A stretch of DNA of 62,916 nucleotides, filler included, from Malassezia furfur (GCA_052055015.1; 38 parts of 38 records of this genome joined end to end with filler, not necessarily neighbours in it); one strand, 5' to 3'; counted from the whole stretch's first letter, positions 1-62,916 are shown. A program made the numbers and translations. Notes: generated from the letters alone by a model not told the origin.

Positions 1-1
1 G

Positions 2-1180
2 GCCGCCGCGGCCACCGCGACCGCCGCGCCCGCCGCGCTGGTTGCGCTCCTGCTCGCGGCGGTCCAGGAGGAAGGCCGCACGGAACTTGGCGCGCTCTAC
101 GTAAAAGTCCTTGGCCTGCGCGTCCGCGAGGCGCTCCCACGCGACCGCCTGGCCGCCGACGGTGATCGCCTTGTCGCGGATCTCGGCGAGCTTCTCGTCC
201 GAGACGGGCTCCTTGAAGCCGACGACGCCCTCGACGGCGCCGTCGGGGAACTCGACAAACGACGTGGGGTGCATCGTCGAGAGCGTGTCCTTCAGGTCCT
301 TCCAGCTGCCGCCCGCCGCGGCGTTGGTGAAGCGCAGCACGCTGTCCGCGGGGTAGGTCACCTCGGCGGCGTCGATCGAGCCGTCGGGCGTCGTGGTGAG
401 CATCTTGCCGTTGTACTCGAACTCGAGCGGCTCCGCGCGGCTGCTGCCCGCGGGCGCGTCGCGCGCGCCGCCGCCCGTGTGCTTCTCGCGCTCGAGCTCG
501 CGGAAGGCGTTGAACTTGCGCGGGCCCTTGGACGGCGTGTTGGTGCTCGGGTCGATGCCCTTCTCCTTCATCTTCATCGCGACGTACGCGGGCTTGCTCA
601 TCACGTCGAGCGGCTTGCCGTTGTACTCGATGCCGCGCCCGCCGTCCTCGAGCGGGTCGACGGAGCGCGCCTTGGCCATGAACGCATCGAGCTCGGCCGG
701 CTCGGCAAACTCGACAAACACGCTGTTCTTAAACTTGCGCGGCTTCTCGTTCTCGCGGCGCATGCGCACGCCGTTGATCTTGCCGAACTGCGCAAAGAAG
801 CGCTCCAAATCCACCTGCAGCTCGGGGTACTCGTCCGGGAAGCCCTTGGCGTAGATGCTGCGCGCGTGGCCGTCGGTGACCGGCACGAGCGCCTTGGCGC
901 GGCGCACGCGGTCGCCCGCCTCGTTCACCTCGAGCAGCTCCGTCGAGGCACGCAGCGCCTCGGCGATGCCGTCCACGCCCAGCACGTCCTTGATCGGGCG
1001 CATGCGCTTGAACGACGCGAGCGTCTCGATCGGGACCCACCCCTCGGGGTCCTTGCGCGTGAGCGTAAAGAGGAACTTGTCGAACGGCAGGTTGGCGTCC
1101 GCAAAGTAGAACTCGACCTGCTTCAGCGCCTGCGCCTGCGCCTCGTCGCGCGACATTGCCGGCGCGGGTGCGTCACTCAT
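2..1180 (-). CDS. LHP1: La RNA-binding protein (La motif + RRM), 3' truncated; missed by ORF track
   Basis: ATG at 1180; MSDAPAPAMSRDEAQAQALKQVEFYFADANLPFDKFLF..GWVPI (La motif); RSIYAKGFP..FKNSVFVEF (RRM). Confidence 0.92.
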   Translation of the reverse strand, partial: MSDAPAPAMSRDEAQAQALKQVEFYFADANLPFDKFLFTLTRKDPEGWVPIETLASFKRMRPIKDVLGVDGIAEALRASTELLEVNEAGDRVRRAKALVPVTDGHARSIYAKGFPDEYPELQVDLERFFAQFGKINGVRMRRENEKPRKFKNSVFVEFAEPAELDAFMAKARSVDPLEDGGRGIEYNGKPLDVMSKPAYVAMKMKEKGIDPSTNTPSKGPRKFNAFRELEREKHTGGGARDAPAGSSRAEPLEFEYNGKMLTTTPDGSIDAAEVTYPADSVLRFTNAAAGGSWKDLKDTLSTMHPTSFVEFPDGAVEGVVGFKEPVSDEKLAEIRDKAITVGGQAVAWERLADAQAKDFYVERAKFRAAFLLDRREQERNQRGGRGGRGGRGG

Positions 1181-1277
1181 CGTGGGGGCTATGAGAAGGT
1201 GGTCCCTCCCCCCCTCCAACACGCAACTTTTTTTCTCCACGTGACACTACGCACACTATTCTACAGGCCGCCGCCGC

Positions 1278-1621
1278 TTAGTTCAGCACGCCGCGCAGCG
1301 CACGCGCCGCGCTGGTCTCGAAGTAGCGCATCGCAAAGTTGACCAGCGTCGCGGCGAGGATCGCGAAACACAGGAACGTCGGGCCGTACCAGTCAAAGTA
1401 GATGTTGGACGCACTGCGCTCGCGGATCTTGAGGGCGCGCAGCACATACAGCGTGCCGCTGTACGCCACGGCGAACAGCGCGACGATGGTGAACAGCGTG
1501 GCGGTGACGAGCCCCGCGCGGTCGCCGCGCGTCTGGAAGTTGAGCAGACCCGTGGCGATCGACGCAAGCAGCACGCTGAACTCGAGCCACTTGAGGAAGG
1601 TGCGCTCGTTCGCAAAGTACA
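1278..1621 (-). CDS. VTC4: Vacuolar transporter chaperone C-terminal DUF202/TM region (Vtc4-like), partial
   Basis: YFANERTFLKWLEFSVLL..YFDWYGPTFLC; three hydrophobic segments. Confidence 0.75.
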
Positions 1622-1721
1622 NNNNNNNNNNNNNNNNNNNNNNNNNNNNNNNNNNNNNNNNNNNNTTAATTAATTAANNNNNNNNNNNNNNNNNNNNNNN
1701 NNNNNNNNNNNNNNNNNNNNN
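1622..1721. other. Artificial contig linker (first of 37 identical ones)
   Basis: 44 N + TTAATTAATTAA (stop in all six frames) + 44 N. It recurs about every 1.6-1.7 kb, and contig lengths never increase along the window (1621 to 1506 bp). Confidence 0.99.
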
Positions 1722-3110
1722 CCGGCGAGCACGTCGAAGCGCTGGCTGCCGCTGTTCAGCAGCACCACGGTCGGGACGTGCGTGTGCCGCGGGTTGGCGG
1801 GCCGCACGATCTCCGGCAGGATGCGCCGCGTGAGCAGCGCGAGCAGCGAGTGGTTCGCGTGCGCCGGGAAGCGGTCGAGGAAGTAGTCCTGCGGCACGAG
1901 GCCGTACAGGTGCGGCAGATCCCACGCACGGGCCACCGCGTCCATCACCGCGCGCACGTAGCGCCCGCGCGCGGTGGAGAGCTCGCCGACGTGCGCGAGG
2001 CCCGCGTGGAAGGCAAAGTTGCGCGGGTTCGCGTCGATGTAGCGCCGCGCGAGCTCCGGCGCGGGCGCCGACACGTTCGAGATGCTCATCCACCCCACCG
2101 TCTCGAGGTACCGCCCGCTCTCGAGCACCATCGCGCGGCGGTCGGGCATGCGGCAGTCGCGGACGTGGGTGTGCCCCGCAAGCATCAGGATGGGCGTGTC
2201 CGGCCAGGCGGCGCGGATCGCGGCGTGCACGGCGTCCCAGCCCGGGTCGCCGGTGACGGGCATGTGCCCCGCGACGACAAACACGTCGACGTGCTGCTGG
2301 CGGAGCGACTCGGTGAACCATGGCTCGCGCACCATCGCGACCGGGTCCTGCACCGTGATGCCCTGCGCGGCGAGGCGGAAGTCGAACAGCACGCCGTACG
2401 CCTGCACGGTGAGGTTCTGGTGCGGCGTCGTAAACCGCGTCCAGCGCGCGCCGATCGGGCGCGAGCGCGGCGCGCCGCCGGGGGTGTCGGGGAGCGAGAT
2501 GTTGACGTTGGAGGTGAGGTAGCGCCCGTGCCCTGTGTGAGTGGGTGGCGACGTACACCGGGGGACAAAGTCGTCGTAGACGTCCTTGGCGACGCTAAAG
2601 TTGTACAGCTCGTGGTTGCCGATCGTGAGCACGTCGTAGTCCGCGAGCGCAAACACCTGGTCGCTGACGTGCCCGTTGACCGCGTAGGCAAAGTTGGGCG
2701 AGGACGGGGGCACCTGCGGGAACGCATCGCTCAGGCCGTTGCCGTCGTGCAGGTCGCCGGTGTCGACGAGCAGCAGGTCGACGCCGCGCTCCGCCGCGCG
2801 GCGGCGCAGGTGGTGCGCAAACGCCACAAAGTCGCCCCAGTCGCCCGAGTAGTTCGGCTCGGGCGGGGAGAGCTTCGTGTGCCCCTGGAACCCTGTGTGT
2901 GAGCGCGCGCAAGGGCAACGTACAGCCGTGGATGTCGGTCGTGTGCAGGATCTGCAGCTGCCCCCAGTGCAGCGGGCGCAGCTGGTCGTCGATGCGCGGC
3001 AGGCGCCCGCGGCCGTGCGCCGCGTCGTCCCACACGTCCGCCGCGCCGTGTGCCGCTGCGACGCCGAGGCACACGGCGCCGACCCAGGCCGCGGCGCGTG
3101 CGAAGCCCAT
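1722..3110 (-). CDS. Secreted calcineurin-like metallophosphoesterase / 5'-nucleotidase (YHR202W-like), 3' partial, 2 introns
   Basis: Signal peptide; HTTDIHGW, DTGDLHDG, IGNHELY, GHMP and GHTH motifs once introns 2893-2923 and 2533-2556 are removed. Confidence 0.88.
2533..2556 (-). other. Spliceosomal intron, 24 nt
   Basis: GTACGTCGCCACCCACTCACACAG; removal gives FVPRWHGRYLTSNV. Confidence 0.8.
2893..2923 (-). other. Spliceosomal intron, 31 nt
   Basis: GTACGTTGCCCTTGCGCGCGCTCACACACAG; joins two frames into TDIHGWFQGH. Confidence 0.92.
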
Positions 3111-3140
3111 GGTGGAGAAGGATCGGGCTACATCGGGACA

Positions 3141-3340
3141 CTACAGGCCCTCGTCGTACAGGTTGCGGCACAGCGCGACCCAGAAGCGCTCAAACACCTC
3201 GTGCGACGGGCTGCTCGACACGCTGGTCTCGTGGTTGAGCAGGAAGGGGAACATCTCGAGCATCGACGTGGCGAACGCCGTCGACGACGTGCGTGCCGGC
3301 GCGGGGCGCGCGCGGCCGGCGTCCGTGCGGCCGTCGGCGG
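3141..3340 (-). CDS. C-terminus of an unidentified protein
   Basis: ..TSMLEMFPFLLNHETSVSSSPSHEVFERFWVALCRNLYDEGL*; genome-typical codon usage. Confidence 0.6.
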
Positions 3341-3440
3341 NNNNNNNNNNNNNNNNNNNNNNNNNNNNNNNNNNNNNNNNNNNNTTAATTAATTAANNNN
3401 NNNNNNNNNNNNNNNNNNNNNNNNNNNNNNNNNNNNNNNN

Positions 3441-5058
3441 CGGCACGGGCCCACGGCGTGGGCGCCCGCCGCGCAACCCACGTCCGCCTCCCCCCGCGCA
3501 GACGACACCGGCGCCCGGTGCGTCGCCGGCAGGCGACGCTTCGACGAACGCGTCGCCGTCGTACATGGCGCGCCCCAATGCGGCCATGTCCTCGTTCACA
3601 CCCGCACTCAGTGCGCAGCAGCAGCAGGCGCTCATGGCACGCGCCATGCAGCTGTCCAAGGCGCAAAATCAGCCATCGTATACGCCGCTCCATGCGCTCT
3701 TCCAGATGGGCTTTGTGTTTGTGCGCAACACGCAGCTGCCCAACGTGCCGCCCGGCGCGGCGCTGGGCGGTACGATCCTGCGCGCTGACGAGGCGGCGGC
3801 GCTCGGCCTCTTGCCGAACCAGGCGATGGCCGCCGCCGCCGCAACAGCGCGCGCCCAAGCGGCGGGCGCTGCGCCTGCGGCGCCCGGTGCGCCATGGCAA
3901 CCGACGACAATGATGCCATACGTGCGCCCGGATGGTGTGCGTCCCGAGCAGCCCGGTGTGCTGCGCATGACGCCCGGCGCCGGTGGCGACAAGAGCGGCG
4001 CTGGCGCCCCAGGGACCGTCGGTGCGCCCGTGTCGACGGTGCTGCTGCCCGGCGCGCCGACCAACGTGCCGCTCGTGCACGGTGGCGCGCCGCCCTCGAC
4101 CAATGCCGTGGGGATGCCCGTCACGACACAAAACACGCGGCTCACCGCGCTGCCCACGCCGGCGACCGAGCCGTACCCGTGGAAGAAGCTGGACGCGCGC
4201 GAAGTCGCCGAGCTACTCGACATCATGCGGCGCGACGCCAAGTTCCAGCCGGTGCTGCAGGCGCAGCAGAAGCGTGCGGACGCCGAGCTGTACGCGCACG
4301 TTGCCCCCGTGCTGCACCCCCCGCCGCCCGATGTGGCGCCGCGGCCCGTGGCATGGTGGGAAAAGTCGGTGCACGAGCCGGCGGCGCCGCGCCTTGCGTC
4401 GACGCACGAGCCGTTCAAGCTGGTGCTGCCTGCACAACGCCAGCGTGCGCTCGAGCAGGGCGTGCGCGGTGTGCGCGCGCCGGTGCCGCTGAGCGGCGCC
4501 GAGGTGGAGCATGTGGCGAATACCCCCGAGACGCTCGTGCCCATCCGGCTGGAGCTGGAGCACGAGCCGTTCAAGCTGCGCGACACCTTCCTGTGGAACG
4601 CCGCCGAGGACGATGCGTCGCTCGAGGCGTTTGCAGTGGGGATCTGCGAGGACCTCGGCCTGCCGAGCGCCGTGTTTGTGTCGCTGATCCGCACCGCGGT
4701 GCAGACGCAGGTGAACGAGTTTGCGACGGCCATGGCGCTGCGGCCACAGGCGGCGGACGCCGATGCGCCCACCGCAGGGGCGCCGCAAGGGCGCGGGACG
4801 CTCACGCCTGCAGCCGAGCGCGCCTGGGCGCAGCTGCGGCGCACGGTGCTCCGACGTGGCGAGGCGCCCGACAGCGAGGACGCCACAGACGCCAAGGAAG
4901 CACCGCCGGTCGTCGACGAGGCGACCGAGCCGGAGGCGACGGACGACGTGAAGACCGAGGCACGGCCCGTGGCCGAGGTGCCACCGGCCGATGCCGCGTC
5001 GGATGCGGCCCGCACCGCCGCCGCCTGTGCCGCCGACGCGAACCGCACCGACGCGAAT
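3441..5058 (+). CDS. SNF5: SWI/SNF subunit Snf5 family protein, partial
   Basis: ETLVPIRLELEHEPFKLRDTFLWN..FAVGICEDLGLP (SNF5 repeat 1) after a long low-complexity N-terminus; Sfh1 not fully excluded. Confidence 0.8.
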
Positions 5059-5158
5059 NNNNNNNNNNNNNNNNNNNNNNNNNNNNNNNNNNNNNNNNNN
5101 NNTTAATTAATTAANNNNNNNNNNNNNNNNNNNNNNNNNNNNNNNNNNNNNNNNNNNN

Positions 5159-6707
5159 CGGCGGCGCTCGGCGCGTCGCTGTCGCCGCGCTTGCCGGCGC
5201 CGGGGCGCTGCACGCCGCGCGCACACTGCGCACAGCGCACGCACCCCCAGTGCCAGCGGTGCGCGACACGCACGCGCACGCACTCCTCCTCAACCGTCTT
5301 GGCACACTGCGTACACAAGTCGGACGCGGCGCCGTCGGCATAGTCGCGCGCACCGCCCGCGCCGCCGTGCCGGCTGCGCATGCGCGGCAGCGACGTGTAG
5401 CCGTGCACGGTGTCCGTGTCGACCTCGTCGATGCTGGCATCACTCTGCTGCCGCACGAGCTCGTCGAGCGTCGCGAGGAACGACTCGAGCGCCTCGGCGT
5501 CGCCAAACGCCTGGTCGAGGCGCAGCGCGCCCGTGAGCGAGATGCGGATCAGGATCTTGAGGTAGTGCGCGACGCCGGTCACGAGCGACAGCAGCTCCTG
5601 CGTGATGCCCATGCGCCGCGCGCCCGTCGCCTGCGTGTGCGAGAAGAGCGAGAAGAAGTTGACGATCTTCTTGCACAGCATGCGCGCCTCGCGCACGTAC
5701 CGGATCGACTGCGCGCCCGCGCGCGCAAACTGCTGCTCGAGGCGGTCGATCGCCGAGAAGAGCACCTCGACGTGCAGCACAAAGCGGCCCGCGTACCGCA
5801 CGCCGCCGAGGTACTTGCCGTTGCTCACGTGGCGCAGCATGTCGGAGATGCACGCGGCGGACGACTCCTCAAACGCGCTCAGCACGCGCCAGATGGTAAA
5901 GACGCGCGTCTCCATCGTGCGCTGCTTGTGCAGCAGGCTCTCGGGCGTCTCGGTCGCCTCGAGGCACAGCGTCTCGAACGACAGCTGCTCGGGCTGGTCG
6001 AGCGCCTCCTGGCTGCTCGCGGGCGACAGGTGCAGCGCGCCGGGCATCTCGCGCAGCGTCTCGAGCGGGATCGCCGCGGGTACCGACGGCGGCGGCACAC
6101 CGAGCTTGATCTTCCAATACCGGTGGATCATGTAGCACTCGGGGTGCCAGTGCTTGTCCGCATTGTTGCGGTTGATCTCGACAAACTGCTTCAGGATCGC
6201 CGTGTGGCACCCCGCGCACTGGATCGCAAAGCGCGTGCTGTAGTGAAAGTGGCAGTACACCCGCCCGCCGTGCTCGTAGTAGCTGTCGTTCGGGCCAAAC
6301 ACGGTGGGGCACACGGAGCACGTAAAGTGCTCGACGTGGTACTTGGCGCCCAGCGCCGTAATGTAGCTGCCCCGCAGCGCACGCCCGCACTGGTGGCACA
6401 ACAGGTCCAGGCGCCGGAAGTAGTCCGTCTCACACAGCGGAAACGGGCGCCGCACGGGGCCCGCCATGTCCTCCGTCGACGAGAAAAACTTGGACGCCAC
6501 CGTGCAGTGGCAGTCCGCACACCGGAAGCAGTCCAGGTGGTACACACCACCCAGCGCCCGCACAAACTGGCCGGTCATCGGCCGCATACACGCCGCGCAC
6601 ACCTGGTCGCGCCGCGGCTGCGTCGTCTCATCCTCGCTCCGCCGCCGCACAGGCGCAGACGCAGGCACTCGCCGCGACACGCGCCGCTGCACCTCGCCGT
6701 CGTCCAT
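5159..6707 (-). CDS. LRG1: LIM-domain RhoGAP Lrg1, N-terminal part
   Basis: Tandem LIM domains CAACMRPMTGQFVRALGGVYHLDCF, PLCETDYFRRLDLLC; WRVLSAFEESSAACISDML. Confidence 0.92.
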
Positions 6708-6717
6708 GTGTGGAAGG

Positions 6718-6772
6718 GGAGCACGTAAAGTGCTCGACGTGGTACTTGGCGCCCAGCGCCGTAATGTAGCTG
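6718..6772. repeat. 55-bp exact copy of 6315-6369 at contig end (assembly artefact)
   Basis: GGAGCACGTAAAGTGC..AATGTAGCTG occurs at both positions. Confidence 0.9.
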
Positions 6773-6872
6773 NNNNNNNNNNNNNNNNNNNNNNNNNNNN
6801 NNNNNNNNNNNNNNNNTTAATTAATTAANNNNNNNNNNNNNNNNNNNNNNNNNNNNNNNNNNNNNNNNNNNN

Positions 6873-8484
6873 TGGGCTCGGCGCCCCCGGCCGACGCGCG
6901 GCCGAGGAGCGAGCGCCGCGCACGCCTGGGACTGCGCGGCGACCACAGCGCATGCCGCGCCGCAAACGCACGCGCCTCGGCGTCGACGTCGATAGTGTCG
7001 AGCGACGTCACATCGCCCCACGTCCACCCCGCATCGGTCGTGCGGTGCGCCATGAGCTCGGCGGCTAACGTCGCGGTCTCGGCGTCGGCCTCGGCGCTCC
7101 ACACGCGCGACGGCGAGGCGTGCGCCGCCGGCAACGCAGCGGGCTTCGGTGATGACCGCTCGAGCGCTTCGCGTGCCTCGTCGTCGAGCGCAAACTCGGC
7201 GTCGTCGGCGGGCGACGCATGCCGCGCGTCGTCCGCGTCCACGTCCATGGCCTCGGCCGCCTCGAGCTCGTCGATGTACGTGCGGTGAGCAGGCGCCTCG
7301 CGCACGTCGTCCTCCTCGTCGTCGTAGTCTTCCTGGAGGCCGTCGCCTTCGAGGGCGTCGCCTTCCAGGGCGTCGCCTTCCAGGCCGTCGTCGCCTTGCA
7401 GCGCGTCTTCCACGCCGTCGTAGGGCTCCTCGGCCTCGTCCTCCTCGGCCTCGTCCTCCGGCGCATCTTCCGACGCGTAGGCATGCTCGCGTTCCTCGCC
7501 CTCCTCGGGCTCCAGCGGCTCCTCTGCATCGTCCTCTGGCTCATAGGCATGCTCGGGCTCATGAGGCTCTTCTGCATAGTCCTCCGGCTCGTTGCCCTCC
7601 TCTCGAGGCTCTGCCTCGTAGGCCTCGAGCGCCTCGAGCTCCGCTGCCTCGTAGGCCTCGGGCACCTCGAACTCGTCTGCCTCGTAGGCCTCGGGCGCCG
7701 CGAACTCGTTTGTCTCGTAGGCCTCAGGCGCCGCGAACTCGTTTGCCTCGTAGTCCTCGGGCGCCTCTGGTTCCTCGAGCTCCTCAGGCGCCTCGAGGTC
7801 CTCAAGCTCCTCGGGCGCCTCGAGGTCCTCAAGCTCCTCAGGTTCCTCAAGCTCCTCAGGCTCCTCGGACTCGTAGCCGTTCGCCGGCGCCTCCGGTTCC
7901 GCTTCGAGGTCCGGCTCATAGGGCGCCTCTTGGGTTTCGTAAGGCTCATAGGGCGCCTCTTGCGCCTCGTATGGCTCGTCCAGCGCCTCTTGGGTCTCGT
8001 AGGGCTCGTCCAGCGCCTCTTGTGTCTCGTATGGCTCGTACGCCCCATCTTGTGCCTCGTATGGCTCGTCGGCTGGCTCCGCTGGCTCCGCTGGCTCGTC
8101 CGCCGCATCCGTACGGGGCGCCTTCCGCGCCGCGGCACCGAACGCGCCGCCCACCCGCTCAAAGGCAAACGCGTCCGCGTCCGCGGGCGCCCTGCGCACG
8201 GCGCCGCGCGGCGTCGACGCAATCGGCACGGGCGAGCGGCGCACGGGCGACGCCGTGCGACTCGCCGAGCGGATCTTGACCGGGGACACGACGCGCGTGC
8301 GCTGCGCATCCGGCGTCTCGCGCGTAAAGGGCAAGTCGTCGTCGAGCGCGTCGTCGGGCGGCGCATGCAAAAAGTCAATGTACACGGGCGTGGCCGTAGA
8401 CGACGGCCGCCGTCGGGACGCACGCCGCGGCGTCCCAGACGCGTCGCGGCGCTCGCGCGGGGGGGTATGGTAGGGTATCGGCGC
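6873..8484 (-). CDS. Highly acidic low-complexity protein with several tandem peptide repeats, open at both ends
   Basis: Frame open across the whole contig; repeats EPYETQEA, EAPEELEDL, EAYETNEFAAP, GDALE. Confidence 0.75.
7340..8070 (-). repeat. Coding minisatellites (about 30-, 27-, 33- and 15-bp units)
   Basis: Near-identical nucleotide units visible, e.g. 7915-8065 (30 bp), 7770-7860 (27 bp), 7610-7750 (33 bp). Confidence 0.85.
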
Positions 8485-8584
8485 NNNNNNNNNNNNNNNN
8501 NNNNNNNNNNNNNNNNNNNNNNNNNNNNTTAATTAATTAANNNNNNNNNNNNNNNNNNNNNNNNNNNNNNNNNNNNNNNNNNNN

Positions 8585-8938
8585 ACGCCGCTGCCGTCGC
8601 TCGCCGCCGACGACCGCACCGCGCTCGACGCCATGGCGCGCGCACTGCTCGCCGTCGCCGAGACCGTGCCGGACGACACGTACCTGCACGCGCTCAACAC
8701 GCAGCTGCTCACGTACGCGAGCAGCGGCGCATTGCGTGTGCGTGTCCACGCGCTGGAGCTCGCCGCCCAGGTGTGGGGCGCGCACGGCGCCAACCTGCTG
8801 GGCTTTGTGCCCGAGACGGTCGCCCAGCTCGCCGAGCTGCTCGACGATGCGGACCCGCGCGCGGCCGCTTCGGCGCTGCGCCTCCGCCGCGCAATCGAGG
8901 CCGCGCTGGGCGAGCCCCTCGACTCGTACCTAGCCTAG
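8585..8938 (+). CDS. UTP10: U3 snoRNP HEAT-repeat protein Utp10, C-terminus
   Basis: LNTQLL..LLGFVPETVAQLAELLDD..IEAALGEPLDSYLA*. Confidence 0.85.
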   Translation, partial: TPLPSLAADDRTALDAMARALLAVAETVPDDTYLHALNTQLLTYASSGALRVRVHALELAAQVWGAHGANLLGFVPETVAQLAELLDDADPRAAASALRLRRAIEAALGEPLDSYLA

Positions 8939-9067
8939 GTAGATCTCCCGTGCTACGTTGTGAACCGCCGTGCCGCGCCGCGGCCGCCCTGGCGCGCGGG
9001 GCCGCGGTGGAGGCGTCTGTGCGCCGCATGGCCGGCGGCGCGCAAGTGGAGGATCCTTCGCGCCAGG

Positions 9068-10196
9068 ATGCACGCAACGCGTGCGGCGCGCGGCGTGCAC
9101 GGCTTCTTCCCGTTCCTCAAGAAGCACGCGCCCGACGCGTTCCTGCCGATTGCGTCGCACACGGACCTCGCGCGCGCGCGCGTCGCGATCGACGCGACAC
9201 TGCTCACGCAAAAGTTTGTGTACAGCGAGCATGCGAGCGACGCGCGGCACCTCGCGGGCCTGGGCAACGTCGTGCACACGCTGCGCAGCGTCGACGCGGT
9301 GCCGATCATGGTGTTTGACCACCCGACCGAGCGCCTCCCACAGAAGCGCGAGACGAACGAAAAGCGCGCCGCGCAGCGGACGCTCCGCGCGTTTCGGCAC
9401 GCGGTCGAGCAGGAGCGCAGCACGCGTGGATCGCCGCCCAAGCGCCGCTCGTTGAGTCGGCGACGCAGCGCGCGCTGCACGCCGCCGAGGCGGGTGTGTA
9501 TGCGGCGCTCGCCGACGCCTGCGTCGACGGGACGCAGACGCTGCTGGTGTGTGTCCCGGGCGAGGTGCGCGGCGTGCCAGCGACCAGCACTGCGGCGTGG
9601 CTCGGCAAGCGCAGCGCCGAGCTGTGTGTGACGTACGCACGGAGCACGCGCGTCGTGACCGACGCCATGTACCGCGAGGCCATCGCGCTGTGCCGGCGCC
9701 TCGATGTGCCCGTGCTGGTCGTCGGGGACGGCGAGGCACGCGCCGCCGAGGCCAGCGACGTCCACGAGGCCGAGGGCTTCGCCAGCGCGCTCGTCCGTGC
9801 CTCGTATGCGGACATGGTCGCGAGCGAGGACAGCGACGTGCTGCTGTACCACGTGCCGCTGCTTCGCGGCCTCGGCGCGCGGCAGCCGTCGTGCGAGCTG
9901 GTGGATGCGGCGCGTGTGCGCATGGCGCTCTTCCCCGAGCCCGGCGTGCGCGAGGCCGAGGCCGACGACGCGCGCCGCGCGATGCTCGTCCAGTATGCGC
10001 TGCTGTGCGGCACCGACTTTAACCGGACGATTCCCGGGCTCGGCCCGGTCGGCGCGTACCGCGCGGTGTGTACGTACGGCACGGTGGAGCGCCTCCTCGC
10101 GCACACGGCGCATGTGCCGCCGATGCCGCGCGACGCGTACCTCGCGCACCTCGCGGACGCCGCGCGCGTGTTTGAGCGGCCGCCGGCGGTCGCTCA
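9068..10196 (+). CDS. FEN1/XPG-family 5' nuclease (PIN + H3TH), frame break near 9420, 3' partial
   Basis: GVHGFFPFLKKHAP, VAIDATL and VFDH in one frame; HEAEG, SEDSDVLLY and LCGTDF..IPGLGPVGA in another. Confidence 0.8.
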
Positions 10197-10297
10197 NNNN
10201 NNNNNNNNNNNNNNNNNNNNNNNNNNNNNNNNNNNNNNNNTTAATTAATTAANNNNNNNNNNNNNNNNNNNNNNNNNNNNNNNNNNNNNNNNNNNNC

Positions 10298-10423
10298 GAG
10301 CACACCGCGACGCTCGGCGCGCGGCGCGCGGCGGGCGCGCCGGCCGACGCGCCGGTCGCCGTGCGTGTGCAGTGGACGGTGGGTGTGCGGACTCATGCGT
10401 TCTGGGCGATGCTTCCTATGTAG
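10298..10423 (+). CDS. Probable C-terminus of an unidentified protein; stop overlaps BUD6 stop
   Basis: EHTATLG..VAVRVQWTVGVRTHAFWAMLPM*. Confidence 0.45.
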   Translation, partial: EHTATLGARRAAGAPADAPVAVRVQWTVGVRTHAFWAMLPM

Positions 10424-11905
10424 AGGGCGGCGGCGACGCGCCGGGGGCCTCGGTGGACGGCGTGCCGGCGCTCGGTGCGTCAGCCGGCTGGTGCGTGCCG
10501 AGCAGCATGGTGCGCAGCGTGGTCTGGTCGCGCTTCTGCCGGATGCGGTCCACCTCGCGGTGCCCGCCGGTCTTGCGCAGGGCGTTGCCGTCGACGAACC
10601 CCGCGAGCTCCGAGGCGAACTCGTCCTTGTGCCCCGCGCGAGCCTTCTCGCGCGAGCGCTCGGCGGCCTGCAGCGCACGCAGCCGGCGCTCGTGGTCGAT
10701 CGACTGGCCGCGCACCTCGATCATCACCGTGCCGATCCCCTCGTGCTCCTCGTCGGGCGGTGGCGGGACAAAGCGCGGCGCACGCGGCGCGCCCGGCTCG
10801 GCGGCGCCGGACGCGCCGAGCGTGCGCAGCTTGACGACCTGCTGGATGTTGGCAAACACCTCCTGCAGTGCCTTGTGGTCCTGCTGCAGGTCGGCGAGCA
10901 GGCCCTCTTGGTAGTTGAGAAACTCTTGCTCGTCCACGATGTTCTGCAGCTCGGCCTCCCACGTCTTCTTCCAGCCGGGCTTGACGCTCTGCACAAACTG
11001 CTCCAGCTCGTCGAGGCGCCGCGTGGTGCTTGCGATCTCACCGGCGATGCGCCGCAGCTCGGCAGGCTTCGGCTTCACGCCGCGGTGGCTCACGTCCAGC
11101 TTGAGGTCCTCGACGAGGTCCTGCAGGTCCTCGACCGTCGTCAGCACCTCCTGCGACCGCGCGTCGAGCTTGCCCTTGCCCGACTCAATTAGGTTGCGCC
11201 CCGCGCTCGGGCCCAGCGCGGTGATGTGCTCCATCTCACGCACCTGCTCGCGCACCTGCGCAAACACCGCGCGCATCTCCTGTTCCGAGTCGCCATGCAC
11301 CTGCCGCAGGATCGCAAAGTCGCTCCGCAGTTTCTGCAGCGCCTCGTAGTGCGTCTTGAGCTCGCGCGCGACACGCGCGCCGTCCGCGTCGCCCGCTGCC
11401 GCGCCTTGCGTAAGCACCGGCGTGCCGACGTACGCCGACATGCGGTTGCCCGCCGCACGGAACGCCGCGTCGGCGATCGGCGTCGCCTTGGCGCTCGTGC
11501 GCGCGGTCTCTTGCGCCCCGTGCACCTCGCGCAGCAGCTGCTTCAGCTCGCGCAGCTCGCGCACGACGCTCGTCATCGACAAATCCACGTGCTGCTTCAC
11601 CTGGTCGAGCGGCTCAATGTTGAGCGTCAGCACGCTGCGGTCCTGCACGTCGTCCAAGTCCTCCAGCTGGTACGCCACACCGCTCTGCGGGTCCTGGATG
11701 TAGATCGGCGGGAAGTTGTCCATCCCGGGCGAGTACGCAAACTGGTCCACAAACAGCATCCGCAGCCGCGCCACCGTCAGCCCACGCGCGGGCTCCGCGG
11801 GGTCAATGGCCACCGACACCTTGCGCGTCTGCCGCCCGAGCTGCACAAACAAGTCGAGCGCATTGCGCGCGGGTGCCGTGGCGGCTGGCGCAGGCGCAGG
11901 CGCCG
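10416..11905 (-). CDS. BUD6: Actin-interacting protein Bud6/Aip3, C-terminal domain
   Basis: LFVQLGRQTRKV, LRMLFVDQFAYSPG..FPPIYIQDP, KPGWKKTWEAELQNIVDEQEFL, HERRLRALQAAE. Confidence 0.93.
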
Positions 11906-12005
11906 NNNNNNNNNNNNNNNNNNNNNNNNNNNNNNNNNNNNNNNNNNNNTTAATTAATTAANNNNNNNNNNNNNNNNNNNNNNNNNNNNNNNNNNNNNNN
12001 NNNNN

Positions 12006-13559
12006 GTGGCGACCGACTCGCGCACGCTGCGTGCGCGCTGCGACGCTGCGCCGCGCCCCGACGCGACCGACGTGCCGCTGCGCTGGCGCACGCGCTCGAC
12101 GACCTGCGCGGCCTGCGCGTCGTCGTGGATCGACTCGAGGCGCACGGTCGCGACCGACGCGCGGAACAGCAGCACGCACCCCGGCAGCAGCGCCACGAGC
12201 GTCGCGCCGAGGCTCAGCTTGGCGAGCGCCGCGACGCTCAGCGCGCGGTGCACCTTGTACCGCCCGACGGGGAGCATGCCGAGCGCGCACCACACATTCG
12301 CTACCTTGTCCTCGAACAGGCCGCGCGCCAGCGGGAAGATGCGCACGAGGCACTGCCGCAGGCTGCGCGCGTCCTGCACCCACGGCAGGAACACCACGAG
12401 GAACACCGCCGTGGTCGCCGCCGCGAGGCCGCCGAGCAGCCACACGCCGCGCGCGGGGTGCGCCGTGCGCATCAGCCCGACGCACCGCCCGAGCATGATG
12501 GCAAACACGGCGGGCGCATAGTACAGCGCCATCTGCTTGAAGCACAGACTCAGCGAGAAGAACACGGCCGCCAGCACGTACTCGTAGCTGATCTGCCGGC
12601 TGAGCGAGTCGAGCAGCAGGCGCTGCACGCCAGCGTCGCCGGGCGCGGCGCCTGCGGCACTGACGTGCACGTTCGGCAGCTTGGAGTAGAGCAGCGCAAA
12701 GCTCAGCGTGCTCAGTCCGAGCATCACGCTGTTGTACTGGAAGTGGCCGTGGTCGACGAGCAGCAGCGCGGGCTGCAGCAGCACCGTGTACCGCGCCACG
12801 TCGCGCGCGCGCGTGCTGCGCCCTGCGAGCCGCCGGTCGAGGAACACACGCACCGCCGGGACGTAGATGAGCGCCTCGAGCGCCCACACCGACGCGCGCA
12901 GGAACACGACGAGCGCGGGCGACTCGGCGCCGCGCGAGGTGCCCAGCGCAAAGCTCGGGCGCAGCACCGCAAAGCGCGTCGCGATCCAGCCGCACGCCCA
13001 GCTCACCCACGCGGTCAGGGGGGGGTAGTCGAGGCCCCAGTACGGCAGGTCGTACGTGTACCACTCGCGCGGCGGCAGGTGCAGCGTCAGCTCCATCCAG
13101 TGCCGCTGCGCCTCCAGATCGCCGTGCATCGGCGGCGTCGCGCGCCCGCTGTACCCGCCCAGCGCCACGAGCGCCTTGACGAGCAGCAGCGCGCCGAATC
13201 CGAGCCACCCCACCGCCCACGCGAGGTCCTCGTCCCCGAGCCACCGCAGCACGTTGCGCAGCGACAGCGGTGCGCCCTCGCCCGTGGGCGCATGCGCATG
13301 GCGCTCGCGCCAGTGCGCGACGCGTTCCCACGTCTTGGCCGCGTCCGGTCCAGCGTCGGCAAGCAGCGACGCAGACTCGGTGCGGCCCGGCCACAGCAGG
13401 CGCGACGACGAGCTGAGCGCCTTGGCACTCAGCACCTCGGTGCGGTCCGCACGCGAGATGCGCTCGCGCACCGACGCCGTGTCGTCGGCGCGGTGCCGGT
13501 GAGATGCGGCGCTCGGCGCGCGTTCCTGGCGCGTGCGGCCTGAGCGCGAGGCGGGCGCG
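12006..13559 (-). CDS. ALG6: Dolichyl-P-Glc alpha-1,3-glucosyltransferase, partial
   Basis: PPMHGDLEAQRHWME, WGLDYPPLTAW, DHGHFQYN, FKQMALYY, RIFPLARGLFEDKVANVWC. Confidence 0.95.
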
Positions 13560-13614
13560 GCAGGCGCGACGACGAGCTGAGCGCCTTGGCACTCAGCACC
13601 TCGGTGCGGTCCGC
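13560..13614. repeat. 55-bp exact copy of 13396-13450 at contig end (assembly artefact)
   Basis: GCAGGCGCGACGACGAG..GGTGCGGTCCGC occurs at both positions. Confidence 0.9.
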
Positions 13615-13714
13615 NNNNNNNNNNNNNNNNNNNNNNNNNNNNNNNNNNNNNNNNNNNNTTAATTAATTAANNNNNNNNNNNNNNNNNNNNNNNNNNNNNN
13701 NNNNNNNNNNNNNN

Positions 13715-14054
13715 TGCCCACCGCCTTGTCATGGTCGACGTACTTGCCAAACGACCACTCGTCGATCACACGGTCATCGCCGGTGCTCGCGTACACCGAG
13801 GGCGTGATAAAGTCCTCGATCACGAGCCAGCCACCGAGACTCACACCACGCATCTTTTGCTGGTTGTACGGGAAGCGCAGGTTGAGCGACTCGGCGCGCG
13901 GAAGGTGCAAGCGCTCCATACGCTTCACAACGGGGGCGCCGTTGCTGCGCTGCACATGGGGAAGCGACGCGAGGCTGTCGTTGGTGCCGCCAGCAGACAC
14001 CACCACGGCCAGCGTGCAGGAAACGAGTGTCACAAACGCGCTCTTGACCAGCAT
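13715..14054 (-). CDS. Secreted GH5 exo-beta-1,3-glucanase, N-terminus
   Basis: Signal peptide MLVKSAFVTLVSC; KMRGVSLGGWLVIEDFITPS..VIDEWSF. Confidence 0.9.
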
Positions 14055-14312
14055 GGAGAAAAGAATGTGTCGGTAGGAAAGAGAGTGGAAGGCCAAGCCA
14101 ACAAAATACGCGTCGGGTGGTGGGAGGGCGACAAAGCGGCGCGGGTGCGTGCCGGCGCGCCAAGGGCGCGTCGCGCGCCCTCATCGGATCCGCGCCTGCA
14201 TTGGCACGCGCACGCGGCAAAAAGGGGGCGGCGCGTGCAGATCCCTGCATGATCATGTGACGCGCGTCGATCGTCAGGTGGAGGCGCGATCGACGCGCCC
14301 CCACTCCTACGC

Positions 14313-15313
14313 ATGGTGGGGCGGAGCGTCGCGGCGGTGGTTGCGCTCGTAGCGAGCGCACTTAGCGCGTACGCGGCCGCGCCGGGCACCGTCAAAGTGA
14401 CGCCCGGCTCCAACTCGGCACCACGGTTTGCCGAGCTGCCTGCCGGCCTGACGTGCGTCTCGCCGCTCGCCAAGGCGCTGCAGCAGCTCGACACGTCCCA
14501 GCCCCCCTCCTCGCACGCGGCCGTGGGGAGCACCACACTCCACGACCCACGCAATACCCTGATTGGCGATGAAATCCTTGTGTGCGAGCTACCATGGAAC
14601 AGCGCCGCGGCCGCACGCGCGGGGGGGGACAGTATGCACCGCGTCTACGCCGTGCTCGGCACCGTGCTCGTCCCGGACGCACAGGCACCGCCGCAGACGC
14701 AGGAGCTCGAAAGTAGCACGATGCTCGAGCGTGTGGTCCCGCAAATGCCGGCGCAGCTTGCGGATACAACGCGCGACCCTTTGCTCTCGTTCGCCGAGTG
14801 GAAGGAGCAGCACCTTGAACATGAGCGGCAGGAGCGCGCGCGGTCCAAGCAGCGCGACAAGCAGCGCCACCACACGCGCAATGACAAGCACACGGACGCG
14901 GGTGCTGGCGCGACGCAGGATGCGCACCTTCTCGCACAAGTTGCCGAGGAACTCGGCGCGGCGTCCGACGCTGCGCGGTCGGCGGCCGCGGCGCCTCCGC
15001 CGTTTGTCGAACAAGCCTCGCGCGGCGCAGCGCGGCGCAGCACCGAGACACCGGTGGTTTCGGACGCGGGTGCGGCTCCCCACACAGCCGCAGCGACGGC
15101 GTCGGGGTCGGGCAGTGCCGCGACCACTGGCGCTCCGGCGCGCACCGATGCGTCGACGGCGACGCCTGACGCCTCGGCGTCGCCCGCGCCGCCGCCTGTG
15201 CCGCCGCCGCCCGCGCCGCCCGTCGTGACGGCCGTGGAGAATGCGTCCGAGGCGCTTGCGCGGCTCAAGCACCGCTGGAACTATGCGTCGCTCGACTGTG
15301 CGGCGGTGCTGCA
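14313..15313 (+). CDS. SLP1: SUN-like (Slp1/SUCO) protein, N-terminal part
   Basis: Signal peptide; LLSFAEWKEQ and KHRWNYASLDCAAVL at the start of the SUN domain. Confidence 0.8.
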
Positions 15314-15563
15314 NNNNNNNNNNNNNNNNNNNNNNNNNNNNNNNNNNNNNNNNNNNNTTAATTAATTAANNNNNNNNNNNNNNNNNNNNNNNNNNNNNNN
15401 NNNNNNNNNNNNNGGAGCCATGGCGAATGCAGTGGGTAGCTCGTACAGAAGAAAGAGGCGCCCGGCGCTGGCGCACCGTGATTTCGCGGCGCCCGCCGCG
15501 TGCGGTCAGCGGTGAATCACGTGTACTATATAGTTTTTCCACGTGTGGAGGTCTACGGCGTGC

Positions 15564-16991
15564 CTAGCCCAGGATCTTGGTGACGATGCCCGTGCCGATC
15601 GTCTTGCCGCCCTCGCGCAGGGTGAAGCGCGAGCCCTCCTCGAGGGCGATGTCGTGCACCAGGTCGCACACCAGCTCGACGTTGTCGCCGGGCATCACCA
15701 TCGCCTCCTCGGCGTTTTCCGTGCCCGGCGGGTGCGTCAGCGACACGGTGACGTCCGACGTGCGGATGAACAGCTGCGGACGGTACTGCGTCAGTAGGGA
15801 ATACGTACATTGTTCATGAACGGCGTGTAGCGGCCGCCCTCCTCCTTGGTCAGGATGTAGCACTGCGCCATAAACTTCTTCACCGGCTTCACCGAGCCCG
15901 GCACAATCACCACCTGCCCACGGCGCACCTGCTCGCGCTTCACACCACGCAGCAGCGCACCCATGTTGTCGCCGGCCTCGCCGCGGTCGAGCTCCTTGTG
16001 GAACATCTCGATACCGGTGAGCGTCGTCTTCAGCTGGTTGCCCAGGCCGATGATCTCAATCTCGGAGCCTTTGGTGATCGTGCCGCGCTCCACGCGGCCC
16101 GTCACCACCGTACCACGGCCCGAGATCGAGAAGACGTCCTCCACGGGCATCAGGAAGGGCTTGTCGAGGTCGCGCGGCGGCAGGTCGAGCCACGCGTCCG
16201 TCTCGGCCATGAGCTTCAGGATGGCGTTGCGGCCCGTCTCCTCGTCGCGGCCCTCGAGCGCCGCGAGCGCCGAGCCGAACACGATCGGCGTGTTGTCGCC
16301 GTCGAAGCCGTAGGTCGAGAGCAGCTCGCGCATCTCCATGTCGACGAGCTCGAGCATCTCCTTGTCGTCCACCTGGTCGACCTTGTTGACGAACACGACG
16401 AGCTTCTTGATGCCCACCTGGCGCGCCAGCAGCAGGTGCTCACGCGTCTGCGGCATCTGCCCGTCGGTCGCCGACACCACAATGATCGCACCGTCCATCT
16501 GCGCGGCGCCGGTGATCATGTTGCGGATGTAGTCGGCGTGGCCGGGGCAGTCGACGTGCGCGTAGTGGCGGCCGTCCGTCTCGTACTCGACGTGCGCCGT
16601 CGAAATGGTGATGCCACGCGCCTTCTCCTCGGGCGCCTTGTCGATCGACGCATAGTCCACAAACTTGCCCGAGCCGGAGTTCTCGTGCAGCACCTTGGTG
16701 ATCGCCGCCGTCAGCGTCGTCTTGCCGTGGTCAACGTGGCCGATCGTGCCGATGTTCATGTGCGGCTTGGTGCGCACAAACTTGCCCGAGTCGGTGGCGT
16801 ACGCACGCAGGGCGCCCAGCACGCGCGAGCGCAGCAGCGGACGCACCGGCGCACGCGGCGCACGCGGCGCGTGCGTGTGCTGGGCACGCACCAGCGCCGG
16901 CGCAGCGGCGCGCGCCGGTGCGTCCGCTGCTGCGCAGACCAGGCGCCGCGGGACGCAGCGCACGCAGGGGGACAGCACGAGCGACACTCAT
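15564..16991 (-). CDS. TUF1: Mitochondrial elongation factor Tu; 23-nt intron; apparent frame break in presequence
   Basis: [57 protein letters not shown]. Confidence 0.97.
15786..15808 (-). other. Spliceosomal intron, 23 nt
   Basis: GTACGTATTCCCTACTGACGCAG; contains in-frame TGA; removal restores PFMNNYRPQ. Confidence 0.96.
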
Positions 16992-17108
16992 CGTTGGAAA
17001 AAGGTACCNNNNNNNNNNNNNNNNNNNNNNNNNNNNNNNNNNNNNNNNNNNNTTAATTAATTAANNNNNNNNNNNNNNNNNNNNNNNNNNNNNNNNNNNN
17101 NNNNNNNN

Positions 17109-18702
17109 CGAGGTGCGGGGCCGAGGGTCGGGCGTGGCGTCCTTGGGCTCCTCCACGCCCAGGCAGCGGTCCATGTGCCGGTTGATCTGCTCGCTGCGCT
17201 GCACCTCGCTCGCACCCGGCTCGACGTGGATCGGCTGGCTGCACACCGGGCACATGTGCACCGGCGCGGCCTGCAGCCATCGCTCGAGCGGCGACGCGTC
17301 GTGCGCACCGACGTCGACGAGCGCCGACGCACGGACGCCTAGCAGGCGGAGCGTGAGTGGGCGGTGCCGCGCGGCGGCCGCCTCGTGCTCCTGTGCCAGC
17401 AGCGAGCGCCCGAGTGCGTACAGCTCGTCGAACGTCGCGACGCTGCGCGGCGCAAGGCTGAGCTGCCGCGTGAACCGCGCAAAGGTGTCGTGCTTGCCGA
17501 CCAGCGCAACGGTGCGCGCGCGGAAGTCGAGGCGCGCGAGGTCCGCGGCGAGCTGCATGCACGTCTGCCGCAGCTGTGCGTCGAGGGCGTCCGGCTGCGC
17601 GGTCGGCGCAAAGGTGTTTTCGCGCCCGACCGACTTGCGCTCCGTGCGCTCCGGGCGGTGGAGGCGGCTCGCGCCGATCCCCAGCGCGGCGGCGAGCAGG
17701 AAGGAAAAGTGGTCCATGCACACGCTGAGCTCGCCGCGCCGCTCCCACAGCGCGCCGCACGTCTGCACGTCGAGCGCATCCAGAATGCGCTCGGTGACGT
17801 GCCCGATGCCCGGCACCTTGCGCACGGGCAGCTCGTGCAGGAACGCCAGGATCGCGTTGCGGTTCGGCGGCACGCGGCACTGTCCGTTGGGCTTGTTCCG
17901 GTCCGAGGCGATCTTGGCGAGCAGCGTGTTGGGCGCGATCCCGACGCTGACGGTGAGCCCCGTGGCGCGCTCAACGTCGGCACGCAGCTGGGCGACGAGT
18001 TCCTCGGCGGTGATGCCCTCGCGCTCGAGCACGGGCGTGACGTCCAGGTACGCCTCGTCGAGGCTGCGCGGCACCAGGTCGGAGTCGTAGCGGCGCAGGA
18101 CGCGCATCACCGCCTCGCTTACGGTGCGGTAGCGCGCCATATCCGCGGGCACGACGTGCAGATCAGGGCACAGCGCACGCGCGACAAACTCGGCCATGCC
18201 GCTGCGGACGCCCAGCGTGCGCGCCTCGTAGCTCGCGGTGAGCAGCACGCCGTGGCCCACGGCGAAACGCGTGCCGCGCAGACGGGGGTCGCGCTGGAGC
18301 TCGACGGCCGCGTAAAACATGTCCATGTCGCAGTGCAGCAGCGTGCGCGACAGATCGCGCTCGCCCTCGAGCTGCGCCGCCAGGCGGTCGGCGCGCGCGG
18401 TGAGCTGCGTGCGGGCGTGGGCGGAAAGCGAGGCGAGCGCCTCATCGCGCCGCGCACGCACACGCGCGATGCGCCGCGTCACGGCCTCGTGCCGCGCGCG
18501 CTGGTTCTCGTAGAACTTGGAGCCGCGCGAGACACGGTGGATGGTGTCGGCGATGCGCGCGTCGTCGTCCGGCGCGAGGCCGGCCTTGTGACTCGAGGCT
18601 GCGTGAGGGGCATCGACGTACGTCCGGCCATGCGCTTGCGGAAGCTCGCGTCGTCCTCGGTGGGCGAGCCTGGCCCGCCGGCCTCGGCCGCCGGCGCGGC
18701 CG
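17109..18702 (-). CDS. POLK: DNA polymerase kappa (DinB, Y family) with UBZ finger, partial
   Basis: AGPSSHKAGL..SRGSKFYEN, HCDMDMFYAAVE, SLDEAYLD, LAKIASDRNKPNG, CPVC..NRHMDRCL. Confidence 0.93.
18599..18621 (-). other. Spliceosomal intron, 23 nt
   Basis: GTACGTCGATGCCCCTCACGCAG; removal gives MAGPSSHKAGL. Confidence 0.88.
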
Positions 18703-18802
18703 NNNNNNNNNNNNNNNNNNNNNNNNNNNNNNNNNNNNNNNNNNNNTTAATTAATTAANNNNNNNNNNNNNNNNNNNNNNNNNNNNNNNNNNNNNNNNNN
18801 NN

Positions 18803-20389
18803 CCCAGAATGTCTCGTTGGCGCCGACCTCGTGTACGCCACGACGCTGAAGGTGCGCCAAATCGTGGTCGGCGAGCATCGCGTCCCACGCGGCGCTGCGG
18901 TCGTGTGCGATGGTGCTCTCGGCCACGTCCCACACGGGGTAGGGCAGCTCGAGTGCGCCACGCACGTCGGCCAGGGGGTATTCGGCAAGCACCGTATCGA
19001 GCAGCTCGCGGTCCTGCTCCGCGGTGCGCTGCGACGGGTGCAGCAGCTGCACGAGGTACAACAGTGCGTCGTCGTTGGCGCCCCGCATCTGCGCATGGCG
19101 CACGAGTTTCATGCGGACGTAGTCGGCCAGCGCCGGCCACGGCAGCCGTTCGTAGTACGGCGCAACAAGGTGGTAGCAGCGCAGCGCAAACGCTTTTTGG
19201 CCGCACGCGTCGAACTGCTCGGCGCTCTGCAGCATCGTCGCGGCACTCTTGCGCACGTACGGGTGCGGCATGCACAAAAAGGCCAGCGCCGCGAGCTCAA
19301 GGACTACGCCGCGCAGCACCTCGTCGGTGAACGACGTGGCACGCAAAAAGGCGGCCGCGACATGCGCGCCTTGCTGCCGCTCGCGCTGCAGCGCGCTGTA
19401 CAGGAAGGTGAGGCGCAGCGCGTACAGCCGCCCCGCCGGGTCCTGCAAGTATGCATCGCACGCTGCCGTGAAGAGCGCGGGCGCCTGCGCCTCGCTGCCC
19501 GGCACAAGCAGCCGCGTGAGACATAGCATCTCGGTCGCGGCTGCGCCGTACGACGTCGCGTGGTCCTGCTCGTAGTCGCGGCGCACCGCGTCGTACATCT
19601 CGGCGGCCAGGCGGTAGTCTTGCACGTGAAACGCCAAGTCCGCAAGGCGCCGCGTCTGCGCCGCGAGCGTCGTCGCAGGGTAGGTGCGCCGCTCGCGGTC
19701 GTAGCCTGTGGCAGGCGCCTGGTCTGCCGGTGCGCGCGTGCCGAACCACTTGCGCCCAGCGCCCAGCAGGCGGCCCGTGAGCCCACGGCGCGACGAGCCG
19801 ACCTGCTCGTTGAGCTGCTGCACGCTCCGCTCCATGTACGGCACAAGGCTGCGCACCACAAATTCGCGCAAGAACGCGTGGATGCGCGCGACGTCGTCCT
19901 TGTTCAGCGCACACACTTCAGTGCCGGTCGGCGGCGGCGGCGAGCGCAGGTCGGGCGTATCCCACTCGCGGCGCAACTGTGCGGCGATCCCGGTGTCTGG
20001 CGTTTGTGCCGAGTTGAGAACGAGCAGCGCACACTGCAGGCCGTACGTCTTTTGTACCTCTTCGAGCAGCGCCTCGGACCGTGCGCGGTCGGCGTGCGGG
20101 TCGGCGGCATCGTGCACGACAACGTACGTGCGCAGCAGATCGGACTCAAGGTGTGGCTGCGTGCGAAAGACGTCGCTCGTGCGTGACGCATCGTACAGCT
20201 GCGCAAATGCATTCATCGGGTCGGGATTGCTCGCCGACACGACGAGCATCAGTGCGAGTGGATGCGAGAACGTGGCAAACGCACTGATGGGACGGTAGCG
20301 GTACAGGTACGACGCAATGTCGTTACACCACGGCGGCGTCTTGCGCACCTGCGCGTCCCAAGCCGCGCGGTCTTCGCCCGGCTCCAGCG
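18803..20389 (-). CDS. TRS85: TRAPP III subunit Trs85/TRAPPC8, internal part
   Basis: FATFSHPLALMLVVS, YVVVHD, FLREFVVRSLVPYME, RRLADLAFHVQDY. Confidence 0.88.
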
Positions 20390-20500
20390 NNNNNNNNNNN
20401 NNNNNNNNNNNNNNNNNNNNNNNNNNNNNNNNNTTAATTAATTAANNNNNNNNNNNNNNNNNNNNNNNNNNNNNNNNNNNNNNNNNNNNGAAGAACGTAC

Positions 20501-20634
20501 CAGCAGAGCGCACCAGCGAGGGCGAAGCGCGCGTACAGGTCAACGCCCGTCGGGGGCTTCTTCTCACCGAGCGCCTCAGCGACCGAGTGCACAGGGTAGG
20601 CAGAGCCGATAAAGTTCTGGGTGTACGACGACAT
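20501..20634 (-). CDS. MIR1: Mitochondrial phosphate carrier, first exon (GTACGT donor at 20500)
   Basis: MSSYTQ..PTGVDLYARFALAGALC followed by donor GTACGTTC. Confidence 0.8.
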
Positions 20635-20974
20635 GCTGATGACGAGTGGTGTAAACGGAGGAAAACTCGGGTTCCGTCTGATACATTTAGCTGAACCGCA
20701 ATCACCACACGGCACGTGCCGGCGGTCTTCGGTGCGGTTGCCGCGCGTCGTTGGTTGGTCTGCGAGTATGTCCGGTTCCGGCCGAGGCCCGCGCCAAACA
20801 AAATAAAAAAAAAAAAAATAGATGAAGACCGCACCGTGTCTCGGCAAAGCGCGTGGGCCAACAGGGTCCCTGCGCCGCGCCCGCGTGCGGTCGAGCCACG
20901 GCGCGGCAGGCGCGCATGCACATTGGCACGAGGCGGTGATGTGGAGCACGGTCCAGGACCGTATGTTTGTTAAG

Positions 20975-22071
20975 CTACATTGGTTGGAGCAACTGCGCAA
21001 GCTCGCCAAGCTCGCCGTGCAAGGCGCTATAGACGTGCTGAACACCTAGCGCCGTAATTGAGTTGCAGATACGCGTAACGAGCTGCAAAAACACGTGCAT
21101 AAGCTCCGCGTCCGTAGCCTCTTCGCGCACCGCAATGATCAGTAGCTCTGGGTTGCGTGCGATGAGCTGCTCGACGATGCGGTTGCGTTCGGCATGGGAA
21201 GGCACCGAGCGCATCTGCATGAGCGAGTGTCCTTCGCTGGGCTCGGGGATGTCGACGGTCGGGAGGCAGACGCCCGACGAGAGTGCCTCGAGGCGCAGGC
21301 ACACGATCCCGAGCTGCTTGACCTGCTCAATGTCGAGTACGTGGCGCGTCGGCTCGTACATGAGCAGCGTCGCATCGTGCGCACGCGCGTGCGACATGAA
21401 TCGGTACCGGCCACTGAGTTGCTTGGGGTATACGAGCGACAGGCGCTCGGGAATCTCGATGCCCTTCAGCCGGCGTTCGCCGACCGAGATGATGCCGAGA
21501 CCGAGTCGGCGCAAGAACACCACGTCGCGCGGCACGGGGTCGACGGCGGGTGCGGTGGCATCGGTGGGCGACAGTTCCATGTCTTCGTACTTCTTCAAGA
21601 GCGACTCGAGCTCGGTGACCACGTCGCGGCTCACGAGGATCTGACCGCCGTCGGCGGCGTTGCTGATTCGGGCGGCACGGTTGACCATCGGCCCGAAGTA
21701 GTCCATGCGGTTGTTTACCGGGTCCACCTCGCACACGGGGAAGCCCCAGTGGACGCCCATGCGCACCGACAGGCCGCGGTAGAGCAGCGTGCCGTCCTCG
21801 TCGTACACGGGGAACCCGTCGTCGCTGTCCAAAATCTCCTGGGGCCAGTCGACGGTGAGCAGGCGCAGCTGTACGGTGAAGCACCAGAGCAGTGCGGCGG
21901 TCACCGAGGGGAAGGACACCATGAACGCATCGCCTTCCGTCTTCGCCTCGTACCCCCCGATGCTGCGCAGCTGGCGGCGGAGGAGCAGGTTGTGGAGGCG
22001 GATCGCCGATTGCATGCCCGGGTTCGTCTCCCAGAGCAGCGTGGAGTGCTTGATGTCGGTGAACACGAGCG
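20975..22071 (-). CDS. CYR1: Adenylate cyclase, catalytic domain and C-terminus
   Basis: VFTDIKHSTLLWE, KTEGDAFMV, GLSVRMGVHWG, RMDYFGPMVNRAARI, GERRLKGIEIPE. Confidence 0.96.
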
Positions 22072-22171
22072 NNNNNNNNNNNNNNNNNNNNNNNNNNNNN
22101 NNNNNNNNNNNNNNNTTAATTAATTAANNNNNNNNNNNNNNNNNNNNNNNNNNNNNNNNNNNNNNNNNNNN

Positions 22172-23725
22172 TGTGGTACGCCGAGGCCATCAGCCGGAGC
22201 TCGCGGCGCAGCTGATCGCGCTCGCGTTCGACGGCGCGGAGCGCTGCGTCCGAGGCCGGCGCCTCGTCGTGCGCCGCGGCGCGCGGCTGACTCGCCTCGT
22301 CCCAGCACGCGAACAGGCGCTGCATCACGACGTCGTCCAGCCGAAACGACTCGGTGAGCAGGTCGAGCACCGAGCGGAACTCTTTCGGCGTGGAGCGCCC
22401 CGAGGCCGACTTGCCCTCCTTCTTGTCCGCGGGGTACTTTTTCGCGAGCTTGCGCAGGAGCGACCTGGGTGAGCGGGGTCCACGTACTGTGCCTCTTTTT
22501 CCTTGGAGCGTGCATTGTTGCGCATCGCGGTGAGGTCGGCGTGCACGGCCGCGAGCTGCGACTGGCGCTGCTCGGGCGAGACGGCGCCGTGCGCAGGAAG
22601 AGGGGTGCTCAGCTGCGTCTGCGCAAGCTGCTTTTGAAGCTGCGACACTTCGGTGCGCAGCGACGCAATGGTATCGGTCGCGCGCGACGTGTCGCTTGGG
22701 GCCGTGTCCGGCGCGTCCGGCGCGTCGGACGGCGCCGCGGAGCGTGCCGCGAGCGCCGCATGGGCCTGCTGCAGCTCGGCGTGCTCTTCTTGCAGCGCCG
22801 CCAGCTGCCGCTCGAGCAGCAGCGTCGACGCGGCGGCGCTGGGCGCGGTGTCGGTCGTCGTGCCGGCGCCCTTGGTCTGTGCCCGTTCCGCGCGCAGCGT
22901 CTGCAGTTCGCGCCGGAGTGCGCCCATCTCGTCGAGGCGCTCGCGGTACTTGACGAGCTGTGCCTCGTGCCGCCGGCTGAGCTCCACGAGCGGGCGCCAC
23001 TCGTCGAGTTGGTCGCGCAGCGCGATCCGCTCGCGCTCGCGCTCGCGCAGCGTCGGCAGCTCGGCGGCCATTTCGCCGTGCTCGTCCACGACGCGCTGGA
23101 GGTGCGCCTCGACACTCGCGAGCTGGTCCTGGTACAGTGTCGCGCGCTCCGTCTGCTTGGCGAGCTCGCGGCGCAGTGCATCGACCTCGTGTGCGTCGGC
23201 GACGAGCGACGTATCGGCGTCCGGCGCCGGCGCCGAGTCGTGTGCGTCGCCGGCGGCGAGCACGCGCTCGATGACGCGCATGAGCACCATCTGGTCGTTG
23301 TACGGGAGCGTCTGCATCGCGTGGATCTGCGCATCGTTGGCCTCGCTCTTGGCGATCACGCCGAGCACCATGCGGAGGAGCGAGGCGAGTTGGGCGTCCG
23401 CAAGGTCGTCTGCGTCAAGGTTGTCCAAGGGCGGTATGGCGTCGTCCCAGTTGAGGACATCCTCGTAGCTGGGTGTTAGGGCATGCTACGCACTAGTGCA
23501 CAAGCTGGCGGTACACCTGGTCAAGGGTCGGCTTCTTGGGCGTGCGAAAGTGCGCCGCGTCGCTGGGTGAGAGCGGGCGACGTACATGCTTGCCAGGACG
23601 GTGAGGAGCGCGCGTGCGTCGGTGAGGATCGCGCGGTCGGCGTCCTGGTCGGCGCGGTCGGTGAGTGTGCCCACGTAGCGCGCGATGGCCGCGAGCTGCG
23701 CCGCGTCGGTCGGCTCGTCGGGCAT
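22172..23725 (-). CDS. HOK1: Hook-family microtubule/dynein adaptor (Hok1-like), 3 introns, 3' partial
   Basis: N-terminal Hook domain (LTDARALLTVLASID..LVHYYEDVL..LLRMVLG..IHAMQTL..QMVLMRVI), long coiled coil, RELRLMASAYH. Confidence 0.8.
22465..22487 (-). other. Spliceosomal intron, 23 nt
   Basis: GTACGTGGACCCCGCTCACCCAG; links two ORF frames (KEAQ|SLLRKL). Confidence 0.9.
23469..23493 (-). other. Spliceosomal intron, 25 nt
   Basis: GTGCGTAGCATGCCCTAACACCCAG; removes a stop, giving LVHYYEDVL. Confidence 0.88.
23563..23585 (-). other. Spliceosomal intron, 23 nt
   Basis: GTACGTCGCCCGCTCTCACCCAG; gives VLASIDAAHF. Confidence 0.88.
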
Positions 23726-23847
23726 GGACGTGCGCGGGGGGGTGCGGNNNNNNNNNNNNNNNNNNNNNNNNNNNNNNNNNNNNNNNNNNNNTTAATTAAT
23801 TAANNNNNNNNNNNNNNNNNNNNNNNNNNNNNNNNNNNNNNNNNNNN

Positions 23848-25419
23848 CGGCGGGTCGCGGGCCTCGCGGGGCGGCGTCGATGTACACGTCGCGCGCCCCG
23901 TCTGCGTGGCGCTGCGCGGCCGGCACGGTCGCCAAGAGGAGCGTGCAGTGCGCAGGGACCCACACCGCGCCGTGCTCGACGACGAGCGCGGCATCGCACC
24001 CCGCCGCGGCCGCCGCGTCGGGCCACGCGTGTGTGAGGCGCGCACGCCACGCGTCGGCGGCGCGCAGCAGGCCGAGGGCGTGCGCCGTGGCGTGCGACGG
24101 GACGTGGGCCTCGTCGTCGGAGGCCTCCGAGGCCTCGGACGCCTCGGACTCGGCGTCGCTCGCGGCGCTGTGCACGCTCGGCGTGCTGGGCGCGCGCTCG
24201 ACGGTGCCGAGGTGCGGCAGGAGGGCACGCAGCTCTGCGCCGAGGCCCGCGCCGCGCACGGCGATCGCGCGCAGGCGCACGGGCGCCGCGAGGGCCGCGA
24301 AGCTGCCCGTCTCGTTCGTAAAGACGCGCACGGCGCGCTGCAGGTAGGGCACGGGCGCAAACTTGTGCGCGCGCGCGGCGCGGCCCTTGGTCTCGGTGCG
24401 CGGCGGCCGCGCATACACGTGGCCGGACGCGGTGCACAGCACGAGCGCGCCGTCCGGCCCGAGGCTCACGTCGCGCACGGCGGCAAACTTGCGGCGCACG
24501 GACCAGACGAGCTGCGGGCGCGGCGGCACCGGCTTGGCGCCGCTGCCCGCGGGGTGCTCGAGCGCGAACGTAAACACGTCGCCCGCGTGCGAGCGCGCGG
24601 CAAACGTCGTGCCGCAGCACGTGAGGTGGGCGATCGTCGGCTTCGGGTGCGTGTGGCGCGGGCGGAACACGGCATGGTCCGACAGCGGGCGCGGCACCGG
24701 GAAGGCGATGCGGAAGTGCGTGTCGCCATGCAACACGACGACGTCCCACGACGCGAGCAGGCACGCGGTCGCAAACTCGCTCGCGGCGACCTGCGCCACC
24801 GGCTGGCTGATGGCGGTGACGCGCCGCGGCTGCACCTGCACGGGCGCCGCGTGGCGGTCGTAGCCGAGCTGCCCGGTGTTGGTGCCCCACGTGTAGACGC
24901 CGTCGGCGGTGTACACGGCGGTGTGCAGCCGGCTCGCCGCCGCACCGAGCACCAGCTCGCGCTTGAGCACGCCGAGCACGCGCCGCGGCGTCACCTGCAC
25001 GTCGAGCTCCGTGTGCCGCGCGCCGATGCTCGCGCCGGGCGCCGGCGCCTTGCTGGCGCGCACGGTGCCGGACGAGGACGCGACGGTGCCGAGGCCCTCC
25101 TCCACGGTGTACCCGAGCTGCGCCATGCGGTTCGCGCCGTACGTATACACGCCGCCGCCGCGCGTCACCAGCACCGTGTGGTCGGGGCCGACGGCGACCG
25201 CCACCGCGTGCTCGTGCCAGTCGGGCAGCGCGTGCAGCGTCGGCTGCGCGCTCGGCAGGCGCCCGAGGCGCCCGTGCGTGCCGATGCCGCACACGTACAC
25301 GTTGGCGCCGTCCTGCGCACTCAGCACCACCGTGTGCCAGCGCGACATGCCCACGTCGCGCACACGCACGCGGTCAAAGCACGCGCCGGGCACGTCGCTC
25401 GGCGCCGCACGCGGCGCAG
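23848..25419 (-). CDS. RCC1-repeat + BTB protein (Btb1/IBTK-like), internal part
   Basis: VYVCGIGTHGRLG, VYTYGANRMAQLG, VYTWGTNTGQLG repeats; start of BTB (VPAHCTLL). Confidence 0.82.
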
Positions 25420-25519
25420 NNNNNNNNNNNNNNNNNNNNNNNNNNNNNNNNNNNNNNNNNNNNTTAATTAATTAANNNNNNNNNNNNNNNNNNNNNNNNN
25501 NNNNNNNNNNNNNNNNNNN

Positions 25520-27083
25520 TGCCGCTCCAGACGTGCGTGCCGAACTGCGGCAGCTCGCGCAGGAGCGTCGCGAGGGCGTCGGCGTCCGCGCGCAGCTGTG
25601 CCGCGACGCGCTGGTGCACGGGCCGCAGGCGGACGACGGTGTGCATGAAGCGCGTCACGACGATCGCCACCGCCTTGTCGCACCAGCTGCGCACCACGCG
25701 CTTGTTCTCGACCTCGTGGCGCACCACGACGCCGACGTGCTCGAGCGCCGCGGCGAGCGTGTCCATGTACGCGGAGCGCTCGACGGTGTGCTCGGCGTGC
25801 GCCCAGGGCACCTCGGGGCGCAGCATCTGCTGGAACGCGGCGTCCGTCGCGTGGTACAGGGCGCGGCACAGGTGCTGCAGCGCGCCGGCCACCGCCGCGT
25901 AGAACGCCTGGCGCTCGCCGTCGAGCGACACGGGGTGGGCCTCGGCGTCGCGCACCTTTTCGTTGAGCTTCTGCTCGAGCTGCGTGCAGGTCGTCGCGCA
26001 GTAGTCGGCCGTGTTCAGCGCGAGGCACACGGCGCGGACGTGGGCGTCGGCGTCCGTGTGGCGCTGCGCGAGCGCCGGCTGGAGGACGTCGGCGACGTAG
26101 CGGCGCAGCCAGCGCGCGAACAGCGCGGCGAGCTCGCGGAACGGCGCGTGCTCGCCGAGCTGCGCGCACCGCTCGAGCGTCTGCCGGTAGAACCAGAAGA
26201 GCTCGGTGGAGGAGAGGAGCACCTTCATGGGCTCCTCGGCGTGGTGCGCCACCTGGGCCTCGAAGCTGCCCGCCGGCGCCTGCCCCGCGGCCTGCTGCCC
26301 GAACTGCGCAAAGAGCTCGGCGAGGCGCCGCTCCTGCGCGTCCACAAACACGTGCAGGTACGGCGTGAACGCCGCGGCGATCGTCCGCGGCTGCCCCGCA
26401 GCGGCCGCCGTGCGGTGCGCCGCGACGACCTCGGCGAAGGGCCGCGCGTACTGCCGCGCGACCTGCGCCTCGAACTCGTTCGTGGCGTTCAGTGCGCCGA
26501 GCAGCAGGTCGGCGTCGAGGCGCGGCTGCTGCCGCACCAGCACGCTCTTGAGGTCGTCGCGTGTGATCTCGGCAAAGAGCGACAGGAGGCGCTGGTCGAC
26601 GTGCCACGCGGGGAGGAACGCGGCGCTGTGCTCGTCCGCGTACGTGCGGAGCACGCGGCGGATCCACGCATAGCGCCGCGCGACGTTGTCGAGCTGCCCC
26701 GCCTCGTCCACCGCGCGGAACACGCGGCGGTACTCGCGGAGTTGGCGCGCGCAGTACCAGTCGATCAGCGCGGTGCGGGTCTCGTCGCCGAGCGCGTCGA
26801 TCGCGCGCGCGGCCTCGGGGAGCGGCGAGTCGCTGGCGTCCCAGTGGGGCCGCGCGCTCTGGAAGGCGTGCTCGTACGCCTGCATCGCCTTGTGCCGGAG
26901 GTCGTCGCGCAGCTCGTCGACGCGCCGCCGCTGCTGCGCCACGAGCTCGACTGCGCTGTACGGCGCAAAGTACGCCAGGAGCGCCTGCACCGCCTGGAGC
27001 GTCTGGGCCGCGCCGCCGAACGCCTCGTCGGCGCACAGCTGCTCGAGGTGGAAGGTGGAGTTGACGAGCATCTGGAGGCGCTT
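25520..27083 (-). CDS. VPS53: GARP subunit Vps53, internal part
   Basis: LIDWYCARQLREYRRVF..DEAGQLDNVARRYAW, VLLSSTELFWFY, LNTADYC. Confidence 0.92.
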
Positions 27084-27183
27084 NNNNNNNNNNNNNNNNN
27101 NNNNNNNNNNNNNNNNNNNNNNNNNNNTTAATTAATTAANNNNNNNNNNNNNNNNNNNNNNNNNNNNNNNNNNNNNNNNNNNN

Positions 27184-28746
27184 AGCGCGCCGTGCGCGGC
27201 ACAGGAACCGGCGCGCCGCCGCACCCCTTCTTTGCGAAGCGCCACGGCACGAGCGACGCGCCGCGCGCACGCGCCGACACGCCGCACGTCGCTCCGGCCC
27301 CACCGGCGCCCTGGCCGCGCCGCGAAGAAATGCACGTCGCTCCGCCGGCGCACCGTGCGCGCGCCCAACTCGCGCTGCCAGCGACGTGGCGACGGCGGAA
27401 GTGGCCGCCGGAGCGCGCGCGGTGCCCGTCGCCGCTCCCGTTCACCCACACGCCCGCCGCGGTGCGCACCGTCCCCATAGGCCGCACCGACGACGACGCG
27501 TCGATCGCCTGCGAGGCCGCCCTGTCGGCGACGACGCAGGTGCCCGCGCCGCGCGCACCGCTGGCCTACATTGCACAGGACCTCGCGCACGCCGGACAGG
27601 ACCCTGCGCATTTTCCGCCGGCCGTGCGCGCCGTGTTCGACCAGGTGCAGGCGCAGCCGGCCCAGTCGCTCGCGGACGCGCGCCCCGCCGAGGCGCCGCC
27701 CGCACTGTGGGTCGACCGCTGGCGGCCGACGTGTGCGGCGCATGTCCTCGGCAACGAGGCCGCGGCCGCCTACCTGCGCGACTGGCTGCACACGCTGCGT
27801 GTGTCGTATGCCGACGACGCAACGCGCAAGCGCCGCGTGCAGACGCGCGTGGCCCAACGCAAGCGCGGGCGGCCGCGCACACGCACGCCCTCGGACGACG
27901 ACGAGTTCGACTCGGAAGAGGAGGCGTGGCTCGACCAGTTCCGGCCACCCGGCACCGCCGCACCGCGCGCGCCGCGCGCCGCTCCGCCGCCGACCAACTG
28001 CCTGCTAGTCGCCGGGCCGACGGGCAGCGGCAAGTCGGCGGCGGTGCATGCGTGCGCACAGGAAGCGGGCTTCACCGTGTTTGAGCTGTACGCTGGCGTC
28101 GGGCGGCGCTCGGGCAAGGACCTCGTGAGCGCCGTCGGGCAGCTCTCGCGCAACCACATGGTCGCGGGCGACGCGGCAGACGACGCGCCGCGACAGTCGC
28201 TCATCCTGCTGGACGACGTCGATGTGCTGTTTGACGATGACGCGGGCTTCTGGGCCGCGGTCGTGGAGCTCGTGCGCGACTCGCACCGCCCCGTCGTGCT
28301 GACGTGCACCGACGTGGGCCGTGTGCCGGTGGCCGAGCTGCCGATCCAGACGACGCTCACGCTGGCCGCGCCGCCGCTCGACGTCGGTGCTACCTACTTG
28401 CAGCTCGTGGCGCTCGCTGAGGGCTATATTGTGTCGCAGGCGTCGATGCGCGCGCTGTATGCACAGACGTGTGCGGCGCCGCACGCGTTCGGCGGCAGTG
28501 GGCCGGTGCATCCGGGGTGCGACGCGTATGCGGCGGGGCGGACGGACGCGAACGGCGCGCCGGCGTACGACCTGCGCGCAGCGCTCATGCAGCTGCAGTG
28601 GGTGTGTTTGTATACGCGTGCGCGCGCCCTGCGGGCCGCCAATGAAGCCGAGGCACGAGCTGGCGGAGGGCCGCAGGCCGTCGGTGCGGCGGAGGCGCAG
28701 GCGGGTCAGACTGGCGCGGCAGAGGCGCAGGCGGGTCAGACTGGCG
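27184..28746 (+). CDS. ELG1: RFC-like AAA+ PCNA unloader Elg1/ATAD5, internal part
   Basis: LWVDRWRP..VLGNE, GPTGSGKS, FELYAGVGRRSG, QSLILLDDVDVLFDDDAGFW. Confidence 0.85.
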
Positions 28747-28846
28747 NNNNNNNNNNNNNNNNNNNNNNNNNNNNNNNNNNNNNNNNNNNNTTAATTAATT
28801 AANNNNNNNNNNNNNNNNNNNNNNNNNNNNNNNNNNNNNNNNNNNN

Positions 28847-29179
28847 CACGGTGTGCTGCGCGCCCGCCAGCTGCCCACGCGCGCTCGCGCCGCACGCGTA
28901 CAGCGCGTCGCGGGTACCGAACCACGACGTGTGCGCGCCGGCCGCGAGGAGCGTCGCGCGCCCAGGCAGGGTGTGCTGCGTCCAGGTCTGTGCGTCGGGC
29001 GCCGTGCCGAGGGCGCCGCCGGCCGCCTGGCCGGTGGCGAGGACGTGGTCCGCACACGCCACGAGACTGTGGGACACGGACGCGGCGACGGCGTGCGCGC
29101 GCACCGGCGTGCGCTGCAGCGTCCACGCCGCCTCCTTCGCGGCCGGCCAGCGGCCCAGTGTCCACAGCGCGCCACGCAT
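28847..29179 (-). CDS. Degenerate RCC1-like repeat protein, N-terminus
   Basis: AASVSHSLV..VLATG; AAGAHTSWF..LYACGASARGQL. Confidence 0.55.
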
Positions 29180-29283
29180 CTGGAAGATGACGTAAGGCCA
29201 CGTTTCGGGGGGGGCCTTGGGGGGAGAGGCGCGCGTGGCCGAATTCCCGGCCGGCGGAGATCTCCCTTTCTTCTCCCAACAGC

Positions 29284-30132
29284 ATGTCCTTGTACGCCGC
29301 GGTGAAGGCCTGCGTGCCTGAATCAGTGCAGCGCTTTACGCGCCCGATGCAGTCGTGGCAGCCGGGCGTGACGCCGCTGTCGACGTGGCCTGTCGTGCTC
29401 GGCATGAGTGTGCTGTATCTCACGGTCGTGCTCGGCGGCCAGGAGCTGATGCGCAACCGCAACCCTGTGCCGAACAAGTACCTCAAGATTCCCTTTTTGG
29501 TGCACAATGTGCTGCTGTCGCTCGGCAGTGGTCTGCTGCTTGCGCTCATGCTCGAGGACGTGCTGCCGTTCATGTGGGCCCACGGCCCGCACGACAGTAT
29601 CTGCCTGCTGGAGGTGACGACGGAGCGCATGCAGCTGTTCTACATTATCAACTACTACTTCAAGTACTGGGAGCTGCTGGACACCGTGTTCCTCGTGCTC
29701 AAGAAGAAGAAGCTGCTGTTCCTGCACGTCTACCACCACATGGCGACCGCCGCGCTGTGCTACACGCAGATTGTCGGCAAGACGCCCATGGCGTGGTCGA
29801 TCATCTCGCTGAACCTCGCGGTGCACGTCGTGATGTACGCGTACTACGCGCTGACGTCAATCGGCATCCGCTGCCCGTGGAAGAAGTTTATCACCATCTT
29901 CCAGATTACGCAGTTTGTGCTCGACTTGTACATCTGCTACTGGGGCACGTGGAACCACTACGTGTACCTCTACTTCCCCTCGCTGCCCTACTACCGCTAC
30001 TGCTACGGCGAGACGTTTGCCGCCTGGACCGGAATCGGCATCCTGTCCAGCTACCTGCTGCTGTTCATTGGCTTCTTCAAGACGACCTACAAGAAGCCCA
30101 AGGCGGCCGCGCCCGCCAAGAAGACCAACTGA
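29284..30132 (+). CDS. Very-long-chain fatty acid elongase (ELO/GNS1/SUR4), complete, intronless
   Basis: NYYFKYWELLDTVFLVLKKK..FLHVYHH, NLAVHVVMYAYY, TIFQITQF; C-terminal KKTN ER-retrieval motif. Confidence 0.96.
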   Translation: MSLYAAVKACVPESVQRFTRPMQSWQPGVTPLSTWPVVLGMSVLYLTVVLGGQELMRNRNPVPNKYLKIPFLVHNVLLSLGSGLLLALMLEDVLPFMWAHGPHDSICLLEVTTERMQLFYIINYYFKYWELLDTVFLVLKKKKLLFLHVYHHMATAALCYTQIVGKTPMAWSIISLNLAVHVVMYAYYALTSIGIRCPWKKFITIFQITQFVLDLYICYWGTWNHYVYLYFPSLPYYRYCYGETFAAWTGIGILSSYLLLFIGFFKTTYKKPKAAAPAKKTN

Positions 30133-30504
30133 GCGCCGTCCGCGCAGCGCGTGCCAGGCGTGCCGCCGCGCGTGTCAAGGAGAGGCATGTGACCAATCAC
30201 GGCGCGCGACGCCGTCTGCGCAGTGCATATTTCCCCTTCGCGTCGATCGCTGCGCGAAAAAAGGGGACGGCGTCCGCCCCCTGTCCGCCCGGGTGGGGGC
30301 GGCGGCCGCGGTGCATAGAGCCATAGAACCGATGGGGCGCGTGCGATGGGATCCGAGTGGAGGCGTCGTGGCCGCGCGGCGGGCGTCGCGCCGTGGACGC
30401 CGCGNNNNNNNNNNNNNNNNNNNNNNNNNNNNNNNNNNNNNNNNNNNNTTAATTAATTAANNNNNNNNNNNNNNNNNNNNNNNNNNNNNNNNNNNNNNNN
30501 NNNN

Positions 30505-31670
30505 ACCACGGCACGACGGCGCGCGGCGAGGTCGGCGTGCTGCTGCTCGCCGGCGGGCAGGGCACGCGCCTCGGCTCGTCGGCGCCCAAGGGGTGCTACG
30601 ACATCCACCTGCCGAGCGGCAAGAGCCTGTTCCAGCTGCAGGCGGAGCGCGTCGCGAAGCTGCAGGAGCTTGCGTCGAAGGACGGCGCGCGCGCCGTCGT
30701 GCCGTGGTACATCATGACCTCGGGCCCGACGCGTGCGCCGACCGAGGCCTTCTTCCGCGAGCACGCCTTCTTTGGCCTGGACCCCGCGAACGTCGTCTTC
30801 TTTGAGCAGGGCACGCTGCCGTGCGTCGGAAACGACGGCAAGATCCTGCTCGACACGCCGTCGCGCGTCGCGACGGCGCCGGACGGCAACGGCGGCATCT
30901 ATGCGGCGCTGCGTGCGCCGCGCGGCGCGGGCGACGCGAGCGTGCTCGAGGACATGGCGCGCCGCGGCGTCAAGTACGTGCACGCGTACGGCGTGGACAA
31001 CTGCCTCGTCAAGGTCGGCGACCCCGTGTTTGTCGGCGTGTGCCTCGCGAAGCAGGTGCCGCTCGGCGTGAAGGTCGTGCAGAAGACCGACCCGAACGAG
31101 TCCGTGGGCGTCGTGGCGCAGAAGAACGGCGCGTTCAGTGTCGTGGAGTACTCCGAGATCCCGCCGGCGCTCAGCGAGGCGCGCGACGCGCACGGCGACC
31201 TGCTGCTGCGCGCGGCGAACATCGCGAACCACTTCTACACGGTCGACTTCCTCGCGCGCGAGGTGCCCGCGTTCGAGGCGCGCATGGCGTACCACGTCGC
31301 GCGCAAGAAGATTCCGGCCGTCGACCTCGCCGACGGCGCGCGCAAGAAGCCCGACACGCCGAACGGCATCAAGCTCGAGCTGTTCATTTTCGACGTGTTC
31401 CCCTTCTGCCCCCGCCTCGCGATCCACGAGGTGGCGCGTGCTGAAGAGTTCAGCCCGCTCAAGAACGCCAGCGGCACCGCGTCGGACAACCCCGAGACGT
31501 CGCGCCGCGACCTGCTCGCGCAGCAGCGCCGCTGGCTCACCGCCGCCGGGGCGCACGTGGCCGACGGCGTGGACGTCGAGCTGTCGCCGCGCGTGACGTA
31601 CGCGGGCGAGGGCCTCGAGGCGGTCCGTGGGCGCACGTTTGACCAGACGCAGAACGTCGAGGCGCTGTAG
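30505..31670 (+). CDS. UAP1: UDP-N-acetylglucosamine pyrophosphorylase, 5' partial
   Basis: LLAGGQGTRLGSSAPKG, APDGNGG, GVDNCL, NGIKLELFIFDVF, EFSPLKNA. Confidence 0.96.
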
Positions 31671-31677
31671 ACCGTAG

Positions 31678-32062
31678 CTATGAATCGCGCGCGTCCGCCA
31701 CGCGCGCCTCGAGCGCCGCCCACGCATCGGTCGCCAGCTCGAGCGCCGCGTCGGAGGCGAGCGCCGCGGCATGCGCACGCAGCGCCGCGACGTCGGTGCG
31801 CAGCTGCGCATACACACCCGCGTCCGCCTCGGCGTCCGCACTGGTGTGCAGCGCGGGCGTGCTCCGCTTGAGGCGGCGCAGCGACGCGAGGTTGTGCGTC
31901 ATCGTGTCGATCGCGGCGCCGTACCGCGCGAGCGTCGCGTCCAGCACCGCGCGCGCCCACGCCGCACGCACGGACGCGTCGACGCGGCGCACCTGTGCGT
32001 CGGTGAGCACCGCGTGCAGCGGGCGCAGCACCTCGGCGACGTACGCACTCGGCGCCTCGGCC
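31678..32062 (-). CDS. COG2: COG complex subunit 2, C-terminus (probable)
   Basis: PSAYVAEVLRPL..SLRRLKR..VYAQLRTDV. Confidence 0.65.
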
Positions 32063-32162
32063 NNNNNNNNNNNNNNNNNNNNNNNNNNNNNNNNNNNNNN
32101 NNNNNNTTAATTAATTAANNNNNNNNNNNNNNNNNNNNNNNNNNNNNNNNNNNNNNNNNNNN

Positions 32163-32279
32163 ACGGCGCCCGACGCGCCCGCGTTTGTCGCGGCGACCGC
32201 CGTGTCGCGCCCGGCGGCCGACGCGGCCAACGCCGAGCAGATCGGCGCGGGTGGCGATGCGGATGCAGATCTTTTGTAG
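32163..32279 (+). CDS. Probable C-terminus of an unidentified protein
   Basis: ..APAFVAATAVSRPAADAANAEQIGAGGDADADLL* (TAG 32277-32279). Confidence 0.45.
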   Translation, partial: TAPDAPAFVAATAVSRPAADAANAEQIGAGGDADADLL

Positions 32280-32280
32280 G

Positions 32281-33714
32281 CTATGGCGCGCGGCGCTGGT
32301 AGAAAAGCAGGTACGCGGGGCTCGGTGTGCCCTCGTTGCACAAGTCGCCCGTGAGCACCTCGCCGGCGGGGACGGCGCGCGCACACGTGTCGTCGATGTG
32401 CACCCAGCCCGAGTCGTCCTGGCGCAGCACCGCCGCGGTGTAGTGCCCGCCGGTCGCGAGGCGCCCGTGGTGGTACACCACGCCAAACAGCGAGTACTCC
32501 GGCGGCGGGCCGGCCATGCGCAGCGGCGCACTCATCGTCGCGGGGTCGATCGTGAGGCGGTGGCCGTACGCGATGGGCTTGCAGCTCTTTTGCACGCCGC
32601 CCACCTCGTCGTACACGAAGCGCTTGAGGTGCAGCACGAGCACGGGGGGCAGCATCTCGATGCACAGCTGCTTGGTCGCGTCGACGAGCGCGCCGCGCCC
32701 GGGCGACCACACGCCGCTGATCTCCTCGGGGACGGTCAGGTGGCGCAGCGCGTCCTCCAGCGTGCGCACCGACGCCGGCTGGATATCGAGCGGCAGCGCG
32801 CGGTACGGCTCGAGCACGATGCTCGTCTTCGAGCCGGGCACATGCAGCACGCTGCGCACCTTGCCGTCGAAGATGCGCGAGATGGGCGACGCCGCGTCGC
32901 GCGTGCCGGCGGTGCGCGTGAGCGACGTCTTGCCCTTTTGGCCGACCTCGAGCCACTCGTCCTGCTCGGGGCTCGTGGGGCGCTGCACCTCGCGCGCCTC
33001 GACGTGCTCGTCGGCGTCCGCGACGGGCGGCGGCGCCTGCGGCGCGCTCGGCGTGTGCCGGTGCGCGGCGCCGAGGCGGCGCTGCGCGCGCTGCTGCGCA
33101 AGCAGCACCTCTTCGTGCAGCGTGCTCAGCACTAGACTAAAGAACTCCTCGGCGTCCTCCTGGTGCCCGAGGTGGAAGAGGTCGAAGCGCTTGTGCAGGC
33201 GCATCGCATCGTACACGTAGTCCGGCAGGATCGGGTCGATCTCCATCTCGAGCAGCGGCGTGTGCGCCACGAGCGGGATCTCGGCGTAGAAGCGGAAGCT
33301 GCGTCAGCCGCACACGTACATGGCCTCGAGCAGCGGTGTGGAGTTCGACAGGTCCTGGGGGAGCATCGCGTGCAGCTCCGTGAGAAAGTTGTACAGCGGG
33401 CGGCAGTACACGAGCATTTGCAAGATCTGCGTGAGTCGCGCCACGTACCGCACTCGCAAAGCACGAGTTGCCCTGGTTCACCAGGCCGACGGGCACGGTT
33501 AGCGGCGCCGCAAAGCGCGTGTGCGCCCCGTCGTACAGCTCGTCGAGCGTGCGCGCAGGCCGTGGCGCGCGTGTGGCGCGGGGCGCGCGCGTCGGAGACG
33601 CGGTGTCTGTGCGCACCGACACCGCGGGGCTGTGTGCAAGCACGGCGGCGCGCGCATTGGGCGCGCGCGGCGTGCCAGAGCCCCACGCGCGCGGCTGCCC
33701 CCACGGGGAGGCGG
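32281..33714 (-). CDS. UBP3: Ubiquitin-specific protease Ubp3/USP10, catalytic domain, 2 introns
   Basis: GLVNQGNSCFASA|ILQMLVYC, GHQEDAEEFF, EWLEVGQK, VLHLKRF, YHHG..GGHYTA. Confidence 0.93.
33299..33319 (-). other. Spliceosomal intron, 21 nt (shortest seen)
   Basis: GTACGTGTGCGGCTGACGCAG; carries in-frame TGA; removal gives TPLLEAIFRFYAEI. Confidence 0.9.
33427..33448 (-). other. Spliceosomal intron, 22 nt
   Basis: GTACGTGGCGCGACTCACGCAG; restores Cys box NSCFASAILQ. Confidence 0.94.
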
Positions 33715-33814
33715 NNNNNNNNNNNNNNNNNNNNNNNNNNNNNNNNNNNNNNNNNNNNTTAATTAATTAANNNNNNNNNNNNNNNNNNNNNNNNNNNNNN
33801 NNNNNNNNNNNNNN

Positions 33815-35360
33815 CTTCGCCCGGTAGCTCGGCGGCGGTGTCGGTCGCCTCGTCGCTTGCGCAGAGCTCTGTCGCTCCCAGTGCGGCGGTTTCCAGCATT
33901 GTGTCGGCGGCGTCGTCTAAGGGCGTGACGGCCCCTGTGGTGGCCTCGTCGGTGGCTTCGGAGGCGTCGAAGTCGGCTGCGTCGGTGTCGTCTTCGCTGG
34001 CCTCGGTCGCGTCGTCGAAGGGTATTCCGGTGCCATCGGCTGCCGCTTCGAGCGCGTCAGAGGCATCGAAGTCGGCTTCGATCCTTTCGTCGGTGGCATC
34101 GGTGGCGTCGTCGAAGAGCATCCCGCTTTCCTCGGTGGCATCGTCGGCGATTTCGTCTCTGTCGTCGTCGTCGTCGGCGTTTGCCTCGTCCGTTTCGTCG
34201 GTTGCCTCGTCGAAGGGTGTGGCGCCGCCTGTCATTGCTTCATCTCTGTCGTCTCAGGCGTCGGTGTCGTCGGCGCTGTCGTCTTCGGCTTCGTCGATCG
34301 CATCGTCGAAGGGTGTTCCGACTTCGTCGGTTCTGTCGTCGCTGTCGTCGGAGGCTTCGAAGTCGTCGGCTGCGCTTTCGTCGTCGATCTCGTCGATCGC
34401 TTCGTCGAAGGGTATCCCGACGTCGTCGGTCGCTTCGTCTCTTGCGTCGGAGTCTTCGGCCTCGTCGGCGTCGGCCTCTTCCGCTCTTTCTTCGTCGATC
34501 TCGTCGATTGCTTCTTCGAAGAGCGTGCCGTCTTCGTCGGTGGCCTCGTCGATCTCGTCTGAGTCGTCGGCATCGTCGGCTTCGGCGTCATCTGCTCAGT
34601 CGTCGTCGATTTCGTCGATTGCTTCGTCGCAGAGTTCTCCCACCTCTTCGGTTGCTTCGTCTCTGTCGTCTGAGTCGTCGGCCTCGTCTGCCTCGTCGGC
34701 ATCTTCGGCCTCGTCGAACTCGACGGGTGTTGTGCCGGTTCCCGTTCCCACATCTGGCTCGAGCAGCGCCCTTCTGACTACGTCGGGCTCGAGCAGTGCT
34801 CCGTCGTCGTCTGGCTCTTCGAGCAGCGCTCCGTCGAGCTCGGGCTCGTCGAGCAGCGCTCCGTCTAGCTCCGGCTCGTCTAGCAGCGCTCCATCGAGCT
34901 CGGGATCGTCGAGCAGCGCTCCTTCGTCGTCCTCGGGTTCGTCTAGCAGCGCTCCGTCGAGTTCGTCTGGCTCTTCCAGCAGTGCCCCGTCGTCGTCTGA
35001 CTCTTCGTCGAGTGGCTCGAGCTCGAGCTCTTCTGGCTCGTCGAGCGGCGCTCCTACGTCGTCGTCTGACTCGTCGAGCAGCTCCAGCAGCAGTTCGAGC
35101 AGCTCTCCGTCGTCGTCTGACTCGTCGAGCAGCTCCAGCTCGAGCAGCCCATCGTCGTCGTCTGAGTCGAGCAGCTCGCGTTCCAGCAGCAGCTCGAGCA
35201 GCCCATCGTCGTCGTCTGAGTCGAGCAGCTCGCGTTCCAGCAGCNNNNNNNNNNNNNNNNNNNNNNNNNNNNNNNNNNNNNNNNNNNNNNNNNNNNNNNN
35301 NNNNNNNNNNNNNNNNNNNNNNNNNNNNNNNNNNNNNNNNNNNNAGCAGCTCGCGCTCCA
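33815..35360 (+). CDS. Extremely Ser-rich tandem-repeat protein (mucin/cell-wall stalk-like), open at both ends
   Basis: Repeats of about 33-37 aa (SSIASSKGIPTSSVASSL) then decamers SSSAPSSSGS; internal 100-N scaffold gap at 35245-35344. Confidence 0.75.
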
Positions 35361-35648
35361 NNNNNNNNNNNNNNNNNNNNNNNNNNNNNNNNNNNNNNNN
35401 NNNNTTAATTAATTAANNNNNNNNNNNNNNNNNNNNNNNNNNNNNNNNNNNNNNNNNNNNACGTCCGCGGCGCCCGGCGCGGCGCCCGGCGCGAGGCCGA
35501 GCAGCGCATCCACCGCGTCGGCGGGGGCCATGGTGGTGCCACGTGCGTGCGAACGTGACACGCGGTGCCCGGCGGGGTGCTGAGTCAGCGGTGGGTGCCC
35601 GCGCAGGGGTTGCGGACCGCGTGGCGCCCGGTGTGCGGCAGCGCCACG

Positions 35649-37004
35649 ATGGCAAACACGGTGGACATTGGGAAGTGCGTACCCACCCCCCCGCTGACCG
35701 GCAGGAACAAAAACGTGGACCTGACGGCGCCCACGCCGCAGAACACGCCGCTGAACAATGCGCCGATCGGGCGTGAGCCGCTGTCGCGCCCGACGGTGCA
35801 GACGATCGGCGAAGAAGACCGCGACGAGGACGACGACGAGGACGACGCGCCTGCGCCCGGCGCTGCGGCGGCGGCGGGTGGCGTCGCGGGCCTGCCCACT
35901 GCCGCGATCCAGGGCATGATCCAGGACAAGCTGAACGGGCTCGTGGGCCGCTCGTCGGGCTACATTGAGTCGCTCCCCGACGAGGTGCGCCGCCGCGTCG
36001 AGGGCCTCAAGGGCCTCAACGTCGAGCACCAAAAGATCGAGGCCGAGTTCCAGCGCGAGATCCTGGCGCTCGAGAAGAAGTTTGCGGCCAAGTACGCGCC
36101 GCTGTACGACCGCCGCAAGGAGATTGTGCTCGGACAGATCGAGCCGACCGCCGCCGAGGTCGAGTCCGGCGAGGCGGTCGACCGCGAGGACGACGAGGCG
36201 AGCGAGGACGACGAGGCGAGCGAGAGCGAGGAGGAGGAGCGCGACGCGCCGCGCTCGCTCGCCAACATCTCGATCCGCACCGACGCGCCCAAGGGCATCC
36301 CCGAGTTTTGGCTCACGGCGCTCAAGAACCACGTGGCGCTGTCGGAGGTGATCACCGAGCGCGACGAGGGGGCGCTGACGCACCTGATCGACGTGCGCCT
36401 GCGCTACCTCGACACCGCGCCGAACGCGAGCGCGGGCCAGGACCAGCAGGGCTTCCAGCTGGACTTTGTGTTTGCGCCGAACGACCACTTTACCAACACG
36501 ACGCTGACCAAGACGTACTTCTACGCGAACCAGGTCGGCTTCTCGGGCGACCTCGTGTACGACCACGCGGAGGGCACGACGATCGACTGGAAGTCGCCCG
36601 AGGCGAACCTGACGCACCGCGTCGAGACCAAGAAGCAGCGCAACAAGAACACCAACGAGACGCGCACCGTCAAGCGGTTAGTCCCGACCGAGTCCTTCTT
36701 CAACTTCTTTGCGCCGCCCAAGCCGCCCAGCGACGAGGACGACGAGGACGACGAGGAGCTCGACGCGCTCGAGGAGCGTCTCGAGCTCGACTACCAGATC
36801 GGCGAGGACCTCAAGGACCGCATCATCCCGCACGCGGTCGACTTCTTCACCGGCAAGGCGCTCCACTACGAGAACCCCGACGAGTGGGACGAGGACGAGT
36901 TTGGCGATGAGGACGACGACTACGACGAGGACGACGACGAGGACGACGATGCGCCCCGCCGCGGCGGCGCGCGCCAGGACCCGCAGGAGTGCAAGCAGCA
37001 GTAG
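35649..37004 (+). CDS. NAP1: Nucleosome assembly protein 1, complete, 1 intron
   Basis: APTPQNTP, LVGRSSGYIESLP, KGIPEFWLTALKN, ESFFNFF, LELDYQIGE; ends QECKQQ*. Confidence 0.97.
   Translation: MANTVDIGKCVPTPPLTGRNKNVDLTAPTPQNTPLNNAPIGREPLSRPTVQTIGEEDRDEDDDEDDAPAPGAAAAAGGVAGLPTAAIQGMIQDKLNGLVGRSSGYIESLPDEVRRRVEGLKGLNVEHQKIEAEFQREILALEKKFAAKYAPLYDRRKEIVLGQIEPTAAEVESGEAVDREDDEASEDDEASESEEEERDAPRSLANISIRTDAPKGIPEFWLTALKNHVALSEVITERDEGALTHLIDVRLRYLDTAPNASAGQDQQGFQLDFVFAPNDHFTNTTLTKTYFYANQVGFSGDLVYDHAEGTTIDWKSPEANLTHRVETKKQRNKNTNETRTVKRLVPTESFFNFFAPPKPPSDEDDEDDEELDALEERLELDYQIGEDLKDRIIPHAVDFFTGKALHYENPDEWDEDEFGDEDDDYDEDDDEDDDAPRRGGARQDPQECKQQ
35675..35704 (+). other. Spliceosomal intron, 30 nt (in frame, no stop)
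   Basis: GTGCGTACCCACCCCCCCGCTGACCGGCAG. Confidence 0.8.
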
Positions 37005-37105
37005 CNNNNNNNNNNNNNNNNNNNNNNNNNNNNNNNNNNNNNNNNNNNNTTAATTAATTAANNNNNNNNNNNNNNNNNNNNNNNNNNNNNNNNNNNNNNN
37101 NNNNN

Positions 37106-38256
37106 CGGCGCCCATGCAGCGTGCGTGCGGCGCGCGCCCGCATTGTCGCGGGCCCAAAGTCGTCCGTGCCCGTGACTGCCGTGTCGCGCACGATGCGGAA
37201 CGGCGCGGCGCCCAGCACGTCGTACACCGCCTGCAGCTCGGCCGTGTGCGTAGGCCGCATCGGCACGAGCAGGTGCAGCGCGGGCGCGGGGGTGCCTGTG
37301 CGCGCGAGGTGCCGGCGCGTCACGGCCGCGATCCACGCGGCATGCGCGACGTCGTAGATGCAGTCTGCGGCGATGAGCACGTCGAAGCGTGCGTCGCGCG
37401 GGACGTGCGCAAACGCACGCACCGCCGCGTCGTTCGCCGCAGGCACGGTCTGCGCCGTGGACGTGTACGGCGCACGCGCCGCGGCGCGTGCGCCTTGTTC
37501 TTCTTCTTTTTCGTTTTCTTCTTCTTCTTCTTCTTCGTAGACGTGCTGCCAGTCGAGGTGTGCGACGCGGCAGGCCGTAGCGTCTGCGTTCGCAGCCGCA
37601 TTGTATGCGAGGTTGTGCAGCACCACGGCGTGGTGGTCGGTGAGCACCGTGTGCGGCGCTGCTGCGTGCTGTGTGTGCGTGAACGCGTGCAGCGCAAGGC
37701 CCGCGAGGCCCGTGCCCGCGCCGAGCTCGAGCACCGCCGTGGGCGCCTGCGCCGCATAGTGCCGCAGCAGGCGCCGCGCGAGGTACGGCGCGGCGCCCCA
37801 CGTCCGCCCGCCGAGCGCGTCGTCGGTGAGCGCAATGTCGCGGATGTGTACGGTGGCTACGGCGTCGTCCGCGCATGCGGCACGCGCAAGGAAGAAGCGG
37901 TACGTGCACTGCCGCGCGCCGGCCGCCGACTGCCCGGCGAGGTGCACGAGCAGCTCGGCACATGCGTCGACGTGCTCGGGCGCGTGCTTGCACGACCACG
38001 CGATCGCGCCGCGCAGCCACGTCTGCACGTAGTGCGTCTCGAAGGTGTCGTCGGCCTCGGTGTCTGTGTCGGCGTCGGCGTCGGCGTCCGTGTCGGCGTC
38101 CACATCCCCCTCGTCCTTCTCGCCCACACAGATCCACCGCTCCGCATCGCCGTCCAGCCCGTACGCGGTGCGCAGCGCCGCGACGCCCGCAACGACGTCT
38201 GCGGCGCTGTGCACGCGCGCAAGGTCGCGCGACGGCACCCACGCCGGGGCTTCCAT
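37106..38256 (-). CDS. Family-16 (METTL21/EFM-like) protein-lysine methyltransferase, 3' partial
   Basis: GGRTWGAAPYLA, VLELGAGTGLAG, VLTDHH, LDW, FDVLIAADCIY. Confidence 0.88.
37498..37536 (-). repeat. (GAA)n microsatellite encoding EEEEEENEKEEEQ
   Basis: TTC/TTT run, strongly AT-rich against the GC-rich background. Confidence 0.9.
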
Positions 38257-38268
38257 GTGGAGAAGAAG

Positions 38269-38460
38269 GCGCGTGCGGCACGCGCCAGAGGGTGGCCACT
38301 GTGCGCGCCGCACGCGTCCGAGGGCCCTGCTCCTGGTGCATGCCGCACACCGGAGCCCCTGCCCCTAGTGCGCGCCGCACGCCAGAGTCCCTGTCCCTGT
38401 GTGCCCCGCACGCGCCAGAGACCCCTACCCCTGTGCGCGCGGCACGCACCAGAAAACGGG
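38269..38460. repeat. Intergenic imperfect minisatellite, about 6 x 31-35 bp
   Basis: Consensus GTGCGCGCCGCACGC(GC)CAGAGnCCCTGnCCCT. Confidence 0.8.
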
Positions 38461-38494
38461 CCGGCACATTCGTACACGGCGCCTCGCTACGGCG

Positions 38495-38646
38495 CTACAA
38501 AAAGGCCACGATCCGCTCGAGCCACGCACACACCACATCGCCGGGCGGCGGCGCGGTGCCCGGCAAGAGCGCCGCAAACCCAAGCTGCGCAAGCAGCGGA
38601 GCGCCCGCGCCGTCCGCGGCCGTGCGCCGGCGCTGCAGCGTACGCA
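38495..38646 (-). CDS. Probable C-terminus of an unidentified protein
   Basis: ..LLAQLGFAALLPG..VVCAWLERIVAFL*. Confidence 0.5.
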
Positions 38647-38746
38647 NNNNNNNNNNNNNNNNNNNNNNNNNNNNNNNNNNNNNNNNNNNNTTAATTAATT
38701 AANNNNNNNNNNNNNNNNNNNNNNNNNNNNNNNNNNNNNNNNNNNN

Positions 38747-39176
38747 GCACACGGTGCGGCACAACGATGCGGCGTCCGCCTGGCGCTACGTCGTGCTGCG
38801 CCTCGCAGCGGCGCACGCGGCACGCGACGCGGGCGCACACGTCCCGTCGGAGCACGCGGTGCGCCAGGGCGTCGCGCAGGCGGTGCAGACGATGCACGGC
38901 GTGATCGGCGCGGCCTTCGCCGTCGATGTGCTGTACGTCGGCACGCCGCTGGGCACGCACGACGCCGCACAGGTCGCCGACGCCGTCGTGCGCGTCCCGA
39001 GCGAGCACGTCGACGCGCTGCTGAGCGCGGTGGCGTCCATCGACCCCGCGGCGCGCGCGACACTCACCGACGGCCAGCCGCTGCGGGTGGGGGTGCATGG
39101 CGTGTCGCACAACCTCGCGATGCTCACGAGCGATGCGCGCGCGTGGATGGCCGCACAGCAGGCCGCGTGTCCCTAA
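38747..39176 (+). CDS. POP8: RNase P/MRP subunit Pop8-like
   Basis: WRYVVLRL..VRQGVAQAVQTMHGVIG..VDVL..AVVRVP pattern. Confidence 0.6.
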
Positions 39177-39221
39177 CAACTCATCCCTAGTAGTGCATGG
39201 TATGGAACAGCGGTGAAAAAA

Positions 39222-40279
39222 CTACAGCAGCGTGTGGAACACAATGTCCCAGAACTTGCTCGTGACGCCGAAGCCGAGCTCGTAGTTCTTGTAGTGGTGC
39301 TCGAGGTGGTACTTCTTCTGCTCCTTGAGGTACTGGGGCAGCTTGGTGTGGTGCATGGCGTAGTGGAAGGTATCATACACGATGTACATGGAGTAGGACC
39401 CCGAAATCACACCGTTCGCGATCGCCGTCGGGAGCACCGCGTGCGCCAGCAGCAGCATGGGGAAGGAGAGCGTCGCGAAAAGAATGGGCGGCATCACGAG
39501 CCGCATCTTGTCCATCGGCAGGAAATGGTGGATGCCGTGCAGCAAAAAGTGCAGCAGGTACGCCGCCTGGTTGCGCGGGAGCATCGAGTCCATGTGGAAC
39601 AGGAAGCGATGGAAGAGGTATTCAAGGAACGTCCAGAAGAACACGCCAAACGCGTACGACGCCAGCGTAAAGGTGTAGGCCCACGCCGTGACCGCAAAGC
39701 CGCTGCCCGACAGCTGCTCCTTGAACTGCATCGCGGACACGTGGAAGAACGCGGCGGCAATCGGGCCCCAGAGCATGGGGATCACATACCACGGCGTCAG
39801 CGTGAAGATCTCCAGGAACATGTTGGGCATCAGCCGCGCAGGGTCCTTGCGGTGACGGGGGATGTGCACCTGCTCGAGGTAGAACTCCTTGGTGAAGCGC
39901 GCGTGCCACATCTGGGGGATCAGCGGCTTGTCGAGGTCCAGGAACTTGTGCTCCTTGAAGTCGCGCGACACGTCCGTCTCCAGCGGCTGGAAGTCGTCGG
40001 TGATCGTCACATCGCCCAGCAGGTGCGGCGCGACGTTGTCCTCCTTGGCGACCTCGGCCGTCTTCGCATCCAGCACCACACCGATGTGGAAGTCCTCCAG
40101 CATCGCATACGCACTGCGCGAGTGGTCGTGCGAGAGCGGATCGGCCATCAACTCGGTCACATCCTTCCCGGCATGCTCCAGGATGAGGTCGTCACCACCA
40201 GGGTGGTCCTCAAGGAAGTCGGTCACATTGTACACCTTTCCTTTCACCACCACCCAGCAGTCCGACGCCTTGTTGTGCT
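39222..40279 (-). CDS. SCS7: Ceramide VLCFA 2-hydroxylase (cytochrome b5 + fatty acid hydroxylase), 5' partial
   Basis: VYNVTDFLEDHPGG; EYLFHRFLFH, LHGIHHFLPMDKMRLVMPP, YHLEHHYKNYELGFGVTS. Confidence 0.96.
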
Positions 40280-40379
40280 NNNNNNNNNNNNNNNNNNNNN
40301 NNNNNNNNNNNNNNNNNNNNNNNTTAATTAATTAANNNNNNNNNNNNNNNNNNNNNNNNNNNNNNNNNNNNNNNNNNNN

Positions 40380-40490
40380 CGCGCCGCGCCGACGAACGCC
40401 GCACCGACGAGCGCTGCGCGCCCCTCTGGCGCGGCCGCGTCCAGCGGCGCGCTCTCGAGTGCGGATCTTTCGTTTTTTGAGACGTTATAG
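40380..40490 (+). CDS. Probable C-terminus of an unidentified protein
   Basis: ..SSGALSSADLSFFETL*. Confidence 0.5.
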   Translation, partial: RAAPTNAAPTSAARPSGAAASSGALSSADLSFFETL

Positions 40491-40492
40491 CA

Positions 40493-40712
40493 TTACTTGG
40501 ACCCCCGTGTCTCCTTAAACAGGACATGCCGCTTGACTGCGTGAGCGGCGCGCACGTACCGACCGGGTCGTATTTCATCATGCTGAGCTTGTCCGCGATA
40601 CGGAGGCGGCGCGTGGTGTACATGTACCCCGTGCCTGCGGTGGACACGAGCCGCGCGATGATCACCCTGCGTCAGACGCGCGCACGTACCGAGCCTTGGA
40701 TTTGGCCGCCAT
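40493..40712 (-). CDS. MRPL39: Mitochondrial ribosomal protein bL33m, complete, 3 exons
   Basis: Spliced: MAAKSKARVIIARLVSTAGTGYMYTTRRLRIADKLSMMKYDPVVKRHVLFKETRGSK*. Confidence 0.95.
40537..40559 (-). other. Spliceosomal intron, 23 nt
   Basis: GTACGTGCGCGCCGCTCACGCAG; restores KYDPVVKRHVLFKE. Confidence 0.95.
40667..40689 (-). other. Spliceosomal intron, 23 nt
   Basis: GTACGTGCGCGCGTCTGACGCAG; restores KARVIIARLVS. Confidence 0.95.
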
Positions 40713-40761
40713 GGGAAGAAGGAGACGTACGTGCACGTGACGACGCTCTCGTGGACCGACC
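40713..40761. promoter_or_regulatory. 49-bp bidirectional promoter region (MRPL39/POM152) with CACGTGAC element
   Basis: Divergent ATGs at 40712 and 40762; CACGTGAC at 40734-40741. Confidence 0.6.
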
Positions 40762-41911
40762 ATGGCGGCGCGTGCACCGGCGCGCGAGCCGCGCATCCCG
40801 CTGGCGGTGGTGGATGCGCCGACGCAGCGCTTCTATGCGGCGGCGCTCTTTGGTGGTGCACAGGTGTGGAAGTTTTCGCGGATCGCTGCGGTGCACATGT
40901 GGGGTGCGCCCGCGCCCGTGTGGGAGCCGACGACCTTGTCGCGCGCGCTGCTCCTCGACTTTGCGCTTGTGTACGCCGTGTGGTGGCTCGCAATCCCGAC
41001 GGGCGGCGCGCCTACGCCTGCTTCGAGCGGCGTAGCGCCCGGTGTGCAGGCACGCGCGCCGCGCCGCGCGCTTACGACGCTCGACTACGTACTGGCCTTC
41101 TTCGCGCTGGCCGTCGTCGACGTCGTGGTGCTGGGCCGCGACACGCACCTCGGCCCTGTGGCGTCGTCGGCGCTCACGACGGCGCTCGCGCCCGTGCTGT
41201 CGATGGTGGGCCTCGATCCCGCGGTGCATCTTGGTCTCGGTGGGCACCGCGTGCGCGAGCGCGACGTGGTGCGTCCGTGGACGCACCTCACCGGGCAGCA
41301 CACGGTGCACCTGCTGCCGCACGGCACGGCGCGCCTTGCGCCGGAGCGTGTGTGCCAGTGTGTGGATGCAACTGCGCCCGTGGCGCTCCCCGTGGTCTTT
41401 CACCATCTCGAGCCGGCGCTGCTCGAGTACTCGGTGACGGACGTGGAGCGCGGCACGAAGCGCATGCTGACCGTCAAGGCGCCCAAGACGCGCGCGCTGC
41501 TGCGCGACGCGGTCGCGTATGCGCCGGACGCCGACGACGCGCCCGATGTGCCGCCGCACGCGCGCGGCCTGTCGCTCCAAGAGCGCAAGCGCCTGCGTGC
41601 CGCGGCGCGCGAGCGGGCGCAGCGCACCGACGACGGCGAGACGGTGCACGAGCTGCGCCTGACGCAGCCCGGGCTCGTGCGCCTCGAGCGCGTGCTGGAC
41701 AAGAACCGCAACGAGGCGCAGCTCGTCGACGCGCCCGATGTGCTGCTCGTTGCGTGCCCTGCGGCGTCGTTTGTGCACACAACGCCCTCCGACTACTGCC
41801 CGAACGACGACGGGGCGCTGGCCGTGCGTGTCGCAGGCGTCGCGCCGCTCGAGCTGACGTACACGCACGTCGCGCGCGACGGCGCCGCGCCCACGACCCA
41901 CACGCTGTCGC
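40762..41911 (+). CDS. POM152: Nuclear pore membrane protein Pom152, N-terminal part
   Basis: IPLAVVDAPTQRFY..QVWK, HLTGQHTVHLLPHGTARL, PGLVRLERVLD, VACPAASF. Confidence 0.85.
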
Positions 41912-42015
41912 NNNNNNNNNNNNNNNNNNNNNNNNNNNNNNNNNNNNNNNNNNNNTTAATTAATTAANNNNNNNNNNNNNNNNNNNNNNNNNNNNNNNNN
42001 NNNNNNNNNNNGGGC

Positions 42016-42117
42016 GCGGGACAAGGATGATCCCACACAATATAGAGTCAAGCACGGAGCTACACATGGGGGCCCTTGCGGCCTCCGGCTATGTCGACAA
42101 CGTTTTCTGACACCCGC
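42016..42117 (+). ncRNA. Intronic box C/D snoRNA, snR66-like (predicted guide for LSU rRNA Um2417 equivalent)
   Basis: Terminal stem GCGGG/CCCGC; box C AGGATGA 42024-30; guide TAGAGTCAAGC 42043-53; D' CGGA 42055-58; C' ATGTCGA 42091-97; box D CTGA 42107-10. Confidence 0.85.
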
Positions 42118-42163
42118 TGCTCGTCCCCCCTGGTGTGCGCGCAGAACAGAGACTAACGTGCAG

Positions 42164-43543
42164 CACTTGATTGTACGGCGACGCTGCCGCTGGTCAACTC
42201 GCTGAACCACTTTGCGTATCTTGCGTCGACCTCGCCGCGGATCCGTGAGATGGTCACGCTGGACGGCGGGCTGGAGCGGCTGATCCACATTTTGCGGACC
42301 TCGCCGCGGCGTGTGCCGAGCCAGACACGCGATGCGAGCGTGTACAGCGATCTGCAGGCCAATTGGAAGTGGAGCCTGGCGTTCCAGTGTGTGGTCAACA
42401 TTGGCGTACGTGGCAGCGAGGCCATTCGCACGCGGGTCGTGGAAGCCGGTGTGGCGCCCATCATTGTGCGCGTCCTGGAGAGCTTTTTGATTGCCGCCGA
42501 GCTGCAAAAGGACGAGATGGCGCGCCGTGCAACCGCCGAGGCGCACATGGTGCGCCGCTCTGGATACCCTGCCGGCGGTGCCCCCGAGGCGGCGCCGGTG
42601 CGGAGCGAGGTATCCGACGTCGCGTCGATGTCGTCGTCCGCGCGCCCCGTGACGCCAATGGAGATGGATACGCTCGCGCCCTCGACGCAGAGCCACGACA
42701 CCGAAACCGATGCGAACCTCACCGAAGGCAGCACGACGTCGTGCTGGACCGCGGCACACTCGGCTGCGAGCGCAAGCGCAAGTGCAAGTGCAAGTGCGAG
42801 CGAATGTGCCGAGGATACGGAGATGTACACCGAAGACGACCCCAGTGCGGAGTCAGACAAGCGCGTGGCCGCCGAGGCGACGCCGCGTGCGCCCGCACGT
42901 TCGGCGGACACGCTGGCTGATTCGCGCGCGTCGCTCGCCTCGCCGACGCACGCGCCTAGTGCGGAGGCGCTGGATGCTGCGCGCACGCCGCGCGCGCAGC
43001 CGCCACGTGCGCCCATGGACGAGGCGCCGCCGACGCCGACGCCTGCGCCGCCGAACCACGTGTACCGCGAGGAAGAGGTGCTGATGAGCCTGCAGTTGCT
43101 GGCGTACCTGTCGAAATACCCCCACGTCCGCCTCTTTTTCCACAATGCGGACGTGCGCGATGACATGCTCTTTTGCCCCGACTGGCCCGAGGAGACAATG
43201 CCGAACCGGTCGTGGGAGCCGACGGACCCCGTAAAGCGCAACGTGTTCTCGGTGGCGGAGCGCTTCACGCTGCGCTCCTCGCGCAGCACCGGGAGCACGG
43301 GCGCACTCAACTCCTTCTTCCCCCGCCTCGGCCATGAGATCCAGTACTGGGCGGGCGTCGTGATGCGCAACGCGTGCCGCAAGGACGAGTCGCGCGGCGG
43401 CATCCGGCAGTGCGCCAACATGCTGTGTGGCAAGTGGGAGTCGTACCCACGCGAGTTTGCCAAGTGCCGCCGGTGCCGCAAGGCCAAATACTGCTCGAAG
43501 CAGTGCCAGAGCAAGGGGTGGCAGATGGGCCACCGCTTCTGGT
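42164..43543 (+). CDS. MUB1: MYND-type zinc finger protein Mub1/SamB, exon after a long intron, partial
   Basis: Acceptor CTAACGTGCAG then ALDCTATLPLVNSLNH..DGGLERL; QYWAGVVMRNACRKD..CANMLCGKWE..CRRCRKAKYCSKQCQ. Confidence 0.95.
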
Positions 43544-43643
43544 NNNNNNNNNNNNNNNNNNNNNNNNNNNNNNNNNNNNNNNNNNNNTTAATTAATTAAN
43601 NNNNNNNNNNNNNNNNNNNNNNNNNNNNNNNNNNNNNNNNNNN

Positions 43644-45169
43644 TGGGCTGCGGCGCGCGCCGCGGGGCTCGGCACCGCCAGCATCGAGTCGCTTGCGGAT
43701 GCGGCCACGGAGGCGGCACGCTGTGTGCCTGCGACCGACATCGCCACACACGCCCTGCCCACCGACGCCATGCTCGCGCCAGGCACCTCGTCCGTTCGGT
43801 GCGCACCCACGGTGACCGCAGACGCGCGCGGTACGTGCACCACTCACACAGCCTTCCTCGCCGACGTCGCTTCAGATCCACGCATCGAGGCCGTCGTGTC
43901 CCACATCCTGCAGACCTACCTGCGCCCGCTCTTTGCGCAGGCCGCCCAGCACAGCCGTGTGCAGGCCTCGGGCCGCGCGGCGCACGGCGCGCGTCCCCTT
44001 GTGTGGGAGGACGAAAAGCCCGTGTGGGACGACGGGTCAGGTGCGCCCAACGTGCTCGCATGGTGTGTGCACGCGCTTGCGCACGGGGCGCCGGATGCAT
44101 GGGAGCGCGTATGGCCCTTGGTCGTGCCGCCGACCATGGTGCTGCTCGACGCGCCGGGCGCCTACCCCAAGCTGCTCGGCGCATGCGTCGCGAGCGAGAT
44201 GCTCCTACCCGAGGCGCCCGCGCGCGTCTCTGCCGAGCTGCTGCGCCGCACGGGCCTCGCCGAGCTGCTCGACGATGCGCTCCACAGCGCACTGCACCAC
44301 CTCTCGGACGCCGAGTACGGCGCAGTACTGCTCAGTGCCACGCTCCAGGCCCGCTACGGGCTCGTACGTGCGCTGCATCCCACCGTGGACGCGACACCCG
44401 AGGCGTTCGAGGCGTACATGCGCCTCTTTTCCGACGGCATCCTCGCGGCGCTCTCGTACTGTGCGCCGCCCTCGGCGTCCGCACCGGCGCTCCGTGCGCC
44501 GCCCGGCACCGCGCTCGGATCCGCACGTCTGCACCATGCGCTTGCGGGCGTCGCGTGTGCGTGGGCGTGCGTGCTGTGCCCCGTCCTGGGCACACCGGCG
44601 CTCCAGTTCTGGAACGCGTTCCTTGACTGGGCCGCCGGGTGGATTGCGCACGCCTTTGAGGCTACTACCACCCTCGACACGGTGCCACGGCGCTCAATGA
44701 CCAGCGTCGTCAACGAAATCACCCAGCAGGACGCGGTCGGCGGCGATGCGCCCGACGCTGGCGCGGCACGCGACTGGGCCGAGGCGGCCCATGTCCTGCT
44801 TGCCAGTGTGCTGCAGACGCTGCACGGCGCTCAGGCGATGGCCGCGCTCGTTGCCGAAGTCGATACGGCGCCGCCTGCTCCACCCGCGCTCGCGATTCCG
44901 CCGCGCCTTCCGGGCCTGCACATGTATGCGAACGAGGTGGTCTGTGCATCGGCCCAGTGCTACGTCAGCCTCACGTCGCTGGACGTGCGCGGCGACGGCG
45001 ACGCACGCGACACGATCGCTGTCCTCCTTCGCGAGCTACGTACGCTGTGTGCGATGCTGCACACGCTCGATCCTGCGCTTGACGAGGTACGTTGCTCGCC
45101 CCCCGCGCTCGCTGACCCCCAGACCTGGGACGCCCTCCACCGCTGGGCCGCGGTCCGTCCGCTGGTGGC
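43644..45169 (+). CDS. TTI2: TTT complex subunit Tti2-like, partial
   Basis: ILQTYLRPLF..SGR, KPVW, WPLVVPPTMVLLD..KLLG, LLRRTGL. Confidence 0.72.
45087..45122 (+). other. Probable spliceosomal intron, 36 nt (in frame, no stop)
   Basis: GTACGTTGCTCGCCCCCCGCGCTCGCTGACCCCCAG; consensus match only. Confidence 0.7.
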
Positions 45170-45269
45170 NNNNNNNNNNNNNNNNNNNNNNNNNNNNNNN
45201 NNNNNNNNNNNNNTTAATTAATTAANNNNNNNNNNNNNNNNNNNNNNNNNNNNNNNNNNNNNNNNNNNN

Positions 45270-46792
45270 GGGCGGGCCCATGGCGCCGTCGAGCGGCGGC
45301 GGGCGCAGCGCGGCGGGCGCTACGACGGCCGCAAGTGCCGCGCGCTTCTGTGCGCGCGCCGCGACGTGCATCGCAAAGAGACGCGGGGGTGTCGGCGCGG
45401 CGTCCGTGCTGCTGTCCGGCAGCCCGTCGGCGTGCACGCTCGGCAGCGGCCACGCGGCGCTCGCGAGGTCCTCGTGCAGCCACGCGAGGCGCGCGTAGGC
45501 GCGCGCGAGTGCGGCCGGCGCGGCGTGCGCCGTGTCACGCAGTGTGTGCACGGCGTGTGCGACGTCGCGCACCGCGAGCGCGCCGCTGAGCGCGACCATG
45601 TCGCCCGTGCGCTCGAGCGGGAGGCGCAGCGTCGCGGTCGCGAGCCATGCGAGCACCCAGTAGACGTCGGGCGTCGCACTGCCTACGAGCGCGGCGTCGG
45701 CGCGCCCGAGCTCGTGTGCACGCGTGCGCACGCGGTCGAGCAGCGTGGACGCCGTGCCGCCCGCCTGCTCCCATGCCGCGCGGTACGCGAGGCTCGCGGG
45801 TGCGCTCGCGCCGTCGAGCACCGCGGCCTCGACGAGCGTCGGCGGGATCGGCCCGTCAATGCTCCCGCCGGCTTTGTGCGCCATCTGCGCGCGCACGAGC
45901 GCGACGACGTCGAGCAGCGTGGCCATGCGCGCCACGCGTGCGTCGGCGTCGATGCGGGTGTCTACGACATAGCTCTCGACCCACGCGGCAATCGCGTCGT
46001 ACGCGTCGCACAGCGCACGCAGCGACGGCGGCAGCGCATCGAGCAGGCTAGAGCGCTCGCCGCCGGTCGCATGCGGCGCGGGCAGCAGGCGTATGAGGCG
46101 CGCGAGCGTCGGTGCGCCGCCGCCCGCGTGCAGCGTCGCGCTTGCCGCCGACCAGCTGTGCGCAGAGGTGTGCGCCAGGAGCAGTGCGGCGCGGGCCACG
46201 TCGCGCTCTACGACGCCGGCAAACAGCGGCGCGACGATCGACTCGAGGTACTGCGCGAGCGCCAGCGCCGACGCTGCCTCGGGCGCGCTCGGCGGCGTGC
46301 GCGGCGGCTCGTGCGCGTACTGCGCGACGGTGCGCTGCGCGAGGCGGGGGTACGTCTCGCGCAGCGTCTCGACGAGGCTCGCGAGACGCGGCGCATCCGC
46401 CGGGCTCGCGTCGCACTCGGCCGCCGCCTCGACCAGGAAGGTGTGCGCCGCCTCAAACAGCACCGGGTCCGCGACAAACTCGTGCGGGCACAGCGCGAGC
46501 CAGCGCTGCAGCGTCGTGAGCACGCCGTGCCGGATCTTGGCCACCATGCTCCAGTCGGCCGGCTCGCGCGCGTACGCTGCGCCGCTCGTCCACGACGGGT
46601 ACTGGTTCGGGACGTGCGAGCGGGCGTGCCATGCCATCTCGCGGCTCGCGGCCTCGGCCTCGTCCCACCGCAGGCGCAGCGCGTCGAGCAGCGATGCGCT
46701 CGGCAGCACGTCGTGGTGCGCAAGCAGCACCGCATCCCGGAACGCCGCCCAGTCCAGCACGACGTGCAGCACGCGGTACTCGGGCGGCTCGC
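45270..46792 (-). CDS. RasGEF-like domain protein (Bem2-like), internal part
   Basis: KIRHGVLTTLQRWL..EF (REM-like); ARVARMATLL, PTLVEAA..YRAAWEQA. Confidence 0.55.
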
Positions 46793-46892
46793 NNNNNNNN
46801 NNNNNNNNNNNNNNNNNNNNNNNNNNNNNNNNNNNNTTAATTAATTAANNNNNNNNNNNNNNNNNNNNNNNNNNNNNNNNNNNNNNNNNNNN

Positions 46893-47253
46893 CACTCGAC
46901 TCGGGCCACGACGCAGCCGCGAGGCGCCGCGCGCCTTTGGACGCGGGCAGCAGCACGGGCTTGCCGTCCGGGCGCCAGAGCCATGCGTGCCCGTCGGAAA
47001 GCAGTGCAATGTCCGCGAGGCCGGGCACGACGCACACCGCGTCGATGGCGCGCCGCGTCACGGGCGCGGTCGTCGGCGCCGCCCACGCCGCGTCGGCGCG
47101 CGGCACCGCATACGTGGCGACGGCGCCCGACGAGGTGCCGACGTACAGCGTGTCGTCTGCGTTAGTGTGGGGCGACGCACCTGTGCACGCCAGCGCACGC
47201 GCGCCGTCCGGCAGCGCACACGCCGCGGCCTGCGCCGCATAGACGCCGTCCAT
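46893..47253 (-). CDS. CNH-domain protein (Vps3/Vam6 family), N-terminus
   Basis: LYVGTSSGAV..RRAIDAVCVV..LLSDG..ASKGA. Confidence 0.65.
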
Positions 47254-47285
47254 GCTGGGAAGGTGGAGGGGTGCACCTCCACGCC

Positions 47286-48414
47286 ATGCTCGCGGAGCAG
47301 CTGACCGCCGCGCTCGCGGCACGCGAGCAGCGGGGCACGCGCCGCCGCCTGCTCCTCGGCGATGCATGCACCGCCGCGCGCCTCGCGCGGTGCATCGACT
47401 TTTCGTCGAACGACTACCTCTCGCTGTCTGCCGCGCCGGCGGCGCGCGCGGCCGTCGCGAAGAAACTCGAGCACGGCCTGCCGCTCGGCAGCACGGGCAG
47501 CCGCCTGCTGGACGGCGACTCGCCCGCCCACACGGCGCTCGAGACGCGCCTCGCGCACACGTTCCACGCGCCGGCCGCGCTGCTGTTCAACAGCGGCTTT
47601 GATGCAAACGTGTCGCTCCTCACGACGCTGCCGCAGCCCGGCGACGTCGTGGTGTACGACGCGCTCGTGCACGCGAGCATGCACGACGGGATGCGCGCGT
47701 CGCGCGCACAGACGTGCCGCGCGTTTGCGCACAACGACCCCGCGAGCCTCGACGCGGTGCTCGCCGAGCTCGACGTGCGCTCCGCCAACGTGTTCCTGGC
47801 CCTCGAAAGCGTCTATAGCATGGACGGCACCGTATGCCGCCTGCACGAGCTCGTGCAGGTGCTCGCGCGGCACGTCCCCGAAGCAGGGCGCCGCTGCGTG
47901 CTCGTGGACGAGGCGCACGCCGTGGGGGTGTATGGCCCGCAGGGCACGGGCCTCGTCGCGGAGTTAGGCGCGTACGACGACGTCGACGTGCGCCTGGTCA
48001 CCTTTGGCAAGGGGCTCGGGTGCGCCGGCGCCACCGTGTTGTGCGCGCCGCTCTGGCGCGAGTACTTGCTCAACTACGCGCGCCCGCTCATCTACTCGAC
48101 GGCACTGCCTCCGCCCGCCGTCGCGGCAGTCGACGCCATGCTCGACGTGCTCGCCCACGATACCCAGCGCCAGGCCGCCGTGCACGCACGCACGCGGCGC
48201 ATGTACGCGGCACTCGGGCGCGCCGTACCGAGCGGACCGGTACCGCCCGCGCCAATCGTGCCGGTGCGCACACCGCACGCCAAGGCGCTCGCCGCCCACC
48301 TCCAGAGCGAGGGGTTCCTCGTGCGCGGCGTCACCTACCCAACCGTGCCGCGCGGCGAAGAGCGCATCCGCATCTGCCTGCACGCCAACAACACCGACGA
48401 AGAGGTCGACGCGT
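47286..48414 (+). CDS. bioF: 8-amino-7-oxononanoate synthase (class II PLP enzyme), 3' partial
   Basis: IDFSSNDYLSL, GSTGSRLLDG, LFNSGFDAN, HASMHDG, ESVYSMDG, VDEAH, TFGKGLG, PTVPRGEERIRICLH. Confidence 0.93.
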
Positions 48415-48514
48415 NNNNNNNNNNNNNNNNNNNNNNNNNNNNNNNNNNNNNNNNNNNNTTAATTAATTAANNNNNNNNNNNNNNNNNNNNNNNNNNNNNN
48501 NNNNNNNNNNNNNN

Positions 48515-50033
48515 CGCTCCTGGGCGGCGGCGCGGCGCGCGGCCTCGGCGGCGCGCTGCTGGGCGCGCACGGCGTTGTCCGTCTTGCACTTGCGGTAGGC
48601 GGCGAGGAACTCTTTGAAGATGCCGAAGAACTCTTCGGTGGGCATGGGCTTGGGCGCGACGAACCCGCGGCGGATCGGGTCGGGCCCCTCGCCGTAGAAG
48701 CGCAGCGCGTCGGTGAAGACGCGCTCGGTGTGCTGGATCTGGTCGTTGAGCTTGGACAGCTCGCTGGTACTCTTCTGGAGGAAGGGGAGCATGAGCTTCG
48801 CGTACGGGTCCTCGAGGTTCTCCTCGTGCTCGCCGAGCAAGCGGTCGAGCTCCTTCTTGTGCTGGGTGTTGCCCGACTTGAGCTCGGCGAGGTCGTGCTT
48901 CAGGTCGACGAGCTGCACGCGGCACGCCTCGGTCGCCGCGTGCAGCTCGTCGGTGAAGCCGTCGAGCTCGGGGAAGTGCTGCGACACGGTGCGCTCGACA
49001 AAGTGCAGCAGCGTCGTGCCGTCGCCCGCCTTAGTGTCGACGAGCTTGTTGATGCTGCTGATGCGGAAGCCGAACGCGCCGCCCTTGATCCCGGTCGCAT
49101 TCAGGTAGTTGCCGAACATGAGCACGATCGACAGCAGCTCGGCAAACTTGGGCGCGTGCATGATCGCCTCGGCGCCGTCGCGGATTTTGCCGAGGCCCGT
49201 GCGGATCAGGTCGACGGTGTCGGCGTACTTGGTCATGTACAGGAGGCCCTTGACCTTGTCCTTGAGGTGCGGCACGGTCATGAGTAGCACCACGAGGCGG
49301 TCCGCAGGGTGCAGCAGGCGCAGCTGCTCGTCCGACGCGTTCTTGTACTCGCCGAGGCGCCCCTTGGTCTCGGACTCGGGGTAGTAGCGCAGCAGCTCGG
49401 TCAGGATGCTCTGGTCGCACACCTGCGCGTCGCAGTGGATGATGAGGTGCGCCACCTCCTCGGGCGTGCACTGCTTGCTGTCCGTCAGGCGGCTCTTGAT
49501 GCGCTTGAGCACCATCTCGATGCCCTGGCGCGTCGCATAGTTCAGATGCGTCTGCAGCTCCTTGTGGTCCTTCTTCACCGCGGTGACCGCCTTCTTGGAC
49601 GCCTCCTTGGCCTTGAACTCTTCCTCCATCTCGTCAAACACGCCGCCTGCGAGGATGATGGGGCGCAGCCGCTGCTCAAACGCGTCGTTCGCGCCCCACA
49701 CCGTGCTCGACGCGTGCTCGGCACTGAGCTTGTCCCACTGCACCTGCTTCATGCGGTTCTTCGCCATGTCCAGCACCCCCTTGCGGGGGTTGCCCGCCAG
49801 ACCCAGCAGCGGCGGCGCTGGCGGGGGGTGCACGGGGCCCGCGGGTGCCAGCGAGTCGGACGCATAGCTCGTGCGTACGCCCAGCAGCGAGTTGCGCTGC
49901 TCGGGCTCCTCTTCTTTCTGGCTCATCCGCGCACGCAGCTGCGCCATGAGCGGCGCGCCATGCCCTGCACCTGCTCCGCTCGACACACGCGTCGACTCGC
50001 CAGGCGCGCCGGGCGGCGGCGGCGGCGGGGGAG
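48515..50033 (-). CDS. Formin (end of FH1 + FH2 domain), partial
   Basis: Poly-Pro; MKQVQWDKL, FGNYLN..GGAFGFRISSINKLVDTK, TLLHF, FFGIFKEF. Confidence 0.93.
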
Positions 50034-50133
50034 NNNNNNNNNNNNNNNNNNNNNNNNNNNNNNNNNNNNNNNNNNNNTTAATTAATTAANNNNNNNNNNN
50101 NNNNNNNNNNNNNNNNNNNNNNNNNNNNNNNNN

Positions 50134-51140
50134 GACGCCCGGTGCGTCGGGCGATGCGACGCCGCGCGCGGGCAAGGCGCCGGCGGTCGACGACGCGCCC
50201 GACTCGAGCGAGAGCACCGAGGGCCGCGCGGGGCGCAAGCGGACGCCCGCCAAGGGCGAGAAGGACAACAAGACGGGCCGCCGCAAGATCAAGATTGAGT
50301 TTATCGACGACGACTCGCGGCGGCACATTACGTTCAGCAAGCGCAAGGCGGGCATTATGAAAAAGGTGCGTGGCCACACTGACCCAGGCGTATGAGCTCG
50401 CGACGTTGACGGGCACGCAGGTGCTGCTGCTGGTTGTGTCGCAGACCGGCCTGGTGTACACGTTCACCACGCCGAAGCTCGAGGCGATCGTCAAGCAGCC
50501 CGAGGGGCGCAACCTGATCCAAGAGTGCCTCAATGCGCCCGGCCCGAGCGACGAGGCGGGGCCCAGTACGCAGGCGCCGCACGCCGGCGACCTCTACGCC
50601 AAGGAGGAGGGCGACGAGGGCGACGAGGGCGAAGAGGACGAGGAGGACGAGGAGGACACGTCGCTGCTGCACCACCCCGACCTGGGCCTCACCGCCCAGG
50701 CGTTCAGCACGAGCCCGATCAGCGAGACGGCGCCGTACGGTGCGCCGCCCGGCGCGCCGCTCTTCCACCCCGGGTGGGGCATGCCCGGCATGGCCCCGCG
50801 CGCCGAGACCAAGCAGCAGCACCTCAAGCGGCGGCGCACGCAGCCGAACCTCGCCGGCCCCGGGCTGCAGCAGCCGCCGGCGCCCGGCGCGGGGCAGGCG
50901 GCGCCGCAGGCGTACGCGAGCATGACGATGCCGCCGATGCCCGTCGAGCGCAACCTGAGCGAGCCGCACCTGCTCGCGAGTGGGCTGCCGATGTACTATG
51001 CGCAGCCGCTGGGCGGGGGCGAGGAGCGTACGCCGCACCTCGGGCATGCGGCGCCGGTCGCGCCCGAGCTGCCGCACCCGCACCTCTCGCCGCGGCACGA
51101 GTCCGCCGCGGCGGGGCACGCGCCTCCGCCGTCTTCGTAG
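50134..51140 (+). CDS. MCM1: SRF-type MADS-box transcription factor, 5' partial, 1 intron
   Basis: GRRKIKIEFIDDDSRRHITFSKRKAGIMKK|AYELATLTGTQVLLLVVSQTGLVYTFTT. Confidence 0.96.
50366..50387 (+). other. Spliceosomal intron, 22 nt
   Basis: GTGCGTGGCCACACTGACCCAG; restores GIMKKAYEL. Confidence 0.96.
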
Positions 51141-51218
51141 AGGGCCCCGCGGCCCGCTTGTTCGATACCCCGTTGTACCGCGCGCGGCGTCCGCCGCGCG
51201 AATCACGTGCTTCTCACC

Positions 51219-51648
51219 ATGGCCGACGTGTGGATTGGGCGCAAGCGATGGACGTGCACGTACTGCCAGGTGACGATCAACGATGACGTGCCCTCGCGGC
51301 AGCACCACGAGAGCGGCATGCGCCACAAGAACAACGTCGAGCGCGCGCTGCGGGGGCTGTACAAGGACACGGCCGCCCAGCGCCGCGAGGCCGAGCGCCA
51401 TGCGCGCGAGATTGCCGAGATCGAGTACGCCGCGGGCCGCGCGCACCGCAAGCAGGACGGCGCGGAGGCGGCGCAGGTACAGGGAGGCGCGGGCGACGCG
51501 CCCGCGCCCAAGGCCTGGGCGCCCTCGGACAAGATGGCGACCTACACCACCGCAAAGGCGCTCGGCGTGCGCGACGAGGACGAGCAGGCGTGGCAGGCGC
51601 AATTTGCGCGGCGCAAGGCGGCCGCGCGCGTCGGCGAGTGGGAGACGG
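51219..51648 (+). CDS. U1-type (matrin) zinc finger protein, WBP4/FBP21-like, partial
   Basis: MADVWIGRKRWTCTYCQVTINDDVPSRQHHESGMRHKNNVER. Confidence 0.82.
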
Positions 51649-51748
51649 NNNNNNNNNNNNNNNNNNNNNNNNNNNNNNNNNNNNNNNNNNNNTTAATTAA
51701 TTAANNNNNNNNNNNNNNNNNNNNNNNNNNNNNNNNNNNNNNNNNNNN

Positions 51749-53262
51749 CGCTTGGCGTCGTGCGTCTCGGCGGCGGCCACGAGGTCGTCGGCGAGCGGCG
51801 CGGCATCGGGTGCCGCGGCCCGCACCGCATCGGCCAGGCACAGCGTGAGCCAGGCGGCGAAGGCGACGAGCAGCGCACGCAGCGACGCATCGCGCGGCGT
51901 CTCGACGGGCGCGGCGGCGATGCTCACGGCGGTGCGTAGCTCCGCGAGCTCGTCAACATACGCGGGCCACGCAAAGAGCGACACGCGGTCTGTCTGGACG
52001 GCGTCGGCGACCGTGTGCAGCAGGGCAGCACGCAGCAGCGGCGCGGCGCCGCCATGCGCCCACAGCGCATGCAGCGCGTGGGCACACGTTGTGGGCGCCG
52101 AGGCGACGGCCGCGTGCGGCGCCCACCGCTGGAGCTGTGCGCCGACGAGCGCCACAGGCGGCACGCCGTGGGCGGTCGTGAGCGCCAGCAGCGCCGTCAG
52201 CCGCGCGTCGCGCGGCAGCTTCGTTGCCGGGTGCACCGTCAGCATCCAGAGCACCACAGGCACCGCCGCAGCGACCCACGCGAACGTTCGCGCGGGCGGC
52301 GGCGTGCCGAGCTCGGGTGCAAGCTGCGTCGCCAGGCGCGCAAGCTCGGCCTGCTGTGCGTCGCTCCACGCGGGGTCCGCGAGGTAGAGCGTGGCCAGCA
52401 GCTCGACGGCGGTGCGTGCACGCGCTGCGTCGCCGGCCGCGAGCGCCGCGCGCGCGAGCGTCCCGAGCGCCGGGAGCACACGCACCGGCACGGCCGGCAG
52501 CGTACGTGCCCAGATGGCCTGCATCGCCGCGCCGCCCGTGCTCGTGCGCGGCGCCTGCATCGCACGCAGCACGGCGTCGGCACGCGAGGTGTCGACCGTA
52601 CGCACGTCGCGCAGCGCCGCACGCACCGTGCGCAGGACGACGTGCACCAGCGAAAAGTCGGCATGCTCGGTGTGGGCCGCGTCAAAGAGGAAGTGGGCCG
52701 CGTCGAGCAGTGTGCCGAGCGCCGCGTGCGTGTCGGCGTCGTCGATCGGCGCACGCGTCGCACGCAGCACGAGCGCGGGCAGGGCGCCAAGGAGCGTCGG
52801 CAGCGCAGCGAGCAGCGGGTCGAGGTCGGCCGCCTGCCGCTTTGCGCGCGCCAGCACCGAGTCGCCTGCGCCGTCGAGCGCGTCGAGCGCGTGCTGCAGC
52901 AGCACCGCACGCACACGCAGCGCGATCCGTGCGCCGGTGTCGCCCGACGCGATCGCGACGCGCCGCGCGTCGGGGGGCAGCAGCGTACGCACCAGCGCGG
53001 GCGGGTAGCCTTCCTCGACGAGCGCGGCGTCGCGCGCCGCCGTCGCGTCCGCCACGCCGCGCAGCGCCGTCGCGATGCACGCCTGCTGTGCGGCGTCGAG
53101 CGCAGGGCCCAGCGCACGCAGCGCACTCGGCGTGAGCGTCTGGGCCGCGAGCACCAGCGCCCGCGCCGCGTCGCGTGGCAGCCAATCGAGCACGTGCGCC
53201 ACCGGCGTCAGCGCGCCGTCCACGACGCGCGGCACGAGCGGCGCCACGTCCGGCACGCCGGG
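51749..53262 (-). CDS. Large helical protein fragment, possibly midasin (Rea1) linker
   Basis: Frame open across the contig, A/L-rich helices; only weak remembered similarity. Confidence 0.4.
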
Positions 53263-53362
53263 NNNNNNNNNNNNNNNNNNNNNNNNNNNNNNNNNNNNNN
53301 NNNNNNTTAATTAATTAANNNNNNNNNNNNNNNNNNNNNNNNNNNNNNNNNNNNNNNNNNNN

Positions 53363-54077
53363 CGATCTGCGTGACCATGTTGCTCAGCACGGTGGCCACG
53401 GCGTAGAAGCGCTCGTACGTCTGGCAGATGTAGTTCAGACCGAGGTCGTCGAGCAGGATCTTTTGCACGATAAAGATGGCCACCGTCTTGCTCAGCTCCG
53501 AGCCGGTCTCCATGATGCGCAGGCACAGCGGAATGATCTCGGTCGAGAGCAAAAACGTGATCACGTCCGAGTTGTCGTTCTGCTTCACCAACGCACCGAC
53601 CACACCGAGCGACGTCAGGCGCAGGTACTCGAACGGGCGCGACTTGGACGTCGTGTTCAGGAAGGGATACAGAAACAGCGGGATGTGCGCCTGCAAAAAC
53701 ACGCCGCGCGTGTCGGGGTGCGACGCGACGCACTGCAGCAGCGCCAGCGCATTGCACACACGGTTCGACGCATGCGCCGTCAGCACGGGCGGCGACAGCA
53801 GCGGGTACACCGAGATGATCTCCTGCAGTAGCGAGGGCATCACGCCGAAGCTGTTCCACAGCACCAGCGCCAAGTCCTCGTACTGCTCGCGCTTCTTGCT
53901 GAGCTCGAGCAGCGCATGCTCGCGCTGCGCCGAACTGCCTGGCGCATCGACGTTGCCCGAGGCGATTTCAACGGGATCAGGGCGCTGGCAGAACTGCGAT
54001 ATCAGGTGGCGTAGCTCAAGAGCCGTCATGGCCTCACCGGCCGGCGGAGCCGCGGCTTGGACGTGCACGTCTCCCAT
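53363..54077 (-). CDS. CAF40: CCR4-NOT subunit Rcd1/Caf40/CNOT9, 3' partial
   Basis: [54 protein letters not shown]. Confidence 0.97.
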
Positions 54078-54174
54078 TCCGGTCGCAGGCGCACAGCAGG
54101 TCGTAGACGGGCGGTCGGACGCGCCGACCGGTCGCATTGCTGACTAAACCTAAACTGCGCCTGTCGCCACCGCC

Positions 54175-54874
54175 ATGTACAACGGCATCGGGCTACAGAC
54201 TGCCCGCGGCAGGTGCGTGCCCCCTTCTCACGCAGCGGCACCAATGGTTATGTCCAGCGGAATTTGTCCAGCATCCGCCCGCGCGATGCGCCGCGCGCGC
54301 AGCCCCAGGAGAAGGCGCGCATTTTCGAGCCAGACCAGCGCATCCTCGACCACGAGCGCAAGCGCAAGATCGAGATCCAGTGCATCGAACTGCAGGACGA
54401 GCTCGAAGAGCAGGGGTACGTTGCACAACTCACGCAGCCTTCCGGACGACGAAATTGAGGCACGTGTCGACGCGCTCCGTGCGCGCCTGCGCGAGCGCCA
54501 AGACGCTGTGTGCCCATCCCACCAAGAGACCAAGAGCCTGCGTCCATCTGATACCCACGCGCTAGGCGCAGCCAAGAAGCTCGAGCGCGAAAAGATGGAG
54601 CGTGCACTACGGATACGCCCCGATTACGTCGAGGGTGAGGCCTTCTCGCCCGAGATCCAGGAGCGGCGCAAGATGGAGCGCAAGGAGGAGCGTGCACGCC
54701 TCCACGAAGAGGCCCAGGCGCGCTGGGAGCAGCGGCGCACGGAGCGGGCCGAGCGCGACGTGCGTGTGGACCGCCAGCCAGACATAGACGACCCGCGCGT
54801 GTCACGGCCGCCGCGCGACGCGCGCGATCGCGGGTGGGACTCGCCGCGCGACCATGGCTGGCCTGCGCGGCGGT
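54175..54874 (+). CDS. CWC21: Pre-mRNA splicing factor Cwc21, 2 introns, 3' partial
   Basis: Spliced [50 protein letters not shown]. Confidence 0.96.
54213..54235 (+). other. Spliceosomal intron, 23 nt
   Basis: GTGCGTGCCCCCTTCTCACGCAG; restores [10 protein letters not shown]. Confidence 0.96.
54416..54437 (+). other. Spliceosomal intron, 22 nt
   Basis: GTACGTTGCACAACTCACGCAG; gives [11 protein letters not shown]. Confidence 0.92.
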
Positions 54875-54974
54875 NNNNNNNNNNNNNNNNNNNNNNNNNN
54901 NNNNNNNNNNNNNNNNNNTTAATTAATTAANNNNNNNNNNNNNNNNNNNNNNNNNNNNNNNNNNNNNNNNNNNN

Positions 54975-56485
54975 CGACGTTTGCGCGCGCGGTGCGCACC
55001 GTCGCGCCGCTCGACGCGCTCAAGCTGCAGCTGCGCGCGCACCCCGAGAGCGCGGCGCTCGTTGCGCGCCTGCTTGCGCAGCCGCCGCCCGACGAGGACG
55101 CGGCGCGCCGCGTGTTTGTGTTCCTTGCGTCGTGCCGCGACCTGCGCGCTGCGGACCTCGCCAAGGTGCGCGAGGCGCCCGTCGTGCCTGTGCGCCGGCG
55201 CACGGGCGACACGGCGGCGCTTGTGCACGTCGCGCCGCGCGACTGCTACTTTTGGCCGACGAGCGGTGCGCCGCCCGCGTTCCAGGAGGTGTTTGACTAC
55301 ATCGACTTTGGCCCCACCGCCGCCGTCTTCCTGCGCGCGTGCGGCGTGTCGGACGAGCCGAGCACGGAGGAGCTCGTGGCGAAGCTCGTGGCCGATGCGC
55401 CGCGCTTCTACGCGCTGTGTGGCTCGACGGACGCGTACCTCGGCGTGCTGCGGCGCGTCGCCACCGAGCTGCCCACGCTGTCGTCCGGCGCGGTGCAGGC
55501 GCTGCAGCGTGCGCCGGTGCTGCTCGGCGTGCGCAAGGCGCCGGGCGCCGAGGAGGACGACGAGGCGCAGCAGGAGTACGCGCTGCGCCGCGCGCGCGAC
55601 GTCGTGGTGGTCGACGACGCGCACGCCCACATGCTCTTTGCCACGCACGTGTACGCAGCGCCGCCCGACGACGTGCTCGAGGCGCAGCTGTACGTGCCGC
55701 TCGGCGCGCCGCTGCTCAGCACGCTCGTCGACGAGTCGTACGCGGTCGCGAGCGACGTGCGCACCGACACGCCGCGCACGCGCGCCGTGCACGCCACGGT
55801 GCTCGAGCGCACGCCCCTCTTTCTGTTCGAGAAGCGCGCCACGGCGCGCAAGGAGATTGTGCGCGAGTTTGACTGGCTCAAGGACGCGCTGCGCGTCGTC
55901 GAGGTCGGCGGGCGCGGCGTGCAGCTCACGCGCACGCTGCGCCACGGCGACACCGAGGCGCGCGACGTGCAGCGGTGCTCGGCGATGGCCGTGCTGCAGC
56001 GCAAGCAGCTCGTGCTGCACCTCGCGTCGGACCTCGACGTGGACTGGTTCGAGGTGGCCCTCGCGCTGTCCAAGTTCTTGCTGAGCAAGCAGCCGCTCCA
56101 GGAGGTGCTGCTGTACATGACGGTGCTCTCGACGCCGTTGCGCAGTCTCAAGCGCAAGGGCTTCCACGTCGACAAGATGCTGGCGCAGCAGCGCCCGGTC
56201 GCCGACGCGCCCATCCGCACGCCCGCCGCGCCGCCCGCGCCCAACTGGAGCGCCTACACCGCCGAGCTCCTCCAAATGTTCCCCGAGGCGGAGCCGGCGT
56301 ACGTCGAGCGCCTCCTGCGCTCGTTCGCGTCCGAGCATGTAGAGCGCGCGAGCGATGTGCTCCTGCGCAACGAGTACCCGCGGCGCACGCGCACCGGCGC
56401 CCCCGCGGCGCCGGAAGCGGGCCGAGCCGACGTGCCCGACTTGCCGGGCACCTGGGACGCGCCGCCCGAAAAGGCGCCGTCCGGC
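54975..56485 (+). CDS. Conserved fungal protein (DUF3684/sacsin-like) with CUE-like motif, internal part
   Basis: FDYIDFGPTAAVFLRACG..EPS; LRSLKRKGFHVDK; LLQMFPEAEPAYVERLL. Confidence 0.6.
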
Positions 56486-56585
56486 NNNNNNNNNNNNNNN
56501 NNNNNNNNNNNNNNNNNNNNNNNNNNNNNTTAATTAATTAANNNNNNNNNNNNNNNNNNNNNNNNNNNNNNNNNNNNNNNNNNNN

Positions 56586-58094
56586 GGCGCTGGCGCCGGT
56601 GGCGGCGTGTGCGGCGGCCTCTTCTGTGGGCCGCGCGTCGCGCTTGCGGTCGTTCTTGCGCCGCTCCTCCTTGCGGCGGCGCTCGGCGTCGCGCTCCTCC
56701 TTGCGGCGTCGCTCGGCGTCGCGCTCCTCTTTTCGGCGGCGCTCGGCGTCGCGCTCCTCTTTGCGGCGTCGCTCGGCGTCGCGCTCCTCCTTGCGGCGGC
56801 GCTCGGCCTCGCGCTCCTCCTCCTTGCGGCGGCGCTCGGCTTCGCGCTCCTCCTCCTTGCGGCGGCGCTCGGCGTGCTCCTCCTCCTTGCGGCGGCGCTC
56901 CTCCTCGCGCGCGCGGCGCTGCTCCTCCTGCTTGCGGAGCTCCTCCTGGCGCTGGCGCTCCTGCTCGGCGCGCGCGGCGGCCTCCTCGGCGGCGCGCTCC
57001 TGCTCCTTGCGCGCGCGCTCCTCCTCCTTCTGCTGGCGGAGGAGGCGCTTCTTGTCCTTTTTGCGCTGGTTCTCCTTGGCGCGCTTGGCCTCGCGCGCCT
57101 TTTCGTTGGCGTCCTCCTCCTCGAGCTCGAGGAGCAGCTGGCGCTGGCGCTCCTGCGCGATGCGCTCGCGGTACGCATGCAGCACGCGGTGCTCGAGGAT
57201 GCGCGCGGCAAAGATCTGGAACATGCGCCACCCCTGCTCGCGCTGCTCGTCGGGCGTGAGCTCGAGGTCGGACGCGAGCGACGCCGCGTCGTCCTCGGCG
57301 GCGGCCGCGTCGTCGTCGGCGGCGACCGCGCCGAGGCTGCGCTCCGCGAGCTGCTCCATCATGAGGATGAGCTTGTGCACCTCGTTGCCGGACAGGTCGT
57401 CGGCGACCGTCAGGATGCCCTTGACGGTGAGCGACGAGTTGATCCGGTAGCAGTCCGCGTTGCGGCACACGTCGCGCTCGCTGCGCGCGTCGAGCTCCGC
57501 GTCGAGCTCGTCGTCGTACGCGTCGTCGAGCTCGTCGTCCTCGTCGTCGTCGAGGCCCTCGTCGTCATACAGCTCGTCGTCGTCGGGCGTCGGCGGCGTC
57601 GGCGCACGCCGCTCGTCGTAGCCCCGCCGCGGCGTGCGCGCATACCCCGGCCCATGCGGCCCATGCGCGTGCGGCTGCCGCGACAGCAGCAGGTGCGCGC
57701 CGACGACGCCGCCGTGCGCGTCGAGCGCAATGCTCCCCGGGAACGGCCCCGGGCCGCTCGGCGCGGGCGCCGCCTCGGGCGCCGCGCGGTGCTGCGCGAG
57801 CTGCGCCGTGTGCGCCTCGAGCGCCTCGTAGTAGCTCGCATACAGCGCGCGCAGCTTGGCGTCGATCAGCGCGCGCTTCCGCTGGCACACGCGGCACGCA
57901 CACGCGTGCCGCGTGTAGTCGCGCAGCTTGCGCTGCACGTCGCCCTGCTCCGCGTCGAGCAGCTGCCGCCGCTGCGCGGGCGGCAGCGCGTGCCAGAACG
58001 CGCGGATCTGCTCGCGCTCCTCGGCGCTGCCGATCGTCAGCGTGCTGCCGCTCTCGGGCGGCGCCGCGCCCGCGCCCCGCGCGGGGAACATGGC
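56586..58094 (-). CDS. NST1: Stress response protein Nst1, partial, with charged 10-11 aa repeats
   Basis: EEREQIRAFW..CACRVCQRKR, SSLTVKGILTVADDL, RMFQIFAARILEHRVLHAYRE; (AERRRKEERD)n. Confidence 0.9.
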
Positions 58095-58194
58095 NNNNNN
58101 NNNNNNNNNNNNNNNNNNNNNNNNNNNNNNNNNNNNNNTTAATTAATTAANNNNNNNNNNNNNNNNNNNNNNNNNNNNNNNNNNNNNNNNNNNN

Positions 58195-58954
58195 CCACGG
58201 CGGCGCCCGCGGCGGCGGCGGCGGCGGCGGCCATCGCGTGCAGCGGGACCGTCGGCGGGACCTGCCACGCTGGATCGCACGTCTGGAGCAGTGCATTCCA
58301 CGCGTCGTCGGCGAGCAGCGTCGTGCACGCCGCGGGCGACGGCCACGCGACGTACGCGGCACCGGGGTGCGTGTGCTTCCACGAGAAGCACGCGAGCTCG
58401 AGCGGATGGGCGTGCTGCAGCGCGTGCACCACCGCGTGCACGGCCGCCGCCGTCGTGTCGTGTGTGCCGGCGGGCGCCTTAAAGTAGACGTGCGCGGTGC
58501 CTGCACGCCCACGCGGCGGCGCGTCGGCAAGCAGCGCGGGGAGGTGCAGGAGCAGTGCACGGATCGCCGCAATGTCGCGCACGTACACGCCGTGGTTGCG
58601 GCACCACACGACGCGCTGGGCGTCGTCCGAGTGCGTCAGGGCGATGGACAGGCCGCGCTGGCGTTCCGTCCACGCGGGCACGGCGGCGCGCACGTACGCG
58701 GGGTCGTTTGCATGCCACACTTCGGCCACGACGTCCTCCGCGGGTGCGAACGCGTGCACGGCGCGGTGGGTCGCTGCGTCGTGGAGGACGACGCGGGCGT
58801 CGGTGGGGAGGAGCGCGACGTAGCGCGTTGCCTGCGTCGCCTCGTACGCAAGGGCGTCCGCGGCCTCGGGAAGCGGTGTGGTGATGGGCGTGTGCACGTC
58901 GCCGCCCTCGGCGGCGGCGAGCACGCCTGCAAAGCGCCACGGAACCGCCGGCAT
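58195..58954 (-). CDS. Hypothetical protein, 3' partial
   Basis: ATG at 58954, open to contig edge; no recognised motif. Confidence 0.55.
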
Positions 58955-59034
58955 GGTGCTGCGCAGTCGGGGTAGGCGTGCCGGGGCGTCAAGTGGAGGT
59001 GCGTGTCGTTCGCTTCGATCGTGGCCGGCGGAGG

Positions 59035-59466
59035 ATGTCGTCGCTTGGGCTGAGTGCCGCGTCCCTCGGCGCACCACAGGTCGACAGTCCCACCACGGCA
59101 CACAGCGAACCCGTCCTGCTCACCACCACCACTCCCGTGCCCGACAAGGCCGACGCGGGCAACGACGCGGTGTCGTGCACGCTCGTCTTTGCACAAAACG
59201 GCACGCTGGCTATCCGCGACTTTGGCTTTGAGAAAAGCGATGCGCGGCACACGGGACACGGCTCCGTACTGCCCGCGCGCAACGAGCACCCCGTGTACAC
59301 CGCGCTGTACGACTTCCGCGCCGAGTCCAGCAACGAGCTGAGCGTTGCCGCCGGCACCCAACTCCACTACCTGCGCGCCGTCGATGCCGGCTGGGCGCTC
59401 GCGCAGCGCGTCGACGACCCGACCCAGCGCGGGCTCGTGCCGGAGGCCTACATAGCCAAAACATAG
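59035..59466 (+). CDS. Small SH3 adaptor, Nbp2-like
   Basis: IRDFGF..DARHTG motif then SH3 ALYDFRAESSNEL..GW..GLVPEAYI*. Confidence 0.78.
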   Translation: MSSLGLSAASLGAPQVDSPTTAHSEPVLLTTTTPVPDKADAGNDAVSCTLVFAQNGTLAIRDFGFEKSDARHTGHGSVLPARNEHPVYTALYDFRAESSNELSVAAGTQLHYLRAVDAGWALAQRVDDPTQRGLVPEAYIAKT

Positions 59467-59481
59467 CGGCCATCCTTTTGT

Positions 59482-59703
59482 CTACTCGGCAGGGGTATGT
59501 CGCGGGGGCACATGGCCCAGCACGGCCATGTCGGCCCAGATGCGCGCGAGCGCCGCGTCGGGCGCATGCGCCGTGCGGCGCACGATGCGCAACAGCGGGC
59601 GGTAGAAGCGCACGTCGGGCGGCGCGTGCGCGGTGGCGCACCAGTGCCGCACGAGGAACGCGTACTCCTCGAGGGCCATCACGCGCACCTCGTCCGGTGC
59701 GCG
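59482..59703 (-). CDS. C-terminus of an unidentified (possibly PPR-like) protein
   Basis: PPDVRFYRPLL..ARIWADMAVLG. Confidence 0.45.
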   Translation of the reverse strand, partial: RAPDEVRVMALEEYAFLVRHWCATAHAPPDVRFYRPLLRIVRRTAHAPDAALARIWADMAVLGHVPPRHTPAE

Positions 59704-59803
59704 NNNNNNNNNNNNNNNNNNNNNNNNNNNNNNNNNNNNNNNNNNNNTTAATTAATTAANNNNNNNNNNNNNNNNNNNNNNNNNNNNNNNNNNNNNNNNN
59801 NNN

Positions 59804-60903
59804 CGTCGAGCGCGCGCGCGATGCCGATGCCGATCGCGGTGCCGGTCGCGGGCCGCGGCGCGCCGGCGTCTGCGTCGACGCATGCGCCGCCGACGTGGTC
59901 GCCCACGAGCATGTCGAGCCAGGCGACGCTCGCGAGCTCCGCGGGGATGGCGCCCGCGGTGCCGATCCCGCCGGCCATGTCGCCGACGCTTTCGACGGGC
60001 CCGGCGCCTGTGCTGAGTGCATCGCCCGGCGGGGGTGTGCCGGAGGTGATGAGTGTGCCGCTGCCCAGGGCACGGGCACAGCAGCCGGTAGAGAGTGCGA
60101 CGCCCGCGGCGAGTGCGACGCCGGTGGCCAGTCCACCATACAGGGGGGCGGGGACGTCGTACATGTCGACCACGCCGTCGATGATGGATCTGTCCCCCGT
60201 CGCGCGGACGGCGCCGGCGCCCGCCACAGGCGCCCCGCCGGCCGCCGATGTGCCCCTGCGCGGCACGCCGCTGCCCGTCCCCCCGCGGTCGCCGTACCGC
60301 AACTCGATGTACGCTGCGAGCCCGACGCATGGGGACGGCGGCGCGTCGATGACCCGCTCCATGTCGCAGCGTGCGTCGTTCCTCGGCGAGGCCGCGCCGG
60401 CGATCCGCAGCACCGACGGAGCGCCGCCGTCGCGCATGACGCCCTCCATCTCGCTCGCGCACATCCCCACGTCGCCGCCCTCGGCCGGTGTGTCGGCCGG
60501 TGCGCCCGCGGGCGTTCCGATGCCGGTGTCGCCGCGCGGCGCGCCGGCGCCCGTGTCGAGCGGCCCCGAGGTGATTGCCGTGCCGCGCAACCGGACCCAA
60601 GCGGTGCCGGCGCCGGCCGTGTTCCCCAACACGCCGTCGCCGACGATGCCGACCAAGATGGGCGAGGCGGTGCCGATGTTGCGTGCGGCGAGCACCGCGG
60701 GGCCCGGGGCCGCGCCTGCGCCTGCCGCGCCTGCCGACGCACACCGGAGCATGTCGGCGTCCATGCCACGCTCGCACACGATGCACAACCTCTCGTCACG
60801 CAGTGCGGCCACGCCCGAGGTGCGTGCCGCCGAGGCGCCGGCGCCCACGAAGCGTTCGTGGCTGAACCGCGCGCTGCGGATCGACCGCACCGACAAGAAC
60901 TAG
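59804..60903 (+). CDS. Pro/Ser/Ala-rich disordered C-terminus of an unidentified protein
   Basis: Open frame ending KRSWLNRALRIDRTDKN*. Confidence 0.65.
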
Positions 60904-61016
60904 GTAGCACACGCGCAGGGCACAGTCAGTGTCTTGGGTTGCTATTCGCATCATACGTAGCTCACTACGGTGGCGCACGTGCGCCCATCCCGCAGGAAAA
61001 CAAGAGGGCGCGGCCG

Positions 61017-61310
61017 CTAGGGCGTCGGCGACGGGCCGTGGTGCTTTTCGTGTGCAAGGATCTGCGAGCGCTTCTGGAGCACGGCACGCGAGCGCTCGCG
61101 CATCGCGAGCAGTTCGGCCTCGCGGCGCTTGAGCTGCTCCTCCTTCGACTGGCGCTGCGCCTGCCCGCCCTTGCGCAGCATCCACGAGCTGAGAAAGTTG
61201 GGCGACGACGGCGCGCCGCCCGCCTCGGAGCGCCCCGGCGACGCATGCCGCCCCGTCCGCGAGCGCCCCTCACTGCTGGGACGCCTGCGCGTCGGCGACG
61301 ACGACGGCGC
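61017..61310 (-). CDS. C-terminus of an unidentified protein
   Basis: ..NFLSSWMLRK..KEEQLKRREAELLAMRERSRAVL..PSPTP*. Confidence 0.55.
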   Translation of the reverse strand, partial: APSSSPTRRRPSSEGRSRTGRHASPGRSEAGGAPSSPNFLSSWMLRKGGQAQRQSKEEQLKRREAELLAMRERSRAVLQKRSQILAHEKHHGPSPTP

Positions 61311-61410
61311 NNNNNNNNNNNNNNNNNNNNNNNNNNNNNNNNNNNNNNNNNNNNTTAATTAATTAANNNNNNNNNNNNNNNNNNNNNNNNNNNNNNNNNN
61401 NNNNNNNNNN

Positions 61411-62307
61411 CGCGCCCGGCGCCGCGCGCGCGCGGCCCGGCGCAGGCCACAGCGCACGCTCCCAGGACGCGAGCGCCGGCGCCTCGTCCCAGTCCTCGTC
61501 ATCGCCGTCAGACGCCGCGGTCTCTTCGAGCGCGGTAAAGAAGCTCGCAAACAGCACCCCGAGCGACCACATGTCCGCTTGGTACGCGTCGTAGCCGCGC
61601 GTCAGCGCAAACAGCAGCTCCGGCGCACGGAACGCGCCGGTGCCCACCTCGCTGATCATCGCGCGCGGCGCCCCCGCCTCCGCCTGGGCATACGCCGTGG
61701 TCTCGGGGAAGGCGGGCGACCATGCGACGCCCAGGTCGATCAGCCGCACGCGGCCGTCCGTGCCGAGCATCACGTTCGCCGGCTTGATGTCGCGGTGCGC
61801 GATGCCTTCCGCATGCAGGTAGGCCACAGCGTCGAGCAGCTGGCGCAGCGCACCGCCGACAAACGTCACGTACGTCTCGCCCGCCAGCAGCGCTCCCCAC
61901 GCCGCAGGCGCATCGGCGGCAAACGGCGGCGCATGCGGCGCAAACTGCGGCGCGTCCAAGATCGCGGGGAGACCCACGGGGTACAGCGGCATCGCGAGGT
62001 GGTGCACGGTGGTGAACGCGTCCGGTGTCTCGGTGAACGCGGCGAGCAGCGTCGCGATATGCTCGTGCCGCGTCGCGCGCAGCAGGGCCACTTCGCGCTC
62101 GACGTCGTGCGGCGCGTTCTGCTCATCCACGTCGACGTGCTTCAGACACAGCCAGCCACGCACGCCGCCGTGCGTCTCGAGGACGGGCGTGGCGGCGTGC
62201 ATCGGCGCCTTGCTCACCACCGAGCACAGGCCGTGGCCGACCGGAAGCAGCAGGTGGGCCTCGAACGCGTCGTCAAGCCTATCTAGCCGGCGCGGTAAGC
62301 ATGCCAC
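61411..62307 (-). CDS. Ser/Thr protein kinase (divergent CDK/CAK-like), start unresolved, 3' partial
   Basis: VGHGLCSVV, CLK, PHDVEREV, IAHRDIKPANVM, LIDLG, VGTGAFRAPELLF, DMWSLG. Confidence 0.88.
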
Positions 62308-62326
62308 TCACGGGGGACGCAACCAC

Positions 62327-62746
62327 CTACCACATGTCGGAGGCGCCCGTACGCTTCCCAAAGTACTGCGTGTGAGTCGGCCGACGTACCTCGTCCAGCA
62401 GCGCAAAGAACGCCTGCTTGTCCGCCTCGGTAAACTGCGAGTACGCGATATGCGTCGTCGACGGCGGCGCGAATGCGGGCGCAGACGGCTGCGCGACCGC
62501 CGTAGACGCGGGCACCGTGTGCGTCTGCGGCATGGACGCCATGTCGGACGGAAGCGGCGGCATGTGCCGGTGCTGCGGCGCGCCGGCCATAGTCTCCGCG
62601 GCACTGCCCGCGCCGCGCATCGACGCAAGCCGCTCCTCGTACGAGGACTTCATCGAGCGGCTACCACGCAGCTTGTTAATGTGCTCCTCGCCGAAGCGGT
62701 CGAGCTTCTCGTTGAGGTCCAGGCGCAATTTGTCGAACGGCGGCAT
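62327..62746 (-). CDS. Small uncharacterised protein, 1 intron
   Basis: MPPFDKLRL..SQFTEADKQAFFALLDE|YFGKRTGASDMW*. Confidence 0.7.
   Translation of the reverse strand: MPPFDKLRLDLNEKLDRFGEEHINKLRGSRSMKSSYEERLASMRGAGSAAETMAGAPQHRHMPPLPSDMASMPQTHTVPASTAVAQPSAPAFAPPSTTHIAYSQFTEADKQAFFALLDEVRRPTHTQYFGKRTGASDMW
62366..62389 (-). other. Spliceosomal intron, 24 nt (in frame, no stop)
   Basis: GTACGTCGGCCGACTCACACGCAG. Confidence 0.78.
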
Positions 62747-62806
62747 CGTAGCCCGGGGCACGTGGAGATGTGGAGCGCGAAGGCGCGTGCACTTTTTTTT
62801 TGGACC

Positions 62807-62916
62807 ATGGCGTCGGAAGCGCCGGCAGATGCGCCCGAGGGCGCCGAGGCGCCGATGCCCACGACCTTTCGCGAGCTCGGCGTGATTGAGCCGCTGTGCG
62901 AGGCGTGCGACAAGCT
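62807..62916 (+). CDS. RRP3: DEAD-box rRNA helicase Rrp3/DDX47, N-terminus
   Basis: MASEAP..TTFRELGVIEPLCEACDK (start of Q motif). Confidence 0.75.
   Translation, partial: MASEAPADAPEGAEAPMPTTFRELGVIEPLCEACDK

Follow-up and report, generated by a model that had tools for sequence, protein, structure and literature searches.

Introns of a 23-nt class occur in microsporidia. Intron classes of 15-21 nt are given for other lineages (PMC10245619), with 18-21 nt in chlorarachniophyte nucleomorphs, 16-17 nt in mikrocytids and 15-16 nt in heterotrich ciliates such as Stentor (PMC10245619; PMC9505925). Closer to the present case, a review gives very short introns throughout for the haploid Malassezia species (PMC7426719). 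For M. sympodialis ATCC 42132, Table 2 of Zhu et al. 2017 (PMC5389616) lists 5350 introns with a mean of 30 bp, 99% of them supported by RNA-seq, and according to the same paper introns were far fewer and longer when the genome was annotated without RNA-seq. The average intron of M. restricta KCTC 27527 is 37.2 nt and the median 30.0 nt (PMC9241646, Table 1), and the gene finders used for this species were set to a minimum intron length of 20, later 15, because of tiny introns (PMC6473144). Very short introns in Malassezia are therefore of a kind already known, and the novelty attached in a preliminary description to those reported here was overstated, such introns being in print in the four papers just cited for the genus. 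The word 'intron' is absent from the M. furfur genome paper (PMC9040865). We found no intron-length figure for that species, and a literature search on Malassezia splicing returned no paper that analyses the splice signals of the genus.

The DNA analysed here (62,916 nt, filler included; hereafter the window) is a pseudo-molecule of 38 unlinked contigs of 1506-1621 nt (~1.6 kb), joined by N44-TTAATTAATTAA-N44 spacers. Judged by its sequence, the source is a Malassezia skin yeast of the M. furfur clade. Beyond the N-terminal leader, the sole difference between its elongation factor EF-Tu and the M. furfur CBS9595 model is the intron site, and its NAP1 is 96% identical to that of M. brasiliensis, the following matches being from other Malassezia. 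A search of the entire window against Rfam matched no family. The preliminary description had listed 17 GT-AG introns and presented the span 2533..62389 as a genome-wide system. GT...AG segments were found at all 17 coordinates with exactly the lengths listed, each in the orientation of the interrupted gene. Since the joined contigs are unlinked, that span is not one contiguous locus and the introns are a scattered sample of the genome; they are distributed over 11 of the 38 contigs, and recurrence of the same architecture on 11 unlinked contigs does indicate a genome-wide property.

Lengths are 21 nt (one intron), 22 nt (three), 23 nt (seven), 24 nt (two) and 25, 30, 31 and 36 nt (one each), with a median of 23 and a mean of 24.6 nt. 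The general layout is GTACGT or GTGCGT, 6-9 nt, CTSAC, 1-3 nt and CAG. The extended 5' splice-site consensus is GTACGT in 13 introns and GTGCGT in four, the 3' end is NCAG in all 17, and the spacer following the 5' splice site is GC-rich and 6-9 nt long in 14. All 17 contain a branch-like pentamer of the yUnAy type (CTCAC in 10, CTGAC in 6, CTAAC in 1), whose putative branch A lies 5 nt from the 3' end in 12 introns and 7 nt in five, and 15-18 nt from the 5' G, a distance read from sequence only. U12-type introns have a highly conserved extended 5' splice-site and branch consensus; this minor-type consensus was found in none of the 17, all being of the GTRCGT plus CTSAC type.

Such a composite signal is rare by chance. 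The pattern GTACGT-N3-24-CTNAC-N1-4-CAG has 14 matches in the window against 0.03 expected, and the same pattern with GTGCGT has 6 against 0.49; none of 100 shuffles reached 14 or 6, respectively. Together this makes 20 matches against about 0.5 by chance, with all 17 introns among them, and all 17 are on the coding strand of genes recognised by Pfam or by coding signal. A scan extended to ~200 nt gave 24 matches, 20 of which are at most 36 nt long; two of the four longer ones share a known acceptor and two are antisense in the Tti2-like gene, so that up to that length the consensus yielded no credible longer intron. The most alike pair, 40537 and 40667, has 6 of 8 spacer bases in common; at this GC content, a hand estimate puts the number of such pairs among 136 at about one. 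On that hand estimate alone, a reading as recent, introner-like copies is unsupported.

Once the segments are excised exactly, either conserved protein sequence is regained or the frame is open. Removal is backed by homology for 12 of the 17 introns, by reasoning from frame, coding signal or ORF for four (18599, 22465, 23469 and 23563) and by the motif itself for one (45087). The five motifs previously quoted as restored (EF-Tu NNYRPQ, MADS GIMKK-AYEL, the USP Cys box, Cwc21 RGSGTNGY and a complete 57-aa bL33m) were all recovered. On the minus strand, a 5'-nucleotidase-like (Metallophos) gene carries two introns with the strict motif. The 24-nt one (2533..2556) is in frame and without stop; when PDB 3c9f is aligned with the read-through translation, its chain is gapped at about query residues 111-119, i.e. 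at this intron. The 31-nt one (2893..2923) directly follows the metal-binding DIHG motif. The coding frame changes here, removal fuses ...TDIHG with W-F-Q-G-H, and the Metallophos match resumes downstream. In domain 3 of mitochondrial EF-Tu, the GTP_EFTU_D3 match stops at profile position 29 upstream of a 23-nt intron (15786..15808, minus strand) and resumes at position 30 downstream; the spliced product agrees with the M. furfur protein, and 117 of 120 homologs have [YF]xPQ. A UBP3/USP10-like deubiquitinase on the minus strand contains a 21-nt intron (33299..33319), retention of which would introduce an in-frame TGA, and a 22-nt intron (33427..33448) within the USP Cys box, removal of which fuses NSCFASA with ILQML. 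Both junctions are seamless in the alignment with 8 of 10 homologs, and in four of four related metagenome loci (L001-L004) the gene is intron-less, with coding sequence continuous at both points.

Near the start of NAP1, a 30-nt intron (35675..35704, plus strand) is in frame and without stop. Once spliced, the N-terminus matches 8 of 11 homologs with no gap in the alignment, and two homologs with an 8-aa insert at this place read as retaining an unspliced intron. The mitochondrial ribosomal protein bL33m (minus strand) has two 23-nt introns, at 40667..40689 (intron 1, 23 nt after the ATG) and 40537..40559 (intron 2); the exon between them covers Ribosomal_L33 positions 2-36 of 47, and the spliced coding sequence is the full L33. 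Within the MADS box of an Mcm1/SRF-type factor, SRF-TF positions 1-22 finish at the donor of a 22-nt intron (50366..50387, plus strand) and positions 23-48 begin at its acceptor, with a switch of frame. Two introns also interrupt Cwc21 on the plus strand. One, of 23 nt (54213..54235), lies 38 nt after the ATG with concordant GC3 phase, and the other, of 22 nt (54416..54437), lies within the cwf21 domain, with positions 1-23 upstream and 24-43 downstream in a shifted frame; the spliced, complete canonical product opens with the conserved N-terminus. A WBP4-like zf-U1 protein is also among the genes of the window. Finally, in the gene for a small conserved protein, a 24-nt intron (62366..62389, minus strand; in frame, without stop) sets off the final 12 codons. 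LLDE and YF, which meet at this junction, are contiguous in 6 of 11 representatives, while the other five run into EV[RS] and look unspliced.

Among the introns backed by frame, coding signal or ORF, all on the minus strand, the 23-nt one of a DNA polymerase kappa-like gene (18599..18621, strict motif) lies 10 nt after the likely ATG of an ORF. GC3 phase is the same on both sides, and Pol kappa homology begins 2 residues past the acceptor. A coiled-coil gene, with a weak, sub-threshold Pfam HOOK match, accounts for the others. At 22465..22487 (23 nt, strict motif) the frame switches, GC3 phase is concordant and the ORF is continuous once the segment is removed. A 69-nt exon, with 22 codons open in the predicted phase, is bounded on its 5' side by a 23-nt intron (23563..23585, strict motif) and on its 3' side by a 25-nt intron of the GTGCGT type (23469..23493), at whose donor the upstream frame meets a stop and at whose acceptor a 380-codon frame opens. 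With both removed, a single ORF runs from the ATG. In a Tti2-like gene, the 36-nt intron (45087..45122, plus strand) lies close to the 3' end, in frame and without stop, and its evidence is the motif, with 0.03 such matches expected per window. For the short exons flanking 18599, 23469, 23563, 43831 and 45087, Pfam at E up to 10 gave meaningless weak matches only. Over the whole set, the best GC3 phase is the same upstream and downstream in 12 of 17 cases against about 6 expected; of the five discordant introns, four have a neighbouring exon that is shorter than the 40-codon test window, and the remaining one (54416) has a long low-complexity exon downstream.

Candidates absent from the earlier list were also found. 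In the Tti2-like gene, a 21-nt segment (43831..43851, plus strand) carries the strict GTACGT-type motif and is in frame. Two GTGCGT-type segments, for which 0.49 chance matches are expected, are uncertain: one of 30 nt, in frame, in a POM152-like gene between the TMD_POM152 and Ig-like_Pom152_1 matches (41269..41298, plus strand), and one of 24 nt (47157..47180, minus strand), with a strong GC3 signal downstream and no Pfam match. A motif scan of L001-L004 for intron lengths across species gave few and ambiguous matches. An 18-nt match kept in L003 and L004, which might have passed for an even shorter intron, is conserved coding sequence, L001 and L002 aligning through it without gap.

Could the interruptions be assembly errors or frameshifts of a fragmented draft? 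Fragmentation is high, with contigs of 1.5-1.6 kb, and one frame switch, near 9400-9450, occurs without any intron signal. Yet a composite splice signal of 15 nt, present 20 times and each time on the coding strand, is not what random indels would bear, and relatives carry unspliced footprints at the same positions; this explanation can practically be dismissed. A more specific doubt concerns lengths divisible by three. Four of the five such introns are without in-frame stop, so that sequence alone cannot exclude their retention, and some could be short coding insertions matching the motif by chance, chiefly 45087-45122, 41269-41298 and 43831-43851, all three without in-frame stop. About 0.5 GTGCGT-type chance matches are expected in the window, and the 18-nt match of L003 and L004 did turn out to be coding. 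However, 45087 and 43831 are of the GTACGT type (0.03 expected per window), and homology argues for removal in the three testable stop-less cases (2533, 35675 and 62366), which all behave as introns, while nothing of that kind does so for 45087. We consider coding insertions an improbable account of these segments.

We are confident in reading the segments as U2-type GT-AG spliceosomal introns of the ordinary kind, from the Malassezia nuclear genome, with lengths towards the lower end of the very-short-intron regime known for the genus. The spliceosomal type, the fungal origin and the link to Malassezia, already proposed in the preliminary description, are supported by motif, by homology and by the EF-Tu and NAP1 matches. 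A different view, the strong form of the preliminary description, would be that the spliceosome of this lineage is specially adapted and that the intron regime is new for fungi, distinct from that of known Malassezia. It draws on the window median of 23 nt against the published genus figure of 30, on a putative branch A placed 5 or 7 nt before the 3' end without pyrimidine tract, and on the silence noted above, both of PMC9040865 on introns and of the literature searched on splice signals. Against this view, the review extends very short introns to all haploid species of the genus (PMC7426719), a curated set with a mean of 30 bp must include many introns in the 20s (PMC5389616), and a minimum intron length of 15-20 was used by annotators (PMC6473144). 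Cwc21 and the WBP4-like zf-U1 protein encoded in the window also hint at a non-reduced machinery. This view appears rather unlikely.

Nearly all bases of these introns read as signal: a GUACGU or GUGCGU 5' splice site, a spacer, a 5-nt CUSAC putative branch site and 4-6 nt to the end (NCAG), which leaves no space for a polypyrimidine tract. Branching at the A of CUSAC would produce lariat loops of ~16-19 nt, and up to 29 nt in the longer introns, and the 3' splice site would be the first AG at a fixed 5 or 7 nt past the branch A. A speculative extension, to which we give limited credence, is that intron size in the M. furfur clade is at a hard floor, below which a full-sized fungal spliceosome could not go, with a mode of 23 nt, 15-18 nt between the 5' G and the branch A, and a quantised branch-AG distance. 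The spacing of 5 (or 7) nt and the lack of a pyrimidine tract would then imply that a fixed ruler, and not U2AF-type recognition, selects the 3' site. If so, Malassezia, being culturable and transformable, would offer a tractable model of minimal-intron splicing, and the clade's public proteomes would hold systematic small indels at intron sites.

The main consequence concerns annotation quality. Miscalled gene models at such introns, as had been predicted, were seen in homologs of EF-Tu, NAP1, the USP gene and the small protein. Named homologs were retrieved for three genes, and in each case the closest named Malassezia model at NCBI goes wrong precisely where the intron lies: the public M. 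furfur EF-Tu is without the near-invariant YRPQ, M. brasiliensis NAP1 has an 8-aa unspliced insert, and the USP protein of Malassezia sp. CBS 17886 has 11 aa inserted in the Cys box. For M. furfur, the genes were annotated by an Augustus server whose training used proteins of another species, and the annotation passage mentions no RNA-seq (PMC9040865). Such errors pass into orthology, structure prediction and proteomics built on these proteomes.

Compared with M. sympodialis, the window is from the same genus and shares a compact genome and GT-AG introns, but its introns are shorter (median 23, mean 24.6 nt against the mean of 30 given in Table 2 of PMC5389616) and sparser (17-20 per 59 kb). 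Their density resembles that of M. restricta (2150 introns in 7.33 Mb; PMC6473144, PMC9241646), which belongs to another clade of the genus. At the level of single genes, four other Malassezia-like genomes are without both introns of the USP gene. The range of 21-36 nt and the median of 23 nt are compatible with, though shorter than, the published genus mean or median of 30, sameness of the regimes being assumed. The likeness to the tiny-intron lineages lies in narrow lengths near a physical floor, in almost all bases being splice signal and in the sharply looped lariats implied. Those lineages, however, are protists, relict nuclei and reduced parasites, several with reduced spliceosomes, whereas the window comes from a free-living, culturable basidiomycete yeast. 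Although the phenomenon itself is not new, a culturable fungus with introns of 21-25 nt and a putative branch-to-AG distance of 5 nt is a convenient system for splicing. Compared with those of the tiny-intron lineages, its introns keep a clear yUnAy branch motif and lengths above the known minimum.

The 17 short GT-AG introns claimed in the preliminary description were found, with exactly the proposed lengths, at 17 of 17 coordinates. They measure 21, 22, 22, 22, 23 (seven introns), 24, 24, 25, 30, 31 and 36 nt, for a median of 23 and a mean of 24.6 nt (n=17). Their anatomy is highly stereotyped: the 5' hexamer is GTACGT (13/17) or GTGCGT (4/17), a spacer of 6-9 nt in 14/17 introns leads to a branch-like pentamer (CTCAC in 10, CTGAC in 6, CTAAC in one), the A of this pentamer lies 5 nt (12/17) or 7 nt (5/17) from the intron 3' end, and NCAG closes all 17. 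As a control for chance occurrence, 100 dinucleotide-preserving shuffles of the window were scanned. The GTACGT composite pattern was observed 14 times against 0.03 expected, the GTGCGT one 6 times against 0.49, and none of the 100 shuffles reached either 14 or 6, respectively. The observation of these introns is correct, at a frequency well beyond chance.

These 20 composite matches include all 17 sites initially listed, and add candidate introns at 43831-43851, 41269-41298 and 47157-47180. When the scan with the same signals was extended to about 200 nt, 24 matches were obtained, 20 of which were 36 nt or shorter. The 4 longer ones were discarded: they either joined an upstream GT to a known acceptor, or were antisense within the Tti2-like gene. 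A weaker intron-like segment of 31 nt (42133-42163, + strand, GTGTGC...CTAAC...CAG) was also seen upstream of a MYND-finger gene. Lastly, the coding frame of an XPG-like nuclease gene switches at 9400-9450 (+ strand), with no GT-AG or branch signal close by, which may reflect an indel of the assembly or some non-canonical event.

Exact excision of the segments restores conserved proteins. Support for removal came from homology for 12 introns, from frame logic for 4, and from the motif alone for one. Pfam profile positions continue across the junction in domain 3 of EF-Tu (intron at 15786, positions 29 to 30), in the MADS box (50366, positions 22 to 23), which is unbroken once spliced, and in the cwf21 domain of Cwc21 (54416, positions 23 to 24), whose spliced product, the intron at 54213 being removed too, has a canonical N-terminus. 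The exon between the two introns of the bL33m gene (40537 and 40667) corresponds to positions 2-36 of the 47 in Ribosomal_L33 (Pfam), and in silico splicing yields a complete L33 of 57 residues. In the 5'-nucleotidase-like gene (2533, 2893), structure 3c9f is gapped exactly at the read-through 24-nt segment, and removal of the 31-nt intron makes the DIHG metal motif meet its conserved continuation. The spliced N-terminus of NAP1 (35675) agrees with 8 of 11 homologs. For the small protein (62366), the junction is contiguous in 6 of 11 cluster representatives; in the remaining 5 the sequence goes on as E-V-R or E-V-S, the codon reading of GT.CG., so that they look as if left unspliced at the same site.

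The UBP3/USP10-like protease (USP, introns at 33299 and 33427), once spliced, is gapless at both junctions against 8 of 10 homologs. Moreover, coding DNA is unbroken at exactly both intron points in L001-L004, four Malassezia-like loci from metagenomes that are related at about 60% protein identity. The 21- and 22-nt introns are most cleanly proven by this comparison. The four loci (positions about 2860-3000, local GC content 46-49%) carry neither USP intron, so that the two introns either arose on the furfur side or disappeared from the L001-L004 genomes.

Frame logic applies to the introns at 18599, 22465, 23469 and 23563, whose lengths are not multiples of three and whose removal gives continuous ORFs from an ATG. 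The GC3 coding signal shifts as predicted at 18599 and 22465, and in the Pol kappa-like gene homology starts two residues past the acceptor of 18599. At 45087, the 36-nt segment is in frame and contains no stop; the motif is its one support. Over the whole set, the frame of highest GC3 was the same upstream and downstream in 12/17 cases, versus about 6 expected; 4 of the 5 disagreements adjoin exons smaller than the 40-codon test window, 54416 being the exception. Five of the 17 introns have a length multiple of three, and 4 of these 5 are without an in-frame stop. A depletion of such stop-less 3n introns has been described in Paramecium; no sign of it was seen in this small sample of 17 introns. 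Altogether, nearly all sites can be securely identified as introns.

The preliminary description had anticipated that gene finders would miscall these genes, and this was borne out: the nearest named NCBI relative deviates for all 3 genes for which named homologs were fetched. N-terminal leader aside, spliced EF-Tu and the M. furfur CBS9595 protein (P0001) are different only at the intron, where the CBS9595 model misses the four residues YRPQ. Of 120 EF-Tu homologs, 117 have a [YF]xPQ motif, and the M. furfur model is among the three exceptions. Here (15786-15820, - strand), a second CAG is found 12 nt downstream of the 23-nt intron, hence this model corresponds to a 35-nt intron rather than a 23-nt one. 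NAP1 is 96% identical to that of M. brasiliensis, the next matches being from other Malassezia species. From EF-Tu and NAP1, the source of the window is thus a Malassezia belonging to the M. furfur clade. The NCBI M. brasiliensis model contains, at the intron position, an 8-residue insert (C-V...L-T-G-R), and the USP of Malassezia sp. CBS 17886 an 11-residue insert in the Cys box, starting with V-R and ending with C-Q; both look like translated intron. Six other named Malassezia NAP1 models are fine at this site. Inserts or frameshifted stretches at the window intron positions occur in predicted proteins of relatives (P0244 and P0246 for NAP1, P0131 and P0123 for USP, and P0365, P0368, P0371, P0372 and P0374 for the small protein). 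Such stretches begin with V-R (or Y-V, V-S), and the readable insert lengths imply some 24-39 nt. As footprints, they point to orthologous introns left unspliced. The M. furfur annotation is described as produced with the web server of Augustus after training on M. restricta proteins (PMC9040865); the word "intron" has zero occurrences in that genome paper.

From the anatomy of the introns, excision would proceed by canonical two-step splicing, with branching at the A of CUSAC. The distance from the 5' G to the branch A would then be 15-18 nt in 14/17 introns, and the first AG, 5 or 7 nt beyond the branch A, would be used, so close that a pyrimidine tract would not fit. A second A is present at the 5-nt distance in three of the five "7-nt" introns, so that, speculatively, the branch-to-AG spacing may be even more uniform. 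Genes for Cwc21 and for a WBP4-like zf-U1 protein are present in the window, hinting weakly at a spliceosome that is not reduced. The latter protein (51141-51647, + strand) has as its best solved relative human WBP4, which belongs to the spliceosomal B complex; the zf-U1 gene shares a contig with the MADS-box gene, some 100 nt downstream of it. The window itself, of 66% GC, is a pseudo-molecule from a fragmented assembly: its 38 contigs, in order of falling length from 1621 to 1506 nt, are separated by 37 identical spacers (1622-1721, then every ~1.7 kb) made of 44 N, TTAATTAATTAA and 44 N, and one contig has an internal gap of 100 N (35245-35344). Contigs are unlinked, so genes that adjoin in the window are not adjacent in the genome.

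The phenomenon is already known, and corresponds to a regime described for the genus. A review attributes compact genomes and very short introns to all haploid species of Malassezia (PMC7426719). Manual curation of M. sympodialis is reported to give 5350 introns with a mean of 30 bp, 99% of them RNA-seq-supported, against a mean of 65 bp and 48% support in the earlier annotation, which was based on homology only (PMC5389616). In M. restricta, introns are reported to average 37.2 nt, the median being 30.0 nt (PMC9241646), and the annotators of this species worked with minimum intron lengths of 20, then 15 (PMC6473144). For M. globosa, a MAKER annotation gave averages of 76-79 nt (PMC4634964). 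A limited literature search found no analysis of Malassezia splice signals or branch geometry. Some details at the species level may be unpublished, namely the 23-nt mode and the fixed branch-to-AG distance, and likewise, perhaps, the lineage-specific presence of both USP introns and the mistakes in public models of the furfur clade; all four have practical value for re-annotation. Introns of a shorter class than those of the window are reported in mikrocytids (16-17 nt), chlorarachniophyte nucleomorphs (18-21 nt) and heterotrich ciliates (15-16 nt) (PMC10245619, PMC9505925).
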